64,000 bases of DNA, from assembly GCA_963848295.1 (NCBI GenBank), contig CAWKDB010000010.1, positions 3,104,001 through 3,168,000 of the forward strand. The letters run 5' to 3'. Both the position numbers and the translations under genes were made by a program. Below the pieces are notes generated by a model, which worked only from the letters and a program-made list of their open reading frames with translations, was not told the DNA's origin and did not search any database. The DNA is from an uncultured delta proteobacterium. Its GTDB lineage: Bacteria; Myxococcota_A; Polyangia; Haliangiales; Haliangiaceae. Position 1 is the first letter of the stretch. Every line of letters begins with the position of its first letter. Below, in pieces: positions 1 to 64,000 of the stretch.

Positions 1-475
1 CGCTCGTGCCCGGCGGGTGCGCATCGGCTTCTTCGCTGCTGCCTGCCGCGAGTCGGAGCTCGTAGAACTCGATCCGGCGCGGCTCGTCGAACGGGAACAA
101 CGCTCGCGAGCTAAAGCTCCGATCCTTGCTCGTGAGAATCTTCGACTCGGAGCTGCGCAACACGAGCGCTCCCGATTGCGTGCGGGCGCTGATCAACGCC
201 GAGAACGTGACCTCGAGTGCACGGGCGATCTTCCACAGCACGTTGATCGTCGGCGCGCTTTGACCGAGCTCGATCTGGCCAAGCATCGCGCGCGATACCC
301 CCGAGATCTGAGCCAGTCGCTCGAGGGACAAACCGCGCCGCGTCCGCAACCGTCGCAAGTTCGAGCCGACGACGGGGGCGAGATCGGTCGCTTCGCTCGG
401 CGCTACCGGTGCCGCAGCAGCCTTGGGAGCGACCGCGTCCGCTGTTTTCGCCGACTTCTTCTTGACCAGGCCCAC
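1..475 (-). CDS. XRE-family HTH transcriptional regulator with cupin domain (3' end runs off the window)
   Basis: Not in the ORF track. Manual minus-strand translation from GTG at 475 gives ...VGSNLRRLRTRRGLSLERLAQISGVSRAMLGQIELGQSAPTINVLWKIARALEV... (HTH_3), then ...IEFYELRLAAGSSEEADAHPPGT (cupin start). Confidence 0.88.
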   Translation of the reverse strand, partial: MGLVKKKSAKTADAVAPKAAAAPVAPSEATDLAPVVGSNLRRLRTRRGLSLERLAQISGVSRAMLGQIELGQSAPTINVLWKIARALEVTFSALISARTQSGALVLRSSESKILTSKDRSFSSRALFPFDEPRRIEFYELRLAAGSSEEADAHPPGTS

Positions 476-493
476 TGTCGAACCAGATCTGTA

Positions 494-507
494 TCCGTCT
501 TAACGGA
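494..507. promoter_or_regulatory. Short palindrome, possible operator of the XRE regulator
   Basis: TCCGT-ctta-ACGGA about 20-30 bp upstream of the XRE start codon; function is inference only. Confidence 0.3.
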
Positions 508-520
508 CAAGAGCAAGCCA

Positions 521-608
521 GGGACGGTGTTCACTTTGTCAACCGACGAGCACGCGGTGGCCCAACGATCACCGGCCCTTACCTGGGGACGGTGTTCACT
601 TTGTCAAC
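521..608 (+). repeat. Repeat doublet, variant copy (GGGACGGTGTTCACTTTGTCAAC x2)
   Basis: Identical 23-mers at 521-543 and 586-608, 65 bp apart; resembles the GACGCTGTCTCTTTTGTCAAC family; second copy overlaps the amt stop codon. Confidence 0.85.
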
Positions 609-1825
609 TATGGGTGAGCAGTCGCCCCGGGACTCGCATAGGCCGATTCGCCATGCAGCGAGCCATCGAGCCCGTCGTGCTCGGTCTCCGCATCGACGCG
701 CAGGCCGATCGTCAAATCGATCGCCTTCAGCAGCGCGAACGTGACCATCGCAGCCCAAGCGCCGGCGGCTCCGACCGCGATCGCCTGCTTGCCGAGCAGC
801 GACAACCCTCCGCCGTGACCATCGTTGAGCGTCGCCCGCGCGAACACGCCGGTAAGCAGCGCACCGGTCGCGCCGCCGACACCGTGCACGCCGAACGCGT
901 CGAGCGCGTCGTCGTAGCCGAGCCTGGTCTTCGCGACGACGGCCCCGTAACAGATCGCGCCGGCCGCGACGCCGATCACGAGCGCGACGACCGGCGAGAC
1001 GAAGCCCGCCGCCGGCGTGATCGCGACCAGCCCCGCGACTAAGCCCGACGCGACCCCGAGCATCGTCGCTTTGCGGATCCGTGCGCCTTCGACGAGCGTC
1101 CACGTCAGCGCGCCAGCGGCCGCCGCGAGGTGCGTGTTGATCAACGCTAGCGCGGCGCTGCTGTTCGCGCCGGTCGCCGAACCGGCGTTGAACCCGAACC
1201 AGCCAAACCACAATAAGCCGGCGCCGAGCACCGTCATCGTCAGGTCGTGCGGCGGATGGCGCGTCGCCGGATAACCTCGGCGCTTGCCGATCACGAGCGC
1301 GCATACGAGCGCGGACACGCCCGACGAGAGATGCACGACCGTACCGCCTGCGAAGTCGATCGCCCCGAGCCGGGCGAGCCAGCCGCCGTCGCCCCAAGTC
1401 CAATGCGCGATCGGATCGTAGACCAGCGTCGTCCACGCGAGCGTGAACACGACGAACGCCGAGAACTTGATCCGCTCCGCGAATGCGCCCGAGATCAGCG
1501 CCGGCGTGATGACCGCGAACATGCATTGGTACGCGACGAACGCGAGGTGCGGCACCGTGCCGTGTACCGACTCCGGTCCGATGCCGTCGAGCGCCGCGAA
1601 GTCCAGGCCGCCGATCACGCCGTGCCAGCTCGGGCCAAACGCGAGCGTGTAGCCGATCAGCACGAACTGCACGCTGACCAGGCCCAGCGCGAAGAAGCTG
1701 TGCATGAACGTCGACAGCACGTTCTTGCCTTGGACCATGCCGCCGTAGAACAGCGCGAGCCCGGGCGTCATCAGCATCACGAGCGCGGTGGAGATGAGCA
1801 GCCAGGCGGTGTCGCCGGAGTTCAT
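608..1825 (-). CDS. amt: Ammonium transporter (Amt family)
   Basis: MNSGDTAWLLISTALVMLMTPGLALFYGG, DFAGGTVVH, LLWFGWFGFNAGS and DDALDAFGVHG motifs. Confidence 0.97.
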   Translation of the reverse strand: MNSGDTAWLLISTALVMLMTPGLALFYGGMVQGKNVLSTFMHSFFALGLVSVQFVLIGYTLAFGPSWHGVIGGLDFAALDGIGPESVHGTVPHLAFVAYQCMFAVITPALISGAFAERIKFSAFVVFTLAWTTLVYDPIAHWTWGDGGWLARLGAIDFAGGTVVHLSSGVSALVCALVIGKRRGYPATRHPPHDLTMTVLGAGLLWFGWFGFNAGSATGANSSAALALINTHLAAAAGALTWTLVEGARIRKATMLGVASGLVAGLVAITPAAGFVSPVVALVIGVAAGAICYGAVVAKTRLGYDDALDAFGVHGVGGATGALLTGVFARATLNDGHGGGLSLLGKQAIAVGAAGAWAAMVTFALLKAIDLTIGLRVDAETEHDGLDGSLHGESAYASPGATAHP

Positions 1826-1900
1826 CTAGCGACTGTGCTGTGCACCGTGTTTCCGGCGCGTAACCGGCGGGAAAAACCTATCGAGGGCGCACTGGGCAAA

Positions 1901-1995
1901 GTGACAAAAGAGACAGCGTCACCATGACTTTATGTGTGATTGCAATCGCTTGCGCGATCGGGCTTGTCGCGCAAGGTGACAAAAGAGACAGCGTC
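1901..1995 (-). repeat. Repeat doublet (GTGACAAAAGAGACAGCGTC x2 on + strand)
   Basis: Identical 20-mers at 1901-1920 and 1976-1995, 75 bp apart. Confidence 0.95.
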
Positions 1996-1996
1996 C

Positions 1997-2629
1997 CTAT
2001 TTCGTGCCGAACAGGCGGTCGCCGGCGTCGCCGAGGCCCGGGACGATGTAGCTCTTGGCGTTGAGGCGCTCGTCGACCGAGGCGGTGTAGATCGGGACGT
2101 CGGGGTGCGCCGCGTGGAAGACTTTGATGCCCTCGGGGCAGGTCAACAGGCACACGAACTTGATCGAGCGCGGGCCGCTTTGCTTCAGCCGCGTGATCGC
2201 GGCGACTGCCGAGTTCCCGGTCGCGAGCATCGGGTCGACGACGATCGCATCGCGGTCGCCCATGTTGTCGGGGACTTTGTAGAAGTACTCGACCGCCTCG
2301 AGCGTCTTCGGATCGCGGTAGAGGCCGATGTGGCCGACGCGTGCCGACGGCAAGATCTCGAGCATGCCGTCGAGGATGCCGTTGCCCGCGCGCAAGATCG
2401 AGATCAGCGCGATCTTCTTGCCGTCGAGCGCGGTGCCCATCATCGGCGCGATCGGGGTCTCGATCGCGATCTTCGTCGTCGGAAAATCGCGACACACCTC
2501 GTAGCCGAGCAGCATGCTGATCTCTTTGAGCAGCGCGCGGAACTTGCTGGTGCTGGTCTCTTTCGAGCGCATCAGCGTGAGCTTGTGTTGAACGAGCGGG
2601 TGATCGATGACGTGGACAGAGCCGGCCAT
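1997..2629 (-). CDS. upp: Uracil phosphoribosyltransferase
   Basis: [25 protein letters not shown] and [17 protein letters not shown] motifs. Confidence 0.97.
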
Positions 2630-2644
2630 GGCGGCCGGACCCTA

Positions 2645-2833
2645 TCACTTCACTACGTGAACCGAAGGGGTCGCGGCGTGGCACGCGGTCGCTAGGGTGC
2701 TCATCGTTAGCACCGCGGCGATCGCGATGCAGCCGGCGAACACGAAGTCGCGAACGCGGCTCGAGCGCTGGCGGTTGGCGATGGTGGTGAGGCGATTAAT
2801 CGTGAGCTCCTTGAAAGTGCGGGGCGTCCGCAC
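2645..2833 (-). CDS. Small hypothetical membrane protein
   Basis: 62-aa ORF with one hydrophobic segment, filling the gap upstream of upp. Confidence 0.5.
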   Translation of the reverse strand: MRTPRTFKELTINRLTTIANRQRSSRVRDFVFAGCIAIAAVLTMSTLATACHAATPSVHVVK

Positions 2834-2969
2834 GCGAGCGACGTATTAGCGAGACGCAGGCCAGCCTTTAGCCACGGACTTTCGGGTACTTGAACACCGA
2901 AATGCGGTCGCACCCACTGTCTCAGCCCAGACGCTGTCGCACCCCAGCCGCCGCCGCTATGCTCGGCGA

Positions 2970-5042
2970 GTGCGCGCGCTGGTGATCCTCGCGATCGCGT
3001 CGTGCAGCGTGCCCGACGGCGACTACTTCGGGCGAATCCCGGACCGGCTCGAGCCGCGCCACCTGCGCTGGTGCAATCAGGGCGAGCCCGATCATCTCGA
3101 TCCCGCGCTCGCGTCGAGCACCGCCTCGTCGCCGGTGGTGAGCCCGCTGTTCGCCGGCCTGACCGAGTACGGCATGGATGGCGCGCCGGTGCCGAGCCTC
3201 GCGACCTCGTGGGACGTGTCACCGGATCAGCGCACGTTCACGTTTCACCTCCGGCGCGATGCGCTGTGGTCGAACGGTCGCGCCGTCACCGCGTATGACC
3301 TCGCGTTCACCGCGCTGCGCATCGCGCATCCGCTGACCGCGTCGCCGAACCTGATCGACCTCGGGTCGGTGCGCAACGCGAACGCGTACTTCGCCAAGCG
3401 CGTGTTCGTGCTCGCGGTCGATGCCGCGCCCTATCGCGCCGGCGACCTCGTCGAGCCGATCGGCGAGCCCCCGAGTGACATCGATCAGCGCACTGCACCC
3501 GGCGAGCTCGCGCTGCGCGATCTCGGCGCGCCGGCCGCGGAGAGCTACGCGCGCGTGCCCGCGGGCACGGTCGTCACGCTCGTGTGGACCAGCGGCGGCC
3601 ACGCGACCTTGCCTTCACCCGACGGCGAGAGCTGGGCCTACGTGTTCTGGCCGCGCGACGAGTCCGGCGTCTACGGCTGGGTGCCGGCGAGCGAGCTCGG
3701 TGACGGCCCGGCGAAGCCGATCGCGGTGCGCGGCTTCGGCGATGCCAACGGCAAGCGAGTGATCGTGCCCGAGCGCGCGCTCGTCTATACGCCGGCTGTC
3801 CTCGGCGTTCGCGTGATCGATGCCGCGACGATCGCCTTCGAGACCGATGGCCCATCGCCGTCATTCGTCGCGCTGACCGACGGCCGTGCATTTCGCGCGA
3901 CGCCGATCGAGCAGGTGTCGCGCTGGCCGCTGCGCTGGACGCGCCCCGAGCACATCGTGACGTCTGGGCCGATGCGGCTCGTCGAGTGGGCCGAGCGAGA
4001 CAAGCTCGAGCTCGTCCGTTCGGCGAGCTACTGGAACCCGTCGGAGGTCAAGCTCGACCGGCTCACGATCCTGTCGATCGACGATCAGGCCGCCGCGACG
4101 AACCTGTACTACACCGCCGAATGCGACGCGACCGCCGCTAACGACATCCCATCGACGTACCTGCCCGCGATCGACGGCGAGCGCGGCACGCGGTTCAAAG
4201 ACTTCGTGGTCGCGCCGTATCTCGGCGTCTACTTCGTGTGGGTCAACACCGAGAAGCTCACGAATCGCCATCTGCGCCGTGCGTTGTCACTCGCGATCGA
4301 CCGCACGCAGATCCCACGGTTCACGCACGGCGGCGAGATCCCGAGCGCGCGGTTGACGCCGGGCACGCCGATCGCTCAGCTCTCGCCCGCGGACCTCGCG
4401 CTGTGCGGAGTCAGCCATGACACGCCCGGCGTCGCGATGATCATGGAGACCGGCGCGCTGTGTTACGTGCCGCCGCCCGGGCTCGACTATGATCTCACGC
4501 GTGCGCGCCAAGAGATCGCCGCCGCGCGCGCCGAGCTCGGCACGATCGGGACGCTGCACTATCGCTATAACTCGGGCAGCGAAGGTCACAAGCAGATCGC
4601 GGAATATCTGCAAGCGCAGTGGGCGAAGCTCGGGCTCGACGTCACGGTCGACGCGCAGGAGTTCAACTCGATGCTCGCCGATAGCAAGGCCGGCAAGTTC
4701 GAGCTCCTGCGGCTCGGCCAGATCGGCAACGCGCAGGATCCAGAGAGCGAGTTCCTCGACCTGTTCCGGTGCGGCGCGTCCGACAATCGCGGGCGCTATT
4801 GCAGCCCAGCGTTCGAGAAGTTGATGCAAGAGGCGAGCACGATGGCGGATCGCACGGCGCGCAACGCGAAGCTGCGCGAAGCGGAGAGCGTGATGCTCGA
4901 GGATGCGCCGGTGATCCCGCTCTATGCATACACCCAGAAGCTGCTGATCAAACCGTACGTGCGCGATCTCGCGGTCAACGTGCTCGCAGAGCCGCCGCTG
5001 TGGCGCGCGTGGATCGATCCCGACTGGCGGACCGCGAAATGA
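2970..5042 (+). CDS. oppA: Peptide ABC transporter substrate-binding lipoprotein (OppA-like) with an internal insertion
   Basis: Lipobox IASC, EPDHLDPA, TFTFHLRRDALWSNG, EDAPVIPLY; lies directly upstream of two permease genes. Confidence 0.85.
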   Translation: MRALVILAIASCSVPDGDYFGRIPDRLEPRHLRWCNQGEPDHLDPALASSTASSPVVSPLFAGLTEYGMDGAPVPSLATSWDVSPDQRTFTFHLRRDALWSNGRAVTAYDLAFTALRIAHPLTASPNLIDLGSVRNANAYFAKRVFVLAVDAAPYRAGDLVEPIGEPPSDIDQRTAPGELALRDLGAPAAESYARVPAGTVVTLVWTSGGHATLPSPDGESWAYVFWPRDESGVYGWVPASELGDGPAKPIAVRGFGDANGKRVIVPERALVYTPAVLGVRVIDAATIAFETDGPSPSFVALTDGRAFRATPIEQVSRWPLRWTRPEHIVTSGPMRLVEWAERDKLELVRSASYWNPSEVKLDRLTILSIDDQAAATNLYYTAECDATAANDIPSTYLPAIDGERGTRFKDFVVAPYLGVYFVWVNTEKLTNRHLRRALSLAIDRTQIPRFTHGGEIPSARLTPGTPIAQLSPADLALCGVSHDTPGVAMIMETGALCYVPPPGLDYDLTRARQEIAAARAELGTIGTLHYRYNSGSEGHKQIAEYLQAQWAKLGLDVTVDAQEFNSMLADSKAGKFELLRLGQIGNAQDPESEFLDLFRCGASDNRGRYCSPAFEKLMQEASTMADRTARNAKLREAESVMLEDAPVIPLYAYTQKLLIKPYVRDLAVNVLAEPPLWRAWIDPDWRTAK

Positions 5043-5959
5043 TGCGGTTCGTCGCAGGTCGGATCGTCGCCAGCGTCGCGATCGTGCTCGTCGTCGCGAC
5101 CGCGAGCTTCTTGTTGTTGCACGCCGCGCCCGGTGGGCCGTTCGACACCGACCAGCGCCGATCGGCCGAGGTCCAACGCGCGATGGAGCAGCGCTACGGC
5201 CTGCGCGATCCATTGTGGCAGCAGTACGTGCGCGAGATGACGGCGCTCGCCCACGGTGATCTCGGCTGGTCGACGAAGCACGACGAGCCGGTCAGCACGT
5301 TGATCGCCGAGCACGGGCCGGTCAGCGCCGCGATCGGCTTGCTCGGACTGATCGGAGCGGTAGGGATCGGGTTGGCGATCGGCGTGTTCGCTGCGTGGCG
5401 GCGCAGCACGTGGGTCGACTACGCGTTGATGTCGGTCGCGCTCGTCGGGATCTCGATCCCGTCGTTCGTGATCGGGCCGCTGTTGATCGCCGCGCTCGCG
5501 ATCCATCTCGGCTGGTTGCCACCGGCGCGGATCGACGGCGCCGCGTCGTACATCTTGCCGGCGCTGACCTTGGGCCTCGTCTACCTCGGTACGATCGCGC
5601 GGCTCGCTCGCGGCAGCATGCTCGACGTGCTCGGCCAAGACTTCGTGCGCACCGCGCGCGCGAAGGGCCTGAGCGAACGCCGCGTCGTGTGGAAGCACGC
5701 GCTGCGCGTCGGCTGCGTGCCGGTCGTGACCTATCTCGGGCCGGCGACCGCGGCGATGATCTCGGGCTCGTTCGCGGTCGAGAAGATCTTTCAGATCCCG
5801 GGGCTCGGCACGTACTTCATCGACAGCATCACCGATCGCGACTACGCGGTCGTGACCGGGGTGTTCGTGTTCTACGCCGCGTTCCTCGTGCTGTTGAACC
5901 TCGTCGTCGACATCGCGTACGGCGTGATCGACCCGCGGATCCGCAGGGAGGCCGCGTGA
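5039..5959 (+). CDS. oppB: Peptide ABC transporter permease
   Basis: APGGPF, EAA loop DFVRTARAKGLSE, RDY motif; ATGA overlap with the upstream stop. Confidence 0.9.
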   Translation: MMRFVAGRIVASVAIVLVVATASFLLLHAAPGGPFDTDQRRSAEVQRAMEQRYGLRDPLWQQYVREMTALAHGDLGWSTKHDEPVSTLIAEHGPVSAAIGLLGLIGAVGIGLAIGVFAAWRRSTWVDYALMSVALVGISIPSFVIGPLLIAALAIHLGWLPPARIDGAASYILPALTLGLVYLGTIARLARGSMLDVLGQDFVRTARAKGLSERRVVWKHALRVGCVPVVTYLGPATAAMISGSFAVEKIFQIPGLGTYFIDSITDRDYAVVTGVFVFYAAFLVLLNLVVDIAYGVIDPRIRREAA

Positions 5960-6804
5960 TGCGCGACGCGTGGCGGCGGCTGCGCGGTCATCGCGTCGCG
6001 GCGGTCTGCGTGATCGCGTTCGCCGCGATCGTGATCGCGTGCGCGATCGGACCTGTCGTCGCCGGTGCCCTCGGGGTCGACGGCACCACGATCGATACGC
6101 GGCTCGGGGCGAGCCCGCCGTCGTGGTCGCATTGGTTCGGCACCGACACGCTCGGCCGCGACATGCTCGTCCGCGTGCTGATCGGCGGGCGGCTCGCGCT
6201 CGTCGTCGCGCTCGTCACGACGTCGATCGCGCTCGTGATCGGCGTGAGCTACGGCGCGATCGCCGGTTTCGCGGGCGGCACGGTCGACAACGTGATGATG
6301 CGGTTCGTCGACGTGCTCTACGGCTTTCCGACGATCGTGTTCATCATCGTCGTGATGGCGGTGACCGACAGCCGCTCGTTGCTGCTGTTGTTCGCGCTGA
6401 TCGGTGGCATCTCGTGGCTGACGATGGCGCGCATCGTGCGCGGCCAAGTGCTGGGCTTGCGCACGCGCGAGTTCGTCGAAGCCGCGCGCGCGCTAGGTGC
6501 GCCGCCGAGTCGCGTGTTGTTTCGCCACGTGCTGCCGAACACGACCGGGCCGGTGATCGTCTATGCCACGCTCGCGCTACCGCAGGTCATGTTGACCGAA
6601 GCGTTCCTGAGCTTCCTCGGGCTCGGCGTGCAAGCGCCGCTCGCGTCGTGGGGCACGCTCGTCACCGAGGGCAGCTCGCAGATCGTCGTGTATCCCTGGC
6701 TGCTCGTGTTCCCGGCGCTCGCGATGGGCGTCACCGTGGTCGCGCTGAACTTCATCGGCGACGGCCTGCGCGACGCGCTCGACCCGCAGACGCGGCTTCG
6801 CTGA
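5959..6804 (+). CDS. oppC: Peptide ABC transporter permease
   Basis: HWFGTDTLGRD, EFVEAARALGA, LNFIGDGLRDALDP; TGATG overlap. Confidence 0.92.
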   Translation: MRDAWRRLRGHRVAAVCVIAFAAIVIACAIGPVVAGALGVDGTTIDTRLGASPPSWSHWFGTDTLGRDMLVRVLIGGRLALVVALVTTSIALVIGVSYGAIAGFAGGTVDNVMMRFVDVLYGFPTIVFIIVVMAVTDSRSLLLLFALIGGISWLTMARIVRGQVLGLRTREFVEAARALGAPPSRVLFRHVLPNTTGPVIVYATLALPQVMLTEAFLSFLGLGVQAPLASWGTLVTEGSSQIVVYPWLLVFPALAMGVTVVALNFIGDGLRDALDPQTRLR

Positions 6805-7668
6805 ATGCTACGCTGGAGGAGCATGATCGCTCGCGTTGGCTTGGTCGTCGTGGTCACCGCTGCGAGTGCGCACGCCGGTCCGGTGGCCAAGTTGTCGTCG
6901 GTCGCGATGGCCGGTCCGTTCAAGACGATCGGCGACGCTTGCTCCCACGCTACGCCATGCGGCGGCACCGAGATCGATCCGAAGGATCCGTTCAACGTCG
7001 TCAAGCCCCCGAGCCGTGCCACGTGCGACCTCGACCACGACCTCAACGCGCTCGACAGCGACGGCAACCCCGCGAAGCTCGATCACGCGGTCGGCGATCT
7101 CCACATCCAGATCGCGAGCCAGACGTGCGGCATGCCTTCAGGCCTGCGCTGGCAACACGACGTGTACTACGCGTTCGTCAAGCGCGGCGACGGCTGGTGG
7201 CGCAGCGCGCCGCTGTGGCAGTGGAACTATAACGACAAGTACGAGAACGGCACGATGGTGATCAAGTGGAACGATCAACCGGGGCGCACGTTCGCCGGCA
7301 TCGCGGCCGGCTTGTGGTCGCTCGCGTGCGAGAAGAACGGCCACGAGATCGACACGATCGAGATGATGCTGCGGATCGAGCCCGGGTCGACCACGCCGAT
7401 CGTGTACGCGCCGCTCGTCGTCGGGGAGAGGTTCTCGCGCGAGGCTGGCGCCGATGCTTCGCCCGCCGAATGCAAACCGATGAAGCAGCGCTTCGAGCTG
7501 ACCGAGGCGTGGTCGTCCGCCGATGACCTCGAGCTCGCCGGGTCTGCGACCTGGTTCGCGTTGCGACCGATCGCTGGGACCGCAGCGCCATCCGGCTTGC
7601 TCGACATCATCCTCGATCCGAACACTCGTGTGCCGTCGTCGGCCGGTCGTTATCGGTTCACCCGATAG
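6805..7668 (+). CDS. Hypothetical secreted protein
   Basis: Signal-peptide-like N-terminus ending ASAHA, several Cys; start may be at 6823. Confidence 0.65.
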   Translation: MLRWRSMIARVGLVVVVTAASAHAGPVAKLSSVAMAGPFKTIGDACSHATPCGGTEIDPKDPFNVVKPPSRATCDLDHDLNALDSDGNPAKLDHAVGDLHIQIASQTCGMPSGLRWQHDVYYAFVKRGDGWWRSAPLWQWNYNDKYENGTMVIKWNDQPGRTFAGIAAGLWSLACEKNGHEIDTIEMMLRIEPGSTTPIVYAPLVVGERFSREAGADASPAECKPMKQRFELTEAWSSADDLELAGSATWFALRPIAGTAAPSGLLDIILDPNTRVPSSAGRYRFTR

Positions 7669-7671
7669 CGA

Positions 7672-7932
7672 CTACTGACACGCGACGACGTTGGCGCACG
7701 CCGCTTGCTTCATCACGCACTCGGCATGGCGCTCGACTTGCGCGAGGTTCGCCTGGTCTTGCTCCAGCATCGAGCACGACGCGACGCACTCTTTCTCGTC
7801 GAAAGGCACCGAGCTGTTGGTCGCGCTCAGACACTCCGCCTCGCGCGCGCACACGGTCTTGCAGCGCGCGCTCCGCGGTTGAGTGCACGCGGCGACCGTA
7901 ATGGCGAGCGCGACGGCGAGCAGCAGCTTCAC
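7672..7932 (-). CDS. Small Cys-rich lipoprotein
   Basis: Lipobox VAAC followed by repeated CxxxC motifs. Confidence 0.7.
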   Translation of the reverse strand: MKLLLAVALAITVAACTQPRSARCKTVCAREAECLSATNSSVPFDEKECVASCSMLEQDQANLAQVERHAECVMKQAACANVVACQ

Positions 7933-7945
7933 GCCCGCAGTATAC

Positions 7946-8224
7946 TCAGAGATCTTCGGCGGTCCGGATGATCTCGACGATGAACTCGCGCCGGATCCGG
8001 ATCAGGCTCCCCATGTCCGCGAACTTGCGAAACGTCAACGGCGTTTCGGTCGTGACCGGGCGGTCGGCGGTGATGTCCTCGCCGGTGATGTCGAGCGCGC
8101 ACGGCCTGTGCGCCCTCGTCGCCTTCGCGCAATCGTCGGTGTGCATCGCTTCGGCTGACGTCGGCGGATCGGCCGCGGCGAGGGCGGGTGCGAGGATCAG
8201 TGCGAGCGCGATGAGCTTGGCCAT
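7946..8224 (-). CDS. CglF/GltF-like small secreted protein (myxobacterial gliding-motility family)
   Basis: Signal peptide MAKLIALALILAPALAAA; C-terminus ITGEDITADRP...SLIRIRREFIVEIIRTAEDL resembles the CglF family as I recall it. Confidence 0.6.
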   Translation of the reverse strand: MAKLIALALILAPALAAADPPTSAEAMHTDDCAKATRAHRPCALDITGEDITADRPVTTETPLTFRKFADMGSLIRIRREFIVEIIRTAEDL

Positions 8225-8270
8225 GCGACGTGGACACCGCCGGCAGCCCCCGGTTGCGCGGCTACCGCGG

Positions 8271-8705
8271 TCAGTCTTCGCGCCGCTCCGCGATCCTGCG
8301 CTGGGTCTCGCGCCACCGTGCGAAGTGGCGCTCGATGATCTCGCGATCGGCGCGGGCGCGCGCGAGGGCACCGCGAGCGGTATCCGCGACGCCGGTGCGG
8401 TCGGCGAGCACGGCCTCGGCGCGATCGAGCTCACCCGCAATCGCAGCTAGCTCGCCGCGCAGCCGGGAGCGATAACGCTCCGCGATCGCGAGCTCGCGGG
8501 CCGCGACCTGCGCCCGGCCGGAGGGCAGTGCGGTTCGACCGAGCGCGGTCCGCACCACAGCGGCCCTGGCTTGGATCACCGCGACCTGCCCCGCCGCATC
8601 GCGCGTACCATCGACCGCCGATGCGAGCTCGCCTCGCTTGACACGCTCGCTGCGTTCGCGGGTATCGCGAACCGGAGCGAGCCGATAGCGGTCTTCGCCG
8701 GCCAC
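8271..8705 (-). CDS. YscO/FliJ-like coiled-coil protein
   Basis: N-terminal YRLAPVRDTRERSE, all-helical body, C-terminal ARADREIIERHFARWR...ERRED. Confidence 0.5.
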   Translation of the reverse strand: MAGEDRYRLAPVRDTRERSERVKRGELASAVDGTRDAAGQVAVIQARAAVVRTALGRTALPSGRAQVAARELAIAERYRSRLRGELAAIAGELDRAEAVLADRTGVADTARGALARARADREIIERHFARWRETQRRIAERRED

Positions 8706-8729
8706 GTTGGAATGTTACACTGCCCCCGG

Positions 8730-10292
8730 ATGCCCAGCGCCGGGGAAGCGCCGATCGATCGCTACGTCGTGCTCGAGCACCTGTCCGAGGGCGGCATGGG
8801 CGCGATCTATGTCGGCAAGAAGATGGGCGCCGGCGGCTTCGAGATGGAAGTCGTGTTGAAGCAGCTGCTGCCGGAGTTCACGCAGCAGGAAGAGTTCATC
8901 GACCTGTTCCTGCGCGAAGCGAAGCTGTCCGCGACGCTCGATCACGCGAACATCATCCATACGATCGATCTCGTCACCGCGGGCAGCGAGTACTTCATCG
9001 TGATGGAGTACCTGCCGGGCGGCGACCTGCGCACGCTGCTCAAGAAGGCGAAGCGCCGCGGCAAGCGATTCTCGCCCCAGGCCGCGATCTACATCTCGCG
9101 CGAGCTGCTGTCGGCGCTCGCGTACGCACACGCGAAGCGCGACTTCGACGGCAAGCCCTTGCGGCTCATCCATCGCGACGTGTCGCCGTCGAACGTGTTG
9201 CTGTCGAATGCCGGCGAGGTCAAGCTCACCGACTTCGGCATCGCGAAGGCGTCGACCCACACGTCGCTGTTCTACAAGGTCAAAGGCAAGATCGGCTACA
9301 TGTCGCCGGAGCAGGCGAAGAGCGAGCCGCTCGATCACCGCAGCGATCTCTACTCGCTCGCCGTGTGCATGTACGAGATCCTGACCGGTGAGCGGCTGTT
9401 CGTGCATGTCGGCCTCACGACCTCTGCCGACGAGATCTATTCGCAGCCGGTGCCGCTGGTGTCGCGCAAGGTGCCGGGGCTGACCACCGATCTCGACGCG
9501 GTGATGCAGAAGGCGCTCGCGCTGTCACCCGATGCGCGCTATCAGACCGCCGGCGAGTTTCAGGAAGCGCTGATGCGCGTCGCTCATCGCAACGGCTTGC
9601 TCGTGGCGGCGCGCGAGCTCGCTGACGAGCTGCGCGAAGCGTGTGGTCCGAGCGATCAATGGCGCGGCGAAGAAGACGACGAGCTCGACTCCGAGGTCAT
9701 CCCGCGCGCCGGAACCGAGGTCTACGATCCGAACGAAGACGACGACGTCCAAGAGATCAGCATGCTCGAGATCGCGCCGTCGGGCCCGCTATCGATCCAT
9801 AGCCTCGCGGCACGCGCGAGCGCATCGGGTCCGAAGCAGCGACCGAAGACCGAGATCGGTCGGTTCGCCGGCAAAGAGCTAACGTCGATCATCAACATGA
9901 TCGATGGCGAGCACGAAGGCGCGAAGCCGCTCGTCGATCTCGACTCCGGCGTCGCGATGATCGCGAGCAATCCGAGCACGCCGATCTCGATCGCCGCGAC
10001 CGCGACGGGTACGCGCATGCCCGAGACCGACCCCGGGCTCGACCTCGCGACGCCGAGCGATCCGGTCGCGAAGGTCGAGCATCGTCCGGATACGCCGGCG
10101 CCGCTCGAAGGCGATGACCGCGTGCAAGCCAAGCGGCGCCGGAGCACGGGCGCGCGCGCGCCGTCGCTCACCGACAAAGCGCGGCCATCGCGACCTTTTC
10201 CGTGGATGCTGATCGCGATCTTGGTGCTCGCCGGGCTCGTGGTCGCGGTCGTCGTGGCGGTGTCCGGGCCGGGCGTTCCCGCGGTGAAGTAG
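8730..10292 (+). CDS. Serine/threonine protein kinase with C-terminal membrane anchor
   Basis: GGMGAIY, VVLK, HRDVSPSN, DFG, GYMSPEQ, DLYSL; C-terminal transmembrane segment. Confidence 0.95.
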   Translation: MPSAGEAPIDRYVVLEHLSEGGMGAIYVGKKMGAGGFEMEVVLKQLLPEFTQQEEFIDLFLREAKLSATLDHANIIHTIDLVTAGSEYFIVMEYLPGGDLRTLLKKAKRRGKRFSPQAAIYISRELLSALAYAHAKRDFDGKPLRLIHRDVSPSNVLLSNAGEVKLTDFGIAKASTHTSLFYKVKGKIGYMSPEQAKSEPLDHRSDLYSLAVCMYEILTGERLFVHVGLTTSADEIYSQPVPLVSRKVPGLTTDLDAVMQKALALSPDARYQTAGEFQEALMRVAHRNGLLVAARELADELREACGPSDQWRGEEDDELDSEVIPRAGTEVYDPNEDDDVQEISMLEIAPSGPLSIHSLAARASASGPKQRPKTEIGRFAGKELTSIINMIDGEHEGAKPLVDLDSGVAMIASNPSTPISIAATATGTRMPETDPGLDLATPSDPVAKVEHRPDTPAPLEGDDRVQAKRRRSTGARAPSLTDKARPSRPFPWMLIAILVLAGLVVAVVVAVSGPGVPAVK

Positions 10293-10375
10293 GTCAGCGG
10301 AATCTCGGGCGAAACGCCCAACCTAGCCGGTGGACAGCGCGACGGACCCTCCGCTACCATCTCCAAGCCGGGGAG

Positions 10376-11744
<1,369 letters not shown>

Positions 11745-12336
11745 CGCCGCACCGTGAGCGTCAGGCCCTCCGCTTAGCGCGGTAGCGGCGCGAGCGTCAC
11801 CGCGCTAGCCCACTCGGCGCACCGCATGACGCCGTCCTTGGGCGTGTCGCAGCGCGCGGCGCGAAAATTCACCGGCGGTCCGCCGATCGCGAGCGCGGTC
11901 TCGGAGAGGGGAAGCGACAGCTCGACGAGCCACTCTTCGTCTTCGTCGCGCGGGTCGTCGAGCGTGCCGTCGAGGTCGTGTGCGGCGCGAACGCCGAACA
12001 GCGGCGGCGTGACGACCCCGTTCGGATTCACCGCGAGCTGCAAGGCGCCGATCGCGACCTCGAAGTGATCGGTCGAGCGCACGTCTTGATCCGCGGCGTA
12101 GAGGCCGATGTACAGCGTGGTCGCGTCGTGGAGCAGGCGCACTTGCGAGTACGGCCGCGCGAGCTCGCCGGCCGAGACGAACGATCGCGGATGGCCGCGG
12201 CGATTCCAGTCCGGCTCGTCGAGCTCGCCGTCGATCGCGATGCGCTCGCGGGTCGCGGCGATCTCGTTATCGGCGCCGCGTACGACGACGACCCGGCCCT
12301 CGCCGCGCTGACACCCGCACAGCGCGAGCGCGAGCG

Positions 12337-15057
<2,721 letters not shown>

Positions 15058-15158
15058 GCGGACTCCGACTGTATACGATGATCCCCGGTTGACGCGATGC
15101 GTTGGCGGCGAGGCCGTACTTTCTTGCTCTCGCCCGCGAAGGCTGGCACCACGGATGG

Positions 15159-15881
15159 ATGACGAGGAGCAAGCCAACTCCGGAACGATCGAGGATGTTG
15201 CGCGGCCTCGTCACCGCGTTCGCTCGCCGCGTCCGCACCAGCGGCGACCCGCCGCCGTCCGATGACGGCTCCGACGAGCCGAGCGGCAAGCCGGCCGAGG
15301 ACCCGGCCAAGCCTGCGGATCCGGGTCCGAGCGACGCGCCGAAGGAACTGCCAAACGAGCTGCCGGCGATCGAGCCGCCAGACCCGAAAGCCGAGCCCTG
15401 GCCGGATGCGACGCCCCAGCCGATGCGCCCGGTCACGGTCGATCCAGCCGCTCCAACGGGTACGCCAGCTACGGGGCGCGCCAAAACCGAAACCGCGCGC
15501 GTTCCAGCGACAGGCGATTTCGGTGCGCCGCCCGCGATGCCGGCTCAAAGTGCGCCGCCGCAGGTCGCCACCGGAGACGTCTCGCTCGCCGAAGATCCCA
15601 CGAACATGCCGGATGCGCGGCAAGTTCCCGCCGGCAACCCGAGCGATCCGGCGCGGCCACCCGGTCTCGTGCCACGCGGCGACTCGCGCTCGCTGCGCCG
15701 CGATGGCGAATTCGCGCTGATCTATCGCAAGGGCTCGTTCGTGATCTCGCGCTTCGGCAAGCTCGGCACCCGAGGCCAATGGCGGGTGGTCGAGTACCCT
15801 ACCCCGAGCGCAGCGGCGACGTCCTACGCGAAGGAGAGCTCGCGATTCGTCTCGGAGGGGTTCTCGGACTATCGTGGGTGA
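15159..15881 (+). CDS. Pro-rich protein with C-terminal WGR-like domain
   Basis: C-terminus VISRFGKLGTRGQWRVVEYPTPSAAATSYAKESSRFVSEGF resembles the WGR pattern. Confidence 0.55.
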   Translation: MTRSKPTPERSRMLRGLVTAFARRVRTSGDPPPSDDGSDEPSGKPAEDPAKPADPGPSDAPKELPNELPAIEPPDPKAEPWPDATPQPMRPVTVDPAAPTGTPATGRAKTETARVPATGDFGAPPAMPAQSAPPQVATGDVSLAEDPTNMPDARQVPAGNPSDPARPPGLVPRGDSRSLRRDGEFALIYRKGSFVISRFGKLGTRGQWRVVEYPTPSAAATSYAKESSRFVSEGFSDYRG

Positions 15882-16728
15882 GGTGGCGTCCGACGATCCG
15901 AAAACCGCGCGCAAGGCGATCGCGAAGCGCTCGTCGTGGCTGTTGCGGTGGGCACTAGAAGCGCCCGGCCGCTGGCTCGGCAAGCGCAGCGGCATCGGTC
16001 AAGACGTAGGCGGCGCCGCCGATGGCCTGTCGTATCTGCGCCACCTCGTGCGCGGCAATCGCCTGCCGCGCCGCGATGCATTTCGCGATTCGACGCCGGC
16101 CTCGCCGCCCGTGCTGCTGATCCACGGGTTCCTCGGCACGCGCGGCTCGATGTACATGCTCGAGCGCCGGCTCGTCGACGACGGGTTCGTCGTGGTGTCG
16201 TTCAACATCGGCACGCTCAACGTCCGCGACATCCGCGCGTCGGCGTTCATGATCCATCGCAAGATCGAGCGGATCTTGGCGCAGACGCCGTCGCAGAAGA
16301 TCGACATCATCGGCCACTCGATGGGCGGCCTCATCGGCCTCTATTACGTCAAGAAGCTCGGTGGTCACGCGCGGGTTCGCAAGCTGATCATGATGGGCAC
16401 GCCGGTGCGCGGCACGTGGATGGCGCTCGCCGGGGTCGTCACGCTCGGCCTGTGGTCGACCTCGTCATGGCAGCTGTTGCCGCGCAGTCGCTTCCTGGAC
16501 GAGCTAGCGCAAGGGCCGCTGCCGCCCGGGGTCGAGATCCACACCATCGCGGCGGCGCGGGACTGGACCGTACCGCTGGCGACCACACGGCTCGCGGGGG
16601 CCAACGCCGTGACCGTACCGCTCGGTCACTCCAGCTTGGTCGTCTCGGAGGAGGTCTACCGGCGCGTCGTCCAGACGCTCAGGCCGCCCTACGAGCAGTT
16701 CACCGACGAACCGATGGCGACGGACTGA
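15874..16728 (+). CDS. Alpha/beta-hydrolase (lipase/esterase family)
   Basis: PVLLIHGF, GHSMGG nucleophile elbow, GTPVRG, C-terminal GH. Confidence 0.9.
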   Translation: MGEVASDDPKTARKAIAKRSSWLLRWALEAPGRWLGKRSGIGQDVGGAADGLSYLRHLVRGNRLPRRDAFRDSTPASPPVLLIHGFLGTRGSMYMLERRLVDDGFVVVSFNIGTLNVRDIRASAFMIHRKIERILAQTPSQKIDIIGHSMGGLIGLYYVKKLGGHARVRKLIMMGTPVRGTWMALAGVVTLGLWSTSSWQLLPRSRFLDELAQGPLPPGVEIHTIAAARDWTVPLATTRLAGANAVTVPLGHSSLVVSEEVYRRVVQTLRPPYEQFTDEPMATD

Positions 16729-16832
16729 CGGCCACGTAGTTGGCTGCCGTTTGCTTGCGCACCGCGTCGGTTGGGAACTAGAATTTTCCAAGTCTTGGAG
16801 CGGCTGACCGCTCCGGGACGGCCACGCCCTCC

Positions 16833-17765
16833 ATGAACGACCGTCCTCGCTTCGCGCTGCGCTTCATCTCGGGCAAGTACCAGGGTGGCGAGTTCCCGCT
16901 TCGCATGAACCGGGAGATCATCATCGGTCGGTCCAGCGACCTCGACATGGTGCTGGTCGAGGACATGGTGTCGCGCCGCCACGCGAAGATCAGCTCGAAC
17001 GAGCAAGAGGTCTACATCCAGGACATGGGATCGACCAACGGCACGTTCGTCAACGGCGAGAAGATCGCCGGCCGCGCGCTGTTGCACGAAGGCGACCGCA
17101 TCCTGGTCGGCACCTCGATCATCAAGGTCGTCGGGGTCGAGGGCTCGGTCGCGCAACAGACCGAGGCCGAGGCACGGCGCCGGCTCGAAGCGAGCGCGCA
17201 GCAACGCCAGGCGACCCAGGGCCGGCCGATGTCCGGCGTGATCGAAGAGATCCCGCTCCCCGACTTGCTCCAGCTCCTGTCGACGAGCCGCAAGTCCGGC
17301 GTGCTCACCGTCAACAACGGCGTCAGCCTCGGCAAGATCTACCTGCGCAAAGGCTCGATCTACTTCGCGACGATCAACGACGACTTCGCGGTCAGCCCGC
17401 AGAAGGCGATCTACCGGATGCTGACCTGGCTCACCGGCACGTTCGAGCTCGAGCCGAGCGTCGAGCTCCAGGTGATGGAAGAGATCCAAGAATCGACGGA
17501 GGGTTTGCTCATGGAAGGCGTCCGCCAGCTCGACGAGTTCCGTAATCTCCAGAAACAGCTGCCCCCGCTCGGGTCGCCGCTCGCCGTGCCGACGCCGCTC
17601 GCCGGCAAGCTGCGCGAGCTCACGCCGTCCGAGCTCGATACCTTCCAGCTCGTCCTCGATCACGGCCAGCTGCAAAAAGTTCTCGATAATTTCCCGGGCA
17701 CTGACCTCGACGCGGCGCAGAACATCATCAGCCTGATGAAGCGCGAATTCGTCGTCGTCCCCTAA
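16833..17765 (+). CDS. FHA domain + DUF4388 protein
   Basis: IIGRS, VSRRHA, DMGSTNGT (FHA); MSGVIEEIPLPDLLQLLSTSRKSGVL (DUF4388). Confidence 0.9.
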   Translation: MNDRPRFALRFISGKYQGGEFPLRMNREIIIGRSSDLDMVLVEDMVSRRHAKISSNEQEVYIQDMGSTNGTFVNGEKIAGRALLHEGDRILVGTSIIKVVGVEGSVAQQTEAEARRRLEASAQQRQATQGRPMSGVIEEIPLPDLLQLLSTSRKSGVLTVNNGVSLGKIYLRKGSIYFATINDDFAVSPQKAIYRMLTWLTGTFELEPSVELQVMEEIQESTEGLLMEGVRQLDEFRNLQKQLPPLGSPLAVPTPLAGKLRELTPSELDTFQLVLDHGQLQKVLDNFPGTDLDAAQNIISLMKREFVVVP

Positions 17766-17790
17766 CCAGCGGCGCTGCTACACTAGAGGC

Positions 17791-18207
17791 GTGCCCCCGG
17801 CGCAGATCAGAGTCGAGACGGTCGACATCGACGAGCGGCTGCGATCGCCGTATCGCGGGGTGGTCACCGGCCGCGCGACGCTGCGCCTGACGGTCTCGAT
17901 CGCACCGCGCGGCATGATGCCGTGCGAGGTCACGCTCGAAGTCGATGACACCTCGGTCGAGGTCTGCGATCACCGCGGCTGCTTCGCCATCACCGAGATC
18001 GATCAACTGTTCGTCGTCGAGCGGCAGCCACCGGCCTGGCGATTCTTGACGTGGTTCGGCGTGTTCGTGCGCCGTCGCGGTCGCGCCGACCGGCTGCTGA
18101 TCGAGACGCCTGATGGTCGAGTCGCGCGGTTCGTCGAGCGCACGGTCGAGCAGCGCCTCGGGTTGCGCGACGAGGCGGTCGAAGGCGAATTGCGCGTCGA
18201 GCCCTGA
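17791..18207 (+). CDS. Hypothetical protein
   Basis: 138-aa ORF co-oriented in the operon, fills the gap between neighbours. Confidence 0.55.
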   Translation: MPPAQIRVETVDIDERLRSPYRGVVTGRATLRLTVSIAPRGMMPCEVTLEVDDTSVEVCDHRGCFAITEIDQLFVVERQPPAWRFLTWFGVFVRRRGRADRLLIETPDGRVARFVERTVEQRLGLRDEAVEGELRVEP

Positions 18208-18231
18208 GCTCATTCGTGTTACGAAGGCTTC

Positions 18232-19005
18232 GTGATTCGCGAGGCTGCCACGGTCATCTTGCTGCGCAGGGCCAAGCCCGGCTTCGAGGTGTTCTTCGTG
18301 CGGCGACATCGCGGAGCCTCGTTCATGGCGTCGTCGTACGTGTTCCCCGGAGGCGTGGCCGAGGCCGGCGAAGACGCACGCACGGCCGCGGCGCGCGAGC
18401 TGTTCGAAGAGGCTGGCGTGCTGCTCGCGGTCGGCGCGCCGAACGCCGAGTCCGAGACTCTCGAGATGGCGAGCCAAGAGAAGCTGCGCCAGCGCGTGCT
18501 CGCCGGCGCCGAGGCGACCGCGGTGCTGCGGCTCGCCGGCTTGACCTGGGCGACCGATGCACTCGCGCCGTGGTCGCACTGGATCACGCCATCGATCGAG
18601 AAGAAGCGGTTCTCCGCGCGCTTCTTCGTTGCCGAGCTCCCGTCGGGTCAAGAGCCGAGCTTCGACAAGTCGGAGACGGTCGATCAGCTATGGATTCACG
18701 CCGACGAGGCGATCTCGCGCGGGGCCGAGCTCAAGCTGCCGCCGCCGCAGATCCGCACGTGCTGGGAATTGTCGCAGTATGCGCTGCTCGGCGACGTGCT
18801 CGCTGCGTCGAAGGAGCGCGCCGCGGAACCGCACCCGATCATGCCGCGGCTCGCTCCCGGCGAGCAGCCGCGCTTGCTGCTGCCGTGGGATCCCGACTAC
18901 ATGACCGCGGGTACCGGCGAGGCCACGCCGTTGACCTACCAGCCGTCGTGGGCGGTCGGCCCGAGCCGGTTCGAGCTCGACGGCGATCGCTGGAAGCACG
19001 TCTAG
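18232..19005 (+). CDS. NUDIX hydrolase
   Basis: AATVILLR, YVFPGG...AARELFEEAG, WSHWITP...RFSARFF. Confidence 0.9.
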   Translation: MIREAATVILLRRAKPGFEVFFVRRHRGASFMASSYVFPGGVAEAGEDARTAAARELFEEAGVLLAVGAPNAESETLEMASQEKLRQRVLAGAEATAVLRLAGLTWATDALAPWSHWITPSIEKKRFSARFFVAELPSGQEPSFDKSETVDQLWIHADEAISRGAELKLPPPQIRTCWELSQYALLGDVLAASKERAAEPHPIMPRLAPGEQPRLLLPWDPDYMTAGTGEATPLTYQPSWAVGPSRFELDGDRWKHV

Positions 19006-19017
19006 CACCTCGTCGTC

Positions 19018-19905
19018 GTGCGCGAACCTCAACTTCACGTCGGCTACCGCTCGTTCACGGCGATCGATCCGGTGCAGGGCGCCGACATCCCGGTGCGCGT
19101 GCTGTACCCGACGCGCGCCGCCGCGCAGCCGAGCGCGTTCGGCTCGTACCTGCTCGACGTCGCGATCGATGCGCCGGTCGCGGGCGAGCGCTTGCCGGTG
19201 ATCGCGGTGTCGCACGGCACCGGCGGCTCGTGCTGGGGCTATCGCGGGCTCGCGGCCGTGCTCGCGCGCGCCGGCTTCGCGGTCGCGTTGCTCGAGCATC
19301 CCGGCAATCGCCGCACCGACAACGCGCTCGCCGATACGCCGGCGAACCTCGCCAATCGCCCGCGTCACGTCCGGCTCGCGATCGATGCCGCGCTCGGCGA
19401 TGCGTTGATCGGGCCGCACCTCGCCTCCGATCGCGCGATCGTGATCGGTCACTCGCTCGGCGGCTACACCGCGGTTGCGGTCGCGGGCGGCCACCCGCTG
19501 GCGCTGCCGAACCAGACGCCGGACCGGGTCGCGCATCCGGTCGCGGTCGACCCCGATCCTCGGGTGCGCGCCGTCGTCCTGCTCGCGCCCGCGCTACCGT
19601 GGTTCATGGCGCCGGGTGCGCTCGCCGATGTCCGCGTGCCGTTGCTCGTCCGCGCCGGCGAACGCGACGACATCATGCCGCCGTTCTACATCGAGACGAT
19701 CTTGCGCGGCCTTCCCGCGGACGCGCGGCTCGACTATCGCGTCGTCCCGAACGCCGGCCACTTCGCGTTCCTCGCGCCGTTTCCACCGGCGCTGGCGAGC
19801 CCGCGATTTCCGCCGTCGCAAGATCCGCCGGGCTTCGATCGCGTCGCGTATCACGACGAGCTCGCGCGCGAGGTGCTCGCGTTCGTCAGCGCGGCGCGAG
19901 GTTGA
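19018..19905 (+). CDS. Alpha/beta-hydrolase (dienelactone hydrolase-like family)
   Basis: SHGTGG, GHSLGG, AGHFAFL. Confidence 0.85.
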   Translation: MREPQLHVGYRSFTAIDPVQGADIPVRVLYPTRAAAQPSAFGSYLLDVAIDAPVAGERLPVIAVSHGTGGSCWGYRGLAAVLARAGFAVALLEHPGNRRTDNALADTPANLANRPRHVRLAIDAALGDALIGPHLASDRAIVIGHSLGGYTAVAVAGGHPLALPNQTPDRVAHPVAVDPDPRVRAVVLLAPALPWFMAPGALADVRVPLLVRAGERDDIMPPFYIETILRGLPADARLDYRVVPNAGHFAFLAPFPPALASPRFPPSQDPPGFDRVAYHDELAREVLAFVSAARG

Positions 19906-20299
19906 GCTCGAGCCAATACAAGCCGAGCGTCTTGACCGCGTCGCTGAACGTCAGGAAGTCGACCGGCTTGCGCACGTAGCTGTTCGCGCCGAGGCGATAG
20001 CCTTCGGTCACGTCGCGATCTTCGTTCGACGACGTCAAGATCACGATCGGCAGCGATCGAGTCGTCGGCTGAGCGCGGACCTTGCGCAACAAGCCGATGC
20101 CGTCGAGCCGAGGCATGTTGAGATCGATCAACACGAGATCGGGACGCAGCGGCGGCGCGCCGTGGAGCAGCTCGAGCGCTTCGATGCCGTCGCGCGCGCG
20201 GACGATCCGGGTCGCGAGCTTGTGCTTGTTGAGCGCACGCAGCGTCAGCTCGGCGTCATCGTCGTTGTCCTCGACGAGCAGGATCGTCTTGTCGTTCAT
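19886..20299 (-). CDS. Single-domain response regulator
   Basis: LLVEDN, DLNMP, LTSS, ANSYVRKP. Confidence 0.95.
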   Translation of the reverse strand: MNDKTILLVEDNDDDAELTLRALNKHKLATRIVRARDGIEALELLHGAPPLRPDLVLIDLNMPRLDGIGLLRKVRAQPTTRSLPIVILTSSNEDRDVTEGYRLGANSYVRKPVDFLTFSDAVKTLGLYWLELNLAPR

Positions 20300-21684
20300 G
20301 ACTGTTCTGCCGCGTCGGATCCAGACAACGTGAATAGGAATGTAGCCCCTTTGTCGGGCTCGCTGGTCGCCCAGATCCGGCCACCGTGGCGGTGGACGAT
20401 GCGTTGCACCGTCGCGAGGCCGATCCCGGTACCAGAAAATTCCCTAGCCTCGTGCAACCGCTGGAAAGCACCGAACAGCTTGTCGGCGTAGCGCGGATCG
20501 AAGCCGACCCCATCGTCGCGCACGAACAGCGCTCGCTCGCCGTCGTCGGTGACGGCGCCGACCTCGATGTGGGCATGCGCGCGCTTCGCCGTGAACTTGA
20601 AGGCATTACCGAGCAGGTTGTCGAGCACGATGCGTACGAGGCGCGGGTCGGCGTGGACGATCAGCTCGGGTGCGATCGTGACCTCGAGCTCGCGCCCGGG
20701 GTTGGTCTCGCGCAGCTCGGCGATCGCTTCGAGCGCGACCGCGCTGAGGTCGAAGCGTTGGACCTCCATCTTCGAACGCGTGACTCGCGACAGCGCGAGG
20801 ATGTCGTCGATCAGCACGCCCATGCGCTGGGTGCCGGCGCGCACGCGATCGAGGTGGCGCTTGGCCGGTTCGTCGAGCTTATCCCCGCTGTCCTCGAGGA
20901 GCGCCTGCGAGAAGCCGTCGATCGCGCGCAGCGGCGTGCGCAAGTCGTGGCTCACCGAATAGCTGAACGACTCGAGCTCGGCGTTGAGCGTGATGCTCGC
21001 GGCGAGCGCACCGGCGGTCTTGGTCTCGGCGCGTTCGCGCTCGCGGATCTCGTAGCGATTGATCACGAAGGCCGACAGCAACAACCCGAACGCGAACGCC
21101 GCCGAGCCCGCGAAGAACAGCATCGCTCGTCCGGACTGGTCGCTCGAGTCGGCTTCGCGCTGGTCGAGTAACTCGTGCTCGCGTGCGATCAGGTCGCTGG
21201 CGTGACGGCGGATCGCTTCGTCGAGCTGACCGTTCGCGAGCGAGTGTGCGTCGTCGAGTGGGAGGTCCTTGCCGAGCGAGTCGCGAGTCGCGAGTTGTGC
21301 TCGCATGCGAGCGATCCGATCGGCGACCAGCGGCTCGAGCTCGGCGATCCGACGTAATTGCTCGGGATCGTCTGCGGTCAAGGCGCGAACGCTCGTGATC
21401 CCTCTGGGCACCGCCGCTACTTCTTGCTCGAATGTAGTGCGGTAGCTGACGTCGCCGGTCAAGCCGTACGCGCGGCGGACCGATCGCGCTTCGCCGAGTC
21501 GCGCCATGATCTCGACCAGCGCTTCGATCGCCGAATGCGACCGCTCGACCGAGGTCACCGCCGTCGACGCGTCGTGCGCGACGATGACGCCGTTCACTCC
21601 CAAGCCCGCGATCAGCACGAGCCCGACTGCAAACCCGATCGTCGCCGCGCGCCGCCGCTTCCCGCCGGGTACAGACAAGTCCAA
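20296..21684 (-). CDS. CHASE3-type sensor histidine kinase
   Basis: Two TM segments flanking a CHASE3-like helical domain; SVSHDLRTPL, NLLGNAFKF, DDGVGF, GTGIGLA. Confidence 0.92.
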   Translation of the reverse strand: MDLSVPGGKRRRAATIGFAVGLVLIAGLGVNGVIVAHDASTAVTSVERSHSAIEALVEIMARLGEARSVRRAYGLTGDVSYRTTFEQEVAAVPRGITSVRALTADDPEQLRRIAELEPLVADRIARMRAQLATRDSLGKDLPLDDAHSLANGQLDEAIRRHASDLIAREHELLDQREADSSDQSGRAMLFFAGSAAFAFGLLLSAFVINRYEIRERERAETKTAGALAASITLNAELESFSYSVSHDLRTPLRAIDGFSQALLEDSGDKLDEPAKRHLDRVRAGTQRMGVLIDDILALSRVTRSKMEVQRFDLSAVALEAIAELRETNPGRELEVTIAPELIVHADPRLVRIVLDNLLGNAFKFTAKRAHAHIEVGAVTDDGERALFVRDDGVGFDPRYADKLFGAFQRLHEAREFSGTGIGLATVQRIVHRHGGRIWATSEPDKGATFLFTLSGSDAAEQS

Positions 21685-21733
21685 ACCAGCCTATCAGTGG
21701 ATTTGTCCGCGCGCATGGGTGTACGAACGTTGG

Positions 21734-23710
21734 GTGACGGCGCCCGGGCGTTCGAGGTTCGACGACCGCGGTCTGGTCGTCGGCGATCGCCGACTGCCGC
21801 TGTGGTCCGGTGCGATGCACTACTGGCGGGTCGAGCCCACGCGATGGGCCGCATGCTTGCGCGCGATCCATGCGCTCGGGTTGACCTGCGTCGAGACCTA
21901 CGTGCCGTGGCGGGTGCACCAACCCGAGGCCGGGCACGAGGTGTGGACCGGCGAGCGCGATCTCGGGAGATTTCTTAGCGCCGCGCGCGCGGCCGGGCTC
22001 GCCGTCGTGCTTCGTCCCGGCCCGCACATCAACGCCGAGCTCACGGGCTTCGGCATCCCGGACTGGGTGCTCGCGGACCCCGCGTGTCAGGCCCGGACAT
22101 CGCGCGGCACACCCGCGTGGTTGCCCGCACCGCCGCGCGCGTTTCCGATCCCGTCGTACGCGAGCGCGGCGTTTCACGCGAAAGTGCGCGCTTGGTACGC
22201 GGCGGTCGCGCGGATCGTCACGCCGTTTCTCGGCGATCCGGTCGTCGCGATCGGCGTGGATAACGAAGCACAGTTGTTCTTCCGCGCCGGCGCGTACGAC
22301 CTCGACTATCACCCCGATGCGCTGACGTGGTGGGCGGAGGCGAGTGGGCTCCCGCGCGATGCCGCGCCGCGCGCATGGCGACCGCAAGACCCCGCACGCT
22401 GTGTCCGCTGGCTGAAGTTCAAGGACGAGTACCTCGCGCGTGCGCTCGGCGAGCTGTCGCGCGCGCTCGACGATGTCGGGCTCGGTTCGGTCGCCCGGTT
22501 TCACAACCTGCCGCCGGGGCATCACGGCCTCTACGATCTGCGCCGGCTCCAGTCCGCGATCGGCGGCCCGGTCGGCATCGACGCGTACACGCCGCGCGGC
22601 GAGCTCCGCGCGTTGCGCCGCAGGGCGGCCGCGCTCGTCGGCAATGCGCAGCCGGTGCCGCTCGCGCTCGAGGTCGGGATCGGCTTCATGCCGTGGCTCC
22701 CGCCGTTGGATCGCGGCGACGATCCGACCCGCGAACGCGATCAGCTGCTGACGTTGTTCGCCGCCGGCGTGCGCGGGTTCAATCTATTCATGGCGGTCGA
22801 GCGCGATCGGTTCTACGGCGCCGCGATCGATGCGCGCGGTCAGCTCGAGCCGCACGCGACGTGGATCCAGCCGCTCGTCGCGGCGCTCGCCGAAGTCGAG
22901 TGGACGACGCTGCGTCGCGCCGCTCCGGTCGCGGTCGTCGATGTCCGCGCCGACACCCGCATCGCGCTCGCGAGCTCGGTGATCGATCCGGTGACGCCGG
23001 TGCTCGCGGAGTTGCTCGACATGGGACCGGGTGGCGCGGCCGAGCTCGCCGCCGATCCGGCCGGTGCGGTCGCGCGCAGGTGGCAGGACGCGATCGCGAC
23101 CGGGCTCGAGCTCGCGCAAGTGCCGTACGTCATCGTCGACGAGGCTGCGACCGAGGACGAGCTCGCGCGCTATCGCGTCGTGATCGCGCCGACCGCCGAC
23201 CGCATCGATCGCGGGCTGTGGCACCGGCTGCACGCGCTTGCCGAGCAGCGCCGCGCGGTCGATCACACCGCACCGGCCTTCGGCGGCGCTGACGCCCGGC
23301 GGCGAGCCCCGACCGTCGTGGTCATCGGTCCCGGCACGCCGACGAAGGACGAGCTCGACCAACCGCTCGACGAGCCAGCGCCGAAGCGGGTCGGCAAGCT
23401 CAGAGCCGGCTCGCTCGATGACCTCGCCGGGCTCGCCGATGATCTCGCCGGGCTCGTGGGCGTCGCAGGTGACGCGTGGCAGATCGAGCGGCCCGACGAG
23501 GTACGCGCGGCGGCGTTCGCGGCGCCCGACGGGACCGTGCGCGCGGTGTTCGTGACGAGCGACGCGCCGAAGCCGGTGACCGCGGTGATGTTCGCCGACG
23601 GCTCCGCGCTGCGCGATGCGATCAGCGGCGAGCACCTCGCGGTCGCCAACGGCAAGGCGTCGATCGCGATGCCGGCACGGGGCGTGCGGATGTTCGTCGT
23701 TACGGGATGA
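21734..23710 (+). CDS. Beta-galactosidase-like glycoside hydrolase (GH35/GH42-like)
   Basis: SGAMHYWR, VETYVPW, RPGPHINAE, GVDNE. Confidence 0.8.
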   Translation: MTAPGRSRFDDRGLVVGDRRLPLWSGAMHYWRVEPTRWAACLRAIHALGLTCVETYVPWRVHQPEAGHEVWTGERDLGRFLSAARAAGLAVVLRPGPHINAELTGFGIPDWVLADPACQARTSRGTPAWLPAPPRAFPIPSYASAAFHAKVRAWYAAVARIVTPFLGDPVVAIGVDNEAQLFFRAGAYDLDYHPDALTWWAEASGLPRDAAPRAWRPQDPARCVRWLKFKDEYLARALGELSRALDDVGLGSVARFHNLPPGHHGLYDLRRLQSAIGGPVGIDAYTPRGELRALRRRAAALVGNAQPVPLALEVGIGFMPWLPPLDRGDDPTRERDQLLTLFAAGVRGFNLFMAVERDRFYGAAIDARGQLEPHATWIQPLVAALAEVEWTTLRRAAPVAVVDVRADTRIALASSVIDPVTPVLAELLDMGPGGAAELAADPAGAVARRWQDAIATGLELAQVPYVIVDEAATEDELARYRVVIAPTADRIDRGLWHRLHALAEQRRAVDHTAPAFGGADARRRAPTVVVIGPGTPTKDELDQPLDEPAPKRVGKLRAGSLDDLAGLADDLAGLVGVAGDAWQIERPDEVRAAAFAAPDGTVRAVFVTSDAPKPVTAVMFADGSALRDAISGEHLAVANGKASIAMPARGVRMFVVTG

Positions 23711-25229
23711 CCGGCTGGCAGACGCTCGCGCCGTTGATCTGTGCGTTCGTGCGGAACGTGTTGAGCGCGGTCCACGACGGCACTTCGTTCTGCGGGATCG
23801 TGCCGTCCTCGCGCACGTTCGTGACGTGATAGGTGTGCTCGTTCCAGATCCGGCGCGCCTGGATCCAGCGGTCCTGCACGTCGTGGATCACTTGCACGGT
23901 CGGCGACGCCGCCGCACCGCCGATCGAGTTCGACACGACGACGATGTCGGCCGAGCCGTCGTTGTCGATGTCGGCGACCACCGGATACTCGCTGAGCGTG
24001 CCGCTCGTCCGCGGGATCATCAGCAACACGTGGCCGGTGTTGTCGAACACGAACATCTGCGACTCGTCGGCGTACATCGCCTCGGCCGTGCCACTGCCGA
24101 GGAAGTCGAACGCCGTGCCGGCGGCGATGCCGGATTCGTCCGACACGGGCGCGCTCCACACGACCCCGCCGGTCTGCGAATAGACCGAGTAAAAGCTCGC
24201 CGAGCTCATCGCGTACTCGGCGTGACCGGTGCCGCCGAAGTCGTGGATCGTCGCGGGCCGGAGCCAGTTCGTGCCGCCGACCTCGACGCCCGTCGGTCGG
24301 AGGTCCTGGTACACGACCGTGCCGTCGTGCTTGATCAACGAGATGCCGTTCTCGTTCGTGAGCAGCACTTCGGGCTCGGGATCGTCGTCGAGGTTCGCGA
24401 CTTGCGGATAGCCGGCAGCGAGCGAGGTCTGCCAGTACAGCGTGCCGTCGTAGTGGTACGCGGCGTTGCCGAGGATGACCTCCATGTACCCGTCGCCATC
24501 GAGATCGGCCGCGGTCGTCGAGTTCCAATTCGCCTCCGTGATCGGCGCGGTCCACAGCACGGTACCGTGCTGATCGAACACCGTGTTGCCCCCGATGATC
24601 TCGACGTTGCCGTCGTGATCGAGATCGGCGAGCGCGATCGACCCCGAGTACCACGGGACCGTGCCGGCATCGGTCGTGCCGCCCCATTGTCCGGCCGGTC
24701 CGAAGATCGGCGTCCCGGTGTGATCGAATGCCCACAGCCGGCCGCTGGTATCGACGGTGACGATGTCGGGGATGCCGTCGTGGTTGATGTCGCCGATCGC
24801 CGGTGTGACCGTCGCGTCGACCGCGGTCGGGATCATCAGCTCCTGCGTGCCGGTCTTGCCGTCGAGCAAATAGATGTGACCGGTCGATTGCGGCTCGCCG
24901 GACGAGGTCGAGGCGACGACCACGACGTCGGGGATGTCGCACAGATCGATCGCGCCGTCGCCGTTGTCGTCGGTCAGGTTCGCGACGAGTGGGGTCACGA
25001 TGCTGTACGGCTCGGTCGTGCCGGTCCACGTCCACTTGATCGCCGGCGTGAAGCTGCCGGGCGGTGCGGTCTGCGTGCACGACGGCACCGCATTACCATC
25101 GTCCTGCACCTTGCACTTGTTGACCGGCGGCGCATCGGTCCCGCTGCCGCTATCACCGTTGAGTGGATCGCGTCCGTGAGGACCGCACGCGACGAACGAC
25201 ACGACGATCAGCCAGCTTGCGTTGCGCAC
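23700..25229 (-). CDS. FG-GAP/VCBS-repeat lipoprotein
   Basis: Lipobox FVAC; repeated DxDxDG motifs (GDINHDG, ADLDHDG, ADLDGDG, ADIDNDG); RIWNEHTYHVTN. Confidence 0.85.
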   Translation of the reverse strand: MRNASWLIVVSFVACGPHGRDPLNGDSGSGTDAPPVNKCKVQDDGNAVPSCTQTAPPGSFTPAIKWTWTGTTEPYSIVTPLVANLTDDNGDGAIDLCDIPDVVVVASTSSGEPQSTGHIYLLDGKTGTQELMIPTAVDATVTPAIGDINHDGIPDIVTVDTSGRLWAFDHTGTPIFGPAGQWGGTTDAGTVPWYSGSIALADLDHDGNVEIIGGNTVFDQHGTVLWTAPITEANWNSTTAADLDGDGYMEVILGNAAYHYDGTLYWQTSLAAGYPQVANLDDDPEPEVLLTNENGISLIKHDGTVVYQDLRPTGVEVGGTNWLRPATIHDFGGTGHAEYAMSSASFYSVYSQTGGVVWSAPVSDESGIAAGTAFDFLGSGTAEAMYADESQMFVFDNTGHVLLMIPRTSGTLSEYPVVADIDNDGSADIVVVSNSIGGAAASPTVQVIHDVQDRWIQARRIWNEHTYHVTNVREDGTIPQNEVPSWTALNTFRTNAQINGASVCQPVIP

Positions 25230-25445
25230 GCAGCTGTTAGAGGTCAGTTCTGCTCGCCAGTCAATCTCAGTTTTTCGAGGCGAATGTTACGGCGCGATGT
25301 AGGGCGTCGCCGGCCCGACCAGTGCCACACATTGACTGACTCCCGGTGCGCTTCAGCGTGCCGCAAACTGAATCTTAAGGCCGAGCTGCGTGGACGAGCG
25401 ATAACCTCACGCCGTCCCATGATGTGAAGAAGGTTAGATCGACCC

Positions 25446-25700
25446 ATGGCAAGTCTCCGAGTATTCGCGTTGGTGCTCGCGGTCGGGTGCGTGGGACGCA
25501 ATCAGCCGTCGGCGTTCGATGTCTGGAGCCCGCGCGCGAACCCGCGCACGCCGACCGTGGTCTATGTCGACGGTCGCGTCTATATCGAGCGAGGCGTCGT
25601 GCATGGCGCGCCTCCCCCGGGCACCGTGATTCCGGCGATCGATCCCGAGGTCGGCGCGATGGAGGCACCGACGCCGTCGAGCGTCGTCGAGACGAAGTAG
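25446..25700 (+). CDS. Small hypothetical lipoprotein
   Basis: Lipobox AVGC; purine-rich sequence upstream of the ATG. Confidence 0.55.
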   Translation: MASLRVFALVLAVGCVGRNQPSAFDVWSPRANPRTPTVVYVDGRVYIERGVVHGAPPPGTVIPAIDPEVGAMEAPTPSSVVETK

Positions 25701-25777
25701 CGATGGCCGAGGACCACGGTCGATCGTCGCTCCGTTGTTAACCCGTGTGAATCGGGCCGAAGACGAACCCGTGGTGG

Positions 25778-26110
25778 TCACGGCAGGGTGAACGTGCACC
25801 ACTCACCGCCGCGCTCCGGGGCGGAGACACAGCTCGCCAGCACCGTGCCTCCGGAGTCGAGGAGCGCCGCACGTTGTCGGGTCGTGCCTTCCGCGACGTG
25901 GACCTCGACGCCGTAGTCACCCCGAGCGCACGGGAGATCGACCTCGTCGAGGACACTGGCGCCGTTCTCGAACACCCAGCGCACGGTGACGGCGTTGGCG
26001 GCGGCACACCCTGCCGCATCGAGATTCCAGTGCACGATGTCGGAGTCCAGCGCGCAGCCGGACAACACGAGTAGGAGCGTGCAAACCAAGCGCATGCTCG
26101 AGCCGACCAC
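25778..26110 (-). CDS. Small hypothetical lipoprotein
   Basis: MRLVCTLLLVLSGC lipobox; start may be about 15 nt downstream. Confidence 0.55.
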   Translation of the reverse strand: MVGSSMRLVCTLLLVLSGCALDSDIVHWNLDAAGCAAANAVTVRWVFENGASVLDEVDLPCARGDYGVEVHVAEGTTRQRAALLDSGGTVLASCVSAPERGGEWCTFTLP

Positions 26111-26159
26111 GGCGCGTGGCGCGCATACGTGAAGGTCGGTTTAAATGTCCTAGTACGTC

Positions 26160-26684
26160 CTAGGCCATCGCGCGGGAGCCACCCTCGGGGCCGCGATCCG
26201 GCGCTACGAGCGCGCCGAGGCCGGCCACGATGCCGCACAGCCCGGCGACGAGCAGCAGGTGAAGGCCGATCGCGGGCGTTGCGGTTTCGCCGGGTTCTTG
26301 TGCGATGTGATGGAACAGCGCCCAGATCCCGGCGCTCGCACCGCCGAACAACAGCGCGAACAGCCCGCCGAGTCGGCCGATCTTGCCGCGCACGCTCGTG
26401 AACGCGCCGATGAGCGCGAGCAGTGCGGCGGGTGCGTAGAACGCGAGCAAGACCGTGCGAAAGCCGGTGAGTCCTTCTCTGACCGAGCTCGACACCTTCG
26501 CCTTGTCTTCGGCGGTGCTCGCGGCGTCCTTGACCTCGGCCGCGACTCCAGCTTCGACGACATCGGCGGCGCGCAACAAGCTGAACGCGCTCAGCGACAC
26601 GTTGTCCGCCTTCGCGAACGGCAAGAAGAAGCCGACGAGACCGGCGACGCCGCCGGCGAGCACGATGTATTTCCAGAATTTCAT
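26160..26684 (-). CDS. Hypothetical membrane protein
   Basis: About four hydrophobic segments; ATGA overlap with the upstream gene. Confidence 0.7.
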   Translation of the reverse strand: MKFWKYIVLAGGVAGLVGFFLPFAKADNVSLSAFSLLRAADVVEAGVAAEVKDAASTAEDKAKVSSSVREGLTGFRTVLLAFYAPAALLALIGAFTSVRGKIGRLGGLFALLFGGASAGIWALFHHIAQEPGETATPAIGLHLLLVAGLCGIVAGLGALVAPDRGPEGGSRAMA

Positions 26685-27919
26685 GGTTTGGTCTCGGGTG
26701 GAGGGGCTTTGAGTTTCTGCGCGAGCTCACCGGCGATCGCGCTCGCTTCTTCGACCGGCTGACCGGCGGCCATTCGCTCGTACATCTCTTCGACCTTTTC
26801 GTCACGAGCGAGCTCGATCTCGCTCGGCGGCACGTCGCCGGGGAGCTCGACCCGAAGCTCGCGCACGACCATCCGCATGCCCGCTGCGATCGGCAACGCG
26901 AGCAACGCGCCGAGCACGCCGAGCAGCGTTCCGCCGATGAGTAGCGCGAGGAGCACGACCGCCGGCGACAGCCGGAGCACGCGACCGTACACGCGCGGTA
27001 CGAGGATCCGACTCTCGAATTCTTGGTAGAGGAACATCGCGATCGCGACGATCGCGATCGGCAGTCCGCCCATGCCGGACACCGCGATGATCGCCGGCGC
27101 GCTCGCCAGATAGCCGCCGACGAACGGGATGATATCGGTGAGCCCGGCGAACAACGCGAGGGCGAGCGCATCCGCGACATGGAACGCGGTCAACAGGCCG
27201 AACGTGAACACCGAGATCGCCGCGGACGTGATCAGCTGCCCGCGCATGTACCCGCCGACGATCGTCTTGAGCTCGAGCAGGATCCTCGCGAGCTTGACGT
27301 GATGATGACGCGGCACGACCGCGTAGATCGCGCCCCGCGCGCGCCCCGGATCGGCGAGCAGGTACAGCGCCAGGAAGATCGTCGTCACCGCGTAGCCGAG
27401 GTACGTGAGGATCAGGCTCCACTGGCTCGCGAACGAAACCCCGGCCTGGATCTCCGACTGCTCGAGCGGCACCGCGCGGATCGCCTTGATGAACGGTGCG
27501 GCCCACCGGTATTGGTTGAGGAACACGATGACTTTTTGGCGCTCGGCCGGGAGGTTCTCGACGATGTTCTGGAGCTGGGCGAGCAGCGGGGGCAGCGTGA
27601 TCGCGAGGACGCCCGCGATCAGCAGCGCCACGACGAAGAACACGACGATCAACGCGCGCCCGCGACGAATGCCGCGGCGCTCGAACCAACCGACCAGCGG
27701 ATCGAACGTGCCGACGAGCACGAGCGCGACGAGGACGATGACCCACACCGTCCAGAGCTCGCGGATGAGCCACGCCGCCGCGAACGCGAACGCGACGTAG
27801 AAGATCGTGCGCGGTGCGATCTCGATGCGCAGGTTCTTCGAACGAACCGCGCCGCCGTCCGGTGCACCCGGCCGGGGCCGTACCGGCGCTCGAGCTGCGG
27901 TCGGCTGATCGTCGGCCAC
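26681..27919 (-). CDS. AI-2E family transporter
   Basis: GGYMRGQL, IPFVGG, QEFESRILVPRVYG, GALLALPIAA. Confidence 0.9.
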   Translation of the reverse strand: MADDQPTAARAPVRPRPGAPDGGAVRSKNLRIEIAPRTIFYVAFAFAAAWLIRELWTVWVIVLVALVLVGTFDPLVGWFERRGIRRGRALIVVFFVVALLIAGVLAITLPPLLAQLQNIVENLPAERQKVIVFLNQYRWAAPFIKAIRAVPLEQSEIQAGVSFASQWSLILTYLGYAVTTIFLALYLLADPGRARGAIYAVVPRHHHVKLARILLELKTIVGGYMRGQLITSAAISVFTFGLLTAFHVADALALALFAGLTDIIPFVGGYLASAPAIIAVSGMGGLPIAIVAIAMFLYQEFESRILVPRVYGRVLRLSPAVVLLALLIGGTLLGVLGALLALPIAAGMRMVVRELRVELPGDVPPSEIELARDEKVEEMYERMAAGQPVEEASAIAGELAQKLKAPPPETKP

Positions 27920-27935
27920 GCCGAACAGTAACAGC

Positions 27936-28370
27936 TTACGAGCTGATGCGTTCGGCGCTGGGGCGCTTCGGCCCGGTCGGTTCGTCTTCGATCTCGTCGA
28001 TGACCTTGACGGGGCGAACCTCGCCGAGCAGGCGGGCGACGGCGGTCACGAGCTCGGCCGGCTCGCACGGCTTCGGGACGAATGCGGCGGCGCCGATCCT
28101 GACGGAGATCTCGGGAGCGTGCGGCGATCCGGACACGAGCACGACCGGCGGCGCATCGGGCAACGACTCGATACTGCGCGCGAGCTCGATGACGCCGACC
28201 CGCGGGTCGTACGAATCGATGACGACGGCGTCGATGCCGCCCTCGCGCAGCCGCGCCGAGGCTTCGGTGATCGCGACTGCGACCAGCACCTCGTGGCCGG
28301 CCAGGTTGATCGCCGAGCTCCACCGATCGCGGGTATCCGGATCGGTGTTGACGAGCAGAACGGTACCCAC
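27936..28370 (-). CDS. Response regulator (atypical acidic pocket)
   Basis: VLLVNTD...VVID...LVSGS...FVPKP receiver pattern. Confidence 0.8.
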   Translation of the reverse strand: MGTVLLVNTDPDTRDRWSSAINLAGHEVLVAVAITEASARLREGGIDAVVIDSYDPRVGVIELARSIESLPDAPPVVLVSGSPHAPEISVRIGAAAFVPKPCEPAELVTAVARLLGEVRPVKVIDEIEDEPTGPKRPSAERISS

Positions 28371-28433
28371 GATCCCCAGCGTAGCGCGCGTGGCCGCCGA
28401 GGACGATGCGCGAAGCGGCTTTTCGTCGTCGGG

Positions 28434-31400
28434 CTAGTCCTGCGACGAGCCCGGCGGATTCGACTTGCGTTTGGCGCGCGCGTGACCCTCGGCCCAGCCG
28501 ATTTCCTTGGTCAGGGTCATCGCGTCCTGGAGCCGGTTCGGCACGATGACCGCGGCCCGGGTCGGCGCATCGCTCAGCAACAGCTCGGCGGTCGCGCGCC
28601 GGTCGCCGAGGCTGCGCATTTCGGCGATCGCGGCCTGGCGGTAACGCTCCGCCTTGCCGCCGAGGCCGGCTTTGTCGCAGAGCGTCGCGAGCAGTTGCTG
28701 GACGCGCGCGGCTCCGAGCCGCGATCGGACGCGTTGCGCATGCACGAGCGCGGCTTCGGCGAGGCGCAGCGCGCGATACGAATCGCCACCGGCTTCGACG
28801 AGCTGCGCTTGCGCCCGCAACACGCGCCAGAACGGCTCGGGGCCGGTGACCGCGGTGAACCCCTCGCCGAGGGTCGCGACGTCGATGCACTCGACGAGCT
28901 CGCGATTCGCGCCGTCGGGATCGCCGGCGCGCAGCAGCGCCGCCGACAGGTCCAAGTACAGCTCGCACACGAGGTTCATGTCGCCCGAGCCGATCGCGCG
29001 ACCGGCGCCGCGGCGGAGCGCTGCGATCGCGCCGTCGACGTCGCCTTCGCCGAGCGCGATCGCCGCCGCTGCTCGATCGACGAGCGACACCAGCGAGGGC
29101 GCACTCGACCAATCCCGCGCTTCGGACAGGATCCCGCGGGCCAGCGCGGTCTCGCCGCGAATGCGCAGGACGTCGGCGAGCTTGACCGAGAGCTGGACGA
29201 ACTGCTTCTCCGCCGTGCCGTCGTCGTCGCCGGATTGCACCGCTTGGCGGACCGCGACGAGCGCCCGGTAGAAGAACTGGCCGGCGCCGGTGTCGTCGAG
29301 CTGTTCGGCGGCGTGATCGCCGGCGCGGCGCAGCAGGCCGATCGCTTCTTTCGCATGCCCGGCGAGGTCGTGGTGATGCCCGAGCAGGCCGACGTCGTGC
29401 GACATCGCTTGCACCGCGGCGGCCGCACTCGCGTGCAGCGACCGTCGAACATCGGCCGGCGTCGCGTCGTACACGATGTCGCGCACGAGCCGGCTCGTGA
29501 ACACGAGGCCTTGAGACGGATCGCGACCGAGGATGCCGTGCGTTTCGGCGTCGGTGACCGCCGGCTCGAGCGCCTCGCTCGGCAACATCGCGCGCAGCAG
29601 ATCGAGCTGCGGCTCGCTGCCGAGCACCGCGGCGGCCTGGAGCACGTCGCGCGTCGACTTCGCGAGCATCGACAGGCGCGCCGCCACCAAGTCGGGCAGT
29701 GACGACGTCGTGTCTTCCGCCTTGCCGCCCTCGAGGATGTAGCGCACGACGTGCTCGACGTGGCCGGGGAACGCACGCGTCGTCTCGAACAGCGCCTGCA
29801 CCGTCGGCAGGCCGCGCAGGCCGCTCTTCGTCAGCGCCGCGCTGATCGCTTCGAGATCGTTGGCTTCGAGCGCGCCGACTTCGAGCCGGGCGACCGCCGC
29901 GGGCCATTGCGCGCCGAACTCGCTGTGCGCGGTCATCGCGATCGGGGGCAGCAACAGCTCTCCGACCTCGGTCGCGCGCCGCAGGATCTCGAGCGACGGG
30001 TGATCGAAGCGGTCGACGTCCTCGCACACGATCGCGACCGGGCCATGCGCGGCCGCCCGCTCGATCGCGCGCAGCGCCGACCAGACGATCTCGCGCCGGC
30101 GGACCGGCGGCTCGAGCTCGAGCAACGTCGTCGGGTGGCCGAACAGCTGCGCGAGGCCCGGGAGGTCGCGCTCGTTGAGCCCGAGGCCGAGCACCGCGGT
30201 CCGCAGCTCGGCCTCGCTCGAGGCGGCGGGCAGCTGCAAGATCGCCGCGAGCAGCGAGCGAATCGGATAGAACGGCGCGGCGAGCCCGCTCGGATCGGGG
30301 CCGACTTGATAGATCACGCGCCCGTCGGCGGACAGCTGGTCGTACGCGGTGTGCAGGAGCGAGCTGCGACCGGCGCCTTCCGGTCCGACGACGAGCAGGC
30401 CGGCTTGCACGCCGGGCGCGCGCCGCAGGTGATGCAGCAGCGCGGACAGCTCGTCGACGCGGCCGGTGAACGGCAGCGGCAGCACGTCGGACAGGCTCGC
30501 CTGCGGCATCGGGATCTCGAATGTCTTCGAGACCCGCGCGCGCGGCGCACCGCACTCCGGGCAGAACTTGAACGACGGCGCGCACGCGTGGCCGCACGCT
30601 TGGCAGCGATCGGTCGCCGGCAGGCTGCGCATCCGCGCGCGGATCTGGAGCAGCGCATCGCGCATGTCGGCTGCGGAGCCGTAGCGATCGGTCGGATGCT
30701 TCGCGAGCGCCTTGCCGATGACGTTGTCGAGCGCCTTCGGGACCTCGGAGCGGCGGTGGGTCAAGAGTGCCGGGGTCGCGCGCAGATGGTTCGTCAGGAT
30801 CTCGGTGGTCGAGCCGGCGAAGAACGGCGTCTTCTCGATGATCAGCTCGTACAAGATGATGCCGACCGCGTAGATGTCGGATGCAAACGACGGTGGCGCG
30901 CCGCCGATCACTTCAGGCGCCATATACTCCGGCGTCCCCGAGATCGAGCGGTCTTGCTCTTCGCGCACTCCGGTGACCAGCCGCGCGATGCCGAAGTCGA
31001 CGATCTTGACGGTGTCGATGCCAGCGCGCCGCTGATCGAGGATGATGTTGTCGGCCTTGAGATCGGCGTGAACGACGCCGGCGAGGTGCGCCTCTTCGAT
31101 CCCGGCGAGCGCCTGACACACGATATCGATGACGCGCTCGACGCCGAGCGGGTTCTCGTTGACGAGCAGCTGGGTGAGCGTCGGGCCCTTGACGTACTCC
31201 ATCGCGAGATAGAGCAAGCCGTCGGGCGCCTGGCCGTAGTCGATGATCGAGACGCAGTTCGGATGGTTGAGCCGGGACGCGCTCGTCGCCTCGTCGCGAA
31301 ACCGCTTGATCATCCGCGGGTCGCTCGACAGCTCCTCGTTGAGGATCTTGATCGCGACCGTGCGACCGAGCGTCATCTGGTCGGCCTTGTAGACCGCACC

Positions 31401-31502
31401 CGATCCGCCGATCCCGATGCAGGCGGTCAGCTTGAACTTGTCGCCGAGGACTCGGCCGACGAGCTTGAGCGACTTTTGAACCTGATCCTGCACGGAAACC
31501 AT
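28434..31502 (-). CDS. Ser/Thr kinase + zinc ribbon + AAA ATPase-like domain + helical-repeat protein
   Basis: GIGGSG, VAIK, HADLKADN, DFG, GTPEYMAPE; CQACG/CPECG; PFTGRVDEL, GPEGAGRSS, EDVDRFD. Confidence 0.9.
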   Translation of the reverse strand: MVSVQDQVQKSLKLVGRVLGDKFKLTACIGIGGSGAVYKADQMTLGRTVAIKILNEELSSDPRMIKRFRDEATSASRLNHPNCVSIIDYGQAPDGLLYLAMEYVKGPTLTQLLVNENPLGVERVIDIVCQALAGIEEAHLAGVVHADLKADNIILDQRRAGIDTVKIVDFGIARLVTGVREEQDRSISGTPEYMAPEVIGGAPPSFASDIYAVGIILYELIIEKTPFFAGSTTEILTNHLRATPALLTHRRSEVPKALDNVIGKALAKHPTDRYGSAADMRDALLQIRARMRSLPATDRCQACGHACAPSFKFCPECGAPRARVSKTFEIPMPQASLSDVLPLPFTGRVDELSALLHHLRRAPGVQAGLLVVGPEGAGRSSLLHTAYDQLSADGRVIYQVGPDPSGLAAPFYPIRSLLAAILQLPAASSEAELRTAVLGLGLNERDLPGLAQLFGHPTTLLELEPPVRRREIVWSALRAIERAAAHGPVAIVCEDVDRFDHPSLEILRRATEVGELLLPPIAMTAHSEFGAQWPAAVARLEVGALEANDLEAISAALTKSGLRGLPTVQALFETTRAFPGHVEHVVRYILEGGKAEDTTSSLPDLVAARLSMLAKSTRDVLQAAAVLGSEPQLDLLRAMLPSEALEPAVTDAETHGILGRDPSQGLVFTSRLVRDIVYDATPADVRRSLHASAAAAVQAMSHDVGLLGHHHDLAGHAKEAIGLLRRAGDHAAEQLDDTGAGQFFYRALVAVRQAVQSGDDDGTAEKQFVQLSVKLADVLRIRGETALARGILSEARDWSSAPSLVSLVDRAAAAIALGEGDVDGAIAALRRGAGRAIGSGDMNLVCELYLDLSAALLRAGDPDGANRELVECIDVATLGEGFTAVTGPEPFWRVLRAQAQLVEAGGDSYRALRLAEAALVHAQRVRSRLGAARVQQLLATLCDKAGLGGKAERYRQAAIAEMRSLGDRRATAELLLSDAPTRAAVIVPNRLQDAMTLTKEIGWAEGHARAKRKSNPPGSSQD

Positions 31503-31573
31503 AGCCTACTCGCCCCTTACCCTCGCGGATCAAAGCTGGACTTGGAAAACGTCGCACGGAGTGGGTGGTCGCG

Positions 31574-32782
31574 TCACGCCCGTTCGATGATCATCGCGAT
31601 CCCCTGGCCGACCCCGATGCACATCGCCGCCAACCCGAAACCCAGCTGGCGGCGCTCGAGCTCGAGCATCAGGGTCAGCACGAGCCGTGCTCCAGAAGCG
31701 CCGAGCGGATGGCCCAGGGCGATCGCACCGCCGTTGACGTTCACCCGCTCCGGATCGAGGCCGATCTGCTCGATCGATGGGATGGCCTGGGCCGCGAACG
31801 CTTCGTTGAGCTCAGCAAGATCGATACGTTGCGCGGTCAGGCCGGCTCGCGCGAGCGCCTTCTTGCTGGCCGGGATCGGCCCGAGCCCCATGTAGCTCGG
31901 CTCGACGCCCGCCGCCGCCGCGGTCACGAACCGGGCTTTGGAGGACAGGCCGAGCTCCTTGACCGCCGCCTCGCTCGCGACCAGCACGGCCGCCGCGCCG
32001 TCGTTCAACCCGGAGGCGTTGCCGGCGGTCACCGTGCCGGCTTTTGCAAATGCGGGACGGAGCTTCGCGAGCTGCTCGAGCGTGGTCTCGGGCCGGGGGT
32101 GTTCGTCGGCCGCGACCGTGATCGCGGCGCCGGTCTTCCTGTCGGCACCACTGGTGATCGGCGTGATCTCGAGCGCCATGCGGCCGCTCGCGATCGCCGC
32201 GGCGGCGCGCTGTTGCGACGTGATCGCGAACCGATCCTGCGCCTCGCGCGACACGTTGCAGCGCTCGGCGACCTTCTCCGCGGTCTCACCCATCGCGAGC
32301 GTGCCGTGCGCCTCGTTCATCTTTGGATTGACGAATCGCCAGCCGAGCGTCGTGTCGTAGATCGTCTGGTTGCCGCGCGGGAACGCCTCGGTGGCTTTGG
32401 CCATGACGAGCGGCGACCGCGACATGTTCTCGACCCCACCGGCGATGACGAGCTCGGCATCGCCGGTCGCGACCAGGCGGGCCGCATCTGCGATCGCCTG
32501 CATGCCCGAGCCGCACAGCCGATTGACCGTCACGCCGGGGACGGACACGGGCAAGCCGGCGAGCAACGCCGCCATCCGCGCGACGTTGCGGTTATCTTCG
32601 CCGGCCTGGTTCGCGCAGCCGAGGATGACGTCGTCGATGCGATCGGCTGGCAGCTTGGTCTTCGCGACCAGCGCCGCGATCACCGCGGCGGCGAGGTCGT
32701 CGGCTCGCACGCCTGCGAGGCCGCCGCCGTAGCGACCGAAAGGGGACCGGAGACCGTCGACGAGATAGGCCGCGCGCGTCAT
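31574..32782 (-). CDS. Acetyl-CoA C-acyltransferase (thiolase, PcaF/PaaJ-like)
   Basis: GCANQAGEDNRNVARM, NRLCGSG, NEAFAAQ, GHPLGASG, MCIGVGQG. Confidence 0.95.
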   Translation of the reverse strand: MTRAAYLVDGLRSPFGRYGGGLAGVRADDLAAAVIAALVAKTKLPADRIDDVILGCANQAGEDNRNVARMAALLAGLPVSVPGVTVNRLCGSGMQAIADAARLVATGDAELVIAGGVENMSRSPLVMAKATEAFPRGNQTIYDTTLGWRFVNPKMNEAHGTLAMGETAEKVAERCNVSREAQDRFAITSQQRAAAAIASGRMALEITPITSGADRKTGAAITVAADEHPRPETTLEQLAKLRPAFAKAGTVTAGNASGLNDGAAAVLVASEAAVKELGLSSKARFVTAAAAGVEPSYMGLGPIPASKKALARAGLTAQRIDLAELNEAFAAQAIPSIEQIGLDPERVNVNGGAIALGHPLGASGARLVLTLMLELERRQLGFGLAAMCIGVGQGIAMIIERA

Positions 32783-32916
32783 CGGCGCACTTTAGCCTGA
32801 GGGCGCACCGATCGCTCGGCTGTTCGGCGTAGCAAGCACAGCCGAAGCCTCACGCCCGAAGGCCCCAGTGGGTCCGAAAACTGGCGCCCGGCAGCGCCGC
32901 TACCTAGGGTCTCTCC

Positions 32917-33324
32917 ATGGTCCACGACATGCCCTCCGACCCCGAAGCCGATGCGAGCTGGCTCGCGATCCGCCAGCCCGCGGTCGTCCGGATGCTCGAG
33001 CTCGAGCTGGCGAGCCGTGACGGTGATGCGTTCGCCGCCGGGTTGGAGCTCGCGTGCCGGGTGCTCGGCGGTCGCACGCCGATCGGCGACATGCGGCTCG
33101 AGCACTCCGCGCTGTCCACGGGCCTGCGCGCGGTTCGCGCCGGTCGCTGCGATCGAGCGATGGTGCGCTCGCTGCGCGATCAGATCGACGAGCTCTCGGT
33201 CGCGCTGACCACCGTCGAGCAAGACGCCGTCGCCACCGCGATCGCCGCGATCATCTACGCGGTGCTCGATACGAGCGTGCGCGAGCTCGACGACACGCTG
33301 ATCCGATCCGCCGTCAGCGCGTAG
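32917..33324 (+). CDS. Hypothetical protein
   Basis: 135-aa helical ORF divergent from the thiolase. Confidence 0.6.
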   Translation: MVHDMPSDPEADASWLAIRQPAVVRMLELELASRDGDAFAAGLELACRVLGGRTPIGDMRLEHSALSTGLRAVRAGRCDRAMVRSLRDQIDELSVALTTVEQDAVATAIAAIIYAVLDTSVRELDDTLIRSAVSA

Positions 33325-33420
33325 CTACGCGCGCGGTACTTGCGGCAACCGATCGAAATCAGCGTCGCGGGTCAGCAGTCCGGGCGCACGCTCGCGGTCG
33401 GGTCCACCCCCTCGTGCGCC

Positions 33421-34809
33421 CTACGGGGCCTTCGCGCGGCGGGCGACGACCGCGCGCACCCGGCGCTGCTCGTCGGCGGTGAACCGCCGCAGCGACGGCT
33501 CGATGCCCCAAGGCTCGTCGGGAAAGAACCCGAGCACCGCGAATAACGCATCGTCCGCGACGCGCTCGTAGGCATGGTTCTCCGCGTCGATCAGCGCCCG
33601 CGCTTCTCGGGCGTTGCGCGGCGCCGGGCCGTCGATGTACGGCTTGTTGCGCGCGCCATAGCGGTTGTCGTTGAAGAAATCGGTGACGAGCAACGCCACC
33701 GCGGGGTTGTGGGTGTATGCGGCCTCGCGAAACAGCCCGGCGAGCGCGTCGGTGCGCTCCGCGAACGCCGCCGACGCCACGCGCATCCTCTCGTGGAGAG
33801 CTTGGACCGCCGTCACGTCGTGCAGCCGTGCGCCGGCGAGCTCGAACGCGAAGTCAGCGCCCCATGTCGGATGTGTGGGGTCGATCGGCTTGCGGTGACG
33901 CGCGGCGTGGGCGACCTGAAGCTGTGGCACCAGGCTCGGATCGTCGAGCTCGCCGAGCGCGAGCACGATCGAAGCGGCGACCCCGTCGTCTTGCTCGTGG
34001 GCGAGCGCCTCGATCAGCTTCGGCGCACGCACGCGCGGGTGACTCTTGCGGAAGCCATTCGCCGCGACGTTTCGCAACTGCATGTTCTGGCTGCGCGCGA
34101 GCACGCCGAGCAAGCGATCGACCGCTTCTGGCGTCTCGGTCGCAGCGACGCACCGGACCGCAGACTCTGCGACCGAGTAGTCGCTCGCGGCGAGCAGCGG
34201 ATCGAGCTGGCCGACGAGCGCCGCATCGCCCGGTTGGACGTAGATCTCGGCGTCCGGCGCGCCCGCCTTGACCGCGGCGATGATGTCGGGATCGTCGAGC
34301 GTGACCAGCGTCATCGGCGACGCACTCGATCCGTCCGGTCCGCGCGCGACCGCGCCGAGCTTGGCTTGCGCGACGAACGCGGTCGCATCGCGGTCGAGCT
34401 GGTAGGTGAACCGGTACTCGGTGCGCGCCGGCAAGCTGGCGAAGCGGTGCGCGACGCCGATCTGAAAGTCGCGCGTGCTGCCGGTGCGCGTGACCGGCAG
34501 CGCGAACACGACACGCTGTTGCTGCGGCGGGATGACGACGAAGTCCTTCGCCGACATCGGCAGCGGCGGCGCGATCGGGCCCTGCCACGCGACCCATGCG
34601 CCGTGTGCGTCTTTGATCTCGAGCGCGAGGCAGTGCCACTCGTTCGCGCACACCGCGATTGGCTGCGCGGTGTGATCGACGACATCGAGCTCGATCGTCT
34701 GCGTGCCGCGCGCCGGCGTGACCCGCGGATAGATCGAGATCGCGGGACGCGTGCTCGGTGCCGCGGCCGCGGTACCCACGATCACCGCATTGATTAGAGC
34801 TGCGCGCAT
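33421..34809 (-). CDS. Secreted HEAT-repeat protein
   Basis: Signal-like start MRAALINAVIVGTAAAA; HEAT-like repeats (LIEALAHEQDDGVAASIVLALGEL); TGATG overlap with the upstream gene. Confidence 0.65.
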   Translation of the reverse strand: MRAALINAVIVGTAAAAPSTRPAISIYPRVTPARGTQTIELDVVDHTAQPIAVCANEWHCLALEIKDAHGAWVAWQGPIAPPLPMSAKDFVVIPPQQQRVVFALPVTRTGSTRDFQIGVAHRFASLPARTEYRFTYQLDRDATAFVAQAKLGAVARGPDGSSASPMTLVTLDDPDIIAAVKAGAPDAEIYVQPGDAALVGQLDPLLAASDYSVAESAVRCVAATETPEAVDRLLGVLARSQNMQLRNVAANGFRKSHPRVRAPKLIEALAHEQDDGVAASIVLALGELDDPSLVPQLQVAHAARHRKPIDPTHPTWGADFAFELAGARLHDVTAVQALHERMRVASAAFAERTDALAGLFREAAYTHNPAVALLVTDFFNDNRYGARNKPYIDGPAPRNAREARALIDAENHAYERVADDALFAVLGFFPDEPWGIEPSLRRFTADEQRRVRAVVARRAKAP

Positions 34810-35389
34810 CACGGCAAGTGTAGCTCGGCGCGTGCGGTCTCGATCGCCTGCGCGAGATCCGGTGCCAGCTCGCACTCGACGACCAGCTCGCCGCCGTCGG
34901 GGTGAGCGACTCGCAACGACGTCGCATGCAGCGCGAGTCGATGCAGACCGAACCGGTCGCGCCACAGCCGATTGTGCTCGCCCTTGCCGTAGCGCACGTC
35001 GCCGATCAGCGGACACGCGATGTGCTTGCAGTGCCGGCGGATCTGATGAAGCCGGCCGGTGCGCGGCCTCGCTTCGACCACCGCGTAGCGCCCGAAAGTC
35101 TCGAGCCGGAGCAGCTCGGTGATCGCCGGCACCCGTGCCTCGCCCGGCGCGCGTGGGATCGCATGGTCGATCACGACCTGCTCCGGCGGATGCCCGCGAG
35201 TGACCGCGAGATACCGCTTGTGCGCGTTCGGCCACGCCTCGGAGAACGCACGGGCGGCTTCCTTGTCGAGCGCGAACAACACGATGCCGGAGGCGCCGCG
35301 ATCGAGGCGATGCACCGGGTAGACGTACGCCCCGACCTCGTCGCGCACGCGCTGGAGCAGGCGTCGTCGTCGTCGGCCCAGACCAGGTC
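34809..35389 (-). pseudogene. RluA/TruC-family pseudouridine synthase, 5'-truncated and frameshifted
   Basis: PVHRLDRGASG, TGRLHQIRRH, PLIGDVRYG and LALHA present; the usual N-terminal xKPxG motif region is absent; upstream WADDDD lies in another frame and abuts the repeat doublet. Confidence 0.7.
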
Positions 35390-35484
35390 GACGCTGTCTC
35401 TTTTGTCAACTTGCGCCCCGACCCTCGCTTGCTATCTGTGCGAGTTCGTTCGAGAAAAATGGTGACGCTGTCTCTTTTGTCAAC
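35390..35484 (+). repeat. Repeat doublet (GACGCTGTCTCTTTTGTCAAC x2)
   Basis: Identical 21-mers at 35390-35410 and 35464-35484, 74 bp apart. Confidence 0.95.
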
Positions 35485-37670
35485 TAACGGGGTTCGCTGG
35501 GTGGGCCGAGGTGCTGGCGGAAGAAGTCGACCTGGACCTGCTCGCGCGCGAGGTTGAGCTTCGGGTCCGGCACCATGTGCGTCGCCGACAGCGTGATGAC
35601 CTCGGCGCGCTTGCCCGCGACGTACAACGCCTCGATCAGCGCCAGCGTGTTCGCGAAGTGGACGTTGTCGTCGGTGATGCCGTGGATGATCAGCAGCGGT
35701 CGGGTCAAGCTCGCCGCGTAGGTCAACACGCTCGCCTCCGCATAGCCGGCGGCGTTGCGATCCGGCGTCTTCATGTAGCGCTCCGTGTACGCGCTGTCGT
35801 AGAGCGCCCAATCCGTGACCGGCGCACCCGCGACCGCGGCCTTGAACAGCTCAGGGTGCAGCAACACCGCCATCGCGGCGAAGTACCCCCCGAACGACCA
35901 GCCGGCGACGCCGACCCGATCGAGATCCATCTCGGGGTGGCGAGCACCGAGCGCGCGCAGCCCGGCGACCTGATCGTCCATCGCGACGGAGATCAGATCT
36001 TTCAGGATCGCGCGCTCCCATGCTCGGCCCCGGAACGGGGTGCCGCGACCGTCGGTGCGCACGACGATGAACCCGGCGTCGGCGTACCACTGGTCCATCA
36101 CGTAGTCGTCGAGTGCGTCGGTGACCATCGTCTTGTGCGGTCCGGCATAGACCGTGAGCAGCACGGGATAGCGCTGGCGCGGATCGAACGTGCGCGGGCG
36201 AGTCACCGCCGCGTATTGCGTGCGGCCGCCGACCTCCACCGTCTCGATCACCGTCGTCGGCACCAGGCTCGGGCGCTCCGCGACCGACGGCAGCTCGTAG
36301 CGCCCGGTCCGGGTGACTGCGTAGGTGTGATGCCCGCCGGCGTGCGAGCGCTCGACGATCACCGTGACATCGTGGTTCGCCGCGCCCATCGCGAAGCCAT
36401 CGCCGCTCGAGATCCGCTGCGGCGCGCCGCCGTCGAACGGAATCCGCAGCACGTCTTGCTTCGTGGGATCGGCGCCGGCCGTGACGATCGCCGCCTTGTC
36501 CTCGATCCCGACCAACGCGCGCAAGCCGAGCTCTGGCTGGGTCAGGGCGCGCACGAGCTTGCCATCCGGTGCATGAAGCTCGAGCGTCCACGCGCCGGAA
36601 GCTTCGGTCATCCACAGCCACCCGGAGCCGTCGAGCAGCCAGCGCGGCGCACCAGCATCGGCGTTGATCCACGCCTCGTCGTGCTCGGTGAATAGCGCGG
36701 ACGCGGTCGCTGCCGTCGCGTCGAGCCGGAGCAGCTCGACGTCGGTCTGGTCGCGATTCATGACGAGCGCGGTCGGTGGCGCGTGCGGGCGCCACGACAC
36801 GCTGACCAGGTACGGATACCGCGCGATCTCCCACCTGATCCACTTCGCATCGCCACCGCTCGCGGCGACGACGCCGAGATCGACGATCGCGTTTGGCGTG
36901 CCCGCGCGCGGATACTTGAACGCCACCGGCGCGCGCTCGGGGTGGCGCGCGTCGGCGACGTAGATCGTCTCGACCGGACGAAGATCGCTGCGCTCGAACA
37001 ACAGCTGCGAGCTATCCGGCGACCACCAGAACCCGCGGCGCCGGCCAAGCTCCTCTTGCGCGACGAACTCGGCGACGCCGTACTCGAAGCCTTCGGGGTG
37101 ATGGGTGAGCCGTCGGGGCGCGCCCCCAGCCGTGACGACGCAGAGGTCGCCGCCACGCACGAACGCGATCTTCGCGCCGTCCGGCGACAGGTGCGGATCG
37201 TAGGCCTCGCCGCCGGGATCGATCATGTGCCGCGCGCCGGTCGTGCGATCGATCAGGTAGAGCTTGCCGCCGAGCGGGACCATGACGATGTGGCCGTCTT
37301 CGGAGACGTCCACGTCGACCACGCCGCGCGTCGCGGTTCGGGTCCGTTCGCGCCGCGCCTTCTCGGCATCGGACAGGTGCTCGTCGCCGGTGCCGAGCAG
37401 CTCTGCAGCGGTCACCAGCGTCTTGACCGCGCCGGTCTTCGTGTCGAGCTCGTACAGGTCGGCGGCAAACTCGCGCGCGGCGGTCCGGCGGAACAGCACC
37501 GCGCCGTCCTTCGCGATCGCGACGAGCGTCGGCAACCCGAGCCGGAAGTTGAAGGTCGCGGCGGAGTCGGCGAGGAGCTTGGCGTCTAGAGCGGGCCAGG
37601 GCATGGTCGTGGGCCTTGCAGGGTGGCAGGCGGTGACCGCGACGAGCGCGAATGCCGCTAGACGGGTCAT
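35484..37670 (-). CDS. S9 family dipeptidyl peptidase IV-like lipoprotein
   Basis: Lipobox VTAC; AEFVAQEE, GWSFGG, YTERYM, HGITDDNVH. Confidence 0.93.
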   Translation of the reverse strand: MTRLAAFALVAVTACHPARPTTMPWPALDAKLLADSAATFNFRLGLPTLVAIAKDGAVLFRRTAAREFAADLYELDTKTGAVKTLVTAAELLGTGDEHLSDAEKARRERTRTATRGVVDVDVSEDGHIVMVPLGGKLYLIDRTTGARHMIDPGGEAYDPHLSPDGAKIAFVRGGDLCVVTAGGAPRRLTHHPEGFEYGVAEFVAQEELGRRRGFWWSPDSSQLLFERSDLRPVETIYVADARHPERAPVAFKYPRAGTPNAIVDLGVVAASGGDAKWIRWEIARYPYLVSVSWRPHAPPTALVMNRDQTDVELLRLDATAATASALFTEHDEAWINADAGAPRWLLDGSGWLWMTEASGAWTLELHAPDGKLVRALTQPELGLRALVGIEDKAAIVTAGADPTKQDVLRIPFDGGAPQRISSGDGFAMGAANHDVTVIVERSHAGGHHTYAVTRTGRYELPSVAERPSLVPTTVIETVEVGGRTQYAAVTRPRTFDPRQRYPVLLTVYAGPHKTMVTDALDDYVMDQWYADAGFIVVRTDGRGTPFRGRAWERAILKDLISVAMDDQVAGLRALGARHPEMDLDRVGVAGWSFGGYFAAMAVLLHPELFKAAVAGAPVTDWALYDSAYTERYMKTPDRNAAGYAEASVLTYAASLTRPLLIIHGITDDNVHFANTLALIEALYVAGKRAEVITLSATHMVPDPKLNLAREQVQVDFFRQHLGPPSEPR

Positions 37671-37730
37671 GCCGCGGGCAGTATGCGCCGGTTTTTTGCC
37701 CTCGGGCGCGCGGTAGCGGACCATCCATTC

Positions 37731-38105
37731 ATGAGGAAGGAACGCAGGCGCCGCCGCGCCACCACCGTCACACTCGCGCTCACCTACCAGCTCGATGCGT
37801 GCTGCAAAGACGGCAAGATCCAAGGCATGGTCGTCGCCGACGGAGATGGCCTCCCGCTCGCCGCCGCCGGTGATACCTACGCGTGCGATGAAGTCGCCGC
37901 GCGGATGGTCCATGTCGGTGCGCGCGTCCCGCAGTTCGACGGCACGCTGCTCGGCAGCGGCCATCGCTGGGACGTCCAGATGACGAAGGTCATCGTCGAC
38001 GGCAGCGAGCTCCTCGTCTGTGCGGTCGGCGGCTCGAAGGCGCAACGCAAGAAGCAGATCGCGCGCGGCGCCGAGGGCGCGCTACGCATTCTCGCCGCGG
38101 CGTAA
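37731..38105 (+). CDS. Roadblock/LC7-like small protein
   Basis: GMVVADGDGLPLAAAG motif and short alpha/beta size. Confidence 0.55.
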   Translation: MRKERRRRRATTVTLALTYQLDACCKDGKIQGMVVADGDGLPLAAAGDTYACDEVAARMVHVGARVPQFDGTLLGSGHRWDVQMTKVIVDGSELLVCAVGGSKAQRKKQIARGAEGALRILAAA

Positions 38106-38141
38106 CGGCGAGCCTCGGCGGCGACCCGCTGGTAAGCTTGC

Positions 38142-38585
38142 ATGATGAGAGCAGCCCTTGCCATCGCGCTGGCGCTAGCCGCGTGTCACGCGAAGTCCGC
38201 GCAGCGAGTCGATGACGGTGAAGCCAAGCGTCTGCTCATCGATCGCAACTGGATCGATCGCATGCCGACGACCGAGACCGATCGGCTGCACGTCTATCGC
38301 TTCGTGCCGACGATGGGCGGTGGCGTGTTCCAGGATCGTACGATCTACAAAGGCCAGTTCGAGCTGTTCACGTTCGCGGTCGACGGCGACAAGATCCACT
38401 TCAACCTGCCTCAGACTCACGACGAGGTGACGAGCCGATTCCGGATCGAGAAGGTGGCGGGTCCCGAGCCGTTCGATCTCGAGCTCACGATCGACGACGA
38501 TCCGCGCGGCCCCCACGTCTACTACGGCATTCGCGCGGAGACCGATCGCGACGGCAGTGCGCTCGAGCAGCGCTTGCTAAAATAG
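38142..38585 (+). CDS. Hypothetical lipoprotein
   Basis: Lipobox LAAC. Confidence 0.7.
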   Translation: MMRAALAIALALAACHAKSAQRVDDGEAKRLLIDRNWIDRMPTTETDRLHVYRFVPTMGGGVFQDRTIYKGQFELFTFAVDGDKIHFNLPQTHDEVTSRFRIEKVAGPEPFDLELTIDDDPRGPHVYYGIRAETDRDGSALEQRLLK

Positions 38586-39098
38586 CCAGCCGAGATCGAG
38601 GCCGAACACGAAGCCGTCGTGAGTCTCGGCGGGGACGCGGCCGCGCAGGTCGATGTCCTCGTGTAACGACACGCCCATGTGTGGCGTGATCGCGAGCTCG
38701 CGCCACGGCACGATGCGATAGCCGACCTCGCTGATCCCGCCGATCGAGAGCGTCGTGCCGAGCCAGCGATGGTCGGCGTCGTCGTGGGTCGAGTCGGTCG
38801 CGAGCTCGAGGCTCGAGCCGAAGAACCAGCCGTCCATGTTGCCGGCGGGCAAGCGCGATAGCCACGCGCCACGGCTGTTGTGGAAGTAGCAGCGCAGCTG
38901 GATCAGCGTGCCGACCCGCAGCGCGGTGTAATCGCCAGTCGCCGCTTCGCGCATCTCGCCGCCGACCGCGATCGACATGTGCAAGAACGGCACGTAGCGC
39001 TCGTACTGAGCCGCCGCGCCGCGCAAGCCATCGATCGACGGCAGCTCGAGTGACACGTTGTTGAGCAGCGGCGCCATCACCAGCGCGATCAGGCTCAC
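38577..39098 (-). CDS. Hypothetical protein, possibly a small beta-barrel
   Basis: GTGA overlap with the upstream esterase; ends FGLDLGWLF (terminal Phe, as in outer-membrane proteins). Confidence 0.55.
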   Translation of the reverse strand: MSLIALVMAPLLNNVSLELPSIDGLRGAAAQYERYVPFLHMSIAVGGEMREAATGDYTALRVGTLIQLRCYFHNSRGAWLSRLPAGNMDGWFFGSSLELATDSTHDDADHRWLGTTLSIGGISEVGYRIVPWRELAITPHMGVSLHEDIDLRGRVPAETHDGFVFGLDLGWLF

Positions 39099-39979
39099 GG
39101 TGGTGGTCCGATCGTGTGATCGAGAAAGTCGAGCAGCGCGTCTTGCGCGGCCGGCGTGTCGAGCGACGTCAAGGGCAGCTCGAATTCGCCGCCGTCGGTG
39201 GTGTCGTTCAAGATGTGGCCGCCGCCCGGAACTTCCAGCAATCGGGTCTCGGTCCCGACCGCGTCGAGCGCCGCGATCATCGGCTTGTCCTGATGATCGA
39301 AGTTGACGTACCAGTCGCCGTCGCCGGACACGAACAAGTACGGCGGATCGCCTGCGGCGACGTGCGCGAGCGGCGACGCCTCTTGGTAGAGCTCGGGATC
39401 GTCGGAGAGCGATGCGCCGACGAACGAAGTGACCACCGGAAACTGCGGCAGCGCCGCCATGTCCTCGACGCCCGCGCCGCTGACCACCGCATCGAGCGCC
39501 GCGGCTGGACCGGCGTCGCAATCGGGCGCCACGGTCGGGTCGTCGGCGGTGGTCGCGAGCATCGACACCAGGTGGCCGCCGGCCGAGTAGCCGACGCCTG
39601 CGATCCGATCCGGATCGATCGCGAGCTCGGTCGCGTGCGCGCGCATGTACGCGAGCGCGCAGAAGCAGTCCTGGACTTGCGCCGGAAAGTGCGCCTCCGG
39701 GGTCAGCCGGTACTCGATGTTGACCGCGACGTACCCGGCCTCGGCGAGCCAGCTCGATTGCGGCCCCAAGCTGCTGCGATAGACGCCCTCGGTCCAGCCG
39801 CCGCCGTGGATGACCAGCACGGCCGGCCGCGCGGCGCCGTTCGTGTGCGGGTTGTAGACGTCGAGGACGTCCTGGGAGAACCGGCTGTCGTACGAGATGT
39901 CGGTCGTCTCCGTGACACCGACGCCGCACCCGGCGAGAACCGCCGTCCACACCAGCGATGGAAAACGCATCGCCGACAC
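39095..39979 (-). CDS. Alpha/beta-hydrolase esterase (HSL-like) lipoprotein
   Basis: IHGGGW, EYRL, GYSAGG, GGGH; lipobox LAGC. Confidence 0.9.
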   Translation of the reverse strand: MSAMRFPSLVWTAVLAGCGVGVTETTDISYDSRFSQDVLDVYNPHTNGAARPAVLVIHGGGWTEGVYRSSLGPQSSWLAEAGYVAVNIEYRLTPEAHFPAQVQDCFCALAYMRAHATELAIDPDRIAGVGYSAGGHLVSMLATTADDPTVAPDCDAGPAAALDAVVSGAGVEDMAALPQFPVVTSFVGASLSDDPELYQEASPLAHVAAGDPPYLFVSGDGDWYVNFDHQDKPMIAALDAVGTETRLLEVPGGGHILNDTTDGGEFELPLTSLDTPAAQDALLDFLDHTIGPPP

Positions 39980-40026
39980 GGTAGAGCAATTCGCGGGCCG
40001 CGCGCCTAATCCTGGATCAATCGGGA

Positions 40027-40389
40027 TTAATCGTTCGTCAGTGGCGCTTTCGGCGGCGGGCTTGGCAGCTTCACGCCGGCCCCTTCGGGCGGTGGGGCGA
40101 TGCCGTCGGCGCCGTCGCAGTTCTGATCGATGCCGTCGCCGGGCGTGTCGACCGCACCGGGGTGACGGGCCGCGTTGGCGTCGTCGCAGTCGAGATCGGC
40201 GATCGGTTGTGCGTTGAGCACCGCCGCATCACAGCCGGAGACGCCGCTCGGGCACACCCACGCCCCGGCGAAGCCGTCGCCATCCTGATCGAGTCGAACC
40301 GCGCCGTTCGGGTTGGTGTAGCGAACGTAGGTGGGCGCGGCGGCGCACGCCGCGAGCACGAAGGCGGAGGCGATGCGCGTGGTCGTCAC
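40027..40389 (-). CDS. Small lipoprotein with MopE-related putative metal-binding motif
   Basis: DQDGDGF...DCDDANAARHPGAVDTPGDGIDQNCDG. Confidence 0.7.
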   Translation of the reverse strand: MTTTRIASAFVLAACAAAPTYVRYTNPNGAVRLDQDGDGFAGAWVCPSGVSGCDAAVLNAQPIADLDCDDANAARHPGAVDTPGDGIDQNCDGADGIAPPPEGAGVKLPSPPPKAPLTND

Positions 40390-40405
40390 GCGCCGATCAT
40401 ACGCC

Positions 40406-41812
40406 CTAAAGCGTCTTGAGATATTCGAGCAGCGCGGTCCGGTCGGCGTCGTCGAGCGCATCGCCGAACGTGTGGCCGGCGTTGCCGTAGCCCGGCTGGG
40501 TCGTGTCGTAGATCGCCGTCTTGGTCGAGTCGGTGACGCCGGCCTGGCCGTGATCGAGCGCGGTGAACTTCCAGCCGATCGCGGCCTGGTCGTAGTCTGT
40601 CGACGAGAACGTGCGCGTCCAGTACGTCGGGCGCGTCGTCGAATCGAGCAGCGCCGCGAGGGTCGGCACCGAGCCGTCGTGCAGGTACGGTGCGGTCGCC
40701 CAGATCCCGTCGAGCGGCGGCGCGATGTAGCCGGGTTGCGGATCGAGTTGCGAGACCTGGCCCCAGAACGATTGCGCGAACCACTGGACGTAGCGATCGG
40801 CGAACTGGGACGCGCCGGTCGCGAGCATCGCGTCGGTGCCGACGTCCGCGATCGGGACGAGCTCGTTCGGATACTCGCCGGTGGCACCGTACGTGCCATG
40901 GCAGCGCGCGCACGTCGCGTCGAACACGGTCTTGCCTTGCGCCGCTAGCGAGGCGTCGATCGGGAACGGCCACGCCGGCGGCGTCAGCGATTCGATCCAG
41001 GCGCGGACGTCGACGAACGCCGCGTCGATCGTCTGGGCTTCGGCGACGTTATCGGTGCACAGCAGCGACGCCGTCATCATCGTGCGCGCGTGATCGCCGC
41101 GACCCGCGGTCGTGTAGAACATCGCGTGCTTCTTCGCCATCCGCCACCATGGCGGGACGTGGACCGGCACGACGCCGGGCGGCGGCAGAACGAGCAGCGG
41201 CGTGTCCGACCACGCGAGCGTCGTCGGATCGCGATGCGCCATCAACGCGGCGGTGAGGTTGTCGGCCGGGTTGACGCCGATCGTGAGCGTCTGCGTGTAC
41301 GGCGCGATCGCGTCCATGTGCGTGTCGAACCGCTGCCACTCGGCGTGCGCGGTCGGATCGCTGATCAAGCCGCCGACTTCATCGATCTCCGCGGCCTGGT
41401 TCGTCGTGAAGTCGCCCGCGGCGGCGCCGAGCCCGACGACGATCTTGCCGTTGATCGAGCTCGCGTGACACGTCAGGCAGTTCGCCGACACGACCTCGAC
41501 GCCCTCGGTCGACATCGCGGCGCTGTAATAGTAAGGCAGCGTCGCGTTCTCGCCGGTGCGACCCGGAATCTGCTCCGAGGCGGGCGCGGCGCCGAACACC
41601 GAGTCGTAGAGCGTCTTCGGCAGGCCGCACGTGATGTAGCCGCCGTTGATCAAGTAGTCGTAGCCCTTCGCCGGATCGCCGGCGCGTTGCGGATCGGCCG
41701 GGATCGACGGATACGACCACGTGACCGAGATCGCATCCGAGCCGGTGGCCGGGCCGGGGCCGCGGCCACACGCGGCGACCCCGAGCGCGAGCAACATCGA
41801 GCGAGTCATCAC
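40406..41812 (-). CDS. Di-heme c-type cytochrome lipoprotein, RoxA-like family
   Basis: CLTCH and CARCH; APPLDGIWATAPYLHDGSVP; GYGNAGHTFG; LLEYLKTL. Confidence 0.85.
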   Translation of the reverse strand: MMTRSMLLALGVAACGRGPGPATGSDAISVTWSYPSIPADPQRAGDPAKGYDYLINGGYITCGLPKTLYDSVFGAAPASEQIPGRTGENATLPYYYSAAMSTEGVEVVSANCLTCHASSINGKIVVGLGAAAGDFTTNQAAEIDEVGGLISDPTAHAEWQRFDTHMDAIAPYTQTLTIGVNPADNLTAALMAHRDPTTLAWSDTPLLVLPPPGVVPVHVPPWWRMAKKHAMFYTTAGRGDHARTMMTASLLCTDNVAEAQTIDAAFVDVRAWIESLTPPAWPFPIDASLAAQGKTVFDATCARCHGTYGATGEYPNELVPIADVGTDAMLATGASQFADRYVQWFAQSFWGQVSQLDPQPGYIAPPLDGIWATAPYLHDGSVPTLAALLDSTTRPTYWTRTFSSTDYDQAAIGWKFTALDHGQAGVTDSTKTAIYDTTQPGYGNAGHTFGDALDDADRTALLEYLKTL

Positions 41813-41830
41813 GACCGCAGCTTTCCCTCG

Positions 41831-44506
41831 TCAGCGCCGGCGACGCAAGCGGATTCCTGCGAACGCGACGACGAGCAAGCTCCCGAGTCCGCCGCCGCCC
41901 GCGTTGCATCCACCGCCGCCCGCCGTGATCTCGACCGTGCAGGTCGCCGAGCAGCCATCGCCGGGCATCGTGTTGCCGTCGTCACATTGCTCGCCCGGGT
42001 CGACCACGCCATCGCCGCACATCGGAGTCTTGCCGAATCCGACGACGCACACGTCGTCGAGCGTCCAGCCGCCGAGCTCGACGCCATCGCTGTCGCTCGT
42101 CAGTTGCCACGCGATCGTATGCGAGGCCGCCGACAACGGGAGCACGTGCAATCGCCACTCGCGATCGATGTGATCGACGGTCAGATCGTTCGACCACGCG
42201 ACCGCGCCGTCGATCGCGATCGCCGCCTGGTCGTGCATCCCGTCCTCGACCGACAGCCAGCGCTCGTAGGCCAGGAACGAGCTGCTGTAGCTCGTAGTAT
42301 CGACCACAGGCATCGTCGCCGCGGTCGTGTCACCCGGTTGGTAGTCGCCGGACGTCAGCGCGGTCCCGAACACATCGACCCCGGTGTACGCCCCGGCAGG
42401 ATCGCCCTCGGGCGATGCGCCCGGTGTGCCGAATTGCCACTCGCCGCCGAACGTGCCGGTCGTTACCCACCTCGGATTGCTGTTGAACGGCTGGCACGTG
42501 ATCGGCGTCGGCGTACCGGTCAGCAGCTCGTACCAAGGATCGGCCGGGTTGTTCGGGCCGACCGATTCGGTGCCGTCGTCGAACGTCGCGGTGACCGCGT
42601 ACTGCACGATCGTGCCGTCGGGCATGGCTGGAAGCTCGCCGGACCACGTGCCACCGTTGTCGACGAGCGCGATCGGGCTCGCGCTGCCGTTGATCGTCAC
42701 GCTCATCGCCGTGACTTGCTGCGCCGGGCACATCCCGCCGGTCGGAGTGGTCACCGGAATCGACAGCGTACGGCCCGCGAGCTGGGCGCGGCCGATCGTG
42801 GTCGGCGCGTAGTCTGGCGCGAGGCCGTGACGACCGAACGCGCGCTGGATCGCGCAGAAGTGCGGCGTGCCGTTGCCGAGATCGCCGTCGTCGTCGTCCG
42901 CGATCAGCGCGGGCATGTAGCTGGTCGGAACGTCGGATGCGCGCTGCATCACTCCGACGAACACTTGCTCGGTCGCGCTCACGCCGGCATCGTGGCCGAG
43001 CTCGGAGATCAGCTCTTTGCGCAGGTCCCAGAGTGCGCCGCTGATGATCTCGCCGGTGATATGCGGATCTTCATCGGCGTCTTCGGGCCATACCCGCTCG
43101 TAACCGATCGGATCGATGTCGCGCAACGGCGCGTCGGTGTAATAAATGCCGCGGCCGACGCCGGAGTCCTCGTTGATGTTTGCCGCGTTGAAATCGGCGA
43201 GCCCCTCCGATAACCGCGCCTCGAACAAGCCCATCCCGGGGATGATCGAGTTGAAGTGGACGCAGTGGCCGAACTCGTGGAACACGACGTCGGCGAGCCG
43301 CCCGGTGTTCTGGCAGCTCGCGTCGGCGCGGAACAAGTGGACCGCGGTGCCGGTCGAGTACGCGTTGCAGGTCTGGGGGTCGTTGACGTAGAAATCTAGC
43401 GGCTGGGCGAGCCACGCGGCGAGCGCCGGCTCGTAGATCCGCGCGCGTGCCTTCGCGATCGTCGCGTAGACGTACGTCGACAGCTGCGAGTCGGCGAGCT
43501 CCTCGGTCGCGCGACTCCACGCGACGGTACCGCCCGGCTCGGCGTCGAGCATGTCGGTCACGGGGTCGCCGTCGTCATCGATCACGACGACCTGCGAGCC
43601 GGTCGCGCTCGGGATCGCGGTCGCGGCGGCAGCGCCGGCCCAGCTGAACGTGCCATCGGCGGCGGTCATGGTCGCGACGCCGTCGACCGTGAGGTTCGCG
43701 AGCTCGGCGGGGTACGCCATCCGCGGACCGGTCGCGTAGCGCACGCCGGCGTCGAACGTCAGGTTCCCGGTCGCGTACATGATCGTCGAGCGGCGGGCGA
43801 GCGGAGTACCGTCGGGCAACGCGTAGACGTCCCAGCGCTGCGACGGTGCGCGTGCGTCGAGCACGTCGACGACCGCGTACGAGATGTCATTCGGTCCGCG
43901 CACGAGCGGCAAGATCGCGCGCTCGCCGGTCGCGGTGACGGTCGCGTGATGGCCGGCCGCGGCGAGCCACCGCGTCGCGTTCGCCGAGGCCTGCGCGGAC
44001 GCGCGCGGCGCGGCAGTCACGTGGACATCCGGCAACACCGACGACGACACCGCGAACAACCGGTCGCGCTCGAACACCACGCCGAGCTCGCCGCCGATCA
44101 CGCGCGAGCCATTCACGACCTGGCGAAACCCGACCGTGCGTACCGCGCCATCGAGGCGGTTGCTGATCACCACGAGCTCGGCGCCCGGCGCGAGCACGTC
44201 GGCATGACCGGCGATGAACGCGCGCGCGGCACGTTCTGCGATCGCCGCGTCGGCGACCGCCCCGGGGACGTCGACATGACCTCCCGCCAGCGTGATCGCG
44301 ACGCCGGTGTCGCGATCCCACATCGCGCGCCAGCCGGCCGTGGCGAGCGGTGCGAACGCGGTCCTGGCCCGGGTCGGCGTCGCCTCGGTCACGCGTCGCC
44401 CATCGCGTACGGGCTTGCCCGCGACGACGAAGTCCGGCTCGTGCGGCGCGAAGCCGGCGAGCAAGACCGCGATCGCCGTGACGAAGCCGCGCATACCCGG
44501 GACCAT
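41831..44506 (-). CDS. Secreted zinc metalloprotease (M4/M36-like) with Myxococcus Cys-rich repeat and MYXO-CTERM-type tail
   Basis: HEFGH...SEGLAD; CGDGVVDPGEQCDDGNTMPGDGCSATC; GGGGCNAGGGGLGSLLVVAFAGIRLRRRR. Confidence 0.8.
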   Translation of the reverse strand: MVPGMRGFVTAIAVLLAGFAPHEPDFVVAGKPVRDGRRVTEATPTRARTAFAPLATAGWRAMWDRDTGVAITLAGGHVDVPGAVADAAIAERAARAFIAGHADVLAPGAELVVISNRLDGAVRTVGFRQVVNGSRVIGGELGVVFERDRLFAVSSSVLPDVHVTAAPRASAQASANATRWLAAAGHHATVTATGERAILPLVRGPNDISYAVVDVLDARAPSQRWDVYALPDGTPLARRSTIMYATGNLTFDAGVRYATGPRMAYPAELANLTVDGVATMTAADGTFSWAGAAAATAIPSATGSQVVVIDDDGDPVTDMLDAEPGGTVAWSRATEELADSQLSTYVYATIAKARARIYEPALAAWLAQPLDFYVNDPQTCNAYSTGTAVHLFRADASCQNTGRLADVVFHEFGHCVHFNSIIPGMGLFEARLSEGLADFNAANINEDSGVGRGIYYTDAPLRDIDPIGYERVWPEDADEDPHITGEIISGALWDLRKELISELGHDAGVSATEQVFVGVMQRASDVPTSYMPALIADDDDGDLGNGTPHFCAIQRAFGRHGLAPDYAPTTIGRAQLAGRTLSIPVTTPTGGMCPAQQVTAMSVTINGSASPIALVDNGGTWSGELPAMPDGTIVQYAVTATFDDGTESVGPNNPADPWYELLTGTPTPITCQPFNSNPRWVTTGTFGGEWQFGTPGASPEGDPAGAYTGVDVFGTALTSGDYQPGDTTAATMPVVDTTSYSSSFLAYERWLSVEDGMHDQAAIAIDGAVAWSNDLTVDHIDREWRLHVLPLSAASHTIAWQLTSDSDGVELGGWTLDDVCVVGFGKTPMCGDGVVDPGEQCDDGNTMPGDGCSATCTVEITAGGGGCNAGGGGLGSLLVVAFAGIRLRRRR

Positions 44507-44592
44507 CGCACGACTCCCTCCGTCCGAGCGCGACCGGTGTCACGTCGACCGCGGCGGTTGACTCGGGGCTACTTGCCGCCGAGCATCGTCGG

Positions 44593-45699
44593 ATGGGGAA
44601 GCTCGGCCACGCGCTCGCGTTCGCTGCCTCGCTCGCGGCTTGCTCGAGCACGGGAGCGAACCATCCAGACGGTGCGGGCGGCGGCGGCGGCGACGCGACT
44701 CACGACGGCAGCGCGGGTGCGCTACCTGCCGGCTGGTTGTACACGACGGGCAACGCGATCGACGTCTCCGACGGCGCGGGAGGTGGCACGCCGTGGATGG
44801 GCCGCGGGGTGAACCTCGATGACATCTTCTTGTGCGGCTACAACTACATGTTGCTCGACGCCGATCCGGATCTGACGCTCGAGGCGATGCTCGGGGAGCT
44901 GATGACCGACTGGAAGCCGAGCTTCGTGCGGATCTCGCTCGGCATGGCGAGCTATCCCACGACCGTCAGCTGGCTCGCGGATCCGGCGCAATACAAGGCG
45001 CCGATGACCGCGGTGATCACCACGATCGCGAGCACGCCGGGCGTGCACGTCCTCGTCACGTTGCGCAGCGACGCGTCGATGACCGACCACGACACCGGTG
45101 ACCCCGAGCCAACCGGGCTCCCGTCCGATAGCACGACGACCCCGGACGCCAGCGCGTTCCCGAACGGCACCGATCCGGTCTACGTCGCGCTCGTCGACAG
45201 CTTCGCGAGCTCCGGCGCGGTCATGTTCGGGATCTCGAACGAGCCGGGCGGCACGCAGGTCGATGCTGCGACGATCTCGGCGGCGATGAGCCACGCGGTC
45301 GGCACGATCCGCGCCGAGGAAGACCGGCTCGGCGTCCCGCATCACATCGTGTCGGTCCAGGGCACCGGCTACACGAGCGACGTCGGCGGCTACGACACGA
45401 CGCCGCTGCCGTACGACAACGTCGTCTACGAGGTCCACGGCTATCCGCCGCCGACCGCGGGCTACACGTACGAGCATATTCCCGTGATCCTCGGCGAGTA
45501 CGGAGACCTCACGGCCGACGACTCGGCGGCGTTCTACACCGATGTCGAGACCAAGGGCATCCCGAACCTCGCGTGGGACTTCGAGTCCTACAGCGACTGC
45601 ATGCCGGATCTGCTGGTGGTCAACGACAGCGACTCGGACCTCGAGCCGACGCCGTGGGGGGCGATCGTGAAGGCATACCTGACCGACCACGCGATGTAA
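44593..45699 (+). CDS. GH5 (cellulase family) glycoside hydrolase lipoprotein
   Basis: RGVN, NEP (acid/base), YEVHGY, ILGEYG (nucleophile); lipobox LAAC. Confidence 0.8.
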   Translation: MGKLGHALAFAASLAACSSTGANHPDGAGGGGGDATHDGSAGALPAGWLYTTGNAIDVSDGAGGGTPWMGRGVNLDDIFLCGYNYMLLDADPDLTLEAMLGELMTDWKPSFVRISLGMASYPTTVSWLADPAQYKAPMTAVITTIASTPGVHVLVTLRSDASMTDHDTGDPEPTGLPSDSTTTPDASAFPNGTDPVYVALVDSFASSGAVMFGISNEPGGTQVDAATISAAMSHAVGTIRAEEDRLGVPHHIVSVQGTGYTSDVGGYDTTPLPYDNVVYEVHGYPPPTAGYTYEHIPVILGEYGDLTADDSAAFYTDVETKGIPNLAWDFESYSDCMPDLLVVNDSDSDLEPTPWGAIVKAYLTDHAM

Positions 45700-45753
45700 C
45701 TGTTACGACGTTCGTGGAATGACCGCGCCCGCGACGATGGTAGCGTCGACACC

Positions 45754-47013
45754 GTGAAGCTGACCCGCGCGCTCGCCCTCGCCTGCCTGCTCTCGCTCGT
45801 CGCCGCGTGCAGTAAGCACGACGATGCCAAACCGTCGCCCGCCGCCGCGCACGCCGCCGAGCCGGCCGAGAAGGCGAAGGCCGAGCCCACCGGCCCGGTG
45901 CCACCTCAGATCGAGGACGCGATCACCCAGGCGAACGCGAGCCACAAGCCGCTCGTGCTCGAGTTCTACACGTCGTGGTGTAAACCGTGTCAGGAGTTCG
46001 CGAAGACGACGCTGGTCGACAAGCGCGTCGAAGCCGCGCTCGGCGACGTCATGTTCGTGCGCTACAACACCGAGGTCGCGCCCGGCATCGCGGCGGGCTC
46101 GCGCTACAAGGTCTCGTCGTTTCCGACGTTCATCACCGTCGACAAGCAGGGCGAGGTCGTGCGCCAGACCAGCGGGATGGAGATGGGCGAGGCCGGCGTC
46201 AGAACGTTCCTCGCGATGATCAGCGACGCTCGCCTCACGACCCGCGACGAAGCCGAAGTGCGCGCCGAGCTCGGTGCGAAACCGAAGGATGCCGGCGTCG
46301 AGCTCTCGGCGGGTCGGTGGTACGCCGATCACGGCCGGACGTCCGACGCGGTGCAACAGCTCGACGCGGTCGCGGCGAATCCGTCGGCCACCGCGGCGCA
46401 ACGCGCGGAATCGACCTCCACCGCGAAGCGCCTGCGCCGGCTCGCGCTGTGGAAGCAGCAACTCGTCGCGGAGAAGCTCGACGCCGCCAGGGCCGCGCCG
46501 GGATCGATCGGCGAGCGCGATCTCGAGATCGCGACCGTCGACTCGGGCGCGTCGCCCGCCGACATCCACGCGGTGTTCGCGAAGGTGTTCGCGGCGCAGA
46601 CCGATCCGTCGGTCGTCAACGGATTGCTCTATGTCGCGCTCGCCGCCGGCGCGAAGGACGAGGCGCTCGCCGCGGCCAAGCAAGTCCTGGGCGCGAGCAA
46701 GGATCCGGGGCAGCTCGATACGCTCGCCGAGTGCTTCCACGTCCACGGCGACCACGCCGACGCGCTGCGCGTCGAGGACCAAGCGATCGCGCTGTCGGGC
46801 GGCAAGAACCCGGCGCTCGCCGAGAATCGCGCGCGGTTCGCCAAGGGCGAAGGCGATTCCAACGAAGTCATCGGCCACCACGCCGACGTCGCGAAGCTGT
46901 GGCAGCGCCTCGATCACGTCGAGGACGAGCCGGCGCCGGACTTCAGCAGCGGCATGCCCGCCGGCTTTCCGCCGCCGGGGGCCCACGTCATCAACCTCAC
47001 CCCGCCGATCTAG
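45754..47013 (+). CDS. Thioredoxin-fold lipoprotein with TPR-like C-terminal region
   Basis: Lipobox VAAC; EFYTSWCKPC, FPT; LDTLAE helical repeats. Confidence 0.8.
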   Translation: MKLTRALALACLLSLVAACSKHDDAKPSPAAAHAAEPAEKAKAEPTGPVPPQIEDAITQANASHKPLVLEFYTSWCKPCQEFAKTTLVDKRVEAALGDVMFVRYNTEVAPGIAAGSRYKVSSFPTFITVDKQGEVVRQTSGMEMGEAGVRTFLAMISDARLTTRDEAEVRAELGAKPKDAGVELSAGRWYADHGRTSDAVQQLDAVAANPSATAAQRAESTSTAKRLRRLALWKQQLVAEKLDAARAAPGSIGERDLEIATVDSGASPADIHAVFAKVFAAQTDPSVVNGLLYVALAAGAKDEALAAAKQVLGASKDPGQLDTLAECFHVHGDHADALRVEDQAIALSGGKNPALAENRARFAKGEGDSNEVIGHHADVAKLWQRLDHVEDEPAPDFSSGMPAGFPPPGAHVINLTPPI

Positions 47014-47039
47014 CGTAGGCGATCCGGTTCGAATCGCGG

Positions 47040-48284
47040 CTACGCGCGCGCGATCGGCGAGGCCTTGACGCCCTTCGCCGGCTTCTTCGCGGCGTGCTTG
47101 CCGTTCGTCGCGTGGCCGTTGCCGGCGTGCGCGTGGCCCTTGAGCTTCTCGATCAGCGGCGTCTTCTCCCACGTGAAGTCGGGGAGCTCGCGGCCGAAGT
47201 GGCCGTACGCCGCGGTGCTGCGGAAGATCGGCCGGCGCAGGTCGAGCTCCTGGATCAGCATGCCGGGGCGCGCGTCGAACGTCGCGAGCACGGCCTTGGT
47301 CAGCTTGTCGTCCGACACGATACCGGTCCCGAACGTATCGACGAGCATCGACACCGGCTCGGCGACGCCGATCGCGTACGCGAACTGAACCTCGCAACGG
47401 CGGGCGAGCCCCGACGCGACGACGTGCTTCGCGATGTAGCGCGCGTAGTACGCGGCCGAGCGATCGACCTTGCTCGGATCCTTGCCCGAGAACGCGCCGC
47501 CTCCGTGGCGAGCGTAGCCGCCGTAGGTGTCGACGATGATCTTGCGGCCGGTGAGGCCGGTGTCGCCCTGCGGGCCGCCGATGACGAACCGGCCGGTCGG
47601 GTTGACGTGAAACTTCGTCTTGCTCGAGATCAACTTCGCCGGAACGATCGGCTTGATCACGAGCTCGCGGATCGCTTCCTCGATCGTCTTGTGCTTGACC
47701 TTGTCGTCGTGCTGCGTCGAGACCACGATCGCCTCGATCCCGGTGGCGATGCCGTCGTCGTAGCGGACCGAGACCTGGGTCTTGCCGTCCGGCCGCAGCC
47801 AGTCGATGCCCTTGAGCTTCTTCTTGCGAACCTCGGCGAGCTTCGCGGCGAGCTGGTGCGCCAGCTGGATCGGCAGCGGCATCAGCTCCTTGGTCTCGTC
47901 GCACGCGTAGCCGAACATCAGGCCCTGATCGCCGGCGCCTTGCTTCGTCGGATCGCCGCGATCGACGCCCTGCGCGATGTCGGGCGACTGGTGCTCGACC
48001 GCGACCATGACGGCGCACGTGTCGGCATCGAAGCCCATGTCCGAGCTCGTGAACCCGATGTCGCGAACCGCGGTGCGCACGATCTTCTGGAAGTCGAGCG
48101 TCGCCTTCGTCGTGATCTCACCGGCGACCAGCACGAAGCCGGTCTTCGCGACCGTTTCGCAAGCGACCCGGCTGAGTGGATCGACCGCCAGGCACGCGTC
48201 GAGGATCGAGTCCGAGACGGCGTCGCACAGTTTGTCGGGATGGCCTTCGGTGACCGATTCAGAGGAGAACAGATGGCTCGCCAT
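47040..48284 (-). CDS. metK: S-adenosylmethionine synthetase
   Basis: [34 protein letters not shown]. Confidence 0.98.
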
Positions 48285-48353
48285 AGATGGGCGGGACTAT
48301 TCAGGGAAGCGGTTCGGCTGTCAACGCAAGGATCGAGGTACTCTAAGCCTTAG

Positions 48354-49182
48354 ATGCGCCAACTGTTGTTAAGCGCCGTCGGGGTCGCGCTCGTGGTCAC
48401 AGGTCTCGGAGCCTGCGGCGGCGCCCCGCCCGATGCCGAAACGAGGCGTGATCGAAGGCGATATCGGGACGTGGAAGTACCGACGATATCAGCCAGTCCT
48501 CGACGTCGAGGTCTGGGTGGAGAACAACAAGGCCGAGGCGTACACCGCGAGCTACATCGCCGGCGACGCCGAGAAGCGCGGCCGTGTCGAGGATAAAGAC
48601 GTCGTCAGCGTATTTGTTACGAGATACGAGAAGAACGACGGCGTGCTGCGGGAGAGCGTCAAGCTCGCCCGCAGGCTCGCGGCCGAAGACGGCTACCAGG
48701 TCGAAGAGGACAAGATCGCAGGCGCGCGCGCCTTCACGATCGTGGGTCACGGCGAAGCATGGGTGATGTGGGCGGCGAAGAACCACGTCGTCAAGGTCGG
48801 CGGCCGCGGTCACTCCGACGTGCCGAAAGAGCTGATCTCGAGCTACGCGGCGCGCTATCCGTCGGCGATCCCCGGCGGTGCGCTCGAAGGCCCGCTGCCG
48901 CCGGGGCCGGACAACGTCGGGCCCAAACAACCCGACAAAGACGCATACGACCCCAACAACCCGAAGGCCGATCTCGATCGCTACGATCCGAAGAAAGCGA
49001 AGATCAAGAAGGACGAGGTCGACAAGCCGGCGGACGAGGAGCTGACGCCGACCGACTCCTCGCACGACCAGGACAAGGACGACGACTCGAAGGCCAAAGC
49101 CAAAGGCAAGTCGAAGTCCAAGTCGAAGTCGAAGTCGAAAACCAAGGCCAAGCCGAAGTCGGACGACGACGAAGACCAGTAA
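48354..49182 (+). CDS. Hypothetical lipoprotein with Lys/Ser-rich tail, apparent frameshift near 48430
   Basis: Signal and lipobox [26 protein letters not shown] in one frame; body (MPKRGVIEG...) continues in another frame. Confidence 0.65.
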
Positions 49183-49183
49183 C

Positions 49184-50443
49184 GTGTTGCGGCAATTTCG
49201 CGCGGGCACACCTGACGCCGCAGGGTTGCTCGATCGCTCGACGCGGTTCGCCGATGGCGTCGACGACGCGGTGTCGGCGATCTTGCACGACGTGCGCACG
49301 CGCGGCGACGAGGCGGTCGCCGACTACACGCGGCGGTTCGACAATCGCGAGCCGCCCTACGAGCTGACGGTCGCGGCGCGCGATGCGCTCGCCGATCGCG
49401 TCTCGGCGCCGGTGTCGCGCGCGCTCGAGCTCGCGGCGGCGCGCATCCGCTCGTTTCACGAGTGCCAGGTCGATCACGACCTCGACGTGACGCTCGACGG
49501 CGTGCGGCTCGAGCTGCGCGGCACACCGCTCGCGCGCGTCGGCTTGTACGTACCGGGCGGCACCGCGCGCTATCCCTCGAGCGTGCTCATGACCGCGATC
49601 CCGGCGGTCGTCGCCGGGGTCGGCGAGATCGTGATGGTGACCCCGGGCGCATCGCCCGAGGCGATGGCGGCGGCGCGACTCGCGCGGGTCGATCGCGTGT
49701 TCGAGCTCGGCGGCGCGCAGGCGATCGGGGCGCTCGCGTTCGGCACGCAGAGGATCCCGCGCGTCGACAAGATCGTCGGGCCGGGCAATGCGTGGGTCGC
49801 GTCCGCCAAGCGCCAGGTCTACGGCGAGGTCGACATCGATTCGATCGCCGGCCCGTCCGAGGTGCTGATCCTCGCCGACGGTGACGCGCCCGCCGCGTGG
49901 ATCGCCGCCGACTTGCTCGCCCAGGCCGAGCACGATCGCGAGGCGCGCGCGGTCCTGGTCACGACGTCGGTCGCGCTCGCCGCGGCGGTCGATCGCGAGC
50001 TCGTGCGTCAGCTCGCCGACTTGCCGCGGCGCGACATCGCCGAGCACGCGGTGCGCAACCACGGCGCTGCCGTGATCGTCGATTCGATCGACGGCGGCGA
50101 TCGCGTTCGCGAACGCGTTCGCACCCGAGCACCTCGAGCTCCAGCTCGACGATGCGCGCGCGGTCGCGGCGCGGTGCACGACCGCCGGCGCGATCTTCAT
50201 CGGCCGGTACTCGTCGGAGGCGGCCGGTGACTACGTCGCCGGCGGTAACCACGTGCTGCCGACCGGAGGTGCCGCGCGCTACGCCTCGCCGCTCGGCGTC
50301 GCCGACTTTCGCAAGCGCACGCGGTCATCGAGTACAGCGCGGCCGCGGCCGCGGCCCACGCCGATGCGATCGCGATCCTCGCCGATGCCGAGGGCCTCGC
50401 CGCGCACGGTCGCTCCGCGCTGCTGCGCAAGGAGTCACCGTGA
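49184..50443 (+). CDS. hisD: Histidinol dehydrogenase, with two compensating frameshifts (~50093 and ~50320)
   Basis: [25 protein letters not shown] in the first frame; [20 protein letters not shown] in a shifted frame; EGLAAHGRS back in the first frame. Confidence 0.92.
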
Positions 50444-51576
50444 GCTCCGATGATCGGACGCGCGATCTCGGGCCGCTCGCGGCGCGCGTGCCCGCGGCGT
50501 TGCGCGCGATCGCCGCCTATCACGTGCCGCAACCGCCGCAGCTCCGCGCGAAGCTCGATGCGAACGAGCTGCCGTACGCCATGCCCGCCGAGCTCCGGGC
50601 TCGCCTCGGCGCGGCGCTCGCCGAGGTCCCGATCGAGCGCTATCCAGATCCGGCAGCGCGCGAGCTCCGCGCCGTCGTCGCGGCCCAGCTCGGCGTCGCC
50701 GGCGATCAGCTGACGTTCGGCAACGGCTCCGACGAGCTGATCGCGCTGCTGTGCTCGGCGTTCGGCCCCGAGACCCGGGGCGAGCCCGGGTCTCTCCATT
50801 CCGGGGGCGGCGTGCTCTATCCCGTGCCGAGCTTCGTCTACTACCGGCTCGCCGCGGTCGCGCGCGGGGTCGCGCATATCGAGGTGCCACTCGATGCGCG
50901 GTTCGAGCTCGATGAGCCCGCGATGATCCGCGCGATCGAGACGCATCGGCCGGGCGTCGTGTTCCTCGCGCTGCCGAACAACCCGACCGGCACGTTGTGG
51001 CGGATGGAGTTCGCGCTCGAGCTCGCGGCGCGGTTTCGCGACGTCGCGATCGTGTCCGACGAGGCGTACCTCGCGTACAGCGGGCGCACGGTGCTCGCGG
51101 AGCTCGGCGCGCATCCGAACTTGATCATCATGCGGACGCTGTCGAAGCTCGGCATGGCCGGACTGCGCGTCGGCTACTCGATCGCATCGCCCGCGATCGC
51201 CGGGCTGCTCGAGCGCGTTCGTCCGCCGTACAACGTCAGCGCGCTCGATCAGGCGGCGGCGGTGTTCCTGTTGCGCGAGGCGTCCGCGTGGTGCGCCGCT
51301 CGCGCTGCCGACGTCGTCGTCGAGCGAGGTCGCTTGGCGACGGCGCTCGCCGCGCTGCCCGGGGTCGAAGTATTCTCGAGCGCCGCGAACCTCGTGCTGA
51401 TCCGATTCGCGGGCGCGGCCGTAGCCCATCAGATGCTCGCTGATCGCGGGATCTCGGTGCGGTCGTTTGCGGTCGGACCGGGTCCGCTCGTAGACTGTCT
51501 GCGAGTGACCGTAGGAACTCCGGAGCAGAATTCACAGCTGGTCGCCGCGCTGACTGACTGGGGTCGTTTGCCATGA
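50440..51576 (+). CDS. hisC: Histidinol-phosphate aminotransferase
   Basis: [49 protein letters not shown] overlap with hisD. Confidence 0.95.
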
Positions 51577-51703
51577 GGTGGGGTGCCGAGTCTCAGATCG
51601 TGCGTGCGTCACGAGGCTACCCGCTGATTTTCAAGGGTTTTGCGGGTTCCGTTGGGGTGCTCTGGCCTTTGCATGACCCTTCCTTTACAACGGAGCTTGC
51701 GCC

Positions 51704-52261
51704 TTGAGAGGTATCGCTAAAGCCGCGTGGTTGACGGTGTTGATCGCGCTCGGCGCGTGCGATGTCGGCGTCTTTGGCGCGACCGACGGCGGTGGTGGTG
51801 GTGGTGGTGGCAGCGATGGCGGTAGCAACTGTGCGGCGCTGGTCAGTCCGGCGACGCCCGAGCACGATCATATCGACGGCACCGGGACGCACGCGAACAT
51901 GGCGTGTCTCGCCTCCGGCTGTCACGGGACCACGCCGGGCGCCGGCGGTGGCTTTGCGTTCGCCGGCACGATCTACACCGACTCGACCGGCACCACTCCG
52001 CTCGGCGGCGGCACGGTGACCGTGACTGCGGGCAGCACGACGATCAGCGCGGTATCCGACGCGGCCGGCAACTTCTACTACATGACCGCGGCGACGATGC
52101 CGCTGCCCGCGAACACCGCGAGCACGACGTGTCCGACGGCGGCGGCGATGGCGGTCCAGATCGACATGAACGGCGCAGGCATCGGCAGCACCGGCGGCGA
52201 CTGCAACGCGTGCCACACCGGAACGCCGACCGCCGTGCAGACGCTGAAGCTGTACCAGTAG
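51704..52261 (+). CDS. Small c-type cytochrome-like lipoprotein
   Basis: Lipobox LGAC; CLASGCH (CX4CH) and CNACH. Confidence 0.75.
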   Translation: MRGIAKAAWLTVLIALGACDVGVFGATDGGGGGGGGSDGGSNCAALVSPATPEHDHIDGTGTHANMACLASGCHGTTPGAGGGFAFAGTIYTDSTGTTPLGGGTVTVTAGSTTISAVSDAAGNFYYMTAATMPLPANTASTTCPTAAAMAVQIDMNGAGIGSTGGDCNACHTGTPTAVQTLKLYQ

Positions 52262-52368
52262 CGGCTAGTCACCCGACCGACGGCACTTCCGGCGGCAACT
52301 GCAACGGTTGCCACACGGCGAAGGGCGGCGGCACGACGTCGCCGCTCTATCAGGCCGGCACGATGTAG
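52262..52368 (+). pseudogene. Orphan C-terminal fragment paralogous to the upstream cytochrome
   Basis: Reads TSGGNCNGCHTAKGGGTTSPLYQ versus the upstream gene's STGGDCNACHTGTPTAVQTLKLYQ; no start codon of its own. Confidence 0.7.
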
Positions 52369-52379
52369 CGCTATTCGAG

Positions 52380-53612
52380 CTACTTCTTCTTGCGCACCGC
52401 GATCAGGCGCGCGTACGCCTCGGCCGCGACCTGACAGATCTGGCGCAGCTCCTCGAGCTGCTCGGTCGTCATCTCGTCCGGCCCATGGCCGTAGAGCACG
52501 TTGACGACGCGCTTGCCGATCACGATGACACCGGCGGCTGCGAATCGCGGTTCGGCGCACTCGAGCACTTTGTAGAGATAGGTCGTGACGGTCGACGGCG
52601 TGACCGAGCCGTGCGCGACGCCGGTGTCCGAGGCGATCGCCGCTTGCAAGATCGACGGTGCGTCGAACGGAATCAGGATGTGCTCGACGTTCGCGATCCC
52701 GGGCAAGTCGCCGAGGGCCTTCCAGCCGAACGCCATCTGATCGCGGACCGAGAACAGCACCGCGGCCTCGAACACGCCGGAGGCATAGCCGAGCAAGACC
52801 TCGACGATCTTGTTGCGCTCGGTCAGGCTCGCGAGCTCGGCGATCGCGGTCGGCGGATCGATCGGCGGCGGCCGTTCGCGCGCGATCTCCGGGGCCTCGT
52901 GCGGTGGTTGCGAAGGCCGATGCGGCCGCACCGCTTTCGCGGCCTCGGCGGGCGCCGCGTCATCGGCATCGAGGGTCTCGAGGAGGTCCTCGGCGTCGAG
53001 CTCGAGCGATTCGGAGTCATCGAACGCCACGACGCGCGAGCTGCGCAGCCGCGGCTTCGGCCCCGGCGCCGCGACGAGCGCGGCTGGCACCGGCGGCAAC
53101 CCGGGCAGCGGCGGCGCGGGCAAGCCGGCGTCGATCGCGCTCTCGTTGCCACGCGGCGAGTCACCGAACCGGGTGAACCGCGCGGGGCGCGCCACGCCGT
53201 AATAGCGCTCGATGTAGTAGTAGATCCGGACCTCGGGCGCGACCCGCGGCAGTACGCGATAGCCGGTGAGCTGGGCGAGGGCATCGAGGCTCGCGAAGTC
53301 GTGCGGATCCTCGACCGCGGCGATCAGCTGGCGGTCTTGCAGCACGAGCGGCACGCACTTGAACTTGAACGCGTGCGCGGGCTGGAGCAGCCGGACCGCC
53401 GCTCGCTTCGCGCGTTCGAGCATCGCGCCGGTCGCGATCGGGATCCCGAGCTCGAGCCCCAGGTAGACGGTCAACGCCTCGAGATCGACCATCCCGTGCT
53501 CGACCAGCACCGTGCCGAGTCGGCCGCCGTCATGGGCTTGCGCCGCGAGGGCCTGCTTGAGCTGCACCTCCGTCAAGCGTCCGTCGCGGACGAGCATCTC
53601 CCCCAGTCGCAT
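52380..53612 (-). CDS. MshEN/GspE-N domain protein lacking an ATPase domain
   Basis: MRLGEMLVRDGRLTEVQLKQALAAQ...RLGTVLVEHG; VPL...AVEDP...IERYYG; no Walker A motif. Confidence 0.82.
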   Translation of the reverse strand: MRLGEMLVRDGRLTEVQLKQALAAQAHDGGRLGTVLVEHGMVDLEALTVYLGLELGIPIATGAMLERAKRAAVRLLQPAHAFKFKCVPLVLQDRQLIAAVEDPHDFASLDALAQLTGYRVLPRVAPEVRIYYYIERYYGVARPARFTRFGDSPRGNESAIDAGLPAPPLPGLPPVPAALVAAPGPKPRLRSSRVVAFDDSESLELDAEDLLETLDADDAAPAEAAKAVRPHRPSQPPHEAPEIARERPPPIDPPTAIAELASLTERNKIVEVLLGYASGVFEAAVLFSVRDQMAFGWKALGDLPGIANVEHILIPFDAPSILQAAIASDTGVAHGSVTPSTVTTYLYKVLECAEPRFAAAGVIVIGKRVVNVLYGHGPDEMTTEQLEELRQICQVAAEAYARLIAVRKKK

Positions 53613-53750
53613 CGCTCGCGCGACGTTAGCATGGGCCCGCGAGCGGCCACATTTTGTGACGACGACGCACCGTGCTATGTCGGTTAGGTGCGAAACCGCG
53701 CGACTCGATGTCCTGGGCTCGTCCCCGGATGTCAGCATCGCCGAGTGGCG

Positions 53751-55187
53751 ATGTGGCTGGTGGTCGTGGCCAGCAGCTGTCGTGGCTCGGAGCCGTCGCA
53801 CCAGCCGTCGGGGCGACCGGAGCCAACCTCGGCGCAAGAGCCGACGGCGGTGGCGGCCCGGCCCGACTTCCCGGAAGGCACGCGGTCGCTGACCCTGGTC
53901 CGCACGGTCGGCGTTCGGCTCGAGCCGGGCGACGATGCCAAGCGGATCGGCACGGTCGCGATCGATACGCGCGTCGCCTGGACCCGGACCGCGGCAGGCA
54001 AGGGCTGCGGCAAGAACTGGGTCGAGATCCAGCCTCGCGGCTGGATCTGCGGCGACTACGTCACCGCGAGCAAGCTCGTGCCGTACGGCCAGGAGGTGCC
54101 ACAGCTCGAGCGCGGCGAGATCGTGCCTGGCACTTACGGCAAGGTCACCGGCGCGAGCTCGGTGACGTACTTGCTCGAGAAACCGAAGATCAAGCCCAAG
54201 AAGTCGAGGCACGACAAGCATCCGGTGACCTCGCCCAAAGACGTGGACGACGATCCGAAGCTGCCGCGCATGGTCGAGAACCAGCCGTTGATCGGTTCGA
54301 TGAACGTGCGCGAGTACGACGCGCTCACGGTCGGTGGCAAGCTGTACTGGAAGATCAGCCACCGCGACAAAGACAACGACTACGTGCTCGCGAGCGCGAT
54401 CACGAAGCACGTGCCGTCGAAATGGCGCGGTACTCGACTCGGCGATGACACCGGCTGGGGCGTGCCGTTCGCGTGGGTCACCCCGCGCGGCGGCGGCGTC
54501 ACGGCATGGACGATGGTCAAGCCGAACGGAGGCGGTGTCGTGCGTCAGCTCGCGGCGCGAACGCCGGTGCCGGTGCTCGAGACCGCGAGCGATGCGCAGC
54601 AACATCCGATCGCGTATCGGGTGAGCGACAAGGAGTGGATCGCGGCCGGCGATGTCCGCGTATTCGAGCCAGCGCCGCCGCCCGAGACCCTGATCCCGGG
54701 CGAGCGCTGGATCGACGTCGATCTCGACGACCAGATCCTCGTCGCATTCGAAGGCGAGACGCCGGTGTACTCGACGCTCGTCTCGTCGGGCGCCAAGGAT
54801 ACGCCGACCGAAACCGGGATCTATCGCGTCTGGATGAAAGAGTCGGAGGCCGACATGAAAGGCCTCAACGGCGAGGATCCGTACTCGGTCGCGACCGTGC
54901 CGTGGACCGAGTTCTTCAGCCCGGAGAAAGGCCTGGCGCTGCACACCGCGTACTGGCACGACCAGTTCGGCAAGGCGCGCAGCCACGGCTGCATCAACCT
55001 CGCGCCGCGCGACGCGCGCTGGCTCTACTTCTGGAGCGACCCGCAAGTGCCGCCCGGGTGGACGATGACCGCAGGCGTCGTCGAACTGCCCGGCTCGATC
55101 GTGCGAGTCCGATCGAAAGCCGATCCCAACCCGGCGATCAAAGGCTACGCAAAGAAAGTCTACGAGGCGCGCCTCGCGCCCAAGTGA
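53751..55187 (+). CDS. L,D-transpeptidase (YkuD family); start uncertain
   Basis: WIDVDLDDQ, TPTETG, LALHTAYWHDQFGKARSHGCINL. Confidence 0.9.
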   Translation: MWLVVVASSCRGSEPSHQPSGRPEPTSAQEPTAVAARPDFPEGTRSLTLVRTVGVRLEPGDDAKRIGTVAIDTRVAWTRTAAGKGCGKNWVEIQPRGWICGDYVTASKLVPYGQEVPQLERGEIVPGTYGKVTGASSVTYLLEKPKIKPKKSRHDKHPVTSPKDVDDDPKLPRMVENQPLIGSMNVREYDALTVGGKLYWKISHRDKDNDYVLASAITKHVPSKWRGTRLGDDTGWGVPFAWVTPRGGGVTAWTMVKPNGGGVVRQLAARTPVPVLETASDAQQHPIAYRVSDKEWIAAGDVRVFEPAPPPETLIPGERWIDVDLDDQILVAFEGETPVYSTLVSSGAKDTPTETGIYRVWMKESEADMKGLNGEDPYSVATVPWTEFFSPEKGLALHTAYWHDQFGKARSHGCINLAPRDARWLYFWSDPQVPPGWTMTAGVVELPGSIVRVRSKADPNPAIKGYAKKVYEARLAPK

Positions 55188-55343
55188 TGGTGACGCTGTC
55201 TCTTTTGTCACCTTGCGCTCGATCGACCGATCCGCTAAGTGATGGTGACGCTGTCTCTTTTGTCACCTTGCGCTCGATCGACCGATCCGCTATCGCCGCG
55301 TAGTTCAAGCGAATTCCCTGGGGACGCTGTCTCTTTTGTCCAC
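55182..55343 (+). repeat. Repeat triplet containing an exact 55-bp tandem duplication
   Basis: Core copies start at 55192, 55247 and 55323; 55182-55236 is identical to 55237-55291. Confidence 0.95.
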
Positions 55344-55402
55344 TTGCGCTCCGAGGTGCCGGCACGACGGGCACGACGGCGCACGCCCGAACCGATGACG
55401 TG

Positions 55403-55555
55403 ATGCGATTCGGGGCCCGCATGGCTCTAGTCGTGATGATGGGTTGTGGCTCGACATCGCCGCCGATCGTGCCAACTGGCATCGTCGTTGCGGCGGGCGG
55501 TGCGGGCGCGACCGGACCAACTGTTGACATCGGCTTGCGAAGCGCGTGCCTGTGA
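55403..55555 (+). pseudogene. 50-codon lipoprotein-like fragment between inverted repeat clusters
   Basis: Manual translation MRFGARMALVVMMGCGSTSPPIVPTGIVVAAGGAGATGPTVDIGLRSACL*. Confidence 0.4.
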
Positions 55556-55564
55556 GCGAGCAAA

Positions 55565-55659
55565 GTGACAAAAGAGACAGCGTCCCCAGCGAAATCGCTT
55601 AGATAACCGGACGATCCGTGTCGCGCTCGATCGCGCAAGTTGACAAAAGAGACAGCGTC
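55565..55659 (-). repeat. Repeat doublet (inverted orientation)
   Basis: GTGACAAAAGAGACAGCGTC at 55565-55584 and TTGACAAAAGAGACAGCGTC at 55640-55659, 75 bp apart. Confidence 0.95.
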
Positions 55660-56263
55660 ACCAGGCTAGGGGCAGCCGCCGCGCTTCGACCGCATCGAGC
55701 GCGCGGACGAGCGCTGCGTCGAAGACGTCGGCGAGGGTGTCGCGCGAGACGCGGTAGAGGGTCGGCGCGGTCGGGTCGTACGCGCACGAGTAGTCGGGGT
55801 AGTCGTCGGAGATCATGATCGCGCCGTCGCCGAAGGTCAGCGGGAACAGGCGGCACACCGCCGGCTTCGTGCCGCGAAAGTCCCAGCCCGCCTCGAGCGA
55901 CGCGCGGTGGATCGCACAGCCGCGGCCATCGTGCGAGAGGAAGAGGCAGCCGTCGCCGAGCACCGCGGTGCGCACCATCGTGCCGGATGGCATGTCGGGA
56001 TCGATCTCGGGCTCGCTCTCGTCGAACCACGGCAGGTCGCGCGCGGCGTCGGACAGCACGGCGCGGATCGAGTCTTTGCGCACGAGGATCTTGTCGCGCT
56101 CGAACAGATCGACATCGGCGCCGTATTGGCAGCACGCATCGAGCTTCGTCGCGCGGCCCTTGTTCTCGAGCTTGCACGTGTGAGTCATGCAATCGGCGAC
56201 CACGCGATGCGTGAAGATCTTCGGATCGACGCGGCGGAACCGCGCGTGGTCGAGCTCGATCAT
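55658..56263 (-). CDS. Cys-cluster protein (DUF3109/YkgJ-like, putative Zn or Fe-S binding)
   Basis: ACCQYG, CLFL...GCAIH, KPAVCRLFP. Confidence 0.75.
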   Translation of the reverse strand: MIELDHARFRRVDPKIFTHRVVADCMTHTCKLENKGRATKLDACCQYGADVDLFERDKILVRKDSIRAVLSDAARDLPWFDESEPEIDPDMPSGTMVRTAVLGDGCLFLSHDGRGCAIHRASLEAGWDFRGTKPAVCRLFPLTFGDGAIMISDDYPDYSCAYDPTAPTLYRVSRDTLADVFDAALVRALDAVEARRLPLAW

Positions 56264-56766
56264 TCGGCGGCGGACCTTAGCAGCTCGGCGAGGTCGTAAC
56301 GGCTGCCATCACCGCCCGCTTCGCGATCGACCGCGAGTAGGAGCGCGGATAGCGTCTCTTGATCGAGGATGCAATCCGCATCGGCCGCCGCGGGTCCAGT
56401 TCGGGTGAAGTTGCGAAAGCACGCCTGAACGATCGGCAGGCCATGTTCACGCAACCGGATCGGGGCGCCGTGCGACCGACACACCAGCGGGCGAGCCGCA
56501 TAGATCGCGCACCGACCCGCCGGATCGAGTGCCGCACAGCGGTCCGCCGGTGCCGCCGCGGCCTGGCTGGCGAGCGCCCGGCGATCCAGCTCCGCCCACG
56601 CCTCGAGCTCGGCGCGGATGGCCGCAGCCTCTACCCCGGTCACGGTCAGCCGCGTATGACAGCAGTCCGAGCAACCGGACGAGCACTGCAAGTCGCGGGT
56701 GTGCCTCGCTTCTACGCGAGAGAAGAAGCCATCGACCTTCGCTGTTAGGAGCTGCCAACGCGACAT
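56260..56766 (-). CDS. YkgJ-family cysteine cluster protein
   Basis: CSSGCSDCC, CAALD...CAIYAARPLVCR. Confidence 0.88.
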   Translation of the reverse strand: MSRWQLLTAKVDGFFSRVEARHTRDLQCSSGCSDCCHTRLTVTGVEAAAIRAELEAWAELDRRALASQAAAAPADRCAALDPAGRCAIYAARPLVCRSHGAPIRLREHGLPIVQACFRNFTRTGPAAADADCILDQETLSALLLAVDREAGGDGSRYDLAELLRSAAE

Positions 56767-56794
56767 CGTACGCAGTCTACCCTCTACCCTCGCC

Positions 56795-57691
56795 ATGGAC
56801 CTCAACGACATCGTCGTGTTCACCAAAGTGGTGGAGACCAAGAGCTTCACCGGCGCGGCCGAGCTGCTCGGTCTTCCCAAGTCGACCGTCAGTCGCAAGC
56901 TCGCTCAGCTCGAGGAGCGACTCGGTGTTCGGCTCGTCCAGCGAACGACGCGCAAGCTCGCCCTGACCGACATCGGCGAGGCGTACTACGCGCGTTGCAG
57001 TCGGATCGTGTCGGACGCCGTACAAGCCGAGCTGCTCGTCACCGACATGCAGGCATCGCCTCGCGGCCGGCTGCGTGTCACGGCGCCGATCGATTTCTCT
57101 GCGCGTCACATCGGCGGCCTGATCGCCGAGTTCAACTCGCTGCACCCCGAGGTCAACATCGAGCTCGAGAGCACGAACCGGGTCGTCGATCTGATCGAAG
57201 AGAGCTTCGATGTCGCGGTGCGGTTCGGACCGATGCCCGAGTCGACTCTGATCGCGCGCCGACTGTGCAGCATCCACATGGTGTTGGTCGCCGCGCCATC
57301 GTACCTCGCGAAGCGCGGCACGCCGATGCATGCGGAAGATCTCGATCAGCACGATCGCTTGCTGTTCACGCCGGGCGCGCGCAATCAGACCTGGACGCTT
57401 GCGAACGGCGAGGCGACCTACGAGTTCGGCAGGCCCGCGCGGTTTGCGAGCAACAACTACGGGGCGCTGCGCGACGTCGCGATCGCCGGCGGTGGCATCG
57501 CGGTGTCGACCGACTTCATGGCCGCGCACGACATCGCGACCGGCATGCTCGTTCGCGTGCTGCCGCAGTGGCGATCGCAGGGCACCGAGGTTCATGCGGT
57601 CTATCCCGCACGTCAGAATCTACCGCCGCGCCTCACATTGTTTCTCGATCATCTCGCGAAATCGCTGAATCCGCCGCCCTGGCTGAGATAA
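56795..57691 (+). CDS. LysR-family transcriptional regulator
   Basis: SFTGAAELLGLPKSTVSRKLAQLEERLGVRLVQRTTR; substrate-binding domain. Confidence 0.95.
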   Translation: MDLNDIVVFTKVVETKSFTGAAELLGLPKSTVSRKLAQLEERLGVRLVQRTTRKLALTDIGEAYYARCSRIVSDAVQAELLVTDMQASPRGRLRVTAPIDFSARHIGGLIAEFNSLHPEVNIELESTNRVVDLIEESFDVAVRFGPMPESTLIARRLCSIHMVLVAAPSYLAKRGTPMHAEDLDQHDRLLFTPGARNQTWTLANGEATYEFGRPARFASNNYGALRDVAIAGGGIAVSTDFMAAHDIATGMLVRVLPQWRSQGTEVHAVYPARQNLPPRLTLFLDHLAKSLNPPPWLR

Positions 57692-57702
57692 AACGCGAGG
57701 CA

Positions 57703-58506
57703 ATGACGATCACGCTCGACGAGATCGAAGACGCCGCCAACGAGTACTTGGTCCCGATCGGGCTAAAGGTCCTGCTCGCGCTCGCGATCTTCGTGTTCGG
57801 ACGCATGCTCGCGCGCGCGCTGTGGAAGGCGATCGATCGCGTCCTCGAGCGCAGCAAGATCGATGTCTCGCTGCGGCAATTCCTCGGCGACGTGGCCTAC
57901 GCCACGCTGTTAGTCGCGGTCGTCATCGCCTCGCTGGACACGGTCGGCATCAAGACCACCGCGATCGTCGCCGTCCTGGGCGCCGCTGGCCTCGCGGTCG
58001 GGCTCTCGTTGCAGGGCTCGCTGTCGAACTTCGCGGCCGGCGTGATGTTGATCGTGCTGCGCCCTTACAAAGTCACCGACCTCGTGATGATCGGCAAGTA
58101 CCTCGGGCGGATCGACGCGATCAAAGGCTTCTATACGGTCCTCATCACCGCCGACAACCGTGAGATCACGATCCCGAACGGCCAGATCATCGCCGCGCCG
58201 ATCGAGAACTACAGCGTGCTCGGCCGGCGTCGTGTCGATCTGCTCGTCAACGTCCAGGCGACCGACGTCGCGAAGCTGCGCGCGCTGCTCGAAGCGGCGC
58301 TCGCCGGTGACGATCGGATCGCGACCTCGCCGGCTGCCACGATCGACATCGCCGAGGTCGCCGACACCGGGATCAAGCTCTACGTTCGGCCGTGGACGAC
58401 CGCGGACAACTACGCGAAGGTCGCGGCCGAGACGATGGACAAGATCAAAGACGCGCTGCTCGCCGCGACGATGAAGTTCAGCGTCGTGCTGCAACCCGGC
58501 GCTTAG
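57703..58506 (+). CDS. mscS: Small-conductance mechanosensitive channel
   Basis: GAAGLAVGLSLQGSLSNFAAGV, DNREITIPNG. Confidence 0.88.
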   Translation: MTITLDEIEDAANEYLVPIGLKVLLALAIFVFGRMLARALWKAIDRVLERSKIDVSLRQFLGDVAYATLLVAVVIASLDTVGIKTTAIVAVLGAAGLAVGLSLQGSLSNFAAGVMLIVLRPYKVTDLVMIGKYLGRIDAIKGFYTVLITADNREITIPNGQIIAAPIENYSVLGRRRVDLLVNVQATDVAKLRALLEAALAGDDRIATSPAATIDIAEVADTGIKLYVRPWTTADNYAKVAAETMDKIKDALLAATMKFSVVLQPGA

Positions 58507-58834
58507 CCGGCGGCGCAGCCAACGACCGCGGCAGCACGTGGACCGGGCGCAGCTTGCGCAAGTCGTCGAGCCATTCGCCGTCCGCGGTCGACTTCGTGGT
58601 CAACATCATCACTTCGATCCGCAGGATCGCGATCGACATCGCGCACAGCAGGGCTTGCACGCTGTCGGCGCCGTACAGCGTGATCGGACCGACGACGAGC
58701 CTGCCGCGCATCGACAGCTCGACGTTGCATGCCCACGCGAGCCCATCGGCGACCGGCGCGAACACGCGCAGGCGCAGGGGCGTGGTCTTGCGCGCGCGCA
58801 CGAGCGGGATCACGCGTTCGATGAACAGCTTCAT
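58478..58834 (-). CDS. Hypothetical protein (DUF6968-like)
   Basis: YGADSVQALLCAM motif; ATGA overlap with the upstream DUF423 gene. Confidence 0.5.
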   Translation of the reverse strand: MKLFIERVIPLVRARKTTPLRLRVFAPVADGLAWACNVELSMRGRLVVGPITLYGADSVQALLCAMSIAILRIEVMMLTTKSTADGEWLDDLRKLRPVHVLPRSLAAPPAKRRVAARR

Positions 58835-59193
58835 ACGCTGCGCAAGGCTCCGTAGGCCAAACATGCCCAGCCGGCGAGAAATGCGAGGCCGCCGATCGGC
58901 GTGATCGCACCGAGGATCTTCACGTCGGTGAGCGCGAGCGCGTACAGGCTGCCCGAGAACACGACGATCCCGGCTTGAAAGATCCAGCCCGCGATCACCG
59001 CGCCGCGCACCGCGAGCGACGCGGCGAGCAACATCGCGAGCGCGTGATACATCTGATACCGCGCCCCGGTCTCGAACACCTCGAGCGCGTGCGCCTCGAT
59101 CCGGTCTTTGAGCCCGTGCGCGGCGAAGGCACCGGCAGCGATCGCGATCGCCGCGTTGATCGCGCCGGCGGCGACGAGGCTGCGCGAGGTCAC
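58831..59193 (-). CDS. DUF423 (YgdD-like) membrane protein
   Basis: GAFAAHGL, RYQMYHAL, FSGSLY, GAITPIGG. Confidence 0.92.
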   Translation of the reverse strand: MTSRSLVAAGAINAAIAIAAGAFAAHGLKDRIEAHALEVFETGARYQMYHALAMLLAASLAVRGAVIAGWIFQAGIVVFSGSLYALALTDVKILGAITPIGGLAFLAGWACLAYGALRSV

Positions 59194-59260
59194 GGCGCGA
59201 CTGTACCGCGTGCCGCGAAAAACCGCAGAGCTCGGCGCCCATTCGTGCGTTGATGGGGCA

Positions 59261-59938
59261 ATGAGGGTCTACGTCGTCGCGTTCGTCTGCTCGGCGGCCA
59301 CCGCTCACGCCGCACCGAGCCCGATCGGCCGTTGGAGCATGAACCTCGAGCTGCACTACGAAGCGTACCCGACGATGGAGATGAACATCGATCGCACCCT
59401 GGTCGGCGCGGCGTGGTTCGAGCTCACCGCGAACGGCCGCGTCGCCGGCTGCCTCGGCCAGCACGCGATCGAAGATGTCCGGGTCGGCAAGTACCAGCCA
59501 CCCGACTACAAGGATCGTCACGACCATCGCGACACACGCTCGTTGCGCGCGCTCACCGGCCGGTGGACCGCGACCGCGACCGGCTTCGATCTCGAGCTCA
59601 CTGCTGCGAGCTGGAACAGCTGTACGTTGTCGCCCACCGCGACATTCGATCCTCAGATCAGGCTGCACTGCGCCGCCGTGACTCGGCTCGGCAAGGCAAC
59701 GGTGGATTGCACGCGATCGAACGGCGGAGACATCGACGGCATCGGCATCCGGCTCGCGACGCCACCGGACTCGACGAATCCGATGTCCGACCCGCGAGGT
59801 GACTCGATGCTCCTCGGCCGCGCCCCCGGGCTGCGCGTCAAGGTCGACCAGAACGCGCACACCCAGATCCCGAGGATCATCACGACGGTGGGTGCGACCA
59901 CGCTCGCCGAAGCCGACTTCGTGACGCCGCACCCGTGA
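59261..59938 (+). CDS. Hypothetical secreted protein (paralog A)
   Basis: Signal peptide ending TAHA; colinear similarity to 60414-61151. Confidence 0.75.
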   Translation: MRVYVVAFVCSAATAHAAPSPIGRWSMNLELHYEAYPTMEMNIDRTLVGAAWFELTANGRVAGCLGQHAIEDVRVGKYQPPDYKDRHDHRDTRSLRALTGRWTATATGFDLELTAASWNSCTLSPTATFDPQIRLHCAAVTRLGKATVDCTRSNGGDIDGIGIRLATPPDSTNPMSDPRGDSMLLGRAPGLRVKVDQNAHTQIPRIITTVGATTLAEADFVTPHP

Positions 59939-59984
59939 GACGCCGGTGCTGGGCCTTTGCGGTCACCTCGCCGGTCAAACGGCG

Positions 59985-60170
59985 TTAGCCCGCGCGCAAC
60001 ACCAGCGCGAGCAGCGCGATGCTCGCCGCGATCGCGACGAAGGCGACGAAGAAAGCCGAGTTGCTCATCGCCCATGGCTCGGTCTGGCCTATGTTCAGCT
60101 GGCGATCCCGCATTCGCTCGCCCATGTCGCGGGTCTCTGTCTTCATCAAGCGCAGCTGGGACACTGTCAT
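59985..60170 (-). CDS. Small hypothetical membrane protein
   Basis: 61-aa ORF with a C-terminal TM segment. Confidence 0.45.
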   Translation of the reverse strand: MTVSQLRLMKTETRDMGERMRDRQLNIGQTEPWAMSNSAFFVAFVAIAASIALLALVLRAG

Positions 60171-60215
60171 CCAAAAATTTTCGGTGATCCGCCACGCGAT
60201 CGCCAATTCCAGGGT

Positions 60216-60309
60216 GACGCTGTCTCTTTTGTCAACTTGCGCGCCGGCACCACCGCGCCAACCTCACGCGATCTAAGCGATCTCGTGGGACGCTGTCGCT
60301 TTTGTCAAC
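60216..60309 (+). repeat. Repeat doublet
   Basis: GACGCTGTCTCTTTTGTCAAC at 60216-60236 and GACGCTGTCGCTTTTGTCAAC at 60289-60309, 73 bp apart. Confidence 0.93.
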
Positions 60310-60319
60310 TTGTGCGGTC

Positions 60320-60371
60320 GCCCCCTGCGGATTCCCGCAGCCATAGCCCCCTGCGGATTCCCGCAGCCATA
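60320..60371. repeat. 26-bp tandem duplication containing a hairpin
   Basis: GCCCCCTGCGGATTCCCGCAGCCATA x2; CTGCGG-attc-CCGCAG stem-loop. Confidence 0.9.
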
Positions 60372-60413
60372 TCTAGCCGCAGACCGGGCCATGGGTTCGC
60401 GCGTTACGACGCC

Positions 60414-61151
60414 ATGCGCCTCGCGAGCTTGATGGCGGTAGGCCTCGGTGCGATCGCGTCGCGTGCCGCGCTCGCGAATTCGAGCGCGTCCGCGATCGGC
60501 GAGCGCTGGAGCATGAGCCTCGAGCTGCGCCACGGCACGTACATCGGGATGGAGCGCCACATCGCGACCGCGATCGACGGAGTCGCGTGGTTCGAGCTCG
60601 CGCCAGACGGTACCGCCCGCGGGTGCGTTGCCCGACATCAGAACCGACACGGAACCGAGAGCCACTTCGTCTCCTATGATCACGAGGATCACGACAACCA
60701 CGACGACGATCGCGATCTGCTCGCGCTGAAGGGCCGGTGGAGTCGCAGCGACGGGCAACTCGACTTGGCGTTTACTGCTGCGAGCTGGAACGGCTGCATG
60801 CTCGCTGCCGCGACGTTCGACCCTCACGAACGGCTGCGGTGCACGGTCGCAGCTGCAGCGCAGAACTTTCCTTGGGGTACGCTCGTATGCGAGAACGGCA
60901 AGGACGACCCGTTCGAGCTCGGCATTCATCTCGACGCCAAGCCTGAGGATTGGAGCCCGGGATCGTCGCCGTCGGGCCTGTCGTTCATTCTCGGCCCGGC
61001 GGCCGGCGTACACGTGCGGGTCGCTCAGGGAAGCGGTGACCGGATCCCGGCGATCGAAGTTCGAGTGGGCGCTGGATCGCTGCGCGAAGCCGACTTCAAG
61101 GCCGGCTCGGCGCACATCGTGGATGGTGTTGCACCGTCTCGGTGGCAGTGA
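60414..61151 (+). CDS. Hypothetical secreted protein (paralog B)
   Basis: Signal peptide; shares WSMxLEL, AWFEL, GRW, TAASWN and TFDP motifs with 59261-59938. Confidence 0.75.
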   Translation: MRLASLMAVGLGAIASRAALANSSASAIGERWSMSLELRHGTYIGMERHIATAIDGVAWFELAPDGTARGCVARHQNRHGTESHFVSYDHEDHDNHDDDRDLLALKGRWSRSDGQLDLAFTAASWNGCMLAAATFDPHERLRCTVAAAAQNFPWGTLVCENGKDDPFELGIHLDAKPEDWSPGSSPSGLSFILGPAAGVHVRVAQGSGDRIPAIEVRVGAGSLREADFKAGSAHIVDGVAPSRWQ

Positions 61152-61180
61152 GCGCCACAGCGCGATCCCGGCCGCGTAAG

Positions 61181-61275
61181 GTGACAATAGAGACAGCGTC
61201 CCCAGGACATCGGCTTAGATCACGGGACGTTATCCGGCTGGCGTCGGCGCACAAGTAGACAATAGAGACAGCGTC
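61181..61275 (-). repeat. Repeat doublet (inverted orientation)
   Basis: GTGACAATAGAGACAGCGTC at 61181-61200 and TAGACAATAGAGACAGCGTC at 61256-61275, 75 bp apart. Confidence 0.92.
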
Positions 61276-62291
61276 CCCAGTGCGACGTCCGCGATGCCTT
61301 CGTGCTCGGCTACTCGGATCGGAAGGTCGAGGAACGCGCCGATGGTCTCGATGTTGGTCGTCGCGTGCAGCGACAGCGGGGCGAGGGTGCGAAACCGGCC
61401 ACCGCCGGCGACGGCCATCGGCAAGAGGAGCTGATCGGCGCAGTGCTCGCCGACGGGGACGCCGGCTTCCAGGAAGTCTTCGAGCTCGTCGAGCGCGTCG
61501 TCGGCGACATCTTCGGCAGGATAGCCCTTGCGCCCGTGCGACGTGCACAGCTCGCGCGCGCCGCTGTCGAGCGTGACCTCGGCGAAGAACACGTTGTTCG
61601 GTCCAGCGTCGTCGAACGAGCGCAGCTCGCAGGTCGGCTGGTTCAGGCGTTCGCGCGCGACCGCGAGCTCGCGTTCGCCGACGTGACTCGGCAGCTTCGC
61701 GATGATCGCGACCGCGCGCCGCTCGACGACCGCGCCGGCGGCGACCACCTCGATCGGACGCAGCACGCTGCCCTCGGCGATGTCGACGATGATCTTCCCG
61801 CCGCCGGTCGGCATCAAGCCGTGGCGATCGAGCGTCAGCGTCAACTTCGCGCCCATCGCGGCCAGGTGCGGTGCCAAGACGCGGTCCAAGAATTCGAACG
61901 GTGGCGCGAGCGAGTTGTGCGTGCCGCCGGTGATCACGATCCGCAACGCGCGACCGCTCGCGATCGCGGGCACGAGCACGGTCTGCGCGACCAACACGGT
62001 CGAGCCGGCGCTGCCGATATCGATCGCCAGCTCGCTCGGCCGCGCGTCGCCCGGCGCGAACGCGAGATCTTGCGAATCGAGCTCGGCACCTTCGACTCGA
62101 GCGCCGCACAGTGCAGCGGCGGCCTCGACGCACGTGAGGTGCTGCCGCTGCAACCCGGGGCGCTTGCGCCCGGCGCGAATCCTGCGCAACCGGAGCTTGC
62201 GCCCGGTGATGATCGCGAGCGCGAGCGACGTGCGCAGCACTTGGCCGCCACCTTCACCGCGCGAGCCGTCGATCGTCACCGGTAATCGCAT
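61230..62291 (-). CDS. rtcA: RNA 3'-terminal phosphate cyclase
   Basis: IDGSRGEGGGQVLR, RPGLQRQH, GGTHN, EHCADQLLL, HATTN. Confidence 0.95.
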   Translation of the reverse strand: MRLPVTIDGSRGEGGGQVLRTSLALAIITGRKLRLRRIRAGRKRPGLQRQHLTCVEAAAALCGARVEGAELDSQDLAFAPGDARPSELAIDIGSAGSTVLVAQTVLVPAIASGRALRIVITGGTHNSLAPPFEFLDRVLAPHLAAMGAKLTLTLDRHGLMPTGGGKIIVDIAEGSVLRPIEVVAAGAVVERRAVAIIAKLPSHVGERELAVARERLNQPTCELRSFDDAGPNNVFFAEVTLDSGARELCTSHGRKGYPAEDVADDALDELEDFLEAGVPVGEHCADQLLLPMAVAGGGRFRTLAPLSLHATTNIETIGAFLDLPIRVAEHEGIADVALGTLSLLSTCAPTPAG

Positions 62292-62293
62292 CG

Positions 62294-63505
62294 CTAGCCC
62301 TTCACGCACACGACTTGGCGCAGCTGGTGGACGACCTCGACGAGCTCGGCCTGCGCGGCCATCACGACGTCGATCGGCTTGTACGCCATCGGGGTCTCGT
62401 CGATCACGTCGGCGTCCTTGCGGCACTCGATGCCTTCGGTGGCGCGCGCGTGATCCTCGACGGTGAACCGCCGCTTCGCTGCGCCGCGCGACATCGCACG
62501 CCCGGCGCCGTGGCTGCACGAGCAAAACGATTCCGGGTTGCCCTTGCCGCGCACGATGAAGCTCGCGGCACCCATCGAGCCCGGGATGATGCCGAGATCG
62601 CCGAGCCGCGCCCGCACCGCGCCCTTGCGCGTCACCAACACGTCGGTGCCAAAGTGATGCTCGCGCGAGACGTAGTTGTGGTGACAGTTGACCGCGGTGT
62701 CACCGAGCTCGAACCGCGGCAGCTTCGTGCGCGCCGCCGCGATCACTGCGTCCATCATCAGCTGGCGGTTGGTCGACGCGAACTGCTGCGCCCACTCGAC
62801 CGCGTCGACGTAATCCGCGAAGTGCCGGCTACCTTCGTCGAAGTACGCGAGGTCGCGATCCGGCAGGTTGCGCTGCAGGCGCTGCATGTCGCGCCTCGCG
62901 AGCTCGATGAAGTACGTGCCGATCCGATTGCCGACGCCGCGCGAGCCCGAGTGCAGCATGAACCACACGCGATCCGCTTCGTCGAGGCAGACCTCGATGA
63001 AGTGGTTCCCGGTGCCGAGCGTGCCGAGCTGGTTGACGTCGTTGCCTTGACCGACGCGCGGGTGCTTCGCGCTGATCGCGGCGTACGTCGCCTGCAGCGC
63101 CTGCCATGCCGCCGCGTTTGCCGCCGGTACGTCGTGCCATGCGCCGCGATCGCCGCGCCCGCCGTTGCGCGTCCGACCGTGCGGCACCGCCGCCTCGATC
63201 GCGGAGCGCACGGCCTTCAAGTCGTCCGGCAACTGGCTCGCCGCCAGCGTCGTCTCGACCGCCATCATGCCGCAGCCGATGTCGACGCCGACCGCCGCCG
63301 GGATCACGGCGCGCTCGGTCGCGACGACGCTACCGACGGTTGCACCGATGCCGAAATGGACGTCGGGCATCGCCGCGACGTGATGAAACACGATCGGCAG
63401 TCGCGCCGTATTCGCGAGCTGAGCTCGCGCCTGCGCTTCGATGTCCAGGCCGCGCGTCCATGCCTTGATCGGCACGCCGCCGGTTTCGATCAGCTCGTAG
63501 TCCAT
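62294..63505 (-). CDS. rtcB: RNA-splicing/repair ligase RtcB
   Basis: MPDVHFG, GVDIGCG, GNHFIE, HSGSRG, HHNY, HGAGR, VVCVKG. Confidence 0.96.
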   Translation of the reverse strand: MDYELIETGGVPIKAWTRGLDIEAQARAQLANTARLPIVFHHVAAMPDVHFGIGATVGSVVATERAVIPAAVGVDIGCGMMAVETTLAASQLPDDLKAVRSAIEAAVPHGRTRNGGRGDRGAWHDVPAANAAAWQALQATYAAISAKHPRVGQGNDVNQLGTLGTGNHFIEVCLDEADRVWFMLHSGSRGVGNRIGTYFIELARRDMQRLQRNLPDRDLAYFDEGSRHFADYVDAVEWAQQFASTNRQLMMDAVIAAARTKLPRFELGDTAVNCHHNYVSREHHFGTDVLVTRKGAVRARLGDLGIIPGSMGAASFIVRGKGNPESFCSCSHGAGRAMSRGAAKRRFTVEDHARATEGIECRKDADVIDETPMAYKPIDVVMAAQAELVEVVHQLRQVVCVKG

Positions 63506-63632
63506 GACCGTTCCTTCGGCTGCCTTACCAGCCGGTCGCCGCGAACGCCCCTCGGCTCGCGATCGCAAGACTTCTACGCGAACGCTCGGCGGCTCGCAAG
63601 CCTGTTCGCGGAACTGGCCCAAACCACGAGCA

Positions 63633-64000
63633 TCACGCGCGGCGTCTGGGCTGTCCGAGCCGTGCGGCGAGGTAGTGACGGAGCATGACCTTGGTCTCTT
63701 CCAGGATCGCTTTCGCCGCGGCGGGCTGCGCGCGTTGCGACACGAACAACATCGTCGCGACCGTGGTCACGATCATCGTCGCGACGAGCTGGCGCTCGGC
63801 CGGTGCCAGCGCGCGCGCGATCCCGCCGAGCTTGCCGGCGACCTGGGCCACGATGAAGTGATGCAGCGCGGTGTCGGTCTCGGCGTAGAGGCCGTACAGC
63901 TGTAGGTTCATCAGCACCGCACGGAACGATGGATCGCTGCGGTGAAGGATCGCGAACGCGTCGATCATGGCGTCGATCGCGTCGGGCCACGGGACACGCG
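63633..64000 (-). CDS. Probable TetR-family regulator, C-terminal part (5' end outside window)
   Basis: All-helical C-terminal region ending EETKVMLRHYLAARL; HTH not visible in the window. Confidence 0.5.
   Translation of the reverse strand, partial: RVPWPDAIDAMIDAFAILHRSDPSFRAVLMNLQLYGLYAETDTALHHFIVAQVAGKLGGIARALAPAERQLVATMIVTTVATMLFVSQRAQPAAAKAILEETKVMLRHYLAARLGQPRRRA

What the first reader, a model, noticed from the sequence alone, without database searches (positions are those of the whole stretch)
521..61275. Dispersed family of ~20-bp repeats that always occur as ~75-bp-spaced direct doublets
Seen: 15 copies of GACGCTGTCTCTTTTGTCAM or close variants at 521/586, 1901/1976, 35390/35464, 55192/55247/55323, 55565/55640, 60216/60289 and 61181/61256. 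No single copies were found. Spacing is 73-76 bp, except 65 bp for the divergent pair and 55 bp for a tandem duplication. The core is not palindromic. The ~55-bp interior varies but is partly conserved: CCA...ATC(G)GCTTAGAT next to one core at 55585-55604, 61201-61220 and the reverse complement of 60271-60288, and GC(G/A)CAAG next to the other core. Inference: a ~95-bp non-autonomous element, or a two-site protein-binding array with fixed phasing. It differs from classical REP/REPIN units, which are palindromic and inverted. No cognate transposase or recombinase lies in this window.
Basis: partly seen in the sequence, partly recalled or inferred. Interest (0 to 1): 0.85.

Follow-up and report, generated by a model that had tools for sequence, protein, structure and literature searches.

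The report
Doubled transposase ends, rewritten in place
The paired short repeats are real: they are scattered copies of the two-part ends that frame two DNA-nicking transposase genes elsewhere in this bacterium's genome (a described but never tested kind), and that enzyme likely nicks just in front of each repeat, which would let it duplicate and overwrite copies where they already sit.

Summary
Observation confirmed, with corrections. The window holds 13 family-A cores and 2 cores of a separate family B (521/586; 65-bp period). Genome-wide there are 155 A cores (62 doublets, 19 singles, 4 triples), 71 B, 23 C and 12 D. A cognate transposase exists outside the window: two single-copy HUH/Y1 genes with a DnaA-like C-terminal HTH are each framed by convergent doublets of their own family (A at C10:2.68 Mb, B at 1.10 Mb). 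This is the TIRtron/TIRYT arrangement (PMC3733652). A doublet is one element end; ends closer than 300 bp face inward in 29 of 29 cases. In a sister species most sites are shared, yet core position 10 switched in 37 of 48 orthologous cores while spacers often stayed orthologous. Tandem duplications at 12 A cores all start 8-14 nt upstream of the core and end variably, as a nick-extend-rejoin mechanism predicts (inferred). A-loci cluster around oriC here (29 of 53 versus 6.5 expected), not replicated in two other genomes. This scan reported the TIRYT link and in-place rewriting before, on other windows of this genome. New variant of a known kind.

The parts
521..609 (+). Family-B doublet (cores 523-540 and 588-605, period 65); inner core runs into the stop codon of the ammonium-transporter gene (608-610)
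   Evidence: same doublet at the orthologous site of G121; same core frames TnpA-B
1898..1998 (-). Family-A doublet (outer core 1978-1995, inner 1903-1920, period 75); outer core directly follows the TAG of upp
   Evidence: shared with G121, both cores switched at position 10
35386..35486 (+). Family-A doublet (35390-35407, 35464-35481, period 74); inner core ends in the stop codon of a DPP-IV peptidase gene
   Evidence: shared with G121
55182..55345 (+). Left end of a composite: family-A cores 55192, 55247, 55323, directly after the stop of an L,D-transpeptidase gene
55182..55291 (+). Exact 55-bp tandem duplication starting 9-10 nt upstream of the core (position -9/-8); inferred nick-extend-rejoin product
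55346..55561 (.). Enclosed 216-bp cargo, no called gene; with the left end and the inner right core it is absent from G121
55562..55662 (-). Right end of the composite: family-A doublet (outer 55642-55659, inner 55567-55584, period 75); GG-TGA-C supplies the stop of a DUF3109 gene; G121 keeps only a truncated outer core
60213..60311 (+). Left end: family-A doublet (60216-60233, 60289-60306, period 73), shared with G121
60414..61151 (+). Enclosed gene with no Pfam match, 40% identical to the neighbour 59261-59938; absent from the orthologous site of G121 together with the right doublet
61178..61278 (-). Right end: family-A doublet (outer 61258-61275, inner 61183-61200, period 75); the rtcA frame reads through the outer core to a stop at 61230

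Best explanation
The doublets are dispersed copies of the two-core terminal inverted repeats that frame two stationary Y1/HUH transposase genes of the TIRYT kind, and each enzyme likely binds its own core in double-stranded DNA through a DnaA-like helix-turn-helix and likely nicks about 10 nt upstream of it. Shown: TnpA-A (G000 C10:2679446-2680393) sits between convergent A doublets and TnpA-B (C10:1101402-1102325) between convergent B doublets; copies sit at gene 3' ends; cores change in concert between sister species at shared sites; tandem duplications start at a fixed place upstream of the core. Inferred: the nick leaves the enzyme on the core-side 5' end and a 3'-OH that host polymerase extends through the core; rejoining gives a tandem duplication with fixed start and variable end; a run length set by the protein-bound end gives the family's period; copying from another copy overwrites the core and leaves much of the spacer; strand transfer to a stop-codon junction seeds a new site. 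The weak A/T marks about 11 bp apart in the spacer (positions +45, +56, about +67) are likely further weak contacts of the same complex.
For: Each gene is framed by its own family. HUH (H59, H61) and Tyr117 are invariant in 33 of 33 aligned homologs; NCBIfam RAYT E~1e-10, below cut-off; best fold match TnpA-REP 4ER8, C-terminus matches a DnaA DNA-binding domain, 3PVP, TMt 0.76, E 0.014. 31 of 32 full-length homolog loci have a TIR pair, 16 with two or more cores at an end; four other genomes carry dispersed families of their own TIR (49, 24, 67, 13 copies). Family A was found in 2 of 138 family genomes, both with TnpA-A, at the same locus, dN/dS 0.23 (B 0.14). Position 10 is G in 97 of 99 held G121 cores and T in 129 of 154 G000 cores, each as at its TnpA; at 24 orthologous doublets 37 of 48 cores switched (both in 18 doublets) against 10% G>T in the spacers, with 0 changes in 480 invariant comparisons. 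Positions 0 and 13 are discordant in 18 of 46 and 16 of 48 against 10% expected. Spacers stay partly orthologous (62% vs 48%; up to 84%). Sites with conserved flanks hold B vs D, B vs C, A vs B cores. Duplications at 12 of 155 A cores (random control 1.1%) all start at -8 to -14 and end between -1 and +46, several with no microhomology; four more start at -10 to -12 in G043 and G160. In G043 the two units of a pair are more alike than units of other loci (60% vs 46%, n=19, p=0.04). The chemistry is model B of PMC3333891 Fig. 7.
Against: No biochemistry exists for this subclass in the papers read. Conversion tracts were not mapped; only 13 of 24 orthologous spacers exceed the non-orthologous 95th percentile and the ortholog is the best match in 8 of 24, so whole-end replacement explains some sites. 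In G000 the two halves of A doublets are no more alike than halves of different loci (29% vs 28%), so local duplication as their origin is not shown here. Four of the 8 repeat hits in G043/G160 start elsewhere (-2, -2, -4, -18). Host sequence can run up to -1 of the outer core (upp stop) and -9..-4 stays orthologous, which a simple insertion at -10 does not explain. Families C and D have no cognate gene in the 85%-complete assembly. The HTH Pfam hit is below cut-off.
Confidence: 0.7

Rival explanations
1. The units are ordinary non-autonomous miniature elements that the transposase moves whole (one end or an inward-facing pair), and shared sites reflect repeated re-insertion at the same hot spots rather than overwriting.
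For: Clean filled/empty pairs at convergent stop-codon junctions, 116-150 bp (L107_0, L119_0, L133_0, L178); 12 of 54 G121 clusters lack cores in G000; 29 of 29 close ends are convergent; both cores of a doublet switch together; 11 of 24 orthologous spacers are no better than non-orthologous ones.
Against: Doublets with both cores switched keep spacers 70-84% identical (L121, L122, L106, L134, L139); spacers within G000 form no young clades (mean 46%); the inner boundary of insertions is variable and no fixed target duplication was seen.
Confidence: 0.15
2. The transposase is a domesticated DNA-binding protein, and each doublet is kept by host selection as a binding site at gene ends near the origin; position 10 changed by parallel selected mutation as the HTH changed.
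For: Genes are single-copy, stationary and under purifying selection; ten core positions never change while spacers drift about as fast as synonymous sites of the transposase genes; period is held at 73-76; A-loci cluster at oriC; the inner 9-mer resembles a DnaA box (mean best match 6.23/9 vs 5.73 in shuffles, 31 related TIRs).
Against: Neutral-looking positions 0 and 13 are also reshuffled; family swaps need 4-5 changes at once; catalytic residues are intact; fixed-start duplications need a nick or block; the dnaA contigs of G043 and G160 hold 0 of 49 and 0 of 67 TIR copies.
Confidence: 0.1
3. The cores are spread by the transposase but homogenised by host RecA-type gene conversion, and the small duplications come from replication slippage at a bound-protein block.
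For: A 27-bp near-identical core in 155 copies is a substrate for conversion (established knowledge); old G variants are commoner on other contigs than on C10 (10 of 22 vs 7 of 63 ends, p=0.001).
Against: 27 bp is short for RecA (own knowledge); four duplications have zero microhomology; each genome's consensus matches its own transposase ends.
Confidence: 0.05

Closest known systems
TIRtrons / TIRYT and their dispersed TIR families (Di Nocera et al. 2013, PMC3733652; abstract, passages and section 14 read; Fig. 9 sequences not seen)
   Same: RAYT-like Y1 gene framed by terminal inverted repeats that may overlap its 3' end; TIRs begin with a G run; the TIRs form dispersed families of single, dimeric and grouped copies.
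   Different: Each end is two direct cores at a fixed lineage-specific period with a drifting spacer; the motif is GGKGACGC, not GGGGWSAS; concerted in-place change, fixed-start duplications and origin clustering are not in the passages read.
TnpA-Y1 subclass 2.1 (Quentin et al. 2018, PMC6006769; section 20 and passages read)
   Same: Long Y1 protein with a C-terminal Bac_DnaA_C/HTH_23-like domain and no REP hairpins nearby.
   Different: The paper notes that the GGGG motif does not resemble a DnaA box; here the inner 9-mer of the TIR (TTGTCAACT) does, weakly. Placement in their tree was not tested.
REP/BIME/REPIN with TnpA-REP (PMC3333891, PMC8266576, PMC3116915; passages read)
   Same: Single-copy, stationary, conserved Y1 enzyme serving many intergenic repeats at gene 3' ends; the rolling-circle-like amplification model B fits the duplications.
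   Different: No hairpin and no GTAG tag; doublets are direct, not inverted; breakpoints are set by distance, with no common dinucleotide such as C|T seen.
MITEs
   Same: Inward-facing end pairs of about 50-450 bp without coding capacity occur, with empty orthologous sites.
   Different: Many ends stand alone, the mobilising enzyme is HUH rather than DDE, and no fixed-length target duplication was seen.

Membership tests
TIRtron / TIRYT | Y1 transposase with HUH motif and catalytic Tyr | tested here: met
   H59, H61, Y117 invariant in 33 of 33; NF047646 E 1e-10 below cut-off; fold match 4ER8 E 4.9e-7
TIRtron / TIRYT | Gene framed by terminal inverted repeats instead of REP hairpins | tested here: met
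   Both genes lie between convergent doublets; 31 of 32 homolog loci likewise
TIRtron / TIRYT | TIRs recur as a dispersed family (single, dimeric, grouped) | tested here: met
   155 A and 71 B cores
TIRtron / TIRYT | GGGGWSAS motif (common, but stated not to be in all TIRs) | tested here: not met
   Family A reads GGKGACGC: G at the seventh place in 154 of 154, T at the third in 60 of 154
TnpA-Y1 subclass 2.1 | C-terminal HTH like Bac_DnaA_C, HTH_23 or HTH_28 | tested here: met
   TnpA-A: Bac_DnaA_C E 0.001 and HTH_23 E 0.12, both below cut-off; DnaA-DBD 3PVP TMt 0.76; no HTH hit for TnpA-B, which aligns at 54% over 290 aa
TnpA-Y1 subclass 2.1 | Position in the subclass tree (2.1.1 or 2.1.2) | not tested
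   No reference sequences of the subclass were fetched
REP / REPIN | Palindromic stem-loop with GTAG tag; doublet inverted | tested here: not met
   Core has no GTAG and at most a 5-6-bp stem in one variant; doublets are direct; folding z -2.06 to +1.56
MITE | Two TIRs with a fixed-length target-site duplication | tested here: inconclusive
   Some units have two ends; empty sites show overlapped stop codons (CTAG, TGA) at both sides but no consistent length
Structured RNA family | Match to an Rfam model | tested here: not met
   0 matches at gathering score in the window
TIRtron / TIRYT | Enzyme binds and cleaves its TIR | not testable with these tools
   Needs in vitro assay

The most novel reading that the evidence does not exclude
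TIRYT enzymes are domesticated repeat editors: a DnaA-like HTH reads a two-core ruler in double-stranded DNA, the HUH domain nicks at a fixed distance regardless of sequence, and nick-primed synthesis overwrites about 150 standing sites to track the enzyme's current specificity, keeping an array of protein-binding sites centred on the replication origin.
Probability: 0.25. Interest if true: 0.78.

Novelty: new variant of a known kind. Interest (0 to 1): 0.48.

Why it matters
Subclass 2.1 is the second largest group of RAYT-like nucleases (PMC6006769) and no substrate, cut site or mechanism appears in the papers read. This locus gives two enzyme-substrate pairs in one genome, a predicted nick (about -10 on the core strand), a candidate HTH box and natural specificity variants (position 10; A versus B cores; 74 versus 65 bp). 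An HUH nuclease that finds duplex DNA by an HTH and cuts by distance would differ from all hairpin-guided Y1 enzymes, and in-place overwriting would be a direct mechanism for concerted evolution of bacterial repeats.

Tried and rejected
Nine Pfam Y1_Tnp hits of the genome: none has an A-type core within 3 kb; the two cognate genes were missed by that search and found by translating DNA between convergent ends. Cargo mobilisation as the rule: rejected; genes between convergent ends are mostly ordinary (amt, upp, selB-like, ksgA-like, hutU-like by recalled resemblance except amt and upp) and those checked are shared with G121. Spacer hypermutation: not supported; spacer identity (about 55% ungapped) is like synonymous divergence of the transposase genes (pS 0.43-0.49), though lower than housekeeping third positions (81%) and alignable intergenic DNA (82-88%; only 2 convergent controls). 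Period as orthology signal: 17 of 24 same length versus 57% by chance, weak. Universal helical phasing: periods 56-74 vary. CRISPR mini-array: spacers carry fixed marks and are inherited at dozens of dispersed sites; cas genes were not searched. Origin clustering as a general rule: not replicated in G043 and G160; 3 of 13 cores within 300 kb of dnaA in G161. Distance of old variants from TnpA-A within C10: p=0.08 by end. Strand bias to replichore: weak (29 vs 19). Sequencing runs: no RNA holder listed; two contig sets showed no joint at the repeats and are too fragmented to tell. One search used a wrongly written pattern and is uninformative. Literature: 'TIRYT' is in 3 papers, 2 listed; HUH+DnaA+TIR+Y1 gave one work; Myxococcota+repetitive extragenic+transposase gave none; searches listed nothing on TIR doublets by title or abstract start. 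ISfinder was not available.
Full report
Observation. The pair at 521/586 has a different core. The window is G000 C10:3104001-3168000 of a 7.78-Mb, 85%-complete assembly; the closest titled relatives of its transposase are Kofleriaceae and other Myxococcota. A genome scan gives four related families, all GG(G/T)GACG-N7-TTGWCA(A/C)C: A 155 cores, B 71, C 23, D 12. Grouped into same-strand ends: A 62 doublets, 19 singles, 4 triples, with 57 of 70 gaps at 73-76 bp; B 24 of 26 gaps at 64-65; C 9 of 9 at 65-66; D singles only. Neighbouring ends closer than 300 bp face inward in 29 of 29 cases, at 0.3-3 kb in 13 of 21, beyond 10 kb in 6 of 77. With my own gene caller, 3 of 156 ends lie inside genes, and 40 of 85 A ends and 21 of 45 B ends have a same-strand stop codon within -3 to +8 nt of the outer core, often as TAG-G-GAC or GG-TGA-C.

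The cognate enzymes. Translating DNA between inward-facing ends gave two genes missed by the Pfam search: TnpA-A (C10:2679446-2680393, 316 aa) between A doublets and TnpA-B (C10:1101402-1102325, 307 aa) between B doublets, 54% identical, the only two tblastn hits in the assembly. Both stop codons lie in the inner core. They match the RAYT model below cut-off; HUH and Tyr117 are invariant in 33 aligned homologs; the model (pLDDT 90.8) matches TnpA-REP best and, in its C-terminus, a DnaA DNA-binding domain. Of 80 related loci I screened 49 roughly and the 32 with near full-length matches closely: 31 have an inverted TIR pair, 16 have two or more cores at one end and 8 at both, with periods mostly 56-74 bp. 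Other hosts carry dispersed families of their own TIR. The A core was found in 2 of 138 genomes of the family, a B-like core in 16 of 138. This is the TIRtron arrangement of PMC3733652 (abstract, passages, section 14 read) and fits subclass 2.1 of PMC6006769 (section 20 and passages). Figure 9 and the supplements of these papers were not seen and may show doubled ends.

Sister species. G121 is about 90% identical. I held 1.19 of its 7.5 Mb, in 104 loci, about 60 of them chosen because they carry repeats, so shared sites are over-counted. 42 of 54 G121 clusters with an ortholog have cores in G000, and 43 of 48 the other way. Both transposase genes are at the same loci, with dN/dS 0.23 and 0.14. 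Core position 10 is G in 97 of 99 held G121 cores and T in 129 of 154 G000 cores, as at each genome's TnpA-A. At 24 orthologous A doublets, 37 of 48 cores differ G versus T, both cores in 18 doublets, against 10% G>T in spacers; ten other positions show 0 changes in 480 comparisons; positions 0 and 13 are discordant in 39% and 33%. Spacers are 62% identical between orthologs and 48% between non-orthologs; 13 of 24 exceed the non-ortholog 95th percentile, the ortholog is the best match in only 8, yet several fully switched doublets keep 70-84%. At three sites with conserved flanks the two species hold cores of different families. Empty sites show 116-150-bp inserts at convergent stop codons, with the outer edge within about 10 nt of the core and a variable inner tail. 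In the window, four ends are shared, 60330-61280 (gene plus right doublet) is absent in G121, and 55192-55640 is reduced to a truncated core; direction of change is unknown.

Breakpoints. 14 of 261 cores (12 of 155 A) overlap a tandem duplication, against 1.1% of 3000 random places. In all 12 A cases the repeat starts at -8 to -14 (mostly -9 to -11, core G = +1) and ends between -1 and +46; four have no microhomology; no common dinucleotide is seen. The window's 55-bp duplication is one of them. In 20 regions of G160 and G043, 4 of 8 hits start at -10 to -12, the others at -2, -2, -4 and -18. In G043 the two units of 59-bp pairs are more alike than units of other loci; in G000 family A they are not. 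HUH enzymes leave a 5'-phosphotyrosine and a 3'-OH that can prime synthesis or attack (PMC8266576, passages), and nick, extension and rejoining is model B for BIME amplification (PMC3333891, passages). I infer a distance-set nick near -10; retention of host sequence at -9 to -4 means overwriting must begin at the core itself, which is best met by template switching and is not shown.

Recognition and position. The TIR beyond its G-run matches the DnaA-box consensus better than shuffles (6.23 vs 5.73 of 9; maximum 6.19 in 2000 shuffles; reverse strand 5.45; 31 related, non-independent TIRs). A spacers keep A/T marks near +45, +56 and weakly +67. dnaA (C10:2.945 Mb), parS-like sites and the skew minimum coincide; 29 of 53 A loci and 11 of 29 B loci on C10 lie within 300 kb of it (6.5 and 3.6 expected), 13 left and 16 right for A; C 0 of 9, D 2 of 8. 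TnpA-A marks the left edge of this cluster, so origin and source effects are confounded for A, and the dnaA contigs of G043 and G160 have no copies.

Verdict. Identity as TIRtron ends is near certain (about 0.92); the nick-extend-overwrite mechanism is inferred (about 0.55-0.6). Earlier agents of this scan reached the TIRYT link and in-place rewriting on other windows of this genome and saw small duplications at TIRtron ends in another genome; I had the TIRYT reading before the look-up and tested the rest here. PMC5581495 and PMC3116915 were read as passages. New variant of a known kind; interest 0.48.

Noticed in passing
G000 C10:1.10-1.46 Mb and 2.68-3.30 Mb: Both dense zones of repeats begin at a transposase gene and extend to one side only (A loci: 0 left vs 17 right of TnpA-A, 1 vs 6 of TnpA-B; B loci 0 vs 5 and 0 vs 4), for both families; unexplained.
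   Followed up: partly
G000 families C (23 cores) and D (12 cores), e.g. C10:4827304-4827374: Orphan TIR families with no cognate gene in the assembly; D occurs as inward-facing singles, and one D pair is a B pair in G121.
   Followed up: partly
window 59261-59938 and 60414-61151: Two paralogous genes with no Pfam match (40% identical); the region is only 69% identical to G121 amid 90% flanks.
   Followed up: no
window 55397-55555: The cargo reads as a short frame with a signal-peptide-like start (by eye), possibly a gene remnant.
   Followed up: no
window 61230-63505: rtcA-rtcB RNA-repair pair; the rtcA frame runs through the outer A core.
   Followed up: no
window 60323-60371: Direct repeat of about 24 bp (GCCCCCTGCGGATTCCCGCAGCCATA) just inside the left doublet, each copy with a small hairpin.
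   Followed up: no
L001-L009 (G000): Nine other Y1_Tnp genes without A-type cores; several share upstream sequence.
   Followed up: no
G121 C91 (L172) and C17 (L201): The 9-mer GTTGTCAAA is stuttered 2-3 times between inward-facing B cores.
   Followed up: no
G000 C7:5243-5334 and C10:3595300-3595391: Near-identical doublet and flanks on two contigs, probably an assembly duplicate or strain variant.
   Followed up: no
G138: B-like cores there often stand back to back (- then +, 29-45 bp apart), the opposite of G000.
   Followed up: no
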